In this document: one piece after another, positions 1-64,000 of the stretch
Position numbering within the stretch: position 1 is the stretch's first letter
How the letters are laid out: each line of letters starts with the position of its first letter
Source: Marsupella aquatica
Taxonomy: Eukaryota; Plantae; Marchantiophyta
NCBI GenBank assembly: GCA_973895155.1
Contig: OZ316892.1
Coordinates: 20,037,869-20,101,868, forward strand
DNA length: 64,000 bases
Direction of reading: 5' to 3'
Made by a program: the position numbers and the translations under genes
The notes under the pieces: generated by a model
Database searches by the model: none
What the model was told of the DNA's origin: nothing
Seen by the model: the letters and a program-made list of their open reading frames with translations, nothing else

Positions 1-350
1 ATTGTCACGCCAAGCATGAACTGATAGACGCCCCTGGATAGAGTTTTCTTTAGGCATGTATGTAGTTACGAGTCACATCAGGCAATTTTCAGCTACCACA
101 ATCCTTGCTGATTTTCCCGTGTACTTCTCTGCAGGGTCAACCTTTAATTGCATTAAAACTCATAAATGTTTCTCTCTTCACAACCCTTGTTGGTTCTCGG
201 TTTACAACAAGTTTACGGCTCGATCGAAAACCCTGCTGGAAATCACACATCAAAATTTTGCTACATTCATTGACATTAAGAAAACATTTCGAGTTATCAC
301 GGTCTGCAAGGGTGTCGTCGTCCAAAAATGGGAGCTGCGGGCGACTACTA

Positions 351-1099
351 CACTATTTACCATAGTTAGTGTTACTATGGAAATAGAGTGACACTGTAAA
401 TAGTGTGAGTAACACTAATATGTGAATAGAGGAGTATTGGAGCTCAAATAACATTAATTATGGAACATACTAACATAGCACAAAAATCAATAATTCCTAT
501 GAAAACACATAATAGAATGCTTTATGAATGAACTATTAATGTAAATCTCATGGTTTAGTTGGGCTCTCTCCATGGTCCATGCTATTGTCCAAAAATTCAA
601 CCAATTCCATACCATTTTCAACTCACATTCTTCACACCCAAATAGTGTGACTACTATTACAAACAAGATTCATGGTTTCATGCAACATTTTTGGTATCAA
701 TAGCCACTCCATAAATAATGTGAGTTGATTTCCATAATTAGTGTAACACTAATTGAATCACTCACAATCACTGTTAATACAGATTTCCTTGGAAATGTTT
801 TTTTCATGATTTATTTAGATAGTGACCACGAAAACCCCGTGGCAAGGAAGAACAGAAAGAGTGATCCCATAACATACAATCAACCACCCCACCTGGGGTG
901 CGGCAACAACATGTGATGAAAGCCCAGAAACCAGGCTGTCAATCTCAAACATTGGGATCTCAAGACCAGCAAGCCCCATTGGCCAGTGAAAGTCCTATCT
1001 GTTAATACAGATTTAGTGTTAGCAAGACTATTTCGAGAGGGATTCAATTTTTTGGAGCTACACAATTAGTGTTAGTAACACTAACTACAGTAAACAGTG
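351..1099. mobile_element. Non-autonomous DNA transposon (MITE-like) with ~27-bp TIRs and TA flanks
   Basis: Left end CACTATTTACCATAGTTAGTGTTACTA (351-377). Right end TAGTAACACTAACTACAGTAAACAGTG (1073-1099) is its near-perfect reverse complement. TA lies on both sides; the interior is AT-rich and non-coding. Confidence 0.7.
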
Positions 1100-1172
1100 T
1101 ACTTGGTTTGTCTTGGGGTTACCATGGTTAGCTCGTCAACTCCGGGGCGGAAACATGCATGTCAAAATGGGA

Positions 1173-1320
1173 CATATACGGTGTACGACATTTCTCCATA
1201 CCATGATAGACCTTTGTATTGACTTTAAATCACTGAATGCACAGAGTTTACAGTGCACTCAGTGATTTAAAGAAATTAACCACGTTATCATGGTATGGAT
1301 GAATGTCGTACACCGATATG
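1173..1320. repeat. ~150-bp imperfect palindrome (hairpin)
   Basis: CATATACGGTGTACGACATTTCTCCATACCATGATA pairs with TATCATGGTATGGATGAATGTCGTACACCGATATG. The inner stem CTTTAAATCACTGAATGCAC / GTGCACTCAGTGATTTAAAG matches at 19/20. Confidence 0.85.
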
Positions 1321-1385
1321 CAACTTTTGTTGATGGGCACTTTGTTGGATATGAATAACGCTTTGACGATGGACGTAGGCATTAA

Positions 1386-1457
1386 GGGCTCGCAGCTCGA
1401 TGGTAGTGCACTGGCGTTGTATGCGGGAGGTCCCAGGTTCAAATCCTAGCCAGTCCA
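1386..1457 (+). pseudogene. tRNA-derived sequence (tRNA-Ala(UGC)-like pseudogene or SINE head)
   Basis: 72 nt, GGGCTCGCAGCTCGATGGTAGTGCA...GGTTCAAATCCTAGCCAGTCCA, with an A-box-like element and B-box GGTTCAAATCC. Cloverleaf has one mismatch in each of the acceptor, anticodon and T stems. Anticodon loop reads TTGTATG versus TTGCATG in tRNA-Ala(UGC). Confidence 0.7.
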
Positions 1458-3179
1458 TGTTGATGAGATTTGCAGCACAGTTACCCCAGAAACACCCGCG
1501 ACCCATCTCACGTATCACATACCCCCTACCATACAGGCCCGGTTGCGTGGTTAGCGTAGAGGAGGCTATGCAGCTTATCATGGAGTATCGAGCTGGTCAC
1601 TACGGACCCATTCATGAGGATGATGTTTAGCACTATCCATGCCCGTGTTGTGCATGTGAATAAACTTATTGATCACAGTATGATCCGACAGTCCTTGATT
1701 AAGATTCCACACGACGTTTCTCATAGTATGTATTTTAGGAGTTCATCATAGGCGTCAGATTGCAATGAAAATAATAGTGCCGTCACCTGAGGGAATCATG
1801 GTCATGAATAGTGACCCAATTCCATGCTTGACATGCACAGCTCTGGACAGAACCCATGTTTTGAACAGGATTGATTATGCAAACGGGGTGGATGAAAATG
1901 CACATAGTAAACCTGACTTTTACGCCCCTCTTCACGTTCTTCACTCTCTTTCTCGAGGTCTAGGTTTATGGTTCTGATTTAGCATGTTCATGTTGGAACA
2001 CGTCTTTTTTTATGGTCTTGTAGTGATATGTAATTTTATGATAAAAGAAGTAGGTAACTAGGTACACATAAAGTATATGCCAAGAAATAAGATCTCTTAA
2101 TTAAGAGTGAGTGCCATAACACACAAAACCATAAATCATCATGCAAAAAAAACCAAGAAAGTATAAAGTTACTAAAGAGTTGTGCACATACAGTACAAGA
2201 TTTCACTTCCTTCTAAGTAATGACAGTCAACTCACGTAAAACCATAAATTTTGTAAAGGAGATCACTAGGGGAACTTAGTACACTAGATGTGCACATTGT
2301 TCAAACTCATTTCTCGAACATTTAAGAGGGGAGCCAAATACTTTCAAAATACTGTAAGTTCACTAAAATTAAAAGGGGTACAAAAGTTAATTCAAAACCA
2401 CTTTAGTAAGGCACATTAAAATCAAAATACTTGACACAAAATCAGAATAAGGCAAAATGTGAAAGTTTAGATTCACCATATAGCAGCTTCACGTGGTTCT
2501 GAGTAACTCACGTGTGGAGACAACGCTTTGTAAATCGATAAGCAGAGTAGATGGCATTTTGTAAAGGAATAAAGCACAAGTCCCTAAGCCCATCCAAACT
2601 ATGCAGAGGAAAGATCATTTACTTCTATAATTTAATCCTAAACTATAATACAAGGGTCCGCTCTTTTATAGAATGGTTGTGATTTGAATTTGCAGGGTCC
2701 AAAAATGTAAACAATATGTGTCACCTTGACATCTTATGTTTTGTTCATGTTGCCATAATTTTTTCACTTCGACATCTTCATGTTGCCCTGAACATCATGC
2801 CCTTAACCTCTATATCTTTTCTCTCCTCTACTTCGCTTCCCCCATCTTTTCCTCATCTTTGCATGATATTCTCACCTCACCATCTTTTTTTCATCTCGAC
2901 ATCTTTTCTACAGGTCTAGTGAGAGACTGTTGTAATTCTGAAAATCCAGGGAAAAATCCACTAATATCAGATTGCATTACATAATGTGGATGCATGTAAA
3001 TTTCTCTCCAATAGGTGCATGTGTATTTAGACTCTCCAATTTTTGTCAACCATACTATGTCAAAGTGAATGAGTGTACAATTAACTTCCCCCCCCCCATT
3101 CCAGGCCTCCACATATATTCTCCATTCAATCATCATAATCAAACACTAAAGTGCAATGCTTGGGGTTTTTTTTAACTAT

Positions 3180-3375
3180 GTTATGTAATCCCTATAATAC
3201 ACCATTTAAGGGCTCTACACAAATATTTGAAGTTTTGGATGATTGGACATTACTTGACAATATTTGAAGTTCTTGTTGATTGGTTTATAGCTAGTTTTGC
3301 ATAATATCCAATCTCCCAAAACTTCAAATATTGTGAAGTAATCCCCTTACTGGTTAATTAAGGGGTTATATAACA
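3180..3375. repeat. AT-rich fold-back / MITE-like inverted repeat
   Basis: ACAAATATTTGAAGTTTTGGATGATTGGACATTA (~3218-3251) is the reverse complement of TAATATCCAATCTCCCAAAACTTCAAATATTGT (~3302-3334); imperfect pairing extends outward. Confidence 0.65.
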
Positions 3376-4689
3376 TTACAGGGGTATAATAAAATATACC
3401 AGCATTGAAGTAAATACAAACAAAGCTTCTTCTCGGGCTATTTGCGGCATGTGTGTATGAAAAAATTACAATTGATATGTGTTAGCTGGCCTGGAGTAAC
3501 AACTTGTTGAACGTCCTTGTGTGCAACTCTTCGGAACTTGTGTATGAGAACTCGAAGTTGTGCTCCAGTGAACCCCATGTAAGCACTCGCTAGAGTTATG
3601 TATCAACCAGTTGCTAATTTGCTAGTCTCAACAATGTTGTAATGGATGGAGCAATTGTAAAAAAAGAACACACAAGTACCTCCCCCTAATCCTCCCCCGC
3701 TTAACCTAAACCTACGTCCCTTTCCTTTACCACATCAAACAACTTTCCTAATTTTTTGGCACCAAACAAATTTTGCGGGCTGTGGCCGAGGCCCCAGCAG
3801 CAAGACGGCCAAGCAGCAAGACGGCCTGCAGGGGGGAGCAAGACATTTCTTTTTCACAGGTGGTGCCGTACAATGATTTGTGGAATCTGTTTTGTAGAAA
3901 ATAACTCCAATGACTTTGCGTTTACTAGTCAAGTGTTCAGCTTCGACACTATTGGGACACCGCTATGAAGATGGATGGTGGGCATGCCATATAGTAGTTA
4001 TTCTTAGCCCTTATGGGAGCTTTGTGATGTCTTTCTACAAGTACCTAAGGTCATTTGGCTACAAGGGAACCAAAAGAACTACACATGCTCTACTTGTAGG
4101 ACATGGAAAAAAACGTCATTTTCGTGCGATGAGTCTAGTGCGGCCAAAAATGCATTTCACAGACAGCCCTCCCGGTAAACTCAGAGATAAGAGATAGTAA
4201 TATACATAGTTCACTCAATGATAAATTGAAGGCAATGTTGGTGATCATTGTATGGTCTCTCTCCGGACCCCCGTGTCCCCGACATGTGCGAAAATGATGA
4301 CCGCCGAACTTTTGAAGCCGCAGCCACAAACTGCACGTGTATGACACCCATCCATACCGTGATAACAATAGATTACCATATAGTGCCAAATCATAGTATG
4401 CCGCCACGACAGGTTATGAGATTTCCCATAACGACAGGTTATGAGATTTCCCATAACGACAGTTTAATGCGAGACTATAACTCCTCGTACGAGAATCGAC
4501 TAACAGAATAGTAAAAACCTGAAGCTTTCACGATGTGCAAACTCCTCGTACGAGCATCGACGAAGGGAACACTTAGAAGCTTGAGCTGCCGCGACCTGCA
4601 AAGGAGTCTTTCGTTTGGTGTGAATCTGCAACCCGGCATTACAAGCTGCAGACGGCGATCTTCCGTTCAATTTTCACAGGGTACGCGGT

Positions 4690-6097
4690 ATGGCCGAACT
4701 CAAGGCGCACCTGGAAGCAGTGGAAGGTCTTCATTTTCGAAAAGTGCAGAGTGCCCGACATCCAACAGTTTACGATTGGAAGTGCCTTATTCCAGGATGT
4801 CCCGCAACAGGGATATTTTCCAGGAAGGAGTACATCAACAGGCATTGGAGAGAATGCCCGGAACATCAGAATGAGGATCTGGTGCAGAGTGTGGTGTACG
4901 TGAAGCCAGGGAGGAAGAAGGTGGAGGGCGCCACTTCACGGGAGGCCACCACAGAAGAGATGATCAGGCTTTTTAGGGCCACCAATGGGTTTTTCCCTCA
5001 CAGATGGCGTCGGTACATGTGTGGGGAACTAAATCGTCGGAGAGCACGTATTGTAGAAGAGTCCCTCACTTTGCATCTAACTTATCTGCGCACTGGTTGT
5101 CCTCCATCGCCTACTTCAATGCCACACTTTTATCTTGCAATGCATGCATTGGAATTGCCATATCTGGAAGGGTTTGCAATGCTATACAGTCCACAGTTCA
5201 GAGTTTGGTTCACACGTCACCTTAGAATAATCCTGTCCGGAGCCAATATTCACCACTTCAGGGCCTTGATTGCCTCCAAAATCTCTGAATTGGCAGATGG
5301 TATGACCAGACAAGAATGGTTTGAACGGGTTAATGTGGAGTTGGGGCTGATTGGTTCAGCGGAAGGTCTTGTTGCAGTCATGCAAGAGGTGTTGCATGCA
5401 CTGGGGCAGGGGAAGGAGTCAGTGGATGACATGTTTGAAGCAATGGTAGGATACATGTTAGCTGCAGAAAAGGCGCTTTGGTATTTGTCATTCAGCAGCA
5501 ACCCTGTAGAGACAATCCACCACACACTGCACCTCTCCTTCTACGACTGGAAATTTAGTGCAGAGGGAATGGAGCGAAAGAGGAGGAACGGGACAGAAGG
5601 TCTCAAGCACCGCATGCGTCGGCTACAGGCGCTCGGTATTGTCGAGAGTAAAGAGACTGCCACAGCAGAGGTACAATAGACAGGGATCTGAAGATGTTCA
5701 AACTATGAATTTTGTGAAGAGTTTAGTAATTGTAATGGTATGTAATTGCAAGTCCACGAATCTAAACTTGAATGTTTTATTTAATTTTGAGTAGGGAAAA
5801 TTCGGAGATGCAGAGAAGGAGATATCTGACGACGATGAGAAATGGAGGCCAGGCTTTGATCCTGTTGATATTCATTACGAGGTTGAAATGTATAGGTATG
5901 CCGGCCGAAATATAAGGTCGTATACTGAATGTTTGGCTGCATGGGTGAACGAAATCCCCCGCCCACCCGAGAAGCCTGGAAGGATAATTGTCCCTACAAA
6001 CGAGAACAAAGGGTCACTAAGGTGGGAGATTCAGTATCGCCGGTTCCAGCGAAAATACGGGTTCACTCTTGTGGAAGCGCATCTGGGTAACTTCTGA
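4690..6097 (+). CDS. Two-exon gene (4690-5670, 5795-6097; ~427 aa), unknown family with N-terminal Cys/His zinc-finger-like motif; paralog of the gene at 23471-25130
   Basis: 329-codon ORF with WKCLIPGCP...INRHWREC. Donor GAG|GTACAA at 5670/5671 and acceptor GTAG|GGA at 5794/5795 are phase 0 and in frame with ORF 5888-6097. Both exons align with the minus-strand paralog. Confidence 0.75.
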
Positions 6098-6229
6098 ATT
6101 TCCCTGTCAGACTCCCAGTTATACCAATTACCTTACATTGAATTCATGAAATCCTTATAAACTTCTCGTGGTGTGTGCCAAGAACGGGGTTGAATACCGC
6201 GTTTTCCCCGGTGCAGGGGAGGAGATGGG

Positions 6230-9200
6230 TGTGATGCCTAGACAGGAATCACTCGGCCGGTTAAGTGGGTAAAGCAGGAAGGCACCCTAGGAACAACTTA
6301 GTATAGGGACAAAACAAGGAAAATATAAACAATTAGGGGCAACCATGGAACCCGGGCAGAGGCCGGAGGTAAGGCTGAGGGTGAAAACCCGATTAGGGTT
6401 AGGGCGCGTTAAGCGTCGGCGGCTAGGAAGGATCAACGGGAAGAAGGACCGGCAGAGGAGAGGGGTAAGGAGCGCCTGCAAGAGATGGTGGCTCATTTGC
6501 GAGCACGAACTAGGCAGACGACTACGGGAGGCCAACTACTGTCAGCTGCTTAGGCAAGCACTCGGGGAGAGAGTAGATACCGACGATCGACCTAAGGAGG
6601 GTATGAGCAACATCAATCAAGCGGCACATTTCTGGGGATGCCTGTTCGAACGGGCAACTGAGTACATCAAGACTTACGAGGACGAGGAGTCAGAAAGGGC
6701 AGCTCGAGAACGGCAGGAGCTCGCTCGATTGTGGGAGCTGCAGAAGACGGCTTTCTTAGGAGGCGAACTCATCAAGGACGAGTTCCTGTGGACGCCTACT
6801 TCCAATCAACTCGACGATCTTCTGTTTTGCAAAGACAGCGTCGTCGGCATCCGAGAGGCCATCAAGAACTGCAACGACATACACTGGGAATTAAAGGGTA
6901 GCACGGAAAGGTGGACCCAGGCAACGGTGCTAGGAGAAACCTCCACGGTAGCAGAGATGAAGAGGAAGGGAGCCGTCAACGATGAAGCCACCCCGGCAAA
7001 AAGAACGAGGTCGGCGGCACCAAAGAAACCAGCCGAGCAGCAGAGCAGGAGGCAGGGAGAAGCCGAAGAGGAGGAGGTCGATCCCATCAAGGCCATTCCA
7101 ACCAGGGATGACACCTGGAAGGGCTGGGCGGCAACCCTACCGGTGGAGGTGCAACTACATTTTGCACGGGAGGAGGATGCATGCTTTACGGCCATGCAGA
7201 CCAAGAAGTACCAAGGCTTCATGGCCGGATCCGGCTTGGAGGCCTTTGTAAGATTACCATGGCTGAAGCCGGAGGTACCGGAGTCAGACCTATTAGAATT
7301 CGTGGGGTCATGGGAACCCGAGACCAATTGCACGAGGATATATGGGAAGGATTTCTATCTTACTCCCAAGGTGATTGCCGAAGTGTTTGGCTTGCCGATG
7401 GGCAATAAGACCAAAGTTGATACCAGGAAGACCTTGCCTGACAAGGAGTTCTGGTCGTTCCCCGGGCCATCAACGAAGAATGGCTTCTTCCGGAACACCT
7501 GCACCAACCCGCACATAGGAGAGATGATCGACTTCTTGCGGGTGACCATGCATTGTAACTTGCCGAGGGCAGAGATCGGCAAGGCACAGGTCTATCTGGC
7601 AGAAAGGCCAGACCCAAGCCGGGACTACAACGGGTACCTCCTCAACCAATTGAAGAAGATCTTAAAGGAGGAGCAGCAGGTAATCGGCATGGGGAGCGTG
7701 TCGCGGCTTGGCTATCACATGCCGCTGTTGTGCCGGTATGCCAGAGGTCAGACTTTTGCCCCGGTACTTCCCCTGCAGGTAAGGGCACCCGAGGAAGCTC
7801 CAACGCCGAGGCCGTTGGCTGAGAAGCCTCAACCACCTGTTAGTCCTACGATCGAGCAGGTGTTTAGGCCCAGGAAGGAAGACTTGCCGATGCAGCAACC
7901 AGGCATGCAGAGTCTGCTGAAACTACTGGAGAACGAAAAGAAATCGGCATCGGCAACAACAACGGCAACGGCAACAATACAGGACACTACTACAGAGGTA
8001 GGCCTACACCGGCTCACAAGAGAAAACCCCTTTGCTGGAGACAAGGAGAGAATCAGGCCGGAATCCAAGCCAGGTGTTTGAATGTACGTGGGAACCTCAA
8101 GCTCCGAATCTGAGGCAGAATTGGCTGAAGCTCCTACCGAGGAAGAGGAGAGGGAGAAGCCGGAAATCCAAGAGGTAGAGGAGGCAGTGGAGGACTGCAG
8201 CCATGATAATTCCGGCTATGGGTCGGACCATCACGTTCCAGGAGTAAGGACCTGTGGCCGGTTTGTCCCCACACTTCCAAGGGTAGTGCGAGGGGACCCC
8301 AACCAGCAGAGTAGCCCTGAGTCTCCCCCACCAGATGTTGCTCCCCCGAGCTTTGACGACATAAAACAGACGGTGCAGGAATTTCAGGAGCGAATCAAGC
8401 AGGAGGAAGAGGCCGCCCTGGCTAAGGAAAAGGATTTACCAGGAGGAGATTGGCCGGAGGACATCAGGCGGCTAGCCGAAAAAGGAAGCAAACCTCTAGC
8501 CACGATTGAAGAGATCCGCAGGACGGCTTGGGAGCAGAGGCCACGATGGGCGATGCCGATCACTTCTACTTACTCCACCTACGCTAAGAATAGAGCCATG
8601 GAGTATGGTGAGATGTGTGGGGAACTTGCGCTCGGCATCTTTGGAGAGGAGTTGGAGGTAGGACCCTTTTTCCATAGGGAGCAGTTGGAGAAGCACCAAT
8701 TAGAAGAAGCGGTGGCTTTAGAGAGAAGCAAGAAGGACGAGGTCATTCGGCGGCTTAGGAGGATGGGAGCCGAGATTGAAGATCTAAGGGCGGCCAAGAA
8801 AGCCCAAGATGAACTGCGGATTAAACGACATGAGCTGAACATCATGCAGGGGCAGTTGGACGCTGCGCAGGCTGATAATCAGAATATCAAGGATAAACTG
8901 ACTCAGACGCAGGAAGAGTTGGCCGACACGATCAAAGAAAGGGAAAAGTGGAAGCAAGAGCTGAAGAATACAGAGGAGGCCCACATAACAGCCAACAGCC
9001 GGGCCATGGCGGAGACCCAAAGAAAGGAATGGGCGTTGAAAGGGGAGCTCGAGAAAATCCGTGGAGCCCTTGAGCAGAAGGAGGTCGAGTTAGGGAAATC
9101 CTATCAAGGGATTATGGCGCTGCAGCAGGAGCTTGCGTCCCTGACGGCCAGCTTCAAGGCCGACCTAAGAGAGAAGGACGAGATGCTCGAACAGACTTAC

Positions 9201-10889
9201 GCCAAGATGAACCAGATGGAGTCTGTCATCATTGCAGAGCTCGACAAGGAGCTAAGAGCAACCCAGGAGGAGAAGGCTACCTTGAAGAAGGAATTGGAGG
9301 AAGCCCACAGGGAGCAGGAGGAGGCCAAAAACGAGCTGGAGGGGGCACGTAAGGACCTGGATGAAACCCAAGAGGAGTTGGAGGAAATCACGAGGAAGAT
9401 GGAGAACCTACAACGGCGGGCCGACAACCAAACAGAGCGGCTGAAGAAACAAGCCGCAGTATTTAAATGCTTAGCTGCAGCAGGTCCATCTCCTGTTGGG
9501 ACAAACCAGTTACCAGGGGTGGTAATTGCCGAAGGACAAGCCGCGCCACCTGCACCAGTGCCAGAGGTAAGTGGGAAGGGGAAGGGACCAGCTGCCGAGC
9601 CACCAACGAAGAAGAAGCGGAAACCTTCAGGGTCAAGGAGTAATACGACTTCACAGGCCGTGGTGATCAAGGAGGTAGACCCAGCACCGACCCCAGACAG
9701 GGTCACGGCTAAGGATCCAACTACCCTAGGGGAAGGGGAGGCCGAAGCCGTGGGGTTGGCTGAAGCCGAAGCCGTGGGAGTGGCTGAGGCCGAAGCCGTG
9801 GGTATTGCCGAGGCCGGTGTCGAGGCTGAAGCCGAAGGTGGACCCAGTCAGGCCGATGGAGAGTTGACTCGGTCAAGGGCAGGTAATCTGTCAGTAGGCG
9901 GGCCAACGGCAGTGGCTGAGGAGGAAGTGTTGGGGGCGTCCATTGAGGATCCACCACCGGTGTCGTGACGGTGCAAGGGCGCCGTTCCTTTTAGGGAGGG
10001 CGGACGTGGAGGGAGGAGGCGTGAGTGGGCAGGGCGGGCACGGATCTCCATGTTTAGGATTAGGATCAGAACCAGGAGCGGCCCTGACACTTAGCTTAGT
10101 GGGATTGCGGTCCCACTGGTAGGAGCAACACTTGTGCTCCTGCCTTGCTGTACATAGGTAGATTTGGGCAAGTAGATTACTGTTAAGTAGATTAGGCTTA
10201 CGATGCAAAGAATGGCGGATCCACTACCAGGATAAGTACCTGGGCAGCGGGGAGCTCAGGGCCTCTTCTTTAGCAAGTTTTTAGTTTGCACCAGCCGGGC
10301 TGGGATCAAGTAGTACGAGAAGCTCTCGGTTAGTCATACAGTGACCCTTGTGTATATTCATGTTTCCTCATGCCTAAGAGCTGAATAGAGTTGGCCTCAC
10401 GGCTTAGTTCGCAGAACTTGTGTATGAGATGTACTGTTTGTATGGCAAGTGCATGGTATGACTCAGTCAGAATGAGTCATTTTGCTATTTGTGTGTCGCA
10501 TTAACTTGTGTGAAGAGTGCCCACATCAACAGAAGGAAGGAAAGTAAGCAGGGGAGTGAGAGTTGGATGTGTCGAGCTGAGAGAGGTCTTAGCGGCTTAA
10601 CCAAGCCTATTGGGGATCATTCCGGCGGCGGAATCCAAACATACCTAACAAGACGGAGGGGAAGACAGGGGAAGACAGGGGAAGGCCTATATTAGGCCGG
10701 CTACGTATCTCATGACCCGATGAAGGATCTGTCCAGTATATGTGTGTAAAATGTTAATAGTAGTAGTAGAAGGTTAGCAGCGTCCCATGCCGCTAAGCCG
10801 CGGAAACGGCCTCGCCAAGCACGAAACCTGCGGGAATCGGCTTGAGCTGGGGGGTTTCTTGGGTTTAGGGAGCCATGGGACGCACCACA
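6230..10889 (+). mobile_element. Solo-LTR-like insertion, copy 1 (4660 bp), 5-bp TSD ATGGG
   Basis: Starts TGTGATGCC and ends GCACCACA (imperfect terminal inverted repeat). ATGGG at 6225-6229 and 10890-10894. The rebuilt empty site matches the uninterrupted repeat unit at ~11110-11170. Near-identical to 12582-17242. Confidence 0.85.
6345..9968 (+). pseudogene. LTR-internal ORF (~1207 aa, one premature stop): plant-mobile-domain/Transposase_32-like segment followed by a long coiled coil
   Basis: ORFs 6345-8081 and 8082-9968 are in frame and separated by TGA (8079-8081), which is CGA in copy 2 (14434-14436). GLEAFVRLPW...LLEFVGSW...IYGKDFYLTPKVIAEVFGLP resembles accessory ORFs of plant Ty3/gypsy elements (recognised by eye). 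No gag, RT or integrase motifs. Confidence 0.7.
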
Positions 10890-11310
10890 ATGGGCCAGGA
10901 TAGCCCGCAGCTCGACGACAGTGCCGGTATTGTGGTCGAAGATACCTCGAATTGCGCTACGCATGCACACTCGCCTCACGGGGATATGCATAGTGGCTGC
11001 CCAACAGGTGGTGCCGCACAATGATATCCGACATTGTTTTGTGTTTATGTCGTGGTATGTTGATAGCGGAGAAGCCATTATGTATATGCTCCAATGGGGA
11101 AGGGACTCAAAACCGCGTTTGCCCCGGTGCAGGGGAGGAGATGGGCCAGGATGGCCCGCAGCTCGACGACAGTGCCGATATTGTGGTCGAAGATACCTCG
11201 AATTGTGCTACGCATGCACACTCGCCTCGCGGGGATATGCACAGTGGCTGCCCAACAGGTGGGGCCGCACAATGATATCCGACATTGTTTTGTGTTTATG
11301 TCGTGGTATG
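10890..11310. repeat. 251-bp tandem duplication; the first unit is interrupted by solo-LTR copy 1 and continues at ~6195-6229
   Basis: ATGGGCCAGGAT(A/G)GCCCGCAGCTCGACGACAGTGCCG... at 10890 and 11141. The sequence before 11141 (CCGCGTTTGCCCCGGTGCAGGGGAGGAG) matches 6197-6224. Confidence 0.9.
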
Positions 11311-12581
11311 ACGAGAGCATTGCTTGGATCTGATGCAATACTCGTTTTCCGAGCGAATCAGGATACATGGGCGGTGCGGCAGCAGTCACTGGGGCTGTTG
11401 TAGAGGACGAGGCGTTAATCGGAAACATCACACCCACTTTGACATACAAGCGCAGTATGTGGTGGTACCTAGGCTCGTGTTCCATGCCTGCTCGCACGTT
11501 CATTGTTGTTGAAGATTGGATATTCCTGTATTGGCATTGCTAGAAACCCACATCGTAGCATGGAGGACAACTCATGACAGAGACAAAGTGTCTCATGTTT
11601 TATTGCTATCTTATGTGGCTTAATAGGGAAGGTATTAGGGAAGGTACTTGCGTCAACGGAAGAGGCTTGCCACAAACGGGACCAGGGGCCCCAACACAAC
11701 ATTCAGGACAGCGAGCTGGGTGCCAAACAGAAGTGGCCCTTGGTGGAAATAGTACCCGAATTACCTCCACACGACGGCCAAAGAGGTGTGTACACGTAAC
11801 TCATAGTGATACAGTATAAGAAAATGTGAGAAATCGTGGTATGAATACCGTCCCAGCGTGTTGATACCATGGTGCGTTGAGTCGCAGGTGTAGAGGTTGT
11901 CGATGGCACGAGTTGTGCACTATGCATCCCCGACAAGGGAGGGGTTGTGGTGATGGGCAGGGGGGTGGTGAAGAATGCCATGGTGGCATCATTGAGCGAG
12001 GGAATGGCATATTTGCTGATACTGGAGTGGTCATTCAAATCATGGTATGGCTCACCAGAGTGGGACATGGGTTTAGTGCCATGCGCTCAGAATTCGTATT
12101 CCTGGCTTGCACAAGGCAAGTTTTGCATTGGCCATTACATTTGTTGTCGCCTTGTGAGGACGAGAATGGCAGTCACCTAGTACTACGTTTCCCGAGGCGG
12201 ACATTCCTCACGCCCACTGCAAAAGAGATACCCGGGATGGATCGTGCACAACGTCATCACGAACTTTCGAAGAATATTATGCCCCACAAGTTACGTTCTG
12301 CAGGGTTTACAATCGAAGAAGAGCCCGAGGAGGTTGAGTGCAGCCAGACGTTTGAGGGGTTGATGCCGATACTGCACCTATCCCAGGGCATTGCAGATGA
12401 TGATTGACACATGTAAAGCATAAACTGTGAATAAAGTCTCCATTTTTGCTATCACATTTCCCAGCAACAAAATGGAGGTCCCGGTCCACTCCTCCCAAGA
12501 GCAGTACCTCGTGTGCTATTGCAGGGAGATGCAAAGCGCTTCCAGGGATTTACATCCATCCATTTGTGAGGCTGGGCTCGA

Positions 12582-15500
12582 TGTGATGCCTAGACAGGAA
12601 TCACTCGGCCAGTTAAGTGGGTAAAGTAGGAAGGCACCCTAGGAACACCTTAGTATAGGGACAAAACAAGGAAAATATAAACCATTAGGGGCAACCATGG
12701 AACCCGGGCCGAGGCCGGAGGTAAGGACGCTGAGGGTAAAAACTCGGTTAGGGTTAGGGCGCGTTAAGCGTCGGCGGCTAGGAAGGATCAACGGGAAGAA
12801 GGACCGGCAGAGGAGAGGGGTAAGGAGCGCTTGCAGGAGATGGTGGCTCATTTGCGAGCACGAACTAGGCAGACGACTACGGGAGGCCAACTACTGTCAG
12901 CTGCTTAGGCAAGCACTCGGGGAGAGAGTAGATACCGACGATCGACCTAAGGAGGGTATGAGCAACGTCAATCAAGCGGCACATTTCTGGGGATGCCTGT
13001 TCGAACGGGCAACTGAGTACATCAAGACTTACGAGGACGAGGAATCAGAAAGGGCAGCTTGAGAACGGCAGGAGCTCGCTCGATTGTGGGAGCTACAGAA
13101 GACGGCTTTCTTAGGAGGCGAACTCATCAAGGACGAGTTCCTGTGGACGCCTACTTCCAATCAACTCGACGATCTTCTGTTTTGCAAAGACAGCGTCGTC
13201 GGCATCCGAGAGGCCATCAAGAACTGCAACGACATACACTGGGAATTAAAGGGTAGCACGGAAAGGTGGACCCAGGCAACGGTGCTAGGAGAAACCTCCA
13301 CGGTAGCAGAGATGAAGAGGAAGGGAGCCGTCAACGATGAAGCCACCCCGGCAAAAAGAACGAGGTCGGCGGCACCAAAGAAGCCAGCCGAGCAGCAGAG
13401 CAGGAGGCAGGGAGAAGCCGAAGAGGAGGAGGTCGATCCCATCAAGGCCATTCCAACCAGGGATGACACCTGGAAGGGCTGGGCGGCAACCCTACCGGTG
13501 GAGGTGCAACTACATTTTGCACGGGAGGAGGATGCATGCTTCACGGCCATGCAGACCAAGAAGTACCAAGGCTTCATGGCCGGATCCGGCTTAGAGGCCT
13601 TTGTAAGATTACCATGGCTGAAGCCGGAGGTACCGGAGTCAGACCTATTAGAATCCGTGGGGTCATGGGAACCCGAGACCAATTGCACGAGGATATATGG
13701 GAAGGATTTCTATCTTACTCCCAAGGTAATTGCCGAAGTGTTTGGCTTGCCGATAGGCAATAAGACCAAAGTTGATACCAGGAAGACCTTGCCTGACAAG
13801 GAGTTCCGGTCGTTCCCCGGGCCATCAACAAAGAATGGCTTCTTCCGGAACACCTGCACCAACCCGCACATAGGAGAGATGATCGACTTCTTGCGGGTGA
13901 CCATGCATTGTAACTTGCCGAGGGCAGAGATCGGCAAGGCACAGGTCTATCTGGCAGAAAGGCCAGACCCAAGCCGGGACTACAACGGGTACCTCCTCAA
14001 CCAATTGAAGAAGATCTTAAAGGAGGAGCAATAGGTAATCGGCATGGGGAGCGTGTCGCGGCTTGGCTATCACATGCCGCTGTTGTGCTGGTATGCCAGA
14101 GGTCAGACTTTTGCCCCGGTACTTCCCCTGCAGGTAAGGGCACCCGAGGAAGCTCCAACGCCGAGGCCGTTGGCTGAGAAGCCTCAACCACCTGTTAGCC
14201 CTACGATCGAGCAGGTGTTTAGGCCCAGGAAGGAGGACTTGCCGATGCAGCAACCAGGCATGCAGAGTCTGCTGAAACTACTGGAGAACGAAAAGAAATC
14301 GGCATCAGCAACAACAACAGCAACGGCAACAATGCAGGACACTACTACAGAGGTAGGCCTACACCGGCTCACAAGAGAAAACCCCTTTGCTGGAGACAAG
14401 GAGAGAATCAGGCCGGAATCCAAGCCCGGTGTTCGAATGTATGTGGGAATCTCAAGCTCCAAATCTGAGGCATAATTGCCTGAAGCTCCTACCGACGAAG
14501 AGGAGAGGGAGAAGCCGGACGGCCAAGAAGTAGAGGAGGCAGTGGAGGACTGCAGCCATGATAATTCCGGCTATGGGTCGGACCATCACGTCCCAGGAGT
14601 AAGGACCTGTGGCCGATTTGTCCCCACACTTCCAAGGGTAGTGCGAGGGGACCCCAACCAGCAGAGTAGCCCTGAGTCTCCCCCACCAGATGTTGCTCCC
14701 CCGAGCTTCGACGGCATAAAACATAGGATCAGGAATTTCAGGAGCGAATCAAGCAGGAAGAGGAGGCAGCCCTGGCTAGGGAAAAGGATTTACCAGGAGG
14801 AGATTGGCCGGAGGACATCAGGCGGCTAGCCAAAAAAGGAAGCAAACCTCTAGCCACGATTGAAGAGATCCGCAAGACGGCTTGGGAGCAGAGGCCGTGA
14901 TGGGCGATGCCGATTACTTCTACTTACTCCACCTACGCTAAGAATAGAGCCATGGAGTATGGTGAGATGTGTGGGGAACTTGCGCTCGGCATCTTTGGAG
15001 AGGAGTTGGAGGTAGGACCCTTTTTCCATAGGGAGCAGTTGGAGAAGCACCAATTAGAAGAAGCGGTGGCTTTAGAGAGAAGCAAGAAGGACGAGGTCAT
15101 TCGGTGGCTTAGGAGGATGGAAGCCGAGATTGAAGATCTAAGGGCGGCCAAGAAAGCCCAAGATGAACTGCGGATTAAACGACATGAGCTAAACATCATG
15201 CAGGGACAGTTGGACACCGCGCAGGCTGATAATCAGAATATCAAGGATAAACTGACTCAGACGCAGGGAGAGTTGGCCGACACGATCCAAGAGAGGGAGA
15301 AGTGGAAGCAAGAGCTGAAGAATACAGAGGAGGCCCACATAACAGCCAACAGCCGGGCCATGGCGGAGACCCAAAGAAAGGAATGGGCGTTGAAGGGGGA
15401 GCTCGAGAAAATCCACGGAGCCCTTGAGCAGAAGGAGGCCGAGTTAGGGAAATCCTATCAAGGGATTATGGCGCTGCAGTAGGAGCTTGCGTCCCTGACA

Positions 15501-17242
15501 GCCAGCTTCAAGGCCGACCTAAGGGAGAAGGACGAGATGCTCGAACAGACTTACGCCAAGATGAACCAGATGGAGTCTGTCATCATTGCAGAGCTCGACA
15601 AGGAGCTAAGAGCAACCTAGGAGGAGAGGACTACCTTGAAACAAGAACGGGAGGAAGCCCAGAAGGAACTAGAGGAGGCACGCAAGGACCTGGATGAGAC
15701 CCAGGAGGAGTTGGAGGAAATCACGAGGAAGATGGAGAACCTCCAGCGGCGGGCCGACAACCAAACGGAGCGGCTGAAGAAACAAGCCGTAGTATTTAAG
15801 TGCTTGTCTTCATCAGGCCCAACTCCAATTGGGGCAACCAAGTTACCAGGAGTGGTACTGGCCGAAGAAAAAGCCGCGCCACCTGCACCAGTGCCGGAAG
15901 TAAGTGGGAAGGGGAAGGGACCAGCTGCCGAACCAGAAAAGAAGAACAAGCGGAAACCTTCAGGGTCAAGGAGTAATCCGACTCCACAAGCCGTGGTGAC
16001 CAAGGAGGTAGAACCAGCACCATCCTCCGGCATGAATACGGCAAATGATCCCGCTATCATCACAGGTGGGGGTGGTGCGGCCCAAGCCGAACTACTTAGT
16101 AATGAGGCCGGTATCCCAGATCCGCCTCTTGAGCAGGCCGGGGAGACCAAGCCGTGGCTGAGGCCGTAACCGGTTCCCGAGCCGATGCCGACGCCGATGG
16201 TGGACCCAGTCAGGCCGATGGAGAGTTGACTCAGTCAAGGGCAGGTAATCTGTCAGAGAATGAACCTATGGCAGTGGCTGAGGAGGAAGCGTTGGGGGCG
16301 TCCATTAAGGATCCACCACCGGTGTCGTGACGGTGCAAGGGCGCCGTTCCTTTTAGGGAGGGCGGACGTGGAGGGAGGAGGCGTGAGTGGGCAGGGCGGG
16401 CGCTGATCTCCAAGTTTAGGATTAGGATCAGGACCAGGAGCGGCCCTGACACTTAGCTTAGTGGGATTGCGGTTCCACTGGTAGGAGCAACACTTGTGCT
16501 CCTGCCTTGCTGTACATAGGTAGATTTGGGCAAGTAGATTACTGTTAAGTAGATTAGGCTTACGATGCAAAGAATGGCGGATCCACTACCAGGATAAGTA
16601 CCTGGGCAGCGGGGAGCTCAGGGCCTCTTCTTTAGCAAGTTTTTAGTTTGCACCAGCCGGGCTGGGATCAAGTAGTACGAGAAGCTCTCGGTTAGTCATA
16701 CAGTGACCCTTGTGTATATTCATGTTTCCTCACGCCTAAGAGCTGAATAGAGTTGGCCTCACGGCTTAGTTCGTAGAACTTGTGTATGAGATGTACTGTT
16801 TGTATGGCAAGTGCATGGTATGACTCAGTCAGAATGAGTCATTTTGCTATTTGTGTGTCGCATTAACTTGTGTGAAGAGTGCCCACATCAACCAGAAGGA
16901 AGGAAAGTAAGCAGGGGAGTGAGAGTTGGATGTGTCGAGCTGAGAGAGGTCTTAGCGGCTTAACCAAGCCTATTGGGGATCATTCCGGCGGCGGAATCCA
17001 AACATACCTAACAAGACGGAGGGGAAGACAGGGGAAGGCCTAGATTAGGCCGGCTATGTATCTCATGACCCGATGAAGGATCTGTCCAGTATATGTGTGT
17101 AAAATGTTAATAGTAGTAGTAGAAGGTTAGCAGCGTCCCATGCCGCTAAGCCGCGGAAACGGCCTCGCCAAGCGCAAAACCTGCGGGAATCGGCTTGAGC
17201 TGGGGGGTTTCTTGGGTTTAGGGAGCCATGGGACGCACCACA
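12582..17242 (+). mobile_element. Solo-LTR-like insertion, copy 2 (4661 bp), 5-bp TSD CTCGA
   Basis: Same TGTGATGCC...GCACCACA ends; CTCGA at 12577-12581 and 17243-17247. Confidence 0.85.
12697..16330 (+). pseudogene. Degraded copy of the LTR-internal ORF
   Basis: Colinear with 6345-9968. Stops at 13060, 14032, 14473, 14898, 15480 and 15618 (mostly CGA/CAG to TGA/TAG) and a frameshift near 14725. Confidence 0.8.
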
Positions 17243-19446
17243 CTCGAACAGAGCCTTGCATTCCTGATGTGATGTCTCCACTATTGCGATCAGCAAGAGT
17301 GGTCGATGATTGTATGCCCCACTTACATTCTCGCATTAGCAATTGAATTTGCTCCGAGAGCTCCTGTAGCGATCAATAATGTATCGGTTGTGGACGCCCA
17401 AATTTACAGCCCCACGAACTGGCACATCATTGACCTTGCCACTTAATGGACATGAATGAAACCCTGTGCAGAACACATTTTGTGGCGGACGACGCCTGAA
17501 AAGATCGCTCGAAAGATGTACAATTGTCTCGGACAATTATGTGGAACACTTTATGTCATACCGGATGTACATGACAATTGTATGCCCCACTTACATTTTT
17601 TGAATTAGTTCTGTCCGTGTAAAGGAGCACTTGGTAATATCATGGTATGTAAATACAACGGCCGCTTAGATCGTGTATGATTCGTGTCAGGGGAGGGGGT
17701 GGGGAGTTAGTACGTGGCCTAAATTGCGCATTGGGACAGGGCATATGCGACACCCAACATCCATACCAGGATAAACGTCGGGAATATATTTAAGTCATTC
17801 ACTGGACCAAGAAATGATACGTAACAAACTGCCGTATGCCATCTGGCAATAAAATACAGATGCCAACGATGACAATTCTGATTTTTTTACATGGGAGTGA
17901 GCAAAAGAGTTCACACTAAAGGAATGAAAGTGCCTTGGGGCACAGGTGAGTTTCAATCCGCCCCTAGACTATGGTACTAACATGCCATAGTACAATTCTA
18001 ATATCAAGGTGATTGGAAGGGATGTGAGTTGACACGGACTGTAATGGTCCAAGAAGACAATCTGATGAGACCCCAATGTTACTTTTGGACATATGTTTAG
18101 GGTTTAGGGTTTACCCATTCAAGTAAAGTAAACTTATAGAAAAACAAGAATACAAATTAGAGTTTCCAGTTGAAAAGACGCTATTTGTAGTAAAGTGGGA
18201 AGAGGGTATTGAGCTGAGAACTAAATTATGAAACTGCTATATGGCGAATCCAGCGGCCAGTTCATTACCTAGGGTAAGTACACACAAGTACCTCTACTGG
18301 TGTTCATGATTACTTTTAGTTTCATCTGTTATTTTACTCTTGTACCTTATGCGCAAATTGTTGAATCTCACTCTTCCTAATGAATAACCTGTTTATATTT
18401 GCCACCCAAAAATTAGCAAAGTGGAAAAAGGCTATTGAGCTGATAAAAAGTATTAATATTTTTTTGAAATCTCTCTATGAAGTATTTGTTACTACATAGT
18501 AAGTTCTTTTTTGCAATAACCCTGTAATCGACCAATGACACAATCACTGGCCCCAAGCATAAAATGGCCACAACAATCGTAATCTTTTTTCACATCCACA
18601 TCTATCGTGCAAATCCACTCCTAATGAATAACCTGGATAATGTGTTTTCCTTACGGAGGCTGGCTTGGAGTAAGAGGAGACAACCTCTTCGGATTCAACA
18701 TAAAAGGCGGTCCTCTGGATGAGGCCGGCCTGGACGACCCTGCTCGGAGGCCGTCGGGGACGTCGCCTGGTTGCCGTCCATACCGTGATTTCCAGGACTT
18801 CAAACTACACATGGCACAGATACCTTTCGAAAGAATCATAGTGAGAACTTATATTTTCATTTACTCTTTGTAACTAATCATAGTGAGACTTTATTTATGT
18901 GTGGCTGATGCGACAACACTTAGGGTAAATGAAGGGGATGGATATAAAAGGGAAGGGGACAATTTGTTTTTTAGAAATCTTTGTTTAAAATGACATCTAT
19001 TTTTTCCTTACTCTAGGGAGACTAACATACGCTCATTCAAAGATTGTCGTATGCCAATCTGATCGTTCTTTCTGAATATGGGATTAATGTCATCAATCAT
19101 GTTTCTTGAATGGAGAGTCTTTCACAATGTATTTATGCAACTTGTGTCCAAGGCAAGCGCAATGCTATCCACTGAAATACACAAATAACAACACAGCGAG
19201 AAACCATGAGCTATGAGCAAAGCAAAACATGCATTCGCATTGTTCGACATTCTTCGGAGGGGAACATCAGCTGGTCACTACTTTTTACAGCCTGAAAAGG
19301 TCCGAGGCAACTACTGGACGGATGGCCCGACCCCCATGAGCTCTGAAAATACCCCCAATACCGGCCCGCAAATGGAGCGACCAGTGGGGATGCTCTAAGA
19401 AAACATTCCCTCGACGCCCAAAATAGCTACAGTACTATGGAGCCAG

Positions 19447-19922
19447 CTAGCTGACGGGAACGACCGGATATAGATTGTCCACTTCTGAAGGATGAGGTTC
19501 AGGGACTATGAAGCGTGGCCTGCAAGGAGAGGGCACAGTCCTCAATCCGATATGCCCACGGGGTGCGCTTTTACAGGGCGATACCAGACTCAGTGGCCAA
19601 CATATTTTGTTCCCCACCCGCAGGTTCTTGTAGAGGCACCCCTGCCTTGACAGAGCTGGATCCCAATCGGGTCCTCCGGTCTGCACAGTTGATGGAAGTT
19701 CGAGAAGTTTGACATAAACAAACCCTTCTCCTAATAGCATATTTCCCTTCCTTCTAGAACTGATTTCCATGTGAGGGTCAATAGACAAACCCTCAGCCCT
19801 CCCAAATAACCGACTTTTGTCAGTGGGGTCAGTTCGGCGTTCCATGGAGAACAGGGCACAAGAGCAGCCCACCATGAATTCCACGATTTTTCCGTTGCTC
19901 TGCCATGCGTCCCACGTTGTGT
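19447..19922 (-). CDS. Exon encoding a Tnp1/EnSpm-transposase-associated-like domain (DUF8039/PF03017-like); probably a 3' part of the modular gene starting at 25130
   Basis: Acceptor TTTCATGCAG|AC at 19922 (phase 1) is in frame with ORF 19447-19884. GRAEGLSIDP...LLGEGFVYVKLLE...LRVGNKICWPLSLV resembles the G-x-I-x-S-x-D-P...LG...V-x-V...G-x-x-I-x-WP pattern of CACTA accessory proteins (by eye). Confidence 0.45.
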
Positions 19923-20156
19923 CTGCATGAAATGTGAATTCTCTTTAGTCAACAATGCGCGTCATCACATGAATCCATACCGTTGATAACAATCATTTTA
20001 ACACTAAAATCAAAGAATGCGCTATGTAAAGTTGTACTTTAGTCAGTTACTCAGTTGGGCTTACATGTCGGGGTTATGCCGAATCTGCTTCGAAAGCTTG
20101 GTGCCTCCAACCAGCTGTTATGCGCCGCCTGCAAATCCCAAGCGCCAGGAATACGC

Positions 20157-21038
20157 TCATCTGCCCATGGAAACAACACAGAGTAAGGACTTTGCTATCG
20201 GCAATTTATGTAATGGAAAACAAGACCAATGAGATGAGAACGTCAGGCCATACAGACCAAGCCATGCTTTCAGACCCAGGTTTCCGTCTCGGGCCAGCCT
20301 GCCGTGCGCCTTCGTTTGCGTGTTGACATACTGATCCTCGGCGCGGTCTTTAAAAACACTTAGAAACTCTGGTACGGATTGAACCACCCCATCATCCAGG
20401 CATCGCTTGAGACTGCTCAACCTTGGAGCCACCCAACCCAAGAGAAACCTGTCTGCAAATGGGTCTCCGTAATCGGGAGTAGCAGCACCTTTTCTTGGCC
20501 ACTCCGGGAGGTATATATTATTACCTGGACTACTGCGCATAAATTTCACCGGGCTGTCGTCAACGATGACAGTGTAGCGATATCCAGATTTGGGCCCTTT
20601 TGCTACGATGAGGGCCGTGGGTTTCAGCATGATCCGCTGAGACGACCCCGGATAGCAGTAGCCCGAGGAGTAAACATTGTCTTGGCAGAGAATGAACCTG
20701 AACAGGTTTACTGTCACATGACCAAAAACCCCCTCCAATAACGGCATCACATTGTGTGATGCAGCACACGACCAAATCCCAATCGTAAAATGCTCCAGCA
20801 ACCAATACACAAATCGAAGACAACCTGGCCGCAGTCTACATTGTCCCCGACTACACATGATAAAACCATCTTCTTGCGTGCCGTCGTGTCGCCTTTCCCA
20901 TAGCGTGCCAGAAAGGTCTAGCACAACTAGTACGCCTGCATCCGGATTGGCTATGGTTACACTCGGGACGCCTCGGGACGGGCATAGGTTGTGTCCACAG
21001 AAAGCCAACAACATACTATGATACCTATTGAAGAGCAT
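20157..21038 (-). CDS. FCP1/NIF-type (HAD superfamily) phosphatase-like domain; likely exon 20935-20258
   Basis: LVVLDLSGTL (DxDxT motif with the second D replaced by S), LRPGCLRFVYWLLEHFTIGIWS, FILCQD, MLKP and TVIVDDSPVKF are the NIF-domain motifs in the expected order. Phase-1 acceptor GATGCAG|GC at 20935 and donor CTTG|GTCTGT at 20258. Confidence 0.8.
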   Translation of the reverse strand: MLFNRYHSMLLAFCGHNLCPSRGVPSVTIANPDAGVLVVLDLSGTLWERRHDGTQEDGFIMCSRGQCRLRPGCLRFVYWLLEHFTIGIWSCAASHNVMPLLEGVFGHVTVNLFRFILCQDNVYSSGYCYPGSSQRIMLKPTALIVAKGPKSGYRYTVIVDDSPVKFMRSSPGNNIYLPEWPRKGAATPDYGDPFADRFLLGWVAPRLSSLKRCLDDGVVQSVPEFLSVFKDRAEDQYVNTQTKAHGRLARDGNLGLKAWLGLYGLTFSSHWSCFPLHKLPIAKSLLCVVSMGR

Positions 21039-21087
21039 CCCTCATATCATTAAACCGGGGTCTGTTGTCTGCGTCTAGACCATTCAC

Positions 21088-22200
21088 CATATCACTGGAC
21101 CACCGGGCAAATTGAACTCGTCAAAGACAAAACGACGCCCGAATTTCTCCGTTGCCTACGTACCAAGCTGCCTTGAAGGCGATGGGGGGCCGGTGTCCGC
21201 GTCTGGACCAGGATCGCCACTCCGACCGCGCGGGGGTTCTGCACACAGAATCCAGGATCATACCGTGATAATCAATCCAGTCCATTCTGCATATCACTAG
21301 ACCACAGCACCAATTGAACTGGTCAAAGACAAAACGACGCCTGAATTTCTCCGTTGCCTACGTACCAGGCTGCCTTGAAGGCGACGGGGGGCCGGTGTCC
21401 GCGTTTGGACCAGGATCGCCACTCGGACCGCGCGGGGTTTTGCACACAGAATCCAGGATCATACCGTGATAATCAATCCAGTCCATTCTGCATATCACTG
21501 GACCACAGCGCCAATTGAATTGGTCAAAGACAAAACGACGCCCGAATTTCTCCATTGCCTACGTACCAGGCTGCCTTGAAGGCGACGGGGGGCCGGTGTC
21601 CGCGTCTGGACCAGGATCGCCACTCGGACCGCGCGGGGGTTCTGCACACAGAATCCAGGATCATACTGTGATAATCAATCCAATCCATTCTGCATATCAC
21701 TGGACCACAGCGCCAATTGAACTGGTCAAAGACAAAACGATGCCCAAATTTCTCCGTTGCCTACGTACCAGGCTGCCTTGAAGGCGACGGGGGGCCGGTG
21801 TCCGCGTCTGGACCAGGATCGCCACTCGGACCGCACGAGGGTTCTGCACACAGAATCCAGGATCATACCGTGATAATCAATCCAGTCCATTCTGCATATC
21901 ACTGGACCACAGCGCCAATTGAACTGGTCAAAGACAAAATGACGCCCGATTTTCTCCGTTGCCTACGTACCAGGCTGCCTTGAAGGCGACGGGGGGCCGG
22001 TGTCCGCGTCTGGACCAGGATCGCCACTCGGACCACGCGGGGGTTCTGCACACAGAATCCAGGATCATACCATGATAATTAATCTAGTCCATTCACCATA
22101 CCAATGGACCACCGTGCAAAATGAACTCGTCATAGACAAAATGACGCCCGAATTGCTTGTTGCCTACGTACCGGGCTGCGTTGAGGGCGACAGGGGGCTG
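21088..22200 (-). repeat. ~5.5 x 202-bp tandem array; each unit is a 75-nt exon plus a 127-nt intron on the minus strand
   Basis: Units recur at about 21088, 21291, 21492, 21694, 21896 and 22098. Minus-strand units read TGTGTGCAG|75 nt|GTACGT; exons at 21238-21164, 21641-21567, 21843-21769 and 22045-21971. One unit has lost its AG. Confidence 0.9.
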
Positions 22201-22423
22201 TTCTCTGTTGGTGTTCCCGGATCGTCTATTGTCGCATTCGGATCGGTTGGACCGGGATGAACTACCGCCATACTCAGAGCGGCCAAGGTTTCTGTGAACC
22301 ACACCCAAACGCATACCATGATAAGAATATACACCCTAGACGACATCATTAATAGGATTTGGCCATTTAGGAATATTCATGAATGGAACGGAACTAAACT
22401 ATCCTTATGTGTGAATGTCATAC

Positions 22424-22972
22424 CTGAAGCAAGTTCATGAGGGGAAGATGCCTCAGTCCCTATAATTGGGTTACTTTTCGTTGCACGACGACGCTTCCGA
22501 GGTGTGCCAGAGTCAACATCAGATTGCTTTTTTTTTTAGGATCTCGCCCTGCTTCGGATTTCACTAGTGCGCAAGCCTTCGGACCCTGGGTCTGTAACGT
22601 GCCCGGGTTCCTTCGTACGCAAACTCCGACCTTTTACAACTTTCGGACGTGCGACTGTCTTTACCAATTCATTTCGGACGCTGCTTCTTTTAACAACAGG
22701 GACGGAGGTTGTCCCCTCACAGGGGGTTGTGAGTTCATTGTTATCTACAGGAAGGCTTATGTTCCTTCTAGTCCGCTGCGCAACTTCAGGTTCGGCGGCC
22801 ACTGACCCACGTCTGGATGCTTTGTCTGTGCCAATGATGAATGATGGCATTTCTGTTGTACCCAATATGTTCTTCCTCTTTCTCGACTCCGTTTTGGTGA
22901 TGCTCACCTGAACCGCTGGTTTGCTGCTCACTTGGGCGCCCTTCCTCTTCTTCCCTCCACCCACGGCCACAC
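22424..22972 (-). pseudogene. Lys/Arg/Ser-rich phase-1 exon of the modular cargo gene, with one internal stop
   Basis: Acceptor TTAG|GT at 22972, donor TTCAG|GTATGA at 22424, 549 nt. Single in-frame TAA at 22538-22536. NLS-like GKKRK and RKRRR. Confidence 0.55.
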
Positions 22973-23470
22973 CTAATGTGAATACAAATAATTAGCACCC
23001 TGGTTCAAAATCATATAACTATGGTAGGACCGATAGAGCTTCATAATGCAAATAGTGTGAATGTTTAGTACCTCTTATTGGGCGAGAAATTGGTAGCTTG
23101 TTAGCCCTGACTTCAAGTCCCGTTGCGTCCACTCGGATATGCATTGAGTCATCTACTTCAATATACACGATCACTCCAAAGTCTGGGTTATTGGGGCAAA
23201 ACTCTTGTACAGATAGCCAGAGAAAGGAAAAACAAAAGATCCTGGGTGGTATCCTCGTGTACCATCCATATGCATAACCGAACCAGGCAAGAGGTGGAAC
23301 TATGACTACCCGGCCTAACAAGGTGCCAGTCCCTACACCTTTACCTCTTCTCGTCCCTAAATTTTTGTAATTTCTGTTCAAACCATATGCCACAGATATT
23401 TGTTTGTGAAATAGAAGGGATGCCACACGGCTGGGTTAATTATACAAGTGATGTAGTAAGTTGAACTACA

Positions 23471-25130
23471 TCAGAACATGATGTGAAGCTCGAGTATCCG
23501 GTTTTTGAACAAAACTGCGCATACATCTTTGTCCCCGGTATGCAATCTCTCTGCTCTAGCGAATTCACCGATGCAGGTTTCACAATACTTCAACGTACCT
23601 TTGTCAACCAACGTTTGAAGCTTTTCCTTAACATATGTCTGGAATCCGTGTTCCCACTGGAGGGATCCAAGGTTCCCCAGTGGCTCGATGTGGAGCACTT
23701 TGTCCTGCGCGCCACCTTCATCTGTCTCTGGAAGGCCTTCAGCCCATTCAGTGAGTTCTGCCGGCCTCAAGTGCGGGTTTTCCAACACGAATGCCCGAAC
23801 CTCCTGAAGGATGTCCACTGCTTTAATGGATGGTTTGAACTCATAGTCCAACTCCGACTGATCGATTTCCGAATCATAGAACCTACCCTGCTCAACCAAA
23901 CAGCACTCTTCGATCATGACCAGCGTACTTGTCATTTACCGAGGCTATCCAAAATCTGCAGTCGACCCCCAATATCTGTGACCCCCATTATGTATAATAT
24001 GCTGTCATGTGATGACATTCGATACCTCAAATATCGTACAGGATGGATTGTTTGCAGAGTTCATAAGTTGGATTTTGTGTGAAGGCCATACGCGATTGAA
24101 TAAAGACCCATAATATGTACATGCTTAATGTGGGGCACGCATCGAGGCTTACCTGTTCATCTGCAACCCCCGGGTCCTCCACGATGCCGAGAGACGCGAG
24201 TTGTTTGGCCCGAATGGCTCTGCCTGTTTGGGCAACGACAAGTTTCTTCTTTCTGCCCAGAGCACTGAATTTCCAGTCCATAAACTTCAAAACCAATGCG
24301 TCGTGCAGATCGGCGGACGGCGCAACATTGAAGGAATCAAACCAAAAATAATTTTCAGCATCCTCCATGTAATCCATCGCCTCCTTCAACAACTCGGTGA
24401 GGTCTGGATCCACGCCCTGTTGCGTAAAAGTTGATACAACTCTGCTGAAGCATGTCAACATTTTTGTCATTCCTGCAGTTGCCTTTTTCCCCTCCCTCGT
24501 CGATACGGAATGCTTGTGCATAGTTTGCATGGCTAGAAATTTTTTCCTCATGTGGTCTCGAAAGAGACGGTGCTGTGGATCTTGAAGAACAAGCTTCAAG
24601 TGCGCGGTGAGCCACACTCTGTACTGAGGGTGCTTCAAGAGCACGGTATCGCCCAAATAAGGAAGATCGAGAGCAGCAAAACAAACGAGCAGGTCAGGAA
24701 CTTCCGAAGGTGCCGAAGGTGCCCCCCGCTGCAGGTATCTAAGATGACGAGTGAGATATTCTTGGACAATTCTTTTCTTCTCTCCCTCTAGCATTGACAT
24801 TTGGGCTTCCTGCCACCTCCATGGGAAGAATCCAACAGTGCATTTCACGATTTCAAATTTCTTTCGGGTTACGGCAATCACGTTCTCCTGGTTTCGCCTT
24901 CGATTTTCTTCTTCGCTCAACTGTGGTGTATTCCCAGATTGGTGGCACTTCAACCAATGATCGTTAATGCCCTTCACTATGGTGTAAGCCTTCCCTATCG
25001 GACAACCTGGAATGATGCACTTCCAATCTAGTTTAGTTGGCTGTTTGCAATTGCGAACCCTGGTGTAATGCATCCCATCGTCTGCTTCCATGCAATCGGT
25101 TCTAACTCCACTTGCAATTGGAGTCGCCAT
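23471..25130 (-). CDS. Zinc-finger-like unknown-family gene, exons 25130-24153 and 23887-~23569; paralog of 4690-6097 and probable N-terminus of the modular gene
   Basis: WKCIIPGCP...INDHWLKCH, FFPWRW, LDLPYL, PQYRVWLTAHL, FMDWKFSA and LASLGIVE align with the + strand paralog. Donor CAG|GTAAGC at 24153 and acceptor GAGCAG|GGT at 23887 are phase 0. Confidence 0.75.
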
Positions 25131-26703
25131 GACTGCCAATGAAAACCTACACTAAGAAAGTTACCCTGCTGGCTGAAATTGGTTATCAGAGCGCGAGTGG
25201 GCACAGGAAATGGCAACTTGTGGAAGCACGCCCTTCGACCGCAGTGTCAAGACCATTGAGTCCGGAAATGTAGTGACCATCGTAATCCCCTAAACAAGGT
25301 TGTGCTTCTTTTGGTACTTCTTGCCACTCCCCTGTCATCTGTACTTATGGCACGGACATGACATCTCTCGGAGCCAGAGGTTGGCACGGCGAGACATTTC
25401 CATACCGTGACTTACGCCAAAATACATTTCCGGCGCCGCAGTAATGCAGCACTAACGTCGCGGTATAACAAGCCCAATAGCCCTGATGGTAAGCACGCAG
25501 CACAGTGTGGTAAGATACGCTATGCATTCATTGATCTGGTACAGAGACATCAGTATATCATGGTATGGATGTTTGGACGGATGCTAGTATGGTTGGAGGT
25601 TTTTGAGGGGTTAGGGTTAATGGTTCTCGCGACAACGTTCTAGAAGCGTTGGGCGAAGCCCCTTGCAGACCCTAAACCCTGGCCATAAAACCCCTACATA
25701 ACAGATAACTGATAGACCCCCTTTGTCCTGAGCGCCGTGTAGAGGGCGGTGTTAATTACCATTTCTGTCGAGGCGCCGAACATTGCCCACGGGCGTCGTA
25801 AAGCACTCGACCTCGCATCAAAGATTTATGGCCTTACTAGATCCGATATCCTGGTATGACAGCAGGCAGACCAAAATATGAGGACGGCTTGGTGTGGACC
25901 GAGATTTGGTCCGTGCAATACGTCCATCGTAGCCCTCGAAAAGTCTCGTCCAGGTTTCGTGACCTGTCATTAAATGAATGATAGCCCCCTTCACCTGACT
26001 GTCTAATCTCCGCTGTTATTGCCTTTTGTCGTCATGGGCGGCGGCTCTGTCGCCCATGACAGAGCCATCGCCACAGTCAGTGATAACCATGCCATTATGT
26101 ATTTATTATCATGGTCTGGGGCAGCCCCCAACCTCGACATGAGCACGTCATTATTTTGATCCAAGTTAAAGTTGAATGGATGCCCCCAATGCCTGACCGC
26201 CTAATGGAGGACGCTATTATTGCCGTTTGGCGTCAGGGCGCCGAGCATTACCAATGCCCTGCTGGTAATCACACATCAAAATGTGGCTGCATTCATTGAT
26301 TGAAAGAAAAACAACTAGGGTTATCACGGTATGCAGATGGGTGCCTCTTCGCAGCGTTCCCCAAGCTCAGTGATACCTGTATCTTTATATCACTATTATG
26401 GTATGGAGATGGCCCAACCAAGAGACGAGGAGGACACCCTAAACCCGGGAGTTAGTCCGTGCAAAACCGAGAGATGAGGATGGCACCTCGGCTGCCACGG
26501 GCAACACGACAATATTTTGCGCTATTTTTCCTTCATAGACCATCAGTGTTCATATTCATAAAAACACCCAAGTAAGATTATACCTATACATATGTGAAAC
26601 TGTGATGGAAACCAAAATGGGCCCCTTAACAATTTCAGAAAGTATGCACGGAGAAAATTACAATTGGAATTGACAAAATTGTGGGTGACATTGCAGCTAA
26701 ACA

Positions 26704-29700
26704 CTATTCATTCATATCTGGGAATTCCGAAGCAAAGTGTTTGTTCTGTCGCTTATCCCTGTTGGCACTAGCCTGAAGGAAATGTCTCCTAAGACTATAT
26801 TTGTCCTTGCACTTCTGCTTGCCCTTCCTTGGCCGAAAACGGAAATTGGACGGTTCATAACCAGGATTCTGCTGGTCTGACACTCTTCTATAGGGCATGT
26901 ATCGCTCACCTAGACGAGTGGACTGGGTCCTCGGCGCTTTCCGCATATTGCCACACATCTTCTCAACCTAGCTTTTCATTCGCAGAGGGGTGTGAGAGCA
27001 CCGAGGGGCCAGTCTCCTCCAAATGTGTCCGGGTGGAAGAACAGAGTCAGGATCTGTAAGGATGAGGCGGGTATCTTTCAGTCTACCATTGACTGCTCTC
27101 AACTCGTGGGCAACAAGAGCCTTCAATGTCGGGTTCATGAGGACGTAACCCTGAATTTCCTTCAATTGCATCTCGTACTCGCCGTTTACTTTGTCACAAT
27201 CTATCGACGGTAACATGTTGGAATCTGCATTGCATGATGAGCCAATTAGACTTTATGTGGAACTGAGTACATGTGAGAGGAACTTAATTTTATACTTCAA
27301 TAAAACAATGAACATTAGTAATAGTTGTTGGGTCTAGCACAACCTACCACGTGGTACAGGCAAGGGCACAACCTCCGTGGGGCGGGGTGGGAAGGCGTCA
27401 CCAACGTCAGAATTGTCAAATGACAGAGGGTCATGCACATCGAGAGTCAAATTTTCAGAGACGGGTTCATTGAGATCAATGGTAATGCCCAATCGCAATA
27501 ACTCAGACATGCCACCACGGATACCGCCATATCTCAATCCCAAAGCTACTCGGATGTTCGTCTCTGAGTACCCAAGCACACACAGCACGAGGACCTACAG
27601 CAAACGCATGACAACGTTAGAGGTACGTAGTCCTTCAACACATGAACAGGTTAGGGGTATTTAAACCGTAAACACATTAACATCGCTATCCAAATTCATG
27701 TGAATTACCTTGTGCTTGCAATAGTTGCCTTGCAAAGACCAATAGCACTGGCAGGAATTGACGTCATTCCTCCAATGGACACGGTATACCACATTCCTCA
27801 ATATGGACTTTACCAATGCCGTTGTCGCAGACAACGGAGCAGGAGGCCATTCCACTGACTTGACGTCCATATTCCTCACCTTCATGATCACGTTCATTAC
27901 ATACATATCCTTCTTTTTGTTGCTAACCAGACCCCTGGCCTTCTTTTTAGCCTTGTACCAAACATGTATGCCTACGTCATTGTGGAGGGTGTCACACAAC
28001 TCATCGACCCTTTTTTTGTCAAGATTCCGTTTCCTTGGGAAAATAATGGACTTGAGGATGGCGTGGTATGACTCAAGCGAGTTGTTTGTATCCTGATTAT
28101 TCCTCGCCACTGCTCTCCTCTTGTCTCGTATCCACATGTCTGCGCCGATCCCACAAAGTAAATAATGAAACGAATGTCAGCAATCGCCGGGGAAAGGACA
28201 CAACTGGGAAAACTATTATGTTATAGTCACTATAAAAACAATCTGCATCTTTGCATAGTGCGAGAGAGAGGAAACGGTGGAATGGTACTTACGTAGGCAC
28301 CCCATCCACTCCCCTTGAAAGTATTGGAGGAATTTTTTCTCTGTCCAGAATGTCTGGAAGAAGGTAGTCAGCTTTCTCTGAGCTGACCGTTCCACACATT
28401 CTAGTTCATGTAGGGTTGGGTCGACATGCAATGTGCTGCCAAATATTACATCCTCCAACGCAACATTCATTTGTGCACGTCGGTCATGAGACTGGACGAG
28501 CTCAAGCAATTTGGTCGTCCATGCCTTGCGGACATGGTATATACACAAGAATATGGGAATGTCGGGAAAAACAGTTTTGATAGCTGCTCTTTCATTATCA
28601 GCACAGTCAACCATGAAGCAGGAGGGTTTCCAACCAGGGCAGGCAAGTTCAGCTGCTGTCTTCACAACATGTAGAAACTTCACAATATCCTCTATTTCCT
28701 CCTTTTCAAGGATGGCATACGCAATGGGAAGCCCATTCTCGTATTCGTCAAACACCATAATGGTGTACAGCGGATACTGTTTACAAGAAAACGGTGAAAG
28801 GACATTAGAACGGGAGGATCGCGGAGCATCGGAGCTGTGATTGCGGTGCTGTGATTGGCGCCCCGCGTCTGAAGCAAAGATTACATTCGTGACATTCCAG
28901 CAAAAAAATTCACCATGAAAGGCCGAAAAAACATAACGTTAGGGGTGAAATTGAGGATATGAACCTTGTACTTGTGAGTTCCGAATGTCCCATCAATTCC
29001 CAGACATCGACTGTTCCCGTACTTCACCAGCCAGTCCAACTGGAAACTTCTCTGTAATACTATTCGAAGGGGCTCCATTGGAGAGGGTTTTGGCTGATCG
29101 TATAAGAGAATACTCTCCGGGGTGGCTTGAATCCATAAATGTGTACTTGTAGCATCGTTGGGGTGCCTGCGAAAAGTCTCCCTGTCTAGTCCCTTCTTCA
29201 CGTTTCCAATGTCATCCATAGTGATGTAATGGTCCCTGCAATCTGAGTGCTGATTTTCCAGCGTTGCATTCGAAGCGTGGAAAAGGGCCTTCGCAGCACG
29301 GTGCAGAATCTGCGTCGGAGTGGATCCTCTACGCAATTCGCATTCAATCCATCCCCTAACAGCACAAATAACAAGTATCAGGAGATATGAACGCGTTAGG
29401 AGTAGAGCCATCTACATACCCTGATATTGTAGTACTAAAGCGTGCTTATTGGAGTATGTTGGTGCAAACCCGATAGATGGGAACCTGCAGCGAAAAGGGC
29501 CACCACTATCGCCTACGCATACGATGATATTTATAACTATTTTCTATGATATCCGCGTGAGTTTGATGGACCCCATGGTAGTTCGAATGAAAGGACGGTA
29601 GGAGGCATTTACCTGGCTTCGGACGAAAGGCTATGGGCAAATTCCGACGGAAGACCTCTGCATCGTGGATCATCACTACCATGGCAAGGCAAACCTTCCT

Positions 29701-30170
29701 TGTCTACGTGGTCTTTGGATTTGTATCTGAGTTCAATGACGCTTTCGTCATGGATAGTCTCCAACTCATATGCCTGAAATCTGCATTGGCACCCTTTGTG
29801 GTAATGGTCGTGGTCAGCAGACAGCTTGCTTCCTTTCCCTGTCTTGGGCTTGTCTTTGGGATCGGCAATACTTTCGCTATTATGCAATGGCGCCTTCCTG
29901 CGGTCAGGAGTCCCAAACTCACAGTAATACTGAATTTTACGGACCCACCTGTGTGGTCCTCCGACATCTCATTTTTGCTTGGAGTCACGGGTGATAAAGC
30001 ATGTCATTGCACGCGGGCATCGACTACCCTCACCCTTCACAAAGTCTTGTAACCTATCGGATGGAATATAAGCTCGGTCCTTTGAGTCCCAATTGAGATC
30101 ATCGGCATTGAAAGGACCCTGCCTCCCAATCCTCTGCAGCAACAACGACTGTGGAGCGACAACCCTTTGT
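26704..30170 (-). pseudogene. MULE (Mutator-like) DDE transposase with SWIM zinc finger, spliced, at least one premature stop
   Basis: Exons ~30170-29613, 29355-28965, 28776-28293, 28139-27709, 27594-~27350 and 27224-~26968, with GT-AG junctions in frame. Motifs: KGCQCRF...HVDKEGLPCHG, GIDGTFGTHKYKYPLY (D1), FMVDCAD (D2), LCIYHVRKAW (CxxH), NNSLESYHAILK (E), CQCYWSLQGNYCKH (SWIM). TGA at 29971-29969 interrupts the first exon. Confidence 0.9.
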
Positions 30171-31054
30171 CTCTTTCCAGCCGCAGGTGTATTGGTAGGC
30201 AAAAAAAAAACTGCATTGAGACATTCCAGTCTATATTTTAGATGCGAAGTCTCACCAGATTCCGCCTCACCAATATTTGAAAATGCAATGTACAAAACTT
30301 TGAAACACAGAAAGGGGTTTTACCTTCTTGTACGTTATCCATTGCACACAGGATAGGAGCCCACCAGCGCACCCTACAGCATGGCGATGGGCATGGACAA
30401 TCCGGACTGCGATATTTGTAATTTTGAAAATTTTGTCACCGTATGATATCTTCGGAGGCAGGAATGCAAATGGCGGAGGATGGCAACATTGCACTCATTG
30501 ACGTTAGACCATCGGCGTTCGGAATTCGACAGATAATCGGCAATCGACAAACCATCCGCATTCCACTGATGAGAAGCATTCGGTTCTTCACAAGTCTTCC
30601 AGTAGTCGACTCCATTGTACATCCTGTTTGAGCTTGAAATCCTATGTCAGCTCGGAATGGAAGAATCCGCAGCGGAATGTAGCCATGACGCCTGGTTCAC
30701 GTGAATTCGAAATCGATAAAACTCGATGCCAAAGGAAGAAATTCGAGTCCACATGGAGGAATCGAGCTCTGGAATGAACACAGGATTTAGAGAGACTGTA
30801 TCCATCCCGCGCAAATTCGCAAATGGCGGCAGCATTGAAAGCGGTGTACGAGCAATTGCCGCGCTCTTCGAGTTCATCATTCGTTGATGTTAAAGATTTG
30901 AAACGTAACATCGTGGTATGTCCTAAACATCCACGATATGGGCAGAACATACACGATATGGGCAGAACATCCATGTAGCGGTTTAATTTCTTTGGGACGG
31001 AAAGGCTCAGACGGAGAATAGCGGACGGAGAATAGCGGACGGAGTGTGATGCAC

Positions 31055-31205
31055 CTGCCCTGGCTGCCCTGCCCGGCCCATTGCTGCCCTGCCCTGGCTG
31101 CCCTGCCCTGCTCTTGCTGCCCTGCCCTGGCTGCCCTACACTGCCTGCCCTGCCTGTTCGCCACCCACCCTGCCCTGCCTGTTCGCTACCCACCCTGCCC
31201 TGCCC
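31055..31205. repeat. (TGCCC)n / (CCTG)n low-complexity repeat, possibly subterminal
   Basis: About 20 TGCCC-like units, preceded by short duplications CACGATATGGGCAGAACAT x2 and GACGGAGAATAGCG x2. Confidence 0.85.
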
Positions 31206-33919
31206 GACTTGCTTATACCGTACCATTTGACGAACAGCTGCAAAAGAAATTTTGGATGAATGTAAAGGCACATTGTCTAGGAAAGCAGTACAGGGTATCA
31301 CGTATCGTATCCTGCCAGATTTTGATGTGCAATTACCAGCAGGGCATTCCGAGCACACACACACTTGAGTGACTTGCAAACTGGCCTACACCCATCTCCC
31401 CTATGAACGTTAGCATCTATTTCGTGTTAGTGAAATTAGAAAATTATTGTTACGAGGAGAATGACTCTTCTACTACAACTTGACCAAGGATCTTCATGGG
31501 GAACTTAGGGCACCCACGTTCCTTCCGTTCCCCGAAAAACAATTGTTTTAAATGCCTAATTTCAAAAATAAATTTAGTTACACCAGCTCATGAATGTAAC
31601 AAACATTTTCTTCATCTTAATTACTGCGCACAGTGTAGTGGATTTTTGGATATATGCCTAAAGATAAATCCTGAAAATATGAATCCTGAGAATTGGGATT
31701 GTAAGACACATCGGATTTGGTTGAAGTGACAAGCAACAACTGACCGAGAAGGAAAGAGAAGGGGTATATGTTGTGAGACTGAGAGATGAGGCCAGAACCC
31801 TTGTATGGTGGGTCAATGCTGTTTCTCCCCATTTGTAAAGATTGTTAAATAGGTCTCATAGCCAGATGAACCACAAATGTAGACTGTTAGCCCACTGCCC
31901 TGTTTTGAGATGCTCCATTATAGCCTTCCTTTTGGCAGAAACCTGTCAACATTTGAGTACTCTAGTTGGGCTCCATATGGCACACTTTCAGAGTGAATAA
32001 AAAGGTTAGTTTCATTTCACATCTGGGTTCTCCTCTTCTTTTCCAGAATTTTCTTTCCTATTTAGCATGAAAATGTAACAGAAGTACTGATCAATCAGTG
32101 TTTGGCACACTAATACAAGGAATCTTCCAGGAAAATCTACCCAATGGCCTACACATCAGAGTCTCAAGTTTATCGTTGACTGAACTTTGTTTAGAATTTT
32201 CCGACGGATATGGGACCCATTAGGGTAATCCAACTTTGAGAAGCTAGTTTAGAGTAATCAAATCTAATTAGGACTAACTAGTTGGCATTAGAGGCCCAAA
32301 ATTTGGCGGAATATATATTAGTACTCTCGCGGGATATGCAGTGAAGGCAGACTCGAAGCAGTACAATAATAGTACCTCACTAACTGACTGACTACGCTGT
32401 AAACCTTGAGGAATGACAGAAAACGTGTTGCTTGCATTAACTCAGAAGATCAGTATATAATCTTGCCAATTAAACTATTAATTTTGTTACGGTATTGACT
32501 TGGTGCCATCACAAGTGCAACGTGTATTCGATTAACGTAACATTAATGCGCGTGGGAATCTACCGTAGCTTGGGACCTTTCCATGATTTTCCATGCAAAA
32601 GGCAACCGTTAAGAAAGTCTACAGTTGTTACTCTGGCACAGTAATTGCGTTTGTCGGTGCTACAGTAAGAGCAATTAATGTCTTCGCGCGAAAACTGCAT
32701 ATTTTTATCTCGCGCGGTGCCATACATGATTTATCTAGATTTCAGTGTTTTTTAAAACTTCAAACCGTTTAGAGTATACATTCTAAATGTTTTTCCAAAG
32801 TATCACTCTGGGGAACCTGAAGTTTTTAACGTACCCTATTTACCTTGGCGTGCTTGCTCTATCAGCATTGTGTTTTTTTTTTTCAGGTAAAGGTCAGAGT
32901 GCAAGAAACTTTATTTGTTATGGGGTTTATCAAGTTTGTTGTATTTTTTAGAGCGCAAGATTTTCTATTTTTATTTTGAATTATTACTTAGAGAAACTCT
33001 TACTGAGATAGAGGTTTACTCTGGATACTCAAATAAGACACACTCAAACAGTAGTGTAACACAACACCAGCAAAGTATTCTGAAAAACCATAGCAAGTGT
33101 TCTGCAGTTAATGTTTAGTTTGTGTTTACCTTGTCAAACCTTTGGGTCTACAGTGGCTCCCAATGAATATTTCTTTCTAGAATTCCATGGGTCTGGCATG
33201 GTGTCCTTTCCTACTTGTCCCACCTCAACCCTCAATCAAAAGAAAATGAGGGTACATAATGCGCACCTCCAGTAGAGTGCTAGGGTGGACGGTCGCCTTT
33301 ATCCTTGAAAACATAATAAAAATGTACTAAAAGATTGATCAACTACAGTAGAGTGGTGGGAAAGGTTCGTCACTTTTGCTAGGCCTGATCCATTATAGGT
33401 ATCAGAATTATTGTTTTGTTTATTAAATTTGTTTTGCGAGTCGGTTTCCCCTCGTCTGTTGTGATTGGAGTTTCTGAAAACTCAAGGTGACGGCATATAT
33501 TACCATACACCTCAACTCAAGATGTCCTTCCGACAATCCAACTGCTAACAACAGACAGAGTGACGCCTGCCTGTGTTTCTGTAGCCCTATAGCATTTGGC
33601 AGCAAATCACATTAATGCATGGAGACTTGGAACAAAAAGAGAAAATGAATCCAGATTGAACCGTTGCAGCATCCAATCAAACTACACGGACTTTTGCTTG
33701 AGTCTGTGAGTTTTGGTCCCTTTTCACCTGGCAATGTTGGGAGGTTGGCCCCTGCACCATTCGGCATGTTGGAGTTGTTTGACATTAATTTAATCTCATC
33801 CCCAGGTCATATTGGAAAACAAATATAATACAGGGCATCAAAAGCTGAGATAAGGGCCTAAAGTTACTAGCTAGAGTGAATCCTCTAGACCCTGCCTCTA
33901 GAAATACAACTACAATTCC

Positions 33920-34028
33920 GGTGAAATTGGAAAGAAACACAATTATACTGGACAATATTTTACAAGCAAAGTAGGTGGAATTGGAAACAAACACAATTAT
34001 ACTGGACATCTATTTACAAGCAAAGTAA
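33920..34028. repeat. 54-bp tandem duplication
   Basis: GGTG(A/G)AATTGGAAA(G/C)AAACACAATTATACTGGACA...TTTACAAGCAAAGTA at 33920 and 33974. Confidence 0.85.
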
Positions 34029-35149
34029 GGGCATTCAGGCTAGTTTATAAAATTCTCCACTGCCCACCCACAAGTAGAGGAAGTTATTGAAGAGCTAACC
34101 CCTAAAACCTAAACTGTTGTCTTAAGAATGTTCCTCCTTTTCTCTCTTGGAAAAGTGTTTCTTTCATGTTTGTATGCATATTCTTATGCCGAAGATTCCA
34201 TATGCAAATATGTTTAGTCGCAATTGGAACCCTAAACCCTAACCCCAATTGAAAAGGAAGATGTGTGTAATTAACAGCATTAATTTTAGTACTTACAATA
34301 CTTCGTTTGGTTTGCAATGGGAATAGGGAAACCCCACTAAAAGTTGGTGACACACAACCGGCACTTATTCATGTATTTTTTTGCTCTAGAGCCTGTCTTT
34401 TCGCAATTGTTTTTGGCATGGAGGTGGGTGCCATTAGTGTTGAGGGAAATTTGTCGGTTCATGCAACTTCTTCAAAAGTATATGTACTTACGTCTCCGGA
34501 AGTAACTATTGTTACTCTATCAGACTAGTATCAGTCAGGAATAAACCAGCGCTTTACGCTAGAATGCTTAGAATAGTCTTGACTATGCATACTGGCATAC
34601 CAGAATTTTTCTCTAACGTTCAAAAAGGCTAGAGTCCCTAGACTTAGTATTATCTAAACAATTTTGCTTCTGTTTGATGCCAAAGGCAACGTGTATAGCT
34701 TTTATGAAGTACTATCAATAAGTTGTCCTATACATGGACCCTTCAAATAATTTCATCATTGAGAAAGGGAATTTAAATATTTTTTAATTTTGTCCAAGAA
34801 CATGATGGTCCCTAAGGCAATCAATGTTTCCGCTCAGTCCCGGCCTTAGGGAGTTAATTTTAAGTCAGGATGGCTTTATAAGACATGGGAGCCCATTGCT
34901 TCAATCATTTTATTCCGCCTGGGATATATAATGAGTGGTATATATACTATAGTTGGATTTGCAAGAAATGGGTAATCCATTCAGGTATGGTGTCGTCCCA
35001 CCTGACATGGCAGGCAATGGAGAGTGCTTCTTTTGTTTAGAATCTTGGACCATCTCAAGAGGTGGTCCATACACATCTGAACTTTGCTTCTTCTATGAAG
35101 GGTTTGCATTTATCAAATTTTATATAAAAATACACTTTGGTTTTTAGGT

Positions 35150-36115
35150 TATTTTTAGAACAAGAAGTGGCTCTTGAGTCGGCTTTGGCGAAAAACAAAT
35201 TCAAGCCACCTTGAAAGCAGACTACCATTTCCAGACTTTGCTCCTTGTTCAAGAGAATTCCATTTATCTAACCCCACTTCAATTTTTTTTGGTCAGCAGT
35301 CTATACTTAGACCAGGAAGTGTTCTTTAAGTTTGCTTTGGTGAAGAAAAAGTCACAAGCTATCATAAAATCAGACAGCATTTCCAAACTTTGTCTTAATC
35401 ATTTCAGGGATTTCCATGTATAGAATTTTGTTTCAAAATATTTTTGATGTGGAGTTTATCTTTAGAACATAGAGTGGCCCTTGAGTTTGCTTAGATGGAA
35501 AAAAGTCTAAGGCCACAATACATTATTCAAGGATTTCCATTTGAGTGCATTTCAAAAGACTTAGATCTGGAGTTTATCTAGAGCAAGGCTTGAGTTTGTT
35601 TTGGTGAAAAAAAAATCACTAGTCAGAGTCAAAACAGACTCACATTTCCTAACTCACATTACCAAACTCTGGCCCCTATATGATAAAATTTTCATTTATC
35701 CATCGTTTTCTCAGACGATGTTTATTCTGGCCTCTATAATGAGAAGTGGTGCTTGACGAATTTTCTTAGCCTGGCTTTAGAGCAAGAAGTGGAGCTTTTT
35801 TGCTTTGGTGAAAAAAAAGCCCATAAGTCATAGTCAAAACACTCACAATTCCAAACTTCTCGCTCCTTCATTCAAGGGATTTTAGTTTATCCAGCCTCAT
35901 TTCTAAAGGGACTCTATCTTTAGAATGAGAAGTGGTGCTTGATGAGTGGTGCTTGACGAGTGGCTTTGGTGGTGGGAAAAAAAAGAGTCACAAGCCACCA
36001 AACTTTGCCCTCCTTCATTCAAGGGATTTCCATATATAGCACTTCATTCCAGATGTATTCTGGTCTCGAGTCTATCCTCGGGTTTGAGTTGGCTTTGGTG
36101 AGAAAAAAATAAAAG
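35150..36115. repeat. Degenerate tandem array with ~150-bp period
   Basis: TTTAGA(A/G)C(A)AGAAGTGG...TTGAGT..GCTTTGGTGAAAAAAA...CACAAG recurs near 35155, 35305, 35460, 35580, 35775, 35920 and 36085. Confidence 0.65.
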
Positions 36116-37564
36116 TGAGAAGCCAGCGTAAAAACAAACGTACCCAACAGCACTCTCAAACTCTGAGTGCTGCTGTTGCTGAGTTGCTTGCTTCGAATCA
36201 GATCTTTTGATCGGATCGTCACTCACAGGCAGCGCGTTGTTCACGCAGGCGTCGAGGTGTTGTTCATGCGTCCATCATCGACCAGCCAGCCAGTGAGCTA
36301 GCCAGTGAGCTCGCCAGCCAGTGCCAGCCCTCTTCATTCTCCATGGTTTGGCTCTGGTCTCACTTCCCGCCAGCCTACAATGGAAGAAATTGTAGCTAGA
36401 GTACAGAAGTTTCTAGTAACGTAGGTACATCTGCTGATGAGATAGGGCGGAATTTCTCAATTTCAATTCCTCCTCATCATCGGCCTGTAGGGCCTCCCTC
36501 TGGTTCTGGTTCTGGTTCGGTTGATGCCCTGCTGTTCCTGCTGCTGTGATGCCACGTCTGTCTGGGTTCTGCCATGCCTTGCCTTGATTCGCCTTGAAGG
36601 ACAGCCTGGGAACCTGGGTTCGGGAGTTCTGGCCATTCTACCTGGTCCGATCTCATCTGACGGATTCGATGAAAATCGATTGGTGTGACTTATGATCATT
36701 TCTGCGACCTGGGAGCCTCTGTGGATCTGCTGGGTCGGTGTGCACACCAGCAGGTTCTCTCATCAATGGAAGGCATGGAAGCCGAAGCTGAGCTCAGGCA
36801 CTAGGCAGGCTCCATAAATGCTGGAGAAGCTGAAACGAGAGAACCACCTTTCTTTCAGCTCCTGCGCTGTCCGGTCTCATCATCAACGTGCTTCTTCTAC
36901 TTCGCCTCACTCGCCTATTAATAATCCAGTGCCCGTGAAATTTTAAAAATTCAGAGCGGCTGTTGTATATAACTGTTGTGGGGTGGAGCCGCCCACAAGT
37001 TGGTTGGATTGTGTGGGACGGTTGGGTTTCTGGCCTTATGGGGGAATGAATGGAATCGGAATTGGGAAATTCAATTAGTCGCTGACTGACAGCGTCGGAT
37101 GGTACGGGACGAAGAAGAAGGCGAGACAAATCAAATCGTCCTCTGCTGCTGCTACAGTACAGAGGCTGCTCCTCGGTTGTAGTCTTTGAATTCCCTATTT
37201 ATTGACCATCTGGGCCAGTGCCGACCGATCGCTTTTATAGTCAGCAGCTGTGTTAGGCGGACTGTTCTCGTGGCCTTCTCCTTTGAGCAGCGGCCCTCCT
37301 TGATCTTGTCCCACATTTAGTATACTTCACTTTGCGGCGTGAGAAAGAGAAGAGAGACAGGGCAGCGACGGCGTAGGAAGGTGGGAAACAGAAAGCAGTG
37401 TTGGTATATAGCTTCGTTTCCCGGTTTCGGGTTTGAATTCTTCTTACTCGGGCGACATTCCAGAGGAGACGTGCATCTGCCCCTGCCCATACTACAACAG
37501 ACTACCGCTTCGTTTCGATTGATTCGCCTGCCCATCGCGGCTGTGAATTGTGTCCCCCGCCACA

Positions 37565-40500
37565 ATGGTAGATATTCATCATCAATCCTGAGCAATTGCG
37601 GTGCCATGAATGTATTTGATTGACTTGGGTGACGGAGGTTCCGAATTTTGTTTGGTCGAATTGTGGTTGTCACAGCCGTCCGTGTATAGTTTCTCTCTCT
37701 ACTTTCCGCATTATCTACTCTCCGCGAAATCCCCTTTTCTGGATTGAATACTTGGCCGATGTCTGTCCTGGCTAGAGTTTTCCAGTTTCCGCGTCTTATT
37801 TTACACTGTATGATCGGCCCTGTATTTCCCCTGTTTCTCTTCTTTCTGTCTCGCCAATTTTTTCCAGGCCGCTGGCTTTGGATTGAATTTACCGTGTAAT
37901 AGCGTGTGAATTGTTTCAATGGGGCCAACTTTACGTTCGAATTCTGTTTGCACATGTCTAGAAAAATCCCATCCTGCATCGTTGCAATTGTGATGGAACG
38001 AGGTTTAGGAAGTGTCATAATCATAGCTTACTGGTCACTGCCATTGCCACAGGCAGATGACCATCCATCCAGCCTTCCCCAGCCGGCCCAACGAGTCGGC
38101 TGGATGGATGCCTAAACCCGAATTTGTACTCATGTTTCGTTTGGCGAGTTTCCTCTCCTTTGTGGATCGGGGAGTCGTGACAAACGAGCGCACAAGTTTG
38201 TCACGTATGCGAGGCGAATTTTCTTGGACCAACGTCTTGACTGGAATAGCTCTTCGTTGGTGGAGTTTATATTTTTTACTCAGGGAAAAACACTCAGGAT
38301 AGGTCTGACAAGCTGGGTAGACCACGCTGGCCCCTGAGAGGCGCGACTCCGTCTCCTCTTCAATTCCTGAAAGTTCATTAGACGAAGGTTGTTAAATGTT
38401 TATACTTCACGTTTCTATCTGGTCATTTCTCCACAGCATTTATACGATCGATCATGCAGTTTATCGAAGTCTTGGGAAAGTCTGAGTCACTCATTCCTTC
38501 GTCGTTCAGAAATTCGGTTACTGCGTAACTGAACTTTCTGTACAGAGGTGACGCTCCGAATGCAGGTCGGAACACATAGTTTGGGCTGCTTATCCCCCTC
38601 CTCTCCCTGTCTTCCCTTCCTTTAGCATCCAAATTTGTCACCTTGTTCGATGTTTGGTACGGTACTAGGCGAAAACCCTCACACAGGAGGAGAACCATTC
38701 AGAGTTGTTTGATTGTATGGAGTCGGTGCCTATCGTCAAGCGCTCATGTTGCATTTTTCTCTGAAAACCTCATTACGTAGAGCTTGTTCATGATGAATCC
38801 GCGGGGTTTAGTGGAAGACTTATCAAGTGGACTCTTGGGTTGTGTGCACGTCCTGCAGGCGATGTTCGTAAGAGTTAAGCGGAAAAAAACTACGTATTTT
38901 CTGCATTGTGATCCTACTGAGACTGTTCTAGAGATTAAGCAAAAAATCCAGGCCTTGAGTGACAACCCGGTCGACTGTCAGCGGTTAATTCTTCTCGGCT
39001 CTCAGCTAATTTTGGAGGACAACAAGACGCTGGCAGATCAAAAGGTAAGCTACATCTGATCTGATTTTGTACTTGTTCTGAAGTTGAAGGTGGCTGAACG
39101 CATCTTGATTCGAACTGTTCCCTTGCGTCTGAGATTGCTCGACCTTTCAGCAGGGATGGATACCACCATAAACTGATTTACTCAAGTAGCCCAGCATGAT
39201 TGGTAAAGTTATTTGATCCGATGCTCGCTCCTTTGTTTCTCTAACATAGTGTCAAATTTGAGAAGTGTCTTTGAGTGTTCTCATTACCTCATTGATGAGC
39301 GCCATGAGAACCCCTGTCCCAATAGAATTGTGCTTCCAGCTTTCGACCAACACAGCGATTACAACTGTAGGTGACAGCGCTATGAAATACCTCTTTCCCA
39401 TTGGAGTTGTCAAAAGTTAGGGCCAACACCGTTCTCTAGGCCGATAGGATAAACGAGTGCACCCTACCTTTGCTCTGCACTGGGATGATCTCTTGTTTTG
39501 CAGTCCTTGGGGAAGATGGAAACAAGTCAGTAACGCTGGATGCCAAAGTTCAAATTCTCAATAACTTCCCTGGCTTCCTCCCATTTTCAGGGAGTTCAGA
39601 TAAAGGAACCAGAAGATTCAGGAATTCCCGCTGAAGACAAGGTATTGTCGCTCTATATAGTGGAGCTTAACTAGTTTTGATTGTGACCGCGTACAACTCC
39701 AACCTAGGAAATAAGGGACAGTCACCCAAACCCCGGCAGCTTCGCTCTATGACATCAATCTTTGGTTAATTTCTTAAGTTCGTGCATTTCTGAACTAATC
39801 TTAACCTAAATATAATAAGATTGAAATTGACCTCCACATGATATGCCGGTCCTCAAACTCATCAGATTGTAAAGGGCCTTCAGGGAGTACTCCTGGAAGA
39901 TGCCAAGACTCTTGCCGACCAGCAGGTATCATCCCTGCAGTAAGATACTGTGAAAATGTGTTCACCATATTCTTGCTGCCCTCACATTGGTGGACCTTCG
40001 TGAAATACTTTTACGGCTTTCACGAAGATCCACTTGGATCATTTTTCTTGTGGATCTTCTTCCGAGTATGTAGGTCATATAAGATGTCCGGTATATATCA
40101 CACTTCTTAACCTACAGTTTAGTCGAATGTATCCACATCTGTTGAACTGTGAACGACGAAGGCAAGGAACCAGGGCCTGTCTTTCATTCAGTTAGAATTT
40201 AAATTCAACAATCTTTCAATTATCTACTAAAAAATGAATGAAATGTACCGTGTAAATTGCCACTTCGATAGAGCCAGTAAAGTACCAAATTCACTAATTT
40301 GATAGGAATCTGGTGAGCCAACTACCAAAGATACTCATGGCTGGGATGAAACTCCACCTCTGATTTGATCAGTTAAATCTGGGAACTGCTGCATTGAACT
40401 TGGTCGTTTTCTAGCTAACGTTTTCGTTGATATGTTAGTGGCAACTAGCTTTTCAATTCTGAGAAGTTTGTTCCCATGTTCATGATTTGCGGGTCGACAA

Positions 40501-42201
40501 CATTGAAACATTCCTGCGCTTACATTGTAGAGGAAATATTTCGTTTGTCAAAATTGTCGATGATGCCTTCAACGGTTGATGCGAGCCTTAGGGCATGGCG
40601 GGAGGGCTTTCAAGTTTTAATGATATAAACCAAGTCCTGTTGGGTCAAGGCTCTTCCATGACTGTGTGCTTGGGTAGCCGTCCATCCTAATTCCCAGCTC
40701 ACAGATTGAAGGTCTTGCAAAAGACTCATTTTACAGTTTAACGGTTACATGGTTCAAGTGTGGTTTCTTTTCTTTGCAGGTCGAGAATGATGCGATTGTT
40801 GCGTTGTGCCTGAAGATATCAGGTAAGCTACAGTCTGACATCCGTCACCCTTACTACAGGCTGTGCCTGGTATGAGTTGGACTGTAGGTTGTTGTGCGCG
40901 AGCACTATCATGGTGTTTCCAAAGAATTCAGTCACCTGTTTGTTCCTGTGGAAGCAACTCCTAAAGTCCTGTCAGAGAAGTCGAAATAAGGGTTGGAGTC
41001 AACGCGGAAACTAATCTGAGAGGTGGACTGGAACGGTAACGATAATGTTGAAGAGTGCCTGGTTCTCCTATTCTTCAAGCTGGGACTTAATTAATTTTTC
41101 TGGGACTTGGGTAGGACGTGGAATGACGAATTTCGACTATGCTTTCTAGATCAAATTTATCAAATTTCCCTTTCGAAACCAAAGTCAATCACCAGTCACA
41201 GATGCCCAAACCTCTAGCCTTGCTCAATAAATTTTCTTGTCCTTGATATGCCCTTAGTTCCAAGCAGTCGGTAGTTTCCGGGACTAGCATCAGCCCCTAT
41301 CGGTCCCTATCCGAAGAATCTCTTTTTTCTAGCTTGTGGAATCTTGGAGCTTAGAATAGATTGGTTTCAAATTAATTTATACCTTACTTGGGAGAATTGA
41401 AAGTATTGTGCATGTGGGTAGAAATTCTGTGCAGATCCTAGAGTGCATAGAATTCCAACGCTTATGCGGCCCCCATACATTCCTCCGACCCCTTCACCCA
41501 CTCCTACCCCTCCAGAAGTGGAAGAACTGATTTTAGCACCTGGTGAGGAGCCTCCCCCTCCTCCCCCTTCCCCGCCACCTGAACATCGCATGTCAACTGA
41601 ATTACGAGTTCCGTACCGACCACCGATTGAGGAAAACGATGTTAAACTTGGTGAGAAGGAGAGCTCTCTGGGCGGAGTTTCTTCTAAGAAAGATGGTTCC
41701 AAAAAAGAGAGTGTCAAGAAGGAACTCCAAAAGGATGGCGGGAAGAAAGATGGAAAGAAAGATGCTGCCAAGAAAGATGCGCCTAAGAAAGAATCTCCAA
41801 AGAAGGGAGCTGAAAAGAAACAAGGGAAAGAATCTCCTAAGAAAGGTGGAAAAGAGTCTTCCAAGAAAGGTGGAAAAGAGTCTTCCAAGAAAAGTGGTAA
41901 AAAGGCCCCCAAGGAAGAAGTTCCTCCTTCACCTGAGGAAACTGAGGAACTGCCTGAAGGTCAGGTTTTTTTTTCCTAGTCGAGTTCAGAGGTGTCTCTT
42001 CTAAATGGTTACTCAGTACAATAATGTTAAGGAGAAGACTTTAATAATTGCGGAGGTAGAGACCCTAGGATGGAATACAAAAGACGCGTCCTTCGTCCTG
42101 AGTTGTGATCTTGTGTTCATTGTCCTGTCGCAGCTGGAGTATGGGAAGACATCACCATCGACAAGCTCACTGATTATTCCACCATCGAAGAGTCGGATTG
42201 A
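37565..42201 (+). CDS. Ubiquitin-like domain protein (Elongin-B-like); exons 37565-37567 (ATG), 38859-39044, 40780-40822, optional 41435-41959, 42134-42201
   Basis: MAMFVRVKRKKTTYFLHCDPTETVLEIKQKIQALSDNPVDCQRLILL...LEDNKTLADQK|VENDAIVALCLKIS|AGVWEDITID matches the conserved plant Elongin-B-like protein. All junctions are GT-AG and in frame. The ATG-only first exon is less certain. Confidence 0.85.
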
Positions 42202-43803
42202 ATGGGCTTGACGAACTCACTGATTATTCTTTGCCTCAGCCTCGGAGAGATTGTAGGCAATCACATCTGTGGGTGCTCAGAGTCTTCGTCTCAATATCTG
42301 CAGCAGCCACCTGACTTTTCAATCCTTGATCTGAGGGCAAACCATTACTCAATGGAGTCTCAGTAAGATTCCAACCTGAAAGTCACCCTCTACGCCGCGG
42401 CGTTGATGCAGATATTTACCTGAAGATTCCACTCGTGATAGACAGCAGGAGAGTCTACAATTTTTCATTAGTAAGATAAGATGCAATGGACCTCAGATTC
42501 TCTCCCGTACAGTGAAATGCGGGTGTAGCTCTTGTGCAGGAAATGTGTTCTCCTTCGCTGGGAAGGTTCTTGTCTCATCTAGAGAATGAGTCTGGCGGCG
42601 AGATTTTCTGGACGGTTAGTCCACGGGAAAGCTATTGAGGCGAATCACAGTATCTCTGTGTTACCGAAGATTGAAATCTGTCCGGCGCGCATGTTGCCCA
42701 TGAGTTAGATCAAGTTCTCATGTGACTCTAATTGGTCCAATTAGCCATTTGCGAGTAATATATCCATTTTTGCGTCCTGCACCTGAATATGATTCGGAGT
42801 CCGTTTAACAGACGTCAGCTGTCGAAGTCTTGGATTTAGACATATACAAAGCTTTTCTGGCTATTCGCTGCAACATCTGGCTATTCGCTGCAACATCTGC
42901 ATAGCCTCGGAAGCGTGGTTGCGGTTTTGTGGAGTAATTCCAACCAAATTGTCAATTTTAGCTCGGAAGAGGTACAATTACAACTGAGGATGTTCGCGAC
43001 TGGCGGGAATTAAGTTCCTTTCAAAATAGATGCAAAATGATCATGAAAAGTGGGAAAGCCGGGCTGGCCGATAACGACTACAACCAAGAACGCCATCTAC
43101 CATGATTGTCTTCAGTCTGGCCTGATGAGCCTGCTGACTGCCATGTGGGAACGGGCCTTTTGCCTTTTGCCTCGTTCTGAGAAAGCTTTACTTTGTCTTT
43201 TACTAGTAATGGAGTGTACTCTCCCCAAAACTATCGCAGTCAACATTAGATGGCTGTTTTTCTTGTAGTAAGCGCAGATGGGAGAACGGCAGGACATAGT
43301 TTTTACAGTGATGAGGATATAGACACAATGACCTGTCATGCGAGCCCCCATGAAAAAGCCTGAAGCGCTCTCTTTTAATGAACTAGAATTGCCACTCCTC
43401 ACCCATAATTAACTGTTGTGACGGTACATCCTCGAAATCGCGTGAAGTACTTGCTGACAGCATTGCCATTCTTTGTGTAATACTGAAGACTGAAAAAAAA
43501 GTGAGTCAGGCAGAGAGCTACATTCCTGACGTCACACTGACTCTACACCTCCGGATGACTGAAAATCTCTGCCTAGCAGCAGCCCAAATCCGCTATGGCT
43601 CCACATAGCAATGCGTACATTGTCCGCCGGTTCTGATGACTTGATGAAAACAGGCTGGCTGTACACTTGAACCTTTGACCAACCGCGTGCAAGGGAGGCC
43701 ATAAATGACCATCGTACGATAAACCCCGGTGAATCAGCAAAATTTCGAGCCTGAACGATGATGGTAGGCTATGAACCTTCATCACAGATCAGGGTCTCCA
43801 TTC

Positions 43804-44796
43804 TCATAAAATTTTCTCCAAGCCGTAGACGAGAGACTTTAATCTCACCACCCTCCTAATCGCCAGAAGCAGGCCCGGCATCATTGCAGACAGGTCCCCA
43901 ATGTCATGCTTGAACGACAACGCTTCTCCAGGAGCAGAGAGCCTTACATCCATAGACGAAATCCCTGGCCCAGGCATCAACAAACTATGCACCCTCACAT
44001 TGTCCCCAATTGCGGCCCCCCTAGCAGGATTCTCGTTCCACCTGTCTCCCTGGTTATACATCCGGCCAAGCCCTGAGAGATTCTTAGCAAACAATTCCGC
44101 CTCAGGAGAGGGCAGACTATCAGACTCATCATGATTACCAGACGATGACTCAATTATCTGCACAGCTCCATAATGAAAGGCCGCCTGAATGGCAGCCTGC
44201 TGCAGCAAAACCCTACCGATCGACAGCGTGGGACAGATAATACACCCGGTGCTGGCTTTCTCACAGAACGTGATCAACCCTCCCACCACCTCGGGGTCCA
44301 AAGCGGGAGCGCAGACCACACTCTTGAGCCCAAACGCCGTGGCCTGCCGCACATTGTCGTAAACCTGGGCCGAATCCGTCGTGAAGTCGACCATGACTAG
44401 TCCGCCAGACGTCTTGCTGGACTGCGAGACCGAGCCCAGCACCATGACCAGGTCGTTCACAACCGGCAGCTCGAGGGGCTCCTCGAGGCCGACCAGCTCA
44501 CCGGCGTCGAGCCCGTTGTTGAGCGAGTCCACAGCTCCAGCGAGGGTCATGTTGCGAGCTCTGGTGATGGCGAGAATGGCGGCCTTGCCCATTTTGCTGG
44601 CTGCGCCATTGATCACGACCTTGACGGCATTGGGATTGCGTCTGGGGGAGGATTGCTGCGCTGTGATGAGAACGAATTGCCTCTGCCGGGATGCTGATAC
44701 TGATGCTGCTGCTGCTGGAGGAGGAGGAGGAGGCGGAGTGGCGAAGGCATTGCAGATGGGCAGTCGCGTTGTACAAGAAGAGGTCAGCGTCGCCAT
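43804..44796 (-). CDS. CRR1: Dihydrodipicolinate reductase-like protein CRR1 (chloroplast NDH complex assembly), single exon
   Basis: VKVVINGAA...AGAVDS...LELPVVNDLVMVLGSVSQ...VDFT...VYDNVRQATAFG...FCEKASTGC...PTLSIG...LLQQAAI...LLAIRRVVRLKSLVYGLEKIL. Ser/Thr/Ala-rich transit peptide from ATG 44796. Confidence 0.92.
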   Translation of the reverse strand: MATLTSSCTTRLPICNAFATPPPPPPPAAAASVSASRQRQFVLITAQQSSPRRNPNAVKVVINGAASKMGKAAILAITRARNMTLAGAVDSLNNGLDAGELVGLEEPLELPVVNDLVMVLGSVSQSSKTSGGLVMVDFTTDSAQVYDNVRQATAFGLKSVVCAPALDPEVVGGLITFCEKASTGCIICPTLSIGRVLLQQAAIQAAFHYGAVQIIESSSGNHDESDSLPSPEAELFAKNLSGLGRMYNQGDRWNENPARGAAIGDNVRVHSLLMPGPGISSMDVRLSAPGEALSFKHDIGDLSAMMPGLLLAIRRVVRLKSLVYGLEKIL

Positions 44797-44927
44797 AGCC
44801 CGAGCCCAATTTGGGCCGAGCTCCCTCTGTTCCTCGGCTACTGATACTGTAGTACTGGACTGATCTGTCTGCCTGAGATTTACAGGAACAATGAAACTCT
44901 TCGATGAGTTCTGTCTGTCTGGCATAA

Positions 44928-45358
44928 TTCTGCAATCCTTTTTAGAGAGCATCTCCACTCGTGCTCTGTTTTGCCCGCTAAATTGCTATAATTATGTAAT
45001 CTTCTTCTTTTTTCCCCTAGAAAAAACCACTTGAATTTCATTCAAAAAACCAACATACAACAAGGGTGACCCACAAAAGCGGGTTGGCACCCTGGGCACC
45101 AGAGGTCCATAAACCTAAAGGACCTGGGAAACCAGGACCAGGAAACAAGGGTGACCCACAAAAGGGGGTTGGCACCAGGGGCACCAGAGATCCATAAACC
45201 TAAAGGACCTGGGAAACCAGGACTAGGAAAGGAAGCAGGCCCCAAAAAAGGAAGCCAAACCAGAAATTCAACCACTGCACCCTTTTTAGAGAGCATATTC
45301 TGCAATCCTTTTCTGAGAGCAACTCCACCCATGCTCTGTTTTGCCCGTTAAATTGTTG
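44928..45358. repeat. ~60-bp direct repeats flanking a 2 x 85-bp tandem repeat upstream of CRR1
   Basis: TTCTGCAATCCTTTT.(A/G)AGAGCA.CTCCAC...TGCTCTGTTTTGCCCG.TAAATTG at ~44928 and ~45298. CAAGGGTGACCCACAAAAG...GGGAAACCAGGAC at 45061 and ~45146. Confidence 0.8.
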
Positions 45359-48305
45359 AACGTGAATTTTTCACTTATATTTTTGAAACATTGATTTCTC
45401 ATATATCCTCCTTTCGTTTGAGAAGCACCCTATATATGTAAGAGAATTAAAACCAAAATATAGTGTTACCCTATCTATAAACAACTGAATAAATTGTGTC
45501 AAAGATTATAAGATTTGCTTTTAACTTCTTTCATGTCTTTGGAAAATTGCAAGCCCTTTCACTTGGATCACTTACATTAATGTAATTAGGTGCACTAATG
45601 TCCTAGTTTTGAGGGCATTATGAGAATAATGCCCTCCAACCAGGACAACTTCCTTTTTGAATTACTGGAGATTGGGGGTGGGGAGTGGAATTTGGCTGTT
45701 TTGTCCCCCACATTTGCGCCAATGTTTACATGTTTAGAGATGGACAGCCTAATCCAAGATGCACACTCACTAGATTTAGTAAGCATCCCCTACAAGCATC
45801 CTGTATTGGCCGATGTTTGGAGATAGACAGGCAAATCAAAGCTACCGACTACCAATTTTAGCAATGTCCCCCACAACTGTCCTGCAATGATCAATTTAAC
45901 TAGGCCAATTTTAGTAAGTGTCCCCTACAACAACATTATGGGTCAGTTTAATTAATTTAGTGCAATCAAAGGGTACTCTCTGGACCTAGTGTATAGAGGA
46001 GTGAAGCCTTCGGAGAAGCCTCCAGACTGTGACACTAAGGGCATAACCAAATTGAAGTTGCAAACAATCTAGAGTGAACCTTCTAGACTGTCACTCAAAG
46101 TGAGGGTATAACCAAAACAAGGTATGGGGGCAAAGTTGAGCAAAAAATAGCATGAAATTCTTTTTTCTGCAATGCTTTTTTTTCACATGTCTCTTTGCGT
46201 TCAAGGAACAGGTAATCAAGCTAGTGTTTATAGATAGACAACCAAATCCAAGCTGTAGACTGCCACATTTCCTGCAAGAATGATGATCACCAAACCAACC
46301 TGCCCTTCAGACCTCCAGATGCATTGATGGTAGAAGTAACGGCAGAGACCAATTTGCACGCAAGCAAGACCAATTTGAAAAGTAGGGATGTACAAGTGGG
46401 GGAGTGTGGATCAGCTTGGGCAAAGGGGGGATGGGGGAAGGGATGCTTATGGACATTTGACGGAGGTGTAGAAATTGAGTTCCTGTAACATGCATTCTGT
46501 CTCTATGATTTGGGGAAGGTTTGGCCACCAGACTGGTGGAGCTGCTCAACTATCCTTGGACCCGTTACTAGGGATACCTGGTCAGTGTTTGGGGCAGGTA
46601 GCTACTGTGGCAACAGCCCATTGCATTTCCTTGGGAAAGTTGACCACCTCATGAAACCGTCACTTGGGGGTCATTCCAACCCAACTTTGGTGAGCAAGAG
46701 TGGGGAGGACGGATTTTAAGGTGTTCAGCAATTGGGCTGGCCTTTGGAGACCCGATGGCTTTTCTTTCTTATTACACATCAGGAGGCTCTTTCATTGAGC
46801 CTGTTTTGCAACCATATTATTCAAGCATTAGAACCCTACTAATCATTCGCAATTGAAAGCTACACTCTGGAGCCTAGGATCTAGATTGAAGCCTCTAGAT
46901 AGTGACTTTGAGCTGGTGGCAAGTTGTAGGGTGGGGTAACAGGCAGGGAAGGCAAATATGGGTCTGAGCAAAGCTTGGGCAGTCAGGCTAGCCTATTTAA
47001 ACTACAATGCACTCACTAATTGCACTAAACCAGTGTATGACATTAAGGACGAAAGGCAATCTCGAGGGCAATCAATGCGGATTAGCATTGATTACCCCAT
47101 AAGTGTTGCCCGCTGCCCGCATGTGCTGTATAAGTAAAGTGATTGGCCCTGAGTGTGTAATTCATACCCCTCTCATTTGCTCATGGGACATATCTCAGGG
47201 ACTATATGCCGTATTATTCTTGACTAGCCTACCACCCTCAAATACAAGTTTGAGTTTTCCAGGTCCAAACACATTTTTGGTCTGGAATATATTCCATGTC
47301 ACCCGTGCTGAAAAACCAACAAGGAGCCGAAAAAACAACCTGAGGGGTACAGGTCCAAACACTCCACTACCCTATCCTCAAATGCAAGTTTGAGTTTTCC
47401 AGGTCCCAACGCTCAACTTCACTTTGTTCAGGCCACAATTGTGAGTTAGGTGATAATGATTGCCTTCCCCAAAAAATGAAATAAAAAATTGCTTATCTTC
47501 CAAGTCCTCCTCACCTTCATCTCAAATAATCTGCACGAACCACACATACACGACTGTACTACAAATGCACAGCATATTCTATTGCTGTGACATGTGGGCA
47601 ATGGTGAGACCTTTGGGGCGAAGTGATAGCTGAAGCGAGTTCATTCCCACAGCAAAGTCCGTCAGCACATACAGGGGAAGGCGATAATTTGAAATTGGAA
47701 GAGGATGACAAATCCTACAGAGGTTGATTTTTGGATCCCTCTGTACGCCACTAAGGCCGACCTCTACCAGTGATGCAGCTTCGATCCTTCTGTCATCTCC
47801 GCATCGAACCTTGAATTGGAATTGGGTAGCTCTATTATTAGGCAGCCCACCATGCCAAGAGGATTGTGGAGATGATCCTGGGTGGAAGCACAGAGGATTC
47901 CACCTTTTGATGAGCTCCTGGGACATTCTGCTAACCCGTTTGATCAGGTAGTCATCTCTCCCCTCTTCCCCGTCATCTGTTGCTAATTGGGTGCCTTCCC
48001 ATCAGGCCTGTCTCCTGTCCGTTTAGTTAAACAAGTCCAATCTCCATATCTCTGGTCTCTCTCTATCAGTGCACTTCAGCATTCAGTCTCTCTCCCTCTC
48101 ACTTCTCATGGTCTGATTAGTATTGTTGGGAGCTGGGAATCCTCGATGGAGATCGTGGAATGGAAGTTGAGAGAGACATCCGTTTGACTCTCTGATAGCG
48201 TGGTGGAAACGGTGATGTGGGTGCATGCATTCGGTCAGTTGTGACTCACAGAGAGCGGTGGGTTTTGGGGTATCTGAGCAGGACACATTTTCACGAGAAG
48301 GCAAG

Positions 48306-54829
<6,524 letters not shown>

Positions 54830-54877
54830 GAAAATTGGAAGGAGCAAGATTGCGTCGATTTATTATCCGAAATTCTA

Positions 54878-54958
54878 CTGAGGATAAACAACTGATCTGA
54901 AGTTGAGGATAAACAACTGATCTGAAGTTGAGGCAGTTGAAGGCAGTTGAAGGCAGTG
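54878..54958. repeat. Short tandem repeats in the malic-enzyme 3' region
   Basis: TGAGGATAAACAACTGATCTGAAGT x2 followed by TGAAGGCAGT-like x3. Confidence 0.8.
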
Positions 54959-56264
54959 GAAACTTCCGTTCCAAAGGGTCTGAAAAGCAGTAAACCAGCT
55001 GATAATTGATCTGGGCGTTGCCAACAGCAGGGTGCTACCACCGGATTCGTCAGCACGAAGAACGGCATTGTGACAAGTCCAAACTTACAGTGAACTTGCT
55101 GCGTCTGTTTCAATGCATAAACTGAATGTGTTTGCCATGTCTTATCAATCCAACCTAGTAACTTGCCCTTGTACAAATGGACCTTCTGTCAATATGACCA
55201 AGTAGAAGTTGTTGGACTTTAAACGTGCAGAGCCAACAAAAAAGCAAATGATTGAAAGAGGGCGTCTCATCAAATCCTCGCAGTTTTGCAGTTCCTTTTC
55301 AGGAGTTGACTGACAAGGTAGAAAGCACCATAGGAAGCTCATGAAAGCTTGACTTCATACATTGAATCCTGCTTGAGACACTGGCAAGTATTGCTACTAT
55401 AGTTGCTGTTGTGCTGTGGCATTCGGAAGTTGTGGTTTCTATGAGAATGCTCGAGCAGATATGAAATGTATTGCAATTGTCTTTAAGCATTCAGATATAT
55501 GTCATGTCTCGCCTCCTCTACCACGATGTGACATACAAGCAAATTGAGGTGTAATTTGTCGAACAAAAAACCTTCAAGTCATAGAAAGCAGCAATCAAAT
55601 CAAGGGGACAGAAACACCATTTAAGTGAGATCCAGACCCAGGTCATTAACCAGTTAGAACATGGTCAAGAATCCAGGCCAGATTTGTCCAAGAGCATAAA
55701 ATTAACAATGCCTAATAGATACATAGTGCACAAAACAGAATTGCTCAATTTCATCCTATTTCATCCTATTTCATGATGGGCGTATTATGACCTCACGCTT
55801 TGGAGAGAATGTTACCAAGGAGAAGGTAATCTGCAAGAGGACCCCCTTCGATGTCTGCTCTTGGTCCAAATCAGTTTTGCTTCTATATCTAGCTTTGAAG
55901 GATTCTTTCCTTACGACTTTTCCCATAACTTGAGTTTTGAAACACCCCTACGTAGATATCACAAATGTTTTCTTATATTCAGACTAAAATACCTGGAAGG
56001 TTAGCTAGGACTCTAACCATGGTCACCTGGGGCTGGTGAGACAGTTCTTGTAGGGCTAATGAAAGTTCTTATATCAAAGAATAGGAGTAAACCAACCTCG
56101 TGGGCTGCTATGAAAAACTCCATGGGATTTCAAAGTAGCGTGATCAAATTCAGAAATTTCACCTAATTGAGCATGTCTTGATCCAAGTCAAGAGATAAAT
56201 TGAATAAATATGGTCGTCAGGTACTAGGCTGTATTATTAAAACGACACTAGGTTTATCTGCTAA

Positions 56265-56615
<351 letters not shown>

Positions 56616-59222
56616 TGAGTCATTACAGATACGTTTGAAGAGAGGCCCCACCTTGGCATGTGGGAGTCATAAGCTCCATCCAAGCCCTTAAGCTTAGATG
56701 GGATCCCAAAATGCCCTTTGTGTTAATGTAAACATTTGTTGTTCTCAATCTGTATCATCTTAGTTAAAATGCAGATTTTATGAATCCCATCTAAACTTAG
56801 GAATCCAATGGAGATTCCATACTAGCTTACAGCTCTAGCTTTGCAATGTAGTACTTTCAACATTCGGATATTAGTTTTGGAGATTATAAACTTCGACACC
56901 AGCCATTTTTTAAAGCAAAATTTCCCTAAATTGTAACTGGAAAGTACATCTCTATACAAATTTTTCCATTTCATTCCCAAAATATTGATCTAACTAATCT
57001 AACTAAGACTGGTTTTGGTCAGATATCATGATTGATTCTCCTGGCTTAAAGCTAGAGATATATAATCCAAACACTATAACATGCAATGCCACTCTTTCCT
57101 CATGGTTTGTCTACCAGTGTCATTCTGGTGGAAAGCCTCATTGGCTGTTGGATTATGGTGATAGTTTTTCCTAGTCATGAGATGCACTTAAAAGTGTCAC
57201 TGCCTACATTTTCCATACCCAACTCATCACTCTCCTCTGTTGCACACTAACTGAAATCCGGTTGCCAAGCCAACTGGTGCAATGTCCGACTCCCTGGTTA
57301 TCTCATTTATGTTCAATATCACTTACTATCAACAATACTATGCAACTCCCGCGGACAGTGATCTGTGACACATAACTATGCACATATCAAATTTTGACAG
57401 AAAGTACACTTCCAGGGATCAAGCTAAGTCACCATTTTACACTCCTTTCCCAATGAAATGAGAAAAAATGGCCGCTTGTCAAGTGTAGTTTATTGCAAGT
57501 ATAGAATAATGTCCTGTTTAGAGGGCATTTTTACAATGCCAAAAACCAGGACATTTACATCCATAAAAATTTGAGTGATGTTTTGGGAATAGACCAAAAA
57601 AAGTAAACTTATGAAATAGATTAAAGGGCCATAACAACAATATCTTACCATGCAATTGGCCTAAAGCACTAAAGAAATTAAAATTTAGTTCTGAGATTCT
57701 CTATAGGGAGTAGTTGAAGGGATATAGTAGCTTCCATTCCAGATACAATCTTCTATTTTATTTTACATAGTAAAACTATTTTTGCTTGTACATTCACCTG
57801 TATGGATTTAAGGTGTTTTGCGTAATTCCAGCCTCAAAAGAAGGGAGTTAATATGGAAAATTGATGCACTCAAACGATAAAAATCACAAAAGTCTTTACT
57901 TACGAGAACAGACTACGAGCTGTTAAATTTTCCTGCAACACCGTTAGAGAATTGTCGATTCCCACTTTTATTCTCTATACCGGATTGGATTATTGAATTT
58001 TGAGAAATGTTTGAGAAGCCAAGAAATGACACCTTTCTGTCAGTCCTACAAGAACGAAGAACAGCAAGAGCACAATCTGAACGCAATTATTTCGTAAGTT
58101 GCTCTTGAACGGAGGCGGTGAGGGAGAGGCAGAGAATGCAAGGTCTGAATGTCAACTGTTCGTGCCCCGCCCCACCAACTGAATTCTCCACATAACACCT
58201 CGGAGCGAGTACGGTACATTACACTGCAGCGTCAACGGTATGAATGCCCCAGAGACATGGATGACCAGAGAGAATTGAATGAATGAATGAACGAAGGGAT
58301 GATGGGAAAATATGTGTCTTGTGTAAAGTCGGATCTGGTTGAGCTTCCTGGACAGGGCTGAGCAGGAGATCATGTAGAGTAGGAGTTGTTGGGTCTGCTG
58401 AGATTGCTCATTTTCTACTCGATGATGGCAGACGATTTTTGCTTGCACGACGAAAGAAATTTGGAAAACATTTCTGGTGCGGTGCTTCTTGAGGGTGAGA
58501 GTTTTCATCAATGAAATGTACCAGTGAAGGACTGATTGATCAAAGAATTGAATGATTGAATGCTTGGATGAATGAATGATTGATTACTGCAACGAAAAAA
58601 TTGAATTGACTTTGTAATTGATGAGGTTGGATAAATTCGACAGATGAGAGGGGTGCTGGGTTTATCTCATGGAATCGGGATACTGGTTCTGGCTGCAGTG
58701 GGTTTAGTCCTGATCTTCAAGGGTCAATTTGGGTCTACTGTATTAGTAGTAAATGAGTATTAATATCAAGCACTTTCGTAGCTGCACCCGTGTTTCCCCA
58801 TCTCCTGCCTTCAATTTTGCGAGCATCAGATTTTTTTTTAATCTTTGTAAGAATATGGACGCAAGGCGCATTCCCTCTAGACTCACCAGCACGAGAGGGG
58901 ACATCAAAGGACTCCGCCCTAATGGGATATTACTCTGTTATACATACTAAGAATGAATGAATGTATTAATCCTGTGAAAGGAGAGCTGTGGAAAGTCGAC
59001 AATCCGGAAGGACCCCCCCCCCCCCCCCCAACCCCTGGGAATACTCGTTTTCATGCAAATCTTTTTTATCCGGATCTTGTGGGCTCGACTTGAGCCGACC
59101 GGAGCATGGCCGATGCTTCACCAGGGGCTACATTTCCCCCGATGGTTGTCCAAACTACTGCAATGAAGAGCATGCTCATGTTGAGGTGGTCTGAATGATG
59201 GCTTCAAAGTGATTCTGCAGTA

Positions 59223-62200
59223 ATGAAGGCCTTGTCTCTTTTACCACGGAGCGCGAAGTCAGTCTTATTGGGAGAGCAAGAGGTGAAGAATGTGAGAAGA
59301 AGGAGAGCTGCTGCTACTGCGCCATTAAGAGCACGACCTGGGTTCGGACGATGTTCGCTGAACCGTCCAGCCAAGTCGGACAAAACGGTCTGGGTATGGA
59401 CCAACAACAAAGATGTGATGACAGCGTCTGTTGAACGGGGATGGAACACTTTCGTCTTCGATCCAAATACAGAACATCTTGCAAAAGCATGGACGTGTAA
59501 GTTCACGCTATAATAATTTCGTGCTGTTGTGACTGGATTTAAGGAGTATATTACAGAATTTTGGTAACCGCGGGATTAGGTGAATCTCACTTAGTATTCC
59601 TTCGTGCTTCGACGTTCTTTGCTTTTTAGTTTAGAAAAATTGCTTGGATGTAATCTACTGATTGAATATTACACTCACACCTAAGAAACCTGAGACTGAT
59701 ATACATAAGGTTCCAAATTGAGCACAAGATGTACACATTTTCCCTCTTCCCCTTCGCCAAAATCTTAATCCGAAATTATTTGGATTTCAATCTCCGGTGT
59801 CAAATTATCCTCAGGTTACCTCAGTTCTGCTCGCCTCTCTGTAGAAAAGGTAACCTCGACGCAGTGGAGGCTGAACTTTGAAACCTCGCAATCCATGTGG
59901 CCGGATTTGTTTGTCTCTGCAGTGATTCATGCAAATTCACAGATTTTCTGTCAAGATCTGACCAACATTGAAAATTAAATTTCTGCATTCCAACTTTTAG
60001 ATTCTAAAGATACAAACGAATACTGATCAGAGAAAGAGAGTAACAAGGGATTCATGAAAGTCGATGGATGCTTGTGTTTGCAGCTATAGCCATGATAAGG
60101 CCCCTGACTCTTCTTGATGGCGTTTTCAAAGACCAACAGAGCAATGTAGTTGCTGTTCTGGGCCAGGTTTCGTCTGGCGTGGATCAAGAAGATGTGAAGG
60201 CACTTGCGGGGCAGGCTGAGATTGTTGTGATGACAGCGTTTGATTGGCAGGTTAGTGGGTATACAATGGGGTTACTATGTGGAGCGTATGCTCAATAAAC
60301 AAGTTATCCTCCTGCCTGGAACTCTAAGGAGCCAAGTTTTTACTTGAGGTTTCCTCTCCTGCAACTGCCTGCGTGGTTTTGGTTCTCGTCTATTACCAAA
60401 AAGCAATTAAGCCTTTGTTTGGTCCGTGATGGTAATTTTCCAATCTTTAATGGCTGTGAACAGATTATTTCCGCAGAAAACATGATAGCTGCATTTCAAG
60501 AGACCAGCACGACTCTCTTTGCCACCGCTGAAAATGCACAAGAAGCCAGGCTTTACTTTGAGGTTTGAGCAGGGCTTGAATCCTCCATTGACCGTTGATA
60601 GATAAAATTATGGAGGCGCGCTACAGGATGCGTCGTGTGAGTCGTCAGAAAGCAAAATAGTTTTCAGTGGAATACCCTTTTGGAAGGAAACCCCTCTCCT
60701 CCTGTGGATAGCACAACGGAGCAATTCATCTCAATGGACGAACTAACTCTAGATTGATGTGAATTGCTCCATAAACCACCAGAAAGGTCGCCTTAGATTT
60801 ACGGTCACTGCTCTTGAGTATCTTCCGGAAAGAGGGAAGGGACTGTTGTGGATAAGAAGCGTTTGCAAACGAGGGTGCTTCCTGTTCCCGGACGATTTAA
60901 ATTTTTGCTTGGTGGATGGCTGTTCAGGCTTTGGAGAGAGGTACTGATGGAGTGGTTCTTCAGACCGAGGATCCCTCAGAAATATTTGCACTGAAGGTGA
61001 GTATCCCTTCTTGTTCCAATTGGATCCCAAGAAAAGTTTATGGGAAAATTCCTTTTATGTCACTACCGAGCTTAATAACCTCAGATTCTCATGGCTTGCT
61101 CTTGTAATAAACTACCACTCATATCTGACCTGTCATGGAAAGCAGGCCTATCTAAACTTAAGGGCGGAGGAAGATAGTAAACTAAGTTTAGTTGTGGCTT
61201 CAGTTAGTCGAGTAACAACAGTCGGGATGGGAGATCGAGTCTGCGTGGATCTCTGCAACCTCTTGGGCCCTGGAGAGGGTCTTCTGGTAAGAAGCGTTCC
61301 AACGTTCTTCCGGACCTGTTTGTTTACCTCAATTGATTTGGACAGATTCATGAACTTGGCACAAATCAACAAAAGAAGTGTTCAGTAATACTCGTCAATG
61401 TTTCCAGTAGATTAAGCGCTAACCCTTTTTATCAGACAACCTTTTCCCTTCAGGGTATAAGTTACTTATTCATGACAGGATGGCCAAAACCGTTGTAAAC
61501 ATAAATATCTGACGACTTTATTTGCCTCTTGCAGGTAGGCTCTTTTGCTAGAGCCCTATTCTTGGTACATTCTGAGTGCTTAGAATCTGACTATGTTGCC
61601 AGCCGTCCATTTCGTGTAAATGCGGTAAGTCAATCTCAAACCTACTAGGGAGTTGGATAACTAGAGGTGAAGGTAATCTGTTGACGATTCCATAGCCAGT
61701 GCCTGCAGATAAACGAACAGTGCATACAAGATTGTATGGATGAAGAGCTCTTATGTTTTCAATTGGATTCATCTGAGAGCATGATACTGATTTTCTGGCA
61801 GGGTCCCGTGCATGCATATGTGGCACTGCCAGGTGGGCGCACATCTTATCTCTCAGAGCTACAAAGTGGCTCAGAAGTGCTAGTTTGCGATGCTGAAGGA
61901 AAGACCAAGTCAGCAATTGTTGGAAGGGTAAAAATTGAAGCCAGGCCATTGGTTCTTGTTGAAGCAGAGGTACACCACATATTTCTCAAAATTCTCATTT
62001 GGTAAAATGTTCGAGTTCATTTATGCCCAAATTTCGGGCAGGACACAAAATGTAAGGAAAAACCTGCATAGTAACCTGTTCGAAAATTTAAGCTGGAAGG
62101 AAACTTAAATCGAAGTTTGTGATTGCTCCTCTCCCTCTCTGTTGTAGTTGTCCTATTGAATATCCCAGTACAAACTAGATCTTCATGGGCAAGGAGCTTA

Positions 62201-62683
62201 CTCAGACAAAGGTAGCTGTTGTGAGGTCCAGAAATGATCTTAAAACAATGTACTGACTGGCACCAATGCAGTCAGACTTTTAAAAGACTGACTGCAACTG
62301 GTAAGGTTTGGGCGGACTCGTACTTGATAGGTTGGATTGACGCTTGTTGTGTGGTATGACAGAGTGACGGGACAAAGTATAGCCTCCTCCTTCAAAATGC
62401 TGAAACTGTGGCGCTTGTTTCTCCATCCTCAACAGGTACATGTCATGTTAAATCTAGGAGGCCCTCCTCTGCACTGTCTCAATTGCTTTTCCTGTCTTAC
62501 ACGTTAATTTTTGGAGAACTGAGGGTTGCTTCAAACCGTGTTTCAGATTTCGGGGATTGTCAGCAACCGGGCATCGCTTCTCCTGTAACCAAATTGAAGG
62601 TTGGAGATGAAGTTGTACTTAGTCTACAGTGTGCTGCTCGACATACAGGTGTTCGAATTGACGAGTTCATAGTTGAAAGATAG
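59223..62683 (+). CDS. 3-dehydroquinate synthase type II (DHQS, archaeal aroB'-like), plastid-targeted, ~9 exons
   Basis: [29 protein letters not shown]|[42 protein letters not shown]|[30 protein letters not shown]|GPVHAYV...[23 protein letters not shown] and [15 protein letters not shown]. Confidence 0.93.
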
Positions 62684-64000
62684 TTGAGAACTTATGTGCG
62701 GCATTTTAAAGTTTTTGTAAAATCACATGGCACGGAGTTTAAACTTCAGTTAGTCGAACTTACTGCTTCTTATGAACGCAGATTAGCCCATCTTTGGAGT
62801 GAGTTCTGTAAAACAAATCTAGATTAGAAATGAATTGAGTCTGTGTATAATTAAATCTCCAACGTAAGGAACAATCCTCCATGTTAGTAATGACTGATGC
62901 CTTCATGAGGACCAACGCCTCTACCAGCCCCTGTGGAAGATCCTTGCTTCGAGCCAGCATTGTTAGCCTTGTTTTTGGCATAACCAATGCCTTTTCCAAC
63001 AAACACTGCAGTAGATGGTTATGAGGTCTGGCTTTTCATCATCTTCTCGTCCTGGAGGAGATAAGTTATCACCATCTGCAGAGACAAATTCGCCTGTACT
63101 CTCAACGAGTTAAGCACGTTCTAATCAGCTTTGAATCCTAAACTGGAGTCACCACATCTGATGAAGATCATTTTGGATTGATCCAAAGGTCTACAACTAT
63201 TTGGCATAAAATGAATCTCGATGCCCACATCCATGATGGACTAAGGTGCCCAGCTGGGTTTAGGGTACAATCGGCCAGTAAGGCTGAGCCAATTGCACCT
63301 TGCCACATGTCCTTGGACCAATATGGAGCCATCTCTGGTTAGTCCCCTCCCTTAAGCAAACCCATATACAAATGGGGGGCATGTTAGTAAAGAAGTAGTT
63401 TGGGGGCAAGTTATGAATGTCTGTGATAGTGCCATTCCGGGTTCCGCAAAAACTTTATAGTTATTAATTATGGACCCGAGTGACAGAAGGTTCCCTGAGT
63501 GACAAAATGACCCCAAGCAACCTTTCACAATTGAGCCTCTCGATTGGATGGCCCTATGTCCCCAAGCACTACGGCCTGCAATCACTCCTTTACGATTGAA
63601 CCTTCGATGTCCGCAAGCACTACGGTAATCTAGTGAGTCTGCAATTACTCGTGGGACATACATATCTGCATATTCTCGAGTCCACCTGTACTAGAGATTT
63701 TCGGCTGTCAAACTTATACGGCGCCGTCCCACCCCTTTCAGCAATTCGAGAATCGCTTACGCGCCGCAATAGGACTGCCGTCATCTGTTATCGCTGTCGC
63801 CTCTTCCCAATCTAACGGAAATGGGCCGGCGGTAGGCTATGATAATAGTTTTGCATGCAGGCTCCTGATATTTATCTGGGTTTTGGGTCATTTGTGCTCT
63901 GCTTGTCCTACAGTACTGCTCCGACAAAAGCCCGTGTCCTAATCGAATGGACGCTTAGAGATAGATAGATCATTTGATTGAGCCAAATCGACTCGATTAT

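What the first reader, a model, noticed from the sequence alone, without database searches (positions are those of the whole stretch)
1197..31401. Giant Mutator-like element with the parts of a VANDAL/VANC-style self-protection system
Seen: a MULE transposase, two paralogous genes of an unrecognised zinc-finger family, a short motif scattered through the non-coding DNA and amplified in a tandem array, and no obvious TIRs, over about 30 kb (about 21 kb without the nested LTRs). Known: Arabidopsis VANDAL MULEs have degenerate TIRs and encode VANC proteins that bind short motifs accumulated in the element's non-coding tandem repeats and remove silencing sequence-specifically. Inference: this may be an independently evolved, undescribed anti-silencing or self-regulation module in a non-angiosperm MULE, with the zinc-finger family as reader and CATACYRYGAT as target. 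No similarity to VANC was recognised, and that all parts belong to one element is unproven.
Basis: partly seen in the sequence, partly recalled or inferred. Interest (0 to 1): 0.85.

Follow-up and report, generated by a model that had tools for sequence, protein, structure and literature searches.

The report
Giant liverwort transposon carrying candidate self-regulators
A very large jumping-DNA element, likely from a liverwort, carries two genes of an unclassified zinc-finger protein family and is marked along its length by one short DNA word, which these proteins likely read to keep the element active, as unrelated proteins do for some flowering-plant transposons.

Summary
Window ~1-31346 holds a Mutator-type transposase (DDE and SWIM intact, two nonsense codons), two convergent paralogous genes (33% identical, C2H2-like finger plus helical domain, no Pfam family), a 202-bp tandem array and two TSD-flanked LTR-like insertions. 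CATACYRYGAT occurs 19 times here, 0.17 expected, never in the 32.6-kb flank; it survives look-elsewhere correction and avoids exons. Corrections: short TIRs exist (26257, 31344; a third end at 231); the unit probably extends left of the window; the motif also sits in the end sequence of a high-copy relative family. Public contigs put both genes and the transposase at about 2-3.5 times flank depth, dropping at the right TIR. The gene pair recurs, in apparently the same order, at two Calypogeia fissa loci, and the family occurs in Marchantia. It is not a VANDAL or VANC by sequence. Best reading: a MULE with its own sequence-specific regulator, working like VANC/TnpA (0.42). Main rival: the transposase reads the motif. 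Binding, expression and any methylation effect are untested.

The parts
1..31346 (.). Co-amplified unit (about 22 kb without the LTR-like insertions); right end at the TIR, left end probably outside the window
   Evidence: Contig depth in run X3 about 100-120 at 1-346, 1341-2044, 3747-4538, 5109-5802, 11355-12299, 22650-25245, 26776-28078 vs bins of 60-79 at 31658-34000; X1 43-75 vs 20.8.
231..330 (+). Left-type end of the family (TIR tip CCCTG plus subterminal block, motif with 1 mismatch at 296)
   Evidence: an X3 contig covering 1-346 runs across it at element depth, so it is internal
1171..1323 (.). Two subterminal blocks back to back (150-bp palindrome) without TIR tips; motifs at 1197 and 1287
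4338..4426 (-). Decayed end-like block with motifs 4353 and 4390, 264 bp upstream of the ZF1 ATG
   Evidence: nhmmer E 4e-4
4690..6097 (+). ZF1 exons 1 (4690-~5671) and 2 (5795-6097): C-x4-C-x14-H finger, helical domain, second conserved domain
   Evidence: model pLDDT 81
6230..10889 (+). LTR-like insertion 1 (TG..CA, TSD ATGGG), passenger inside the inferred ZF1 gene; absent from other copies
   Evidence: joint 6205>11123 in X3 and X4
11890..12407 (+). Inferred last ZF1 exon (frameshifted in this copy), paralogous to 19522-19881; tail 43% identical to C. fissa CAM6104356
   Evidence: one-base difference against three runs
12582..17242 (+). LTR-like insertion 2 (TG..CA, TSD CTCGA), passenger
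   Evidence: an X1 contig stops matching at 12581 and runs on for 1459 letters
17746..17812 (-). Decayed end-like block with motif variant at 17762
   Evidence: nhmmer E 0.003
19447..19944 (-). Inferred last ZF2 exon, small domain of no Pfam family, 30% identical to C. fissa CAM6082029 residues 670-732
20157..21041 (-). NIF/FCP1-like phosphatase domain, DLSGT in place of the DxDxT motif (motif recalled); likely an exon of ZF2
   Evidence: Pfam NIF E 2.9e-9; 30% identical to CAM6082029 residues 426-606
21080..22198 (+). 202-bp tandem array, 5.5 copies, five motifs in one orientation; inside the inferred ZF2 gene (intron)
22536..25130 (-). ZF2 exon 1 (25130-~24150), exon 2 (~23920-23624) and K/R-rich open frames
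25481..25572 (+). Decayed left-type end with motif 25557, 351 bp upstream of the ZF2 ATG
   Evidence: nhmmer E 9e-5
26257..26351 (+). Left-type end (TIR of about 26-30 bp plus subterminal block with motif 26323), shared with a high-copy family
   Evidence: bin depth 3615-9020 vs 58-555 beside it; diverse flanks, conserved continuation holding the motif
26737..30805 (-). Multi-exon MULE transposase: N-terminal CxC..H..H region, DDE, SWIM; two nonsense codons in this copy
31252..31346 (-). Right end (TIR); motif at 30910 lies between it and the transposase ATG
   Evidence: single-depth X1 flank contig begins at 31317 with 0 differences

Best explanation
This is a large, low-copy Mutator-type transposon, likely from a liverwort, whose two zinc-finger cargo genes likely encode sequence-specific regulators that would bind the element's CATACYRYGAT motif and keep the element expressed against host DNA methylation. 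Shown: the parts, the motif's enrichment, restriction to the element and exon avoidance, and the short TIRs. Inferred from contig depth and accession order: one co-mobilised unit, and a gene pair conserved in Calypogeia. Inferred, untested: the proteins are made; they bind the motif, perhaps as dimers on the CAT-N3-RTG pseudo-palindrome; binding at promoters, introns, array and ends favours transcription or demethylation; the phosphatase-like domain contacts host transcription machinery; non-autonomous relatives keep the motif to use the same factor.
For: Motif: 19 vs 0.17 expected; top of all spaced 8-mers vs shuffle best 7-10; 12 sites remain after masking end-like blocks vs 0.6 expected, corrected P 3e-6; 1 of 20 sites in exons that cover 30-43% (P 0.007-0.0002); flanks of the sites are mostly unrelated; 0 in flank and in the LTR-like units. 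Each of the three genes has a site 100-450 bp upstream of its ATG. Internal sites far from ends, and a same-orientation array in an inferred intron, match the VANC21 target layout (PMC5735166). The TIR tip is a separate conserved sequence, leaving the motif for a second reader. Genes and transposase share raised depth that falls at the TIR. The family has invariant C, C, H, H, 8 accession clusters on 7 C. fissa contigs, and the same pair at two of them. 29 of the 40 listed differences (of 605) between this copy and the majority are C>T at CG or CHG, 2 at CHH, which fits methylation of this copy.
Against: No binding, expression or methylation data. One finger per protein would read about 3-4 bp (own knowledge), not 11, so extra domains or dimers must be assumed. 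The motif is part of the end block of a high-copy family, and 6-8 of the 20 sites lie in decayed end blocks, as expected for a transposase site. A TIR-bounded 5.1-kb transposase unit (26257-31344) excludes the cargo, and a 7-bp match CCGAGCA flanks it 4 nt out of register, so the association may be a secondary composite. X1 depth differs along the unit (43-45 at ZF1, 61-75 at ZF2 and transposase). Linkage to a transposase in C. fissa is untested.
Confidence: 0.42

Rival explanations
1. The motif is the transposase's own subterminal binding site, spread inward by nested and decayed ends and used for self-activation; the zinc-finger genes are cargo with another job (for example helping integration, like MURB).
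For: Motif conserved about 66-76 bp from the tip in a high-copy end family; eight end-like blocks in the window; the transposase has an N-terminal Cys/His region; AtMu1c transposase binds and hypomethylates cognate termini and non-autonomous relatives without accessory protein (10.64898/2026.08.24.746577); MURA binds MURB (PMC12973397).
Against: 12 sites lie outside any end-like block; the right end has no intact motif; reported AtMu1c peaks within AtMu1 copies are at TIRs, while these sites run through promoters, introns and an array.
Confidence: 0.25
2. The zinc-finger proteins read the motif but act as repressors or as structural transposition factors (self-limiting or TnpA-like scaffold), not as anti-silencers.
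For: Sites upstream of all three genes fit negative autoregulation equally; an FCP1/SCP-like domain is attached to ZF2 in the C. fissa model, and SCP phosphatases work in REST-mediated repression in animals (recalled); maize TnpA is needed for transposition.
Against: The tested plant precedents (VANC21, VANC6, TnpA-Spm1) activate; the phosphatase motif is altered in this copy.
Confidence: 0.15
3. The motif is the site of a host transcription factor that the element has accumulated, and the cargo proteins do not read it.
For: Promoter-proximal and non-coding placement fits any factor.
Against: 0 sites in 32.6 kb of flank holding four host genes; the motif is built into the family's own ends.
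Confidence: 0.08
4. The region is a nest of separate elements: a 5.1-kb autonomous MULE beside a Pack-MULE-like cargo element of the same family, copied together by segmental duplication or end-skipping, with no functional link.
For: TIR pair around the transposase alone; weak TSD-like 7-mer; uneven X1 depth; no C. fissa transposase recovered (weak searches).
Against: Flat X3 depth across cargo and transposase and a drop at the TIR; cargo and transposase regions share ends and motif; the transposase core is not deeper than ZF2.
Confidence: 0.1

Closest known systems
Arabidopsis VANDAL21/VANC21 (PMC5735166)
   Same: MULE with extra genes; short degenerate motif enriched in non-coding parts, upstream of the transposase and in same-orientation tandem repeats within introns; rare outside the family.
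   Different: No DUF1985, DUF287 or plant-mobile-domain hit; VANC is described as dicot-specific and MAIN-derived (PMC13547354); here a C2H2-like family in two paralogues with an FCP1-like domain, recognisable short TIRs, and no functional data.
Spm/TnpA of maize and Arabidopsis (10.64898/2026.08.24.746577)
   Same: Accessory DNA-binding protein beside a transposase; 10-11-bp motif in subterminal regions shared by related non-autonomous copies.
   Different: CACTA superfamily, tandem HTH domains derived from a transposase, action limited to termini, reported as restricted to flowering plants; here MULE, zinc finger, and many internal sites.
AtMu1 transposase self-activation (same preprint)
   Same: MULE transposase plus a large non-autonomous family sharing a motif.
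   Different: AtMu1 has no accessory genes and its peaks are at the TIRs.
Marchantia polymorpha multi-copy transposase family (MPTK2_3g90260 and relatives)
   Same: Closest named transposase, 58% over the core; 14 of 15 listed cluster members are Marchantia gene models on several chromosomes.
   Different: Its flanking genes, ends and motifs could not be read here.
Spectre MULE of aphids and Mutyl mutB (PMC6446971)
   Same: MULEs with a second ORF holding a C2H2 finger or a DNA-binding role.
   Different: Other kingdoms; no dispersed motif described in the passages read; homology not tested.

Membership tests
MULE (Mutator) superfamily | MULE-type DDE transposase, often with SWIM finger | tested here: met
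   Pfam MULE E 1.8e-11, SWIM E 0.013; D, D, H, E and C-C-C-H residues align with the Marchantia protein
MULE (Mutator) superfamily | Terminal inverted repeats | tested here: met
   35 bp at 91% between 26253-26287 and 31314-31348; short for MULEs but inside the 14-500 bp range given in PMC6446971
MULE (Mutator) superfamily | 8-11 bp target-site duplication | tested here: inconclusive
   No in-register match for either left end; best 8 bp with 1 mismatch, 4 nt out of register; true left end probably outside the window
VANDAL/VANC | VANC protein with DUF1985/DUF287 (MAIN-like) domains | tested here: not met
   No such Pfam family in 30 of 30 family members or in the other cargo ORFs scanned
VANDAL/VANC | Absent or degenerate TIRs | tested here: not met
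   Recognisable TIRs shared with a high-copy family
VANDAL/VANC | Short motif dense in non-coding regions and tandem repeats, rare elsewhere | tested here: met
   'elsewhere' is only the 32.6-kb flank and the two LTR-like units
VANDAL/VANC | Accessory protein binds the motif and causes family-specific hypomethylation | not testable with these tools
   Needs EMSA or ChIP and methylomes
VANDAL/VANC | Fold shared with VANC | tested here: inconclusive
   ZF1 exon-1 model gave no Foldseek match at E<=0.001 and best Z 6.9 (rmsd 5.2, 95 aligned) to generic helices; whether a VANC structure is in the libraries is unknown
Spm TnpA-like regulators | CACTA transposase and tandem tri-helical HTH domain | tested here: not met
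   Transposase is MULE; the cargo N-terminus has invariant C, C, H, H
C2H2 zinc finger | C-x2-4-C-x12-H-x3-5-H with two strands and a helix | tested here: inconclusive
   Ligand pattern invariant in 16 aligned sequences; strands then helix 46-55 in the model; only sub-threshold hits to known fingers (E 0.08-2)
FCP1/SCP (NIF) phosphatases | NIF domain above the curated cut-off | tested here: met
   37.3 bits vs cut-off 21.8
FCP1/SCP (NIF) phosphatases | Catalytic DxDx(T/V) motif (recalled) | tested here: not met
   This copy reads DLSGT; other copies not examined
Pack-MULE | Non-autonomous element carrying host gene fragments, no transposase | tested here: inconclusive
   A transposase lies within the co-amplified unit; cargo genes are long, multi-exon and conserved across liverworts, but the cargo part may have begun as a separate unit

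The most novel reading that the evidence does not exclude
A liverwort-wide lineage of giant MULEs encodes a third, independently evolved class of sequence-specific anti-silencing factor: paired zinc-finger/helical proteins with an FCP1-like domain that bind an 11-bp motif spread through the element and its many non-autonomous relatives. This would extend transposon counter-defence beyond flowering plants and be testable in Marchantia polymorpha, which holds both the protein family and the closest named transposase family.
Probability: 0.28. Interest if true: 0.88.

Novelty: new variant of a known kind. Interest (0 to 1): 0.68.

Why it matters
The tested accessory anti-silencing proteins of plant DNA transposons, VANC and TnpA, are reported as limited to dicots or flowering plants. 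A sequence-unrelated family with the same layout of targets in liverworts would show that this counter-defence arose repeatedly, and would offer a new sequence-specific epigenome-editing protein. Both the family and the transposase occur in Marchantia polymorpha, a transformable haploid model, so the question is directly testable.

Tried and rejected
No whole genome was held, so copies, left end and TSDs could not be read. Word-based search with ZF1 found nothing among 2403 candidates; the full HMM scan found 32, of which P0027 and P0031 were dropped as helicase-associated-repeat matches. Two transposase searches returned the same 2 clusters and no C. fissa protein: weak searches, no evidence of absence. 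Metagenome scans for the finger and the transposase confirmed 0 of 76 and 0 of 499 stretches; the viral scan gave one 26-residue match, E 9e-4, treated as chance and not examined. No RNA holder listed. Atlas: no usable hit for P0001; only sub-0.9 unnamed fungal clusters for P0011 630-745. Fold searches gave no clear match and solved-structure searches nothing meaningful. The single-sequence model of 19522-19881 was unusable (pLDDT 31); my recalled likeness of that domain to Transposase_23-type domains got no Pfam support. ZF1-ZF2 complex prediction: no verdict. No NIF remnant was found in the ZF1 gene. One search used a wrong frame for the 11890 exon; one search corrects it and moves one motif site into coding, replacing the 0-of-20 count. 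ZF2 exon-1 differences split 7 synonymous, 7 non-synonymous: uninformative. Runs X5 and X6 held only short or divergent pieces. Three look-ups of earlier findings returned nothing. One search has no bearing. Rejected: filing as VANDAL/VANC; 'no TIRs'; 1197 as left end; the two LTR-like units as ends of one retroelement (each has its own TSD).
Full report
Observation. The window splits into a repeat-rich left part (1 to about 31350) and a right part with ordinary intron-rich host genes (DapB confirmed by Pfam, the others named from recall). The left part holds a multi-exon MULE transposase on the minus strand (Pfam MULE E 1.8e-11). Its DDE and SWIM residues align with a Marchantia polymorpha protein, and two nonsense codons lie in inferred exons. 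ZF1 (4690, +) and ZF2 (25130, -) are 33% identical over 322 aa. Two 4.66-kb TG..CA units are separate insertions with their own 5-bp TSDs.

The motif is real. CATACYRYGAT matches 19 times, all between 1197 and 30920, against a shuffle mean of 0.17. Because it was picked by eye, I ranked all spaced 8-mers of 19 shapes after removing the LTR-like units and collapsing duplicates. CATAC-N3-GAT was first, with 19 in 20.8 kb; the best pattern in each of 30 shuffles reached 7-10; the 32.6-kb right flank has none. After masking end-like blocks 12 sites remain against 0.6 expected (corrected P 3e-6). One of 20 sites lies in inferred coding sequence, which covers 30-43% of the unit. Five sites sit one per unit, in one orientation, in the 202-bp array. 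Each gene has a site 100-450 bp upstream of its first ATG.

The element has ends. 26253-26287 and 31314-31348 form a 91% inverted repeat, and 231-308 resembles 26257-26335. A profile of these ends finds further decayed copies at 4426(-), 17812(-) and 25481(+), besides the two palindrome arms used to build it; two of them face the ZF1 and ZF2 start codons. In public contigs the 26257 end is far deeper than its neighbours (bin depth 3615-9020 in three runs), has varied flanks, and continues into a conserved stretch that holds the motif. So the motif is also part of the end of a high-copy, presumably non-autonomous family. No in-register TSD was found.

One unit or several. Four runs of two organism labels hold 0.64-0.73 of the words of 22300-31400. 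In X1 a flank contig starting at 31317 has depth 20.8 and no differences, while contigs over ZF2 and the transposase have 61-75 and over ZF1 43-45. In X3 contigs from position 1 to the transposase have about 100-120, against flank bins of 60-79. The tool warns that depth is not a copy count; I read it as a low-copy unit, roughly 2-4 copies, whose right edge is the TIR and whose left edge lies beyond position 1. A joint from 6205 to 11123 in X3 and X4, and an X1 contig that leaves the window at 12581, indicate that other copies lack the LTR-like insertions. X1 may be the window's own source and so is not independent. Of the 40 listed differences (605 in all) between this copy and the majority, 19 are C>T at CG, 10 at CHG, 2 at CHH and 9 other, which fits a methylated, decaying copy. 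Against a simple single element: the TIR pair encloses the transposase alone, a 7-bp match flanks that 5.1-kb core out of register, X1 depth is uneven, and no contig spans the unit.

The cargo family. A full HMM scan found 32 proteins; I looked up 28: 11 are Calypogeia fissa, 1 is Marchantia polymorpha, 16 are unnamed metagenome or Logan proteins. With cluster members, C. fissa has 8 accession clusters on 7 contigs. Two of them hold a pair: CAM6082029 with CAM6082031, and CAM6104355 with CAM6104356-57. A tree of 22 C-terminal fragments groups 6082031 with 6104356 (100/99) and 6082029 with 6104355 (97/92), so the pair appears to have been copied as a unit; adjacency rests on accession numbers and contig lengths, not on DNA. 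CAM6082029 matches ZF2, then the NIF-like ORF, then 19549-19734, in the window's order; CAM6104356 matches ZF1 and 12198-12386. A frameshifted exon at 11890-12407, read with X at the break, is paralogous to 19522-19881 (37% over 68 aa). ZF1 and ZF2 are therefore likely long convergent paralogues, and the array likely lies in a ZF2 intron. C, C, H, H are invariant in 16 aligned sequences. The model of ZF1 exon 1 is confident (pLDDT 81, pTM 0.57): a small strand-helix finger, then helices. No Pfam family fits 30 of 30 members. The transposase's closest named relatives are a multi-locus Marchantia family. The host is thus likely a liverwort (inference). Whether the C. fissa pair lies beside a transposase is untested.

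Mechanism. Shown: anatomy and motif statistics. Inferred: co-mobilisation. Untested: who reads the motif and with what effect. I favour the cargo proteins as readers that sustain expression (0.42). Twelve sites lie away from any end, in promoters, introns and an array; the TIR tip is a separate conserved sequence; and this layout matches VANC21 targets. The transposase as reader is the main rival (0.25), since the motif is built into left-type ends. A repressing or structural role (0.15), a host factor (0.08) and an unlinked nest (0.10) follow.

Known systems. VANC21 binds a 9-base motif arrayed in non-coding tandem repeats and has DUF1985 and DUF287 (PMC5735166, parts 1-2 of 6 of the text read). 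VANC is described as dicot-specific and MAIN-derived (PMC13547354, passages). TnpA-like proteins use tandem HTH domains and appear restricted to flowering plants, and AtMu1c transposase alone activates cognate copies (10.64898/2026.08.24.746577: abstract, first third of section 3, sections 6 and 7, passages). Other MULE accessory ORFs are listed in PMC6446971 (passages) and PMC12973397 (passages and section 7); PMC10398659 was read as passages. This element works like VANDAL in layout but fails the VANC-domain and no-TIR tests, so it is not filed there. Nine searches, judged from listings and abstract starts only, showed no bryophyte transposon-encoded regulator. The EMBO J 2022 VANC survey and the VANC21 structure paper were not held, no supplements were read, and subscription journals and Repbase were not searched, so prior description is not excluded.

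Verdict. A real, well-supported anatomy with an unclassified protein family and a strong candidate motif; function unproven. New variant of a known kind, interest 0.68.

Noticed in passing
window 6230-10889 and 12582-17242: Two 4.66-kb TG..CA units with 5-bp TSDs and no internal terminal repeats, each wholly containing long sense ORFs (596 and 628 aa in copy 1; coiled-coil, and a part recalled as plant-mobile-domain-like with no Pfam hit). Bin depth 33,000-80,000 in X1 vs 21 for flank. They look like solo LTRs that carry protein-coding ORFs; the copies differ at 185 aligned positions.
   Followed up: partly
window 26257-26351 (loose ends and joints): High-copy short-element family sharing the TIR; some contigs join left end to right end over a few dozen letters (MITE-like), and a second subfamily continues like the 1171-1323 arms.
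   Followed up: partly
window 1171-1323: 150-bp palindrome of two subterminal blocks back to back with TIR tips missing; also present in the majority contig of X1.
   Followed up: partly
motif variants across 1197-30920: The YR positions vary as CG, CA, TG, TA, the pattern of methyl-CpG decay; a reader tolerant of TpG might also accept methylated CpG (speculation).
   Followed up: no
window 421-1260, 2101-2520, 2941-3780: Further higher-depth repeats nested in the left part, with inverted repeats at 349-377/1073-1101 and 3178-3376.
   Followed up: no
window 6193-6229 + 10890-11108 vs 11109-11318: 251-bp tandem duplication interrupted by LTR-like insertion 1; skipped together with it in X3 and X4 contigs.
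   Followed up: partly
window 31054-31204: CCTGC-rich low-complexity array inside the right end, variable in length between copies.
   Followed up: no
window 35080-36110: Degenerate repeats of about 200-310 bp upstream of the first host gene.
   Followed up: no
window 38860-62700: Host genes: ubiquitin-like Elongin-B-like gene with an optional K/E-rich exon at about 41440-41960, intronless DapB (43804-44985, Pfam), malic-enzyme-like and 3-dehydroquinate-synthase-II-like genes (names other than DapB recalled).
   Followed up: no
run X6 on window 4685-4848: A run with the same species label as X3 holds only a low-depth, about 91% identical piece of ZF1 and almost none of the element's words: possibly presence/absence variation or a different taxon.
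   Followed up: no

Follow-up and report, generated by a model that had tools for sequence, protein, structure and literature searches.

Sequence-specific anti-silencing by transposon proteins is described, in the portions of the literature compared here, from flowering plants only. A close counterpart of the liverwort element reported below is the VANDAL/VANC system of Arabidopsis: in the sections of the source papers available to us, both are Mutator-like elements with accessory genes and short TIRs, both keep a short motif of their own in non-coding DNA, whether intronic, intergenic or terminal, and both show peptide repeats and a variable exon-intron layout in the accessory gene (PMC5735166, PMC10398659). 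Both also multiply the motif through tandem repeats (PMC5735166, within the same sections), here including 202-bp and 251-bp inferred exon-plus-intron units. VANC sites, as given in those sections, are single 8-9-mers in dense same-direction arrays, whereas here two inverted halves lie about two helical turns from each other, and the element exceeds 31 kb and has a liverwort host, with anti-silencing proposed by analogy. Unlike VANC as covered there, its cargo proteins, X1 and X2, have a C2H2 finger and helical body, with a likely NIF-like fusion in X2; Pfam gave no match to DUF1985 or DUF287 in X1, X2, scanned homologues or 103 more open frames in the visible part, and none to Ulp1 in the X proteins. 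By analogy, X would work like VANC or TnpA, yet it is not a VANC.

Spm/TnpA and AtMu1 share with this element a family-specific 10-11-bp motif near the ends that is also present in non-autonomous relatives. AtMu1 transposase binds TIR motifs, including those of the non-autonomous BRODYAGA2, and hypomethylates them (bioRxiv 10.64898/2026.08.24.746577, available text). In that text binding and hypomethylation are limited to termini, whereas most sites here are internal, and the X proteins have no transposase-derived Pfam domain. The element is also no Spm/CACTA transposon, as its ends start with CCCTG rather than CACTA and its transposase is MULE-type rather than TnpD-type. In Muta1, a MULE of Aedes aegypti with a terminal motif and a separate 12-bp subterminal motif, the subterminal repeats strengthen transposase binding and are not bound alone; they are tandem and TIR-confined, whereas here inverted pairs run throughout the interior (PMC5499845, available text). 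The giant cut-and-paste element Sola1-1_Ec32 of Ectocarpus likewise contains nested insertions, and its accessory genes are proposed to both bind and modify its own sequence, but it belongs to another superfamily, its published accessory gene is a ParB-methyltransferase, and the text examined describes no cognate motif (PMC12477816). We found no match to a ParB-like or N4/N6 methyltransferase in the visible part of our element, a search that short exons could escape and that covers only part of an element running on beyond the window.

The window is the whole 64-kb stretch of liverwort DNA that was analysed. Its left half is an element of the MULE superfamily, with a MULE-type transposase and TIRs, of which about 22 kb are visible once two LTRs are excluded. 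Exon-intron layouts below are inferred from homology and splice signals.

1..31344, no strand: giant Mutator-like element (MULE/SWIM), from TIR-like ends, MULE and SWIM domains and contigs of other copies; it runs beyond position 1 and ends at about 31344
231..308, plus: internal TIR-like end, 82% identical over 79 bp to 26257-26335
1173..1320, no strand: 150-bp palindrome, two full two-part sites tail to tail (cores 1197, 1287)
4212..4400, no strand: site cluster upstream of X1 (4244; 4353/4390)
4696..12407, plus: predicted cargo gene X1 (C2H2 finger, helical body, repeated exon, C-terminal exon), 39% to Calypogeia fissa P0001
6230..10889, plus: solo LTR 1 (TG...CA, 4660 bp, TSD ATGGG), later insertion, motif-free
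10890..11318, plus: 251-bp tandem duplication in X1, its first copy from near 6190, split by LTR 1
12582..17242, plus: solo LTR 2 (TG...CA, 4661 bp, TSD CTCGA), later insertion, motif-free
17639..18789, no strand: three sites between the X1 and X2 3' ends (17639, 17762, 18779)
19447..25130, minus: predicted cargo gene X2 with a likely fused NIF-like phosphatase domain and C-terminal exon, collinear with C. fissa P0014
21080..22198, minus: 202-bp tandem array with 5 motif sites, unit likely a 75-nt in-frame exon plus motif-bearing intron
25401..26405, no strand: site cluster upstream of X2 and at the inner TIR (25401, 25557, 25848, 26108, 26323, 26395)
26257..26336, plus: internal TIR-like end, matching a high-copy family of element ends
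26740..30340, minus: predicted MULE transposase gene, several exons (Pfam MULE E=1.8e-11)
31309..31344, minus: right TIR (about 35 bp); depth is at flank level by 31489

The motif CATACYRYGAT occurs exactly at 19 sites in the window, all within 1197-30920, where base composition predicts about 0.13 per 31.3 kb. A preliminary description had reported these 19; our rescan returned every coordinate and sub-type, its six near matches are all among the sites with at most one mismatch, and its chance expectation of about 0.1 is close to our own. Its count of 14 sites outside the tandem array also holds (5 of the 19 lie inside the 202-bp array), as does the motif's absence from the solo LTRs and from 32-64 kb: we find no exact site in the LTRs or at 31.3-64 kb, and so no similar density in the right half of the window that would speak against confinement. 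Allowing up to one mismatch raises the count to 35 (100 shuffles gave 5.2 +/- 2.2), of which 33 fall at 296-30910. In a post-hoc control with duplicated stretches masked, the motif ranked first among degenerate 11-mers in the left half (15 matches); 12 third-order Markov simulations gave top 11-mers with 4-5 matches each, and the right half's top-ranking words were poly-C/G runs.

CATACYRYGAT is half of a longer site, with an inverted, degenerate partner (ATCA...) 20-26 nt downstream. Of 27 independent sites, 15 have ATCA starting 20-26 nt past the core, compared with 3.0% at random positions, and the other 12 lack it; when all 4-mers and windows on both sides were searched, the highest count among 300 random sets was 9. 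Sequence between the two halves is not conserved (pairwise identity among sites 29%), so the sites are not copies of one longer dispersed repeat, the reading that the preliminary description had held out against its own. Drift of the spacer with retention of both halves is what selection on two half-sites would be expected to leave. The unconserved spacer and the mixed orientation outside genes led us to set aside a structured-RNA role; Rfam has no match at 1-32000. A splice-signal role for the intronic sites leaves 18 intergenic sites unexplained.

Sites are distributed across the compartments of the window as follows.

Two LTRs, 9321 bp: 0 exact, 0 one-mismatch sites
Two nested inserts, 2451 bp: 0 exact, 0 one-mismatch sites
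Host flank, 32656 bp: 0 exact, 2 one-mismatch sites
Homology-supported exons, 6964 bp: 1 exact, 0 one-mismatch sites
Remaining non-coding element DNA, 12608 bp: 18 exact, 14 one-mismatch sites

The expected depletion from exons is thus seen, and the lone 'exonic' site, 21012, lies upstream of an inferred splice acceptor at 20935 and is therefore probably intronic. Sites occur in both orientations across the whole set, as had been claimed, but within the three inferred genes this does not hold: all 10 independent sites there point in one direction relative to transcription (p = 0.002). The earlier proposal that 1-31 kb forms one unit stands, since the sites are bracketed by TIR-like ends at 231, 26257 and 31344 and the later insertions carry none. 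The behaviour of the sites and their confinement to non-coding element DNA also support its suggestion of a protein-binding site kept by the element.

One 22-mer, of which no chance match is expected, recurs at the three TIR-like ends, 231(+), 26257(+) and 31344(-); the inverted arms are 36-40 bp, and the 22-mer has no match in metagenome scans. A full two-part site lies subterminally in the TIR, 66 bp inside both internal ends (partner half 264 and core 296; partner half 26290 and core 26323), while the right TIR has no motif at the matching position, its nearest site being 30910. We dropped 231 as the element's left end once a contig with element-like depth was shown to span it and continue past position 1; no 8-11-bp TSD pairs 231 or 26257 with 31344, the true left end falling beyond the window's edge. 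Public sequencing runs suggest that the element is multi-copy, with other-copy contigs at similar depth across 1-6229 and 22400-31300, depth being a rough hint of copy number only. The 26257 end has very high depth in three runs, where many unrelated loose ends precede 26255-26260; there are also loose ends that carry the motif, and the site recurs at numerous other ends in the genome. Of the 33 C-to-T changes in this copy relative to others, 32 fall at CG or CHG positions, against a background of 36%, a pattern suggesting that the element is a target of methylation.

X1 and X2 are paralogous cargo genes of a Pfam-less family with a C2H2 finger and helical body, and both keep the C-x4-C...H...H finger. 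In this copy X1 is disrupted by LTR 1; its exons are matched by tblastn, the last of them to C. fissa P0016, and that last exon found nothing when used as a homologue-search query. X2 is likely fused via a repeat-rich linker to the NIF-like phosphatase domain (Pfam NIF E=2.9e-9), in which DLSGT replaces DxDxT. The family is also present in C. fissa on five contigs at neighbouring accession numbers, as would be expected of mobile cargo; among metagenome scans, 40 pattern matches yielded 0 confirmed relatives. Modelling of the homologue P0002 from C. fissa predicts a confident fold (pLDDT 81), while the X1 model, built with 3 sequences, reached pLDDT 43. With P0002 as the usable model, Foldseek against PDB and viral sets gave no match at E<=0.001, the protein atlas no usable match, and a wide fold search no clear match (peak Z 5.0), the Serrate zinc finger (Z 4.3, rmsd 3.6, 56 aligned residues on model 1-63) being within noise; the best PDB sequence match had E=0.019. 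The transposase core is 57% identical to the multi-copy Marchantia MPTK2_3g90260P family, whose homologue aligns with its candidate D, D, E residues and relative to which the gene has a stop near 26970. Its SWIM finger (Pfam E=0.013) falls short of the cut-off, and sites 29415 and 29518 lie in its inferred intron 29612-29355.

What, then, binds the site? By analogy with VANC and TnpA, we see about even chances that the zinc-finger cargo protein X1/X2 does so, probably as a dimer on the spaced inverted site, countering methylation silencing. Binding would remove or block silencing marks and turn on the transposase and cargo genes, and protection would extend to the element and its kin. Consistent with this, site clusters precede X1 and X2 and occur in introns, well away from any cut site. 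A single C2H2 finger usually reads just a few bases, so recognition would also need the helical body, and the modelled body has no known fold match. A transposase site would account equally well for the copies in the TIR-like ends and at numerous ends in the genome, and the element's portion beyond the window's left edge could encode the true binder.

The main alternative, possible if doubtful, is that the MULE transposase binds the site, with subterminal copies aiding synapsis and internal copies activating its own cargo genes. The full sites 66 bp inside two ends and the motif-bearing loose ends of many genomic copies fit this, as do TIR-motif binding and hypomethylation by AtMu1 (bioRxiv 10.64898/2026.08.24.746577) and the strengthening repeats of Muta1 (PMC5499845), but in the available text of those papers AtMu1 binding is located at TIRs and the Muta1 repeats alone are unbound. 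Most sites here lie deep in introns and promoters, the right end lacks a site at the matching position, and a different sequence, the terminal 22-mer, is common to all three ends. Because the element runs past position 1, another accessory protein encoded to the left, ParB- or methylase-like for instance, could be the binder, with Sola1-1_Ec32 as precedent (PMC12477816, text examined). We think this very unlikely, given that the 103 further visible frames have no Pfam match at E<=0.005 and two X genes are already present. ParB/Noc sites, moreover, are contiguous palindromes, unlike a pair with a variable 20-26-nt spacer.

A slimmer prospect still is that the element uses the site to draw in and exploit a host transcription or chromatin factor: clusters upstream of genes and the single in-gene orientation would suit it, but the host flank (32.7 kb) has no exact site, and its 2 one-mismatch sites are not above chance. 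Neutral relics of old TIR fragments, copied in as the element grew, are the slimmest prospect. Some sites (e.g. 1197, 1287, 4353 and 17762) have extra flanking bases in common with the TIR and two internal ends lie within the element, but relics would hardly keep both halves around a spacer drifted to background identity, avoid exons and be uniformly oriented inside genes.

If binding by X is the right reading, a liverwort element would use the logic of the flowering-plant systems with an unrelated protein and a longer two-part site, and the strategy would have evolved repeatedly. A bolder version, which we hold to be rather unlikely, is that giant liverwort MULEs have their own self-recognition independent of VANC/TnpA, in which a zinc-finger protein of undescribed helical fold reads an inverted site whose halves lie two helical turns apart, and the NIF/FCP1-like fusion and fixed intronic site orientation act on elongating RNA polymerase II, keeping the element transcribed and unsilenced. 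A candidate protein-site pair is now named and a related transposase family exists in the laboratory model Marchantia; the two-part site could serve targeted activation with greater specificity than 9-bp VANC motifs.

Duplicating exon-plus-intron units in tandem would yield more intronic sites and added peptide repeats in the protein at once. CAG/GTACGT boundaries and in-frame length are kept in 4 of 5 units of the 202-bp array, along with a predicted 90-nt exon at 22261-22172, and the repeated exon of X1 is 126 nt and in-frame, with sites 11049 and 11300 in introns of its 251-bp duplication. Cores 4353 and 4390 upstream of X1 are both perfect, inverted and 26 nt apart. Sites 21012 and 22312 adjoin the 202-bp array on either side and may be diverged array units.

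The motif CATACYRYGAT is real, and it is one half of a larger site. All 19 exact matches listed in the preliminary description, between 1197 and 30920, were recovered against about 0.13 expected, and allowing up to one mismatch gives 35 sites, 33 of them within 296-30910, versus 5.2 in shuffled sequence. Because the motif had been chosen post hoc, we ran a control scan of all 11-mers with three purine/pyrimidine positions, masking the second solo LTR (LTR2), copies 2-6 of the 202-bp tandem array at 21080..22198, one duplication and microsatellites; the top word of the left half (the part of the element at 1-31344) was CATACYRYGAT with 15 matches, compared with only 4-5 for the leading word of each of 12 Markov simulations. 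When sites and element ends are aligned, a layout of core, spacer and inverted degenerate core emerges. With array copies 2-5, 11300 and 4390 excluded, 27 independent sites remain; ATCA starts 20-26 nt past the core in 15 of them, compared with 3.0% of random positions, and none has it equally far out on the opposite side. Among 300 random site sets, allowed any 4-mer, any 7-nt window and either side, the highest count was 9. At 4353/4390 both halves have a perfect core. Spacers are only 29% identical to one another, the background level, so the motif does not belong to a single long dispersed repeat. A core with a one-base insertion at 19976-19987, with its partner half 22 nt on, lies in the last inferred intron of cargo gene X2 and is missed by mismatch scans.

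The 12.6 kb of non-coding element DNA holds 18 exact and 14 one-mismatch sites. Placement in introns and intergenic DNA stands except for one nominal exonic match, itself probably intronic. Both orientations do occur, with 5 plus-strand and 13 minus-strand intergenic sites, and within the three inferred genes orientation relative to transcription is identical in all 10 independent sites (at 11049-12039, 21012-22312 and 29415-29518; p = 0.002). Sites cluster upstream of the two inferred cargo genes, X1 (4696..12407, plus strand) and X2 (19447..25130, minus strand), and a single site lies upstream of the transposase gene. The solo LTRs, both of which are insertions later than the element, have no site, as first described, and the other nested high-copy sequences also lack the motif:

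Sequences nested in the element
351-1099, high-copy insert with 29-bp inverted ends, without the motif
2045-3746, high-copy AT-rich repeat region, without the motif
3178-3376, high-copy 200-bp palindrome, without the motif
6230-10889, solo LTR1, TG...CA ends, 5-bp target-site duplication ATGGG
12582-17242, solo LTR2, TG...CA ends, 5-bp target-site duplication CTCGA

The two LTRs represent one family inserted twice independently, 1.7 kb apart within the transposon. They are 95.7% identical over aligned bases and, at 4.66 kb each, unusually long; both have long open frames (in LTR1, 596 and 628 aa) with just weak coiled-coil matches in Pfam.

A MULE transposase (Pfam MULE, E=1.8e-11) is encoded at roughly 30340-26740, minus strand. 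Over its core it shares 57% identity with a protein of Marchantia polymorpha from an 18-member cluster spread over several chromosomes. A 22-mer present in just three copies, at 231(+), 26257(+) and 31344(-), brackets the motif region and bears out its treatment as one unit. The ends at 231 and 26257 each have a full two-part site 66 bp in; the right end (31344) matches them over the terminal 35 bp but lacks the site. Public contigs were aligned to 22400-34000 (sequencing runs X2-X5, labels unrelated to the genes) and 1-6330 (runs X1 and X3). A contig at element-like depth spans 1-346 and continues beyond the window start, which makes 231 an internal end and puts the element at more than 31 kb, with its left end outside the window. 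No target-site duplication pairs 231 or 26257 with 31344. Depth in run X3 is 92-118 for element contigs versus 29 for a flank contig, only a rough hint of "a few other copies", since copy number does not follow directly from contig depth. Against the window, element contigs show up to about 1% difference (28 letters in 2596), and a pair of flank contigs (963 and 546 bp) none. At 26257-26336 depth rises many-fold, and 8-15 contigs per listed position stop before 26255-26260 with unrelated flanks; loose ends behind 26311 have the motif in 18 contigs of run X3 and 13 of run X4, and a one-base variant in 11 contigs of run X2. A high-copy end family elsewhere in the genome therefore has the site. 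The internal TIR-like ends 231 and 26257 point in the same direction, which suggests stepwise growth by recruiting farther left ends. A C-rich CCTGC microsatellite (31040-31210), 130-300 bp inside the right end, differs in length among copies.

X1 and X2, modelled from homology and splice signals, are a paralogous pair with no Pfam family. A profile search returned 38 matches, 21 at E<=1e-10; among 18 homologues looked up, every one with an organism name was from Calypogeia fissa (adjacent accession numbers, five contigs), the others were metagenome proteins, and a fungal zinc-finger protein was a further match through the finger alone. Calypogeia and Marchantia being liverworts, the named homologues make a liverwort host probable. 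The C-x4-C...H...H finger is present in 16 of 22 loosely filtered alignment rows, including both window proteins; the six others are fragments or truncated. The predicted structure of the C. fissa homologue P0002 has a finger and a helical body (pLDDT 81), with no clear match in fold searches. Another, P0014, aligns in the same order with exons 1-2 of X2, the NIF-like frame 20157-21041 and the frame 19447-19944, which makes it likely that X2 is a fusion reaching 19447. DxDxT is the motif of active FCP1/SCP phosphatases; the NIF-like domain has DLSGT instead (20935-20900, minus strand) and so may be catalytically altered. The array sits in the X2 linker with the motif in the inferred intron of each unit, and its 75-nt in-frame stretch is bounded by CAG and GTACGT in four of five units, the fifth being one base shorter. 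X1 has a 251-bp repeat containing a 126-nt in-frame exon, and is broken in the window copy because LTR1 interrupts that exon in its first copy; the final X1 exon matches C. fissa P0016. The 40 bp at 3856-3895, 80-82% similar to the exon-intron junction of this repeat, may be what is left of a third X-like gene.

Conserved inverted halves, a free spacer, absence from exons and later insertions, and intronic multiplication point to a protein-binding site under the element's selection; that the sites are neutral relics is the least probable reading. We give the X proteins an even chance of being the binder: they would bind the two-part site, dimerise and counter silencing, each step of which we infer. 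The MULE transposase is a doubtful binder. TnpA and the AtMu1 transposase act at element termini, according to the available text of bioRxiv 10.64898/2026.08.24.746577. An accessory gene outside the visible element is improbable, and a host factor slightly more so. Closest in logic to binding by the X proteins is VANDAL/VANC, as far as the available text of PMC5735166 and PMC10398659 goes, but no VANC domain was found in the visible part of this element. Giant elements with accessory genes are already known in algae (available parts of PMC12477816; PMC6431247), and no MULE group in the accessible tabulation of PMC6446971 has X-type cargo. The literature searched, with subscription journals thinly covered, held neither a liverwort MULE with a self-recognition motif nor the X family; the family may already be present in repeat libraries or in supplementary tables.

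Differences between window and contigs have the pattern that methylation of an element should leave: C-to-T in the window copy makes up 33 of 46, and 32 of those 33 are in CG or CHG context versus a 36% background. These 46 come from 80 listed differences, with 666 more beyond them; dropped were most of the differences that fall in nested inserts, or only in a minority contig or one run.

The right-hand flank has a degenerate repeat cluster at 35080-36110 (units of about 150-300 bp) and frames that we take to resemble a DapB-like/CRR1 gene (43804-44985), a malic enzyme exon (53812-54213), an rbcL fragment (56265-56618) and a 3-dehydroquinate synthase exon (60948-61388).
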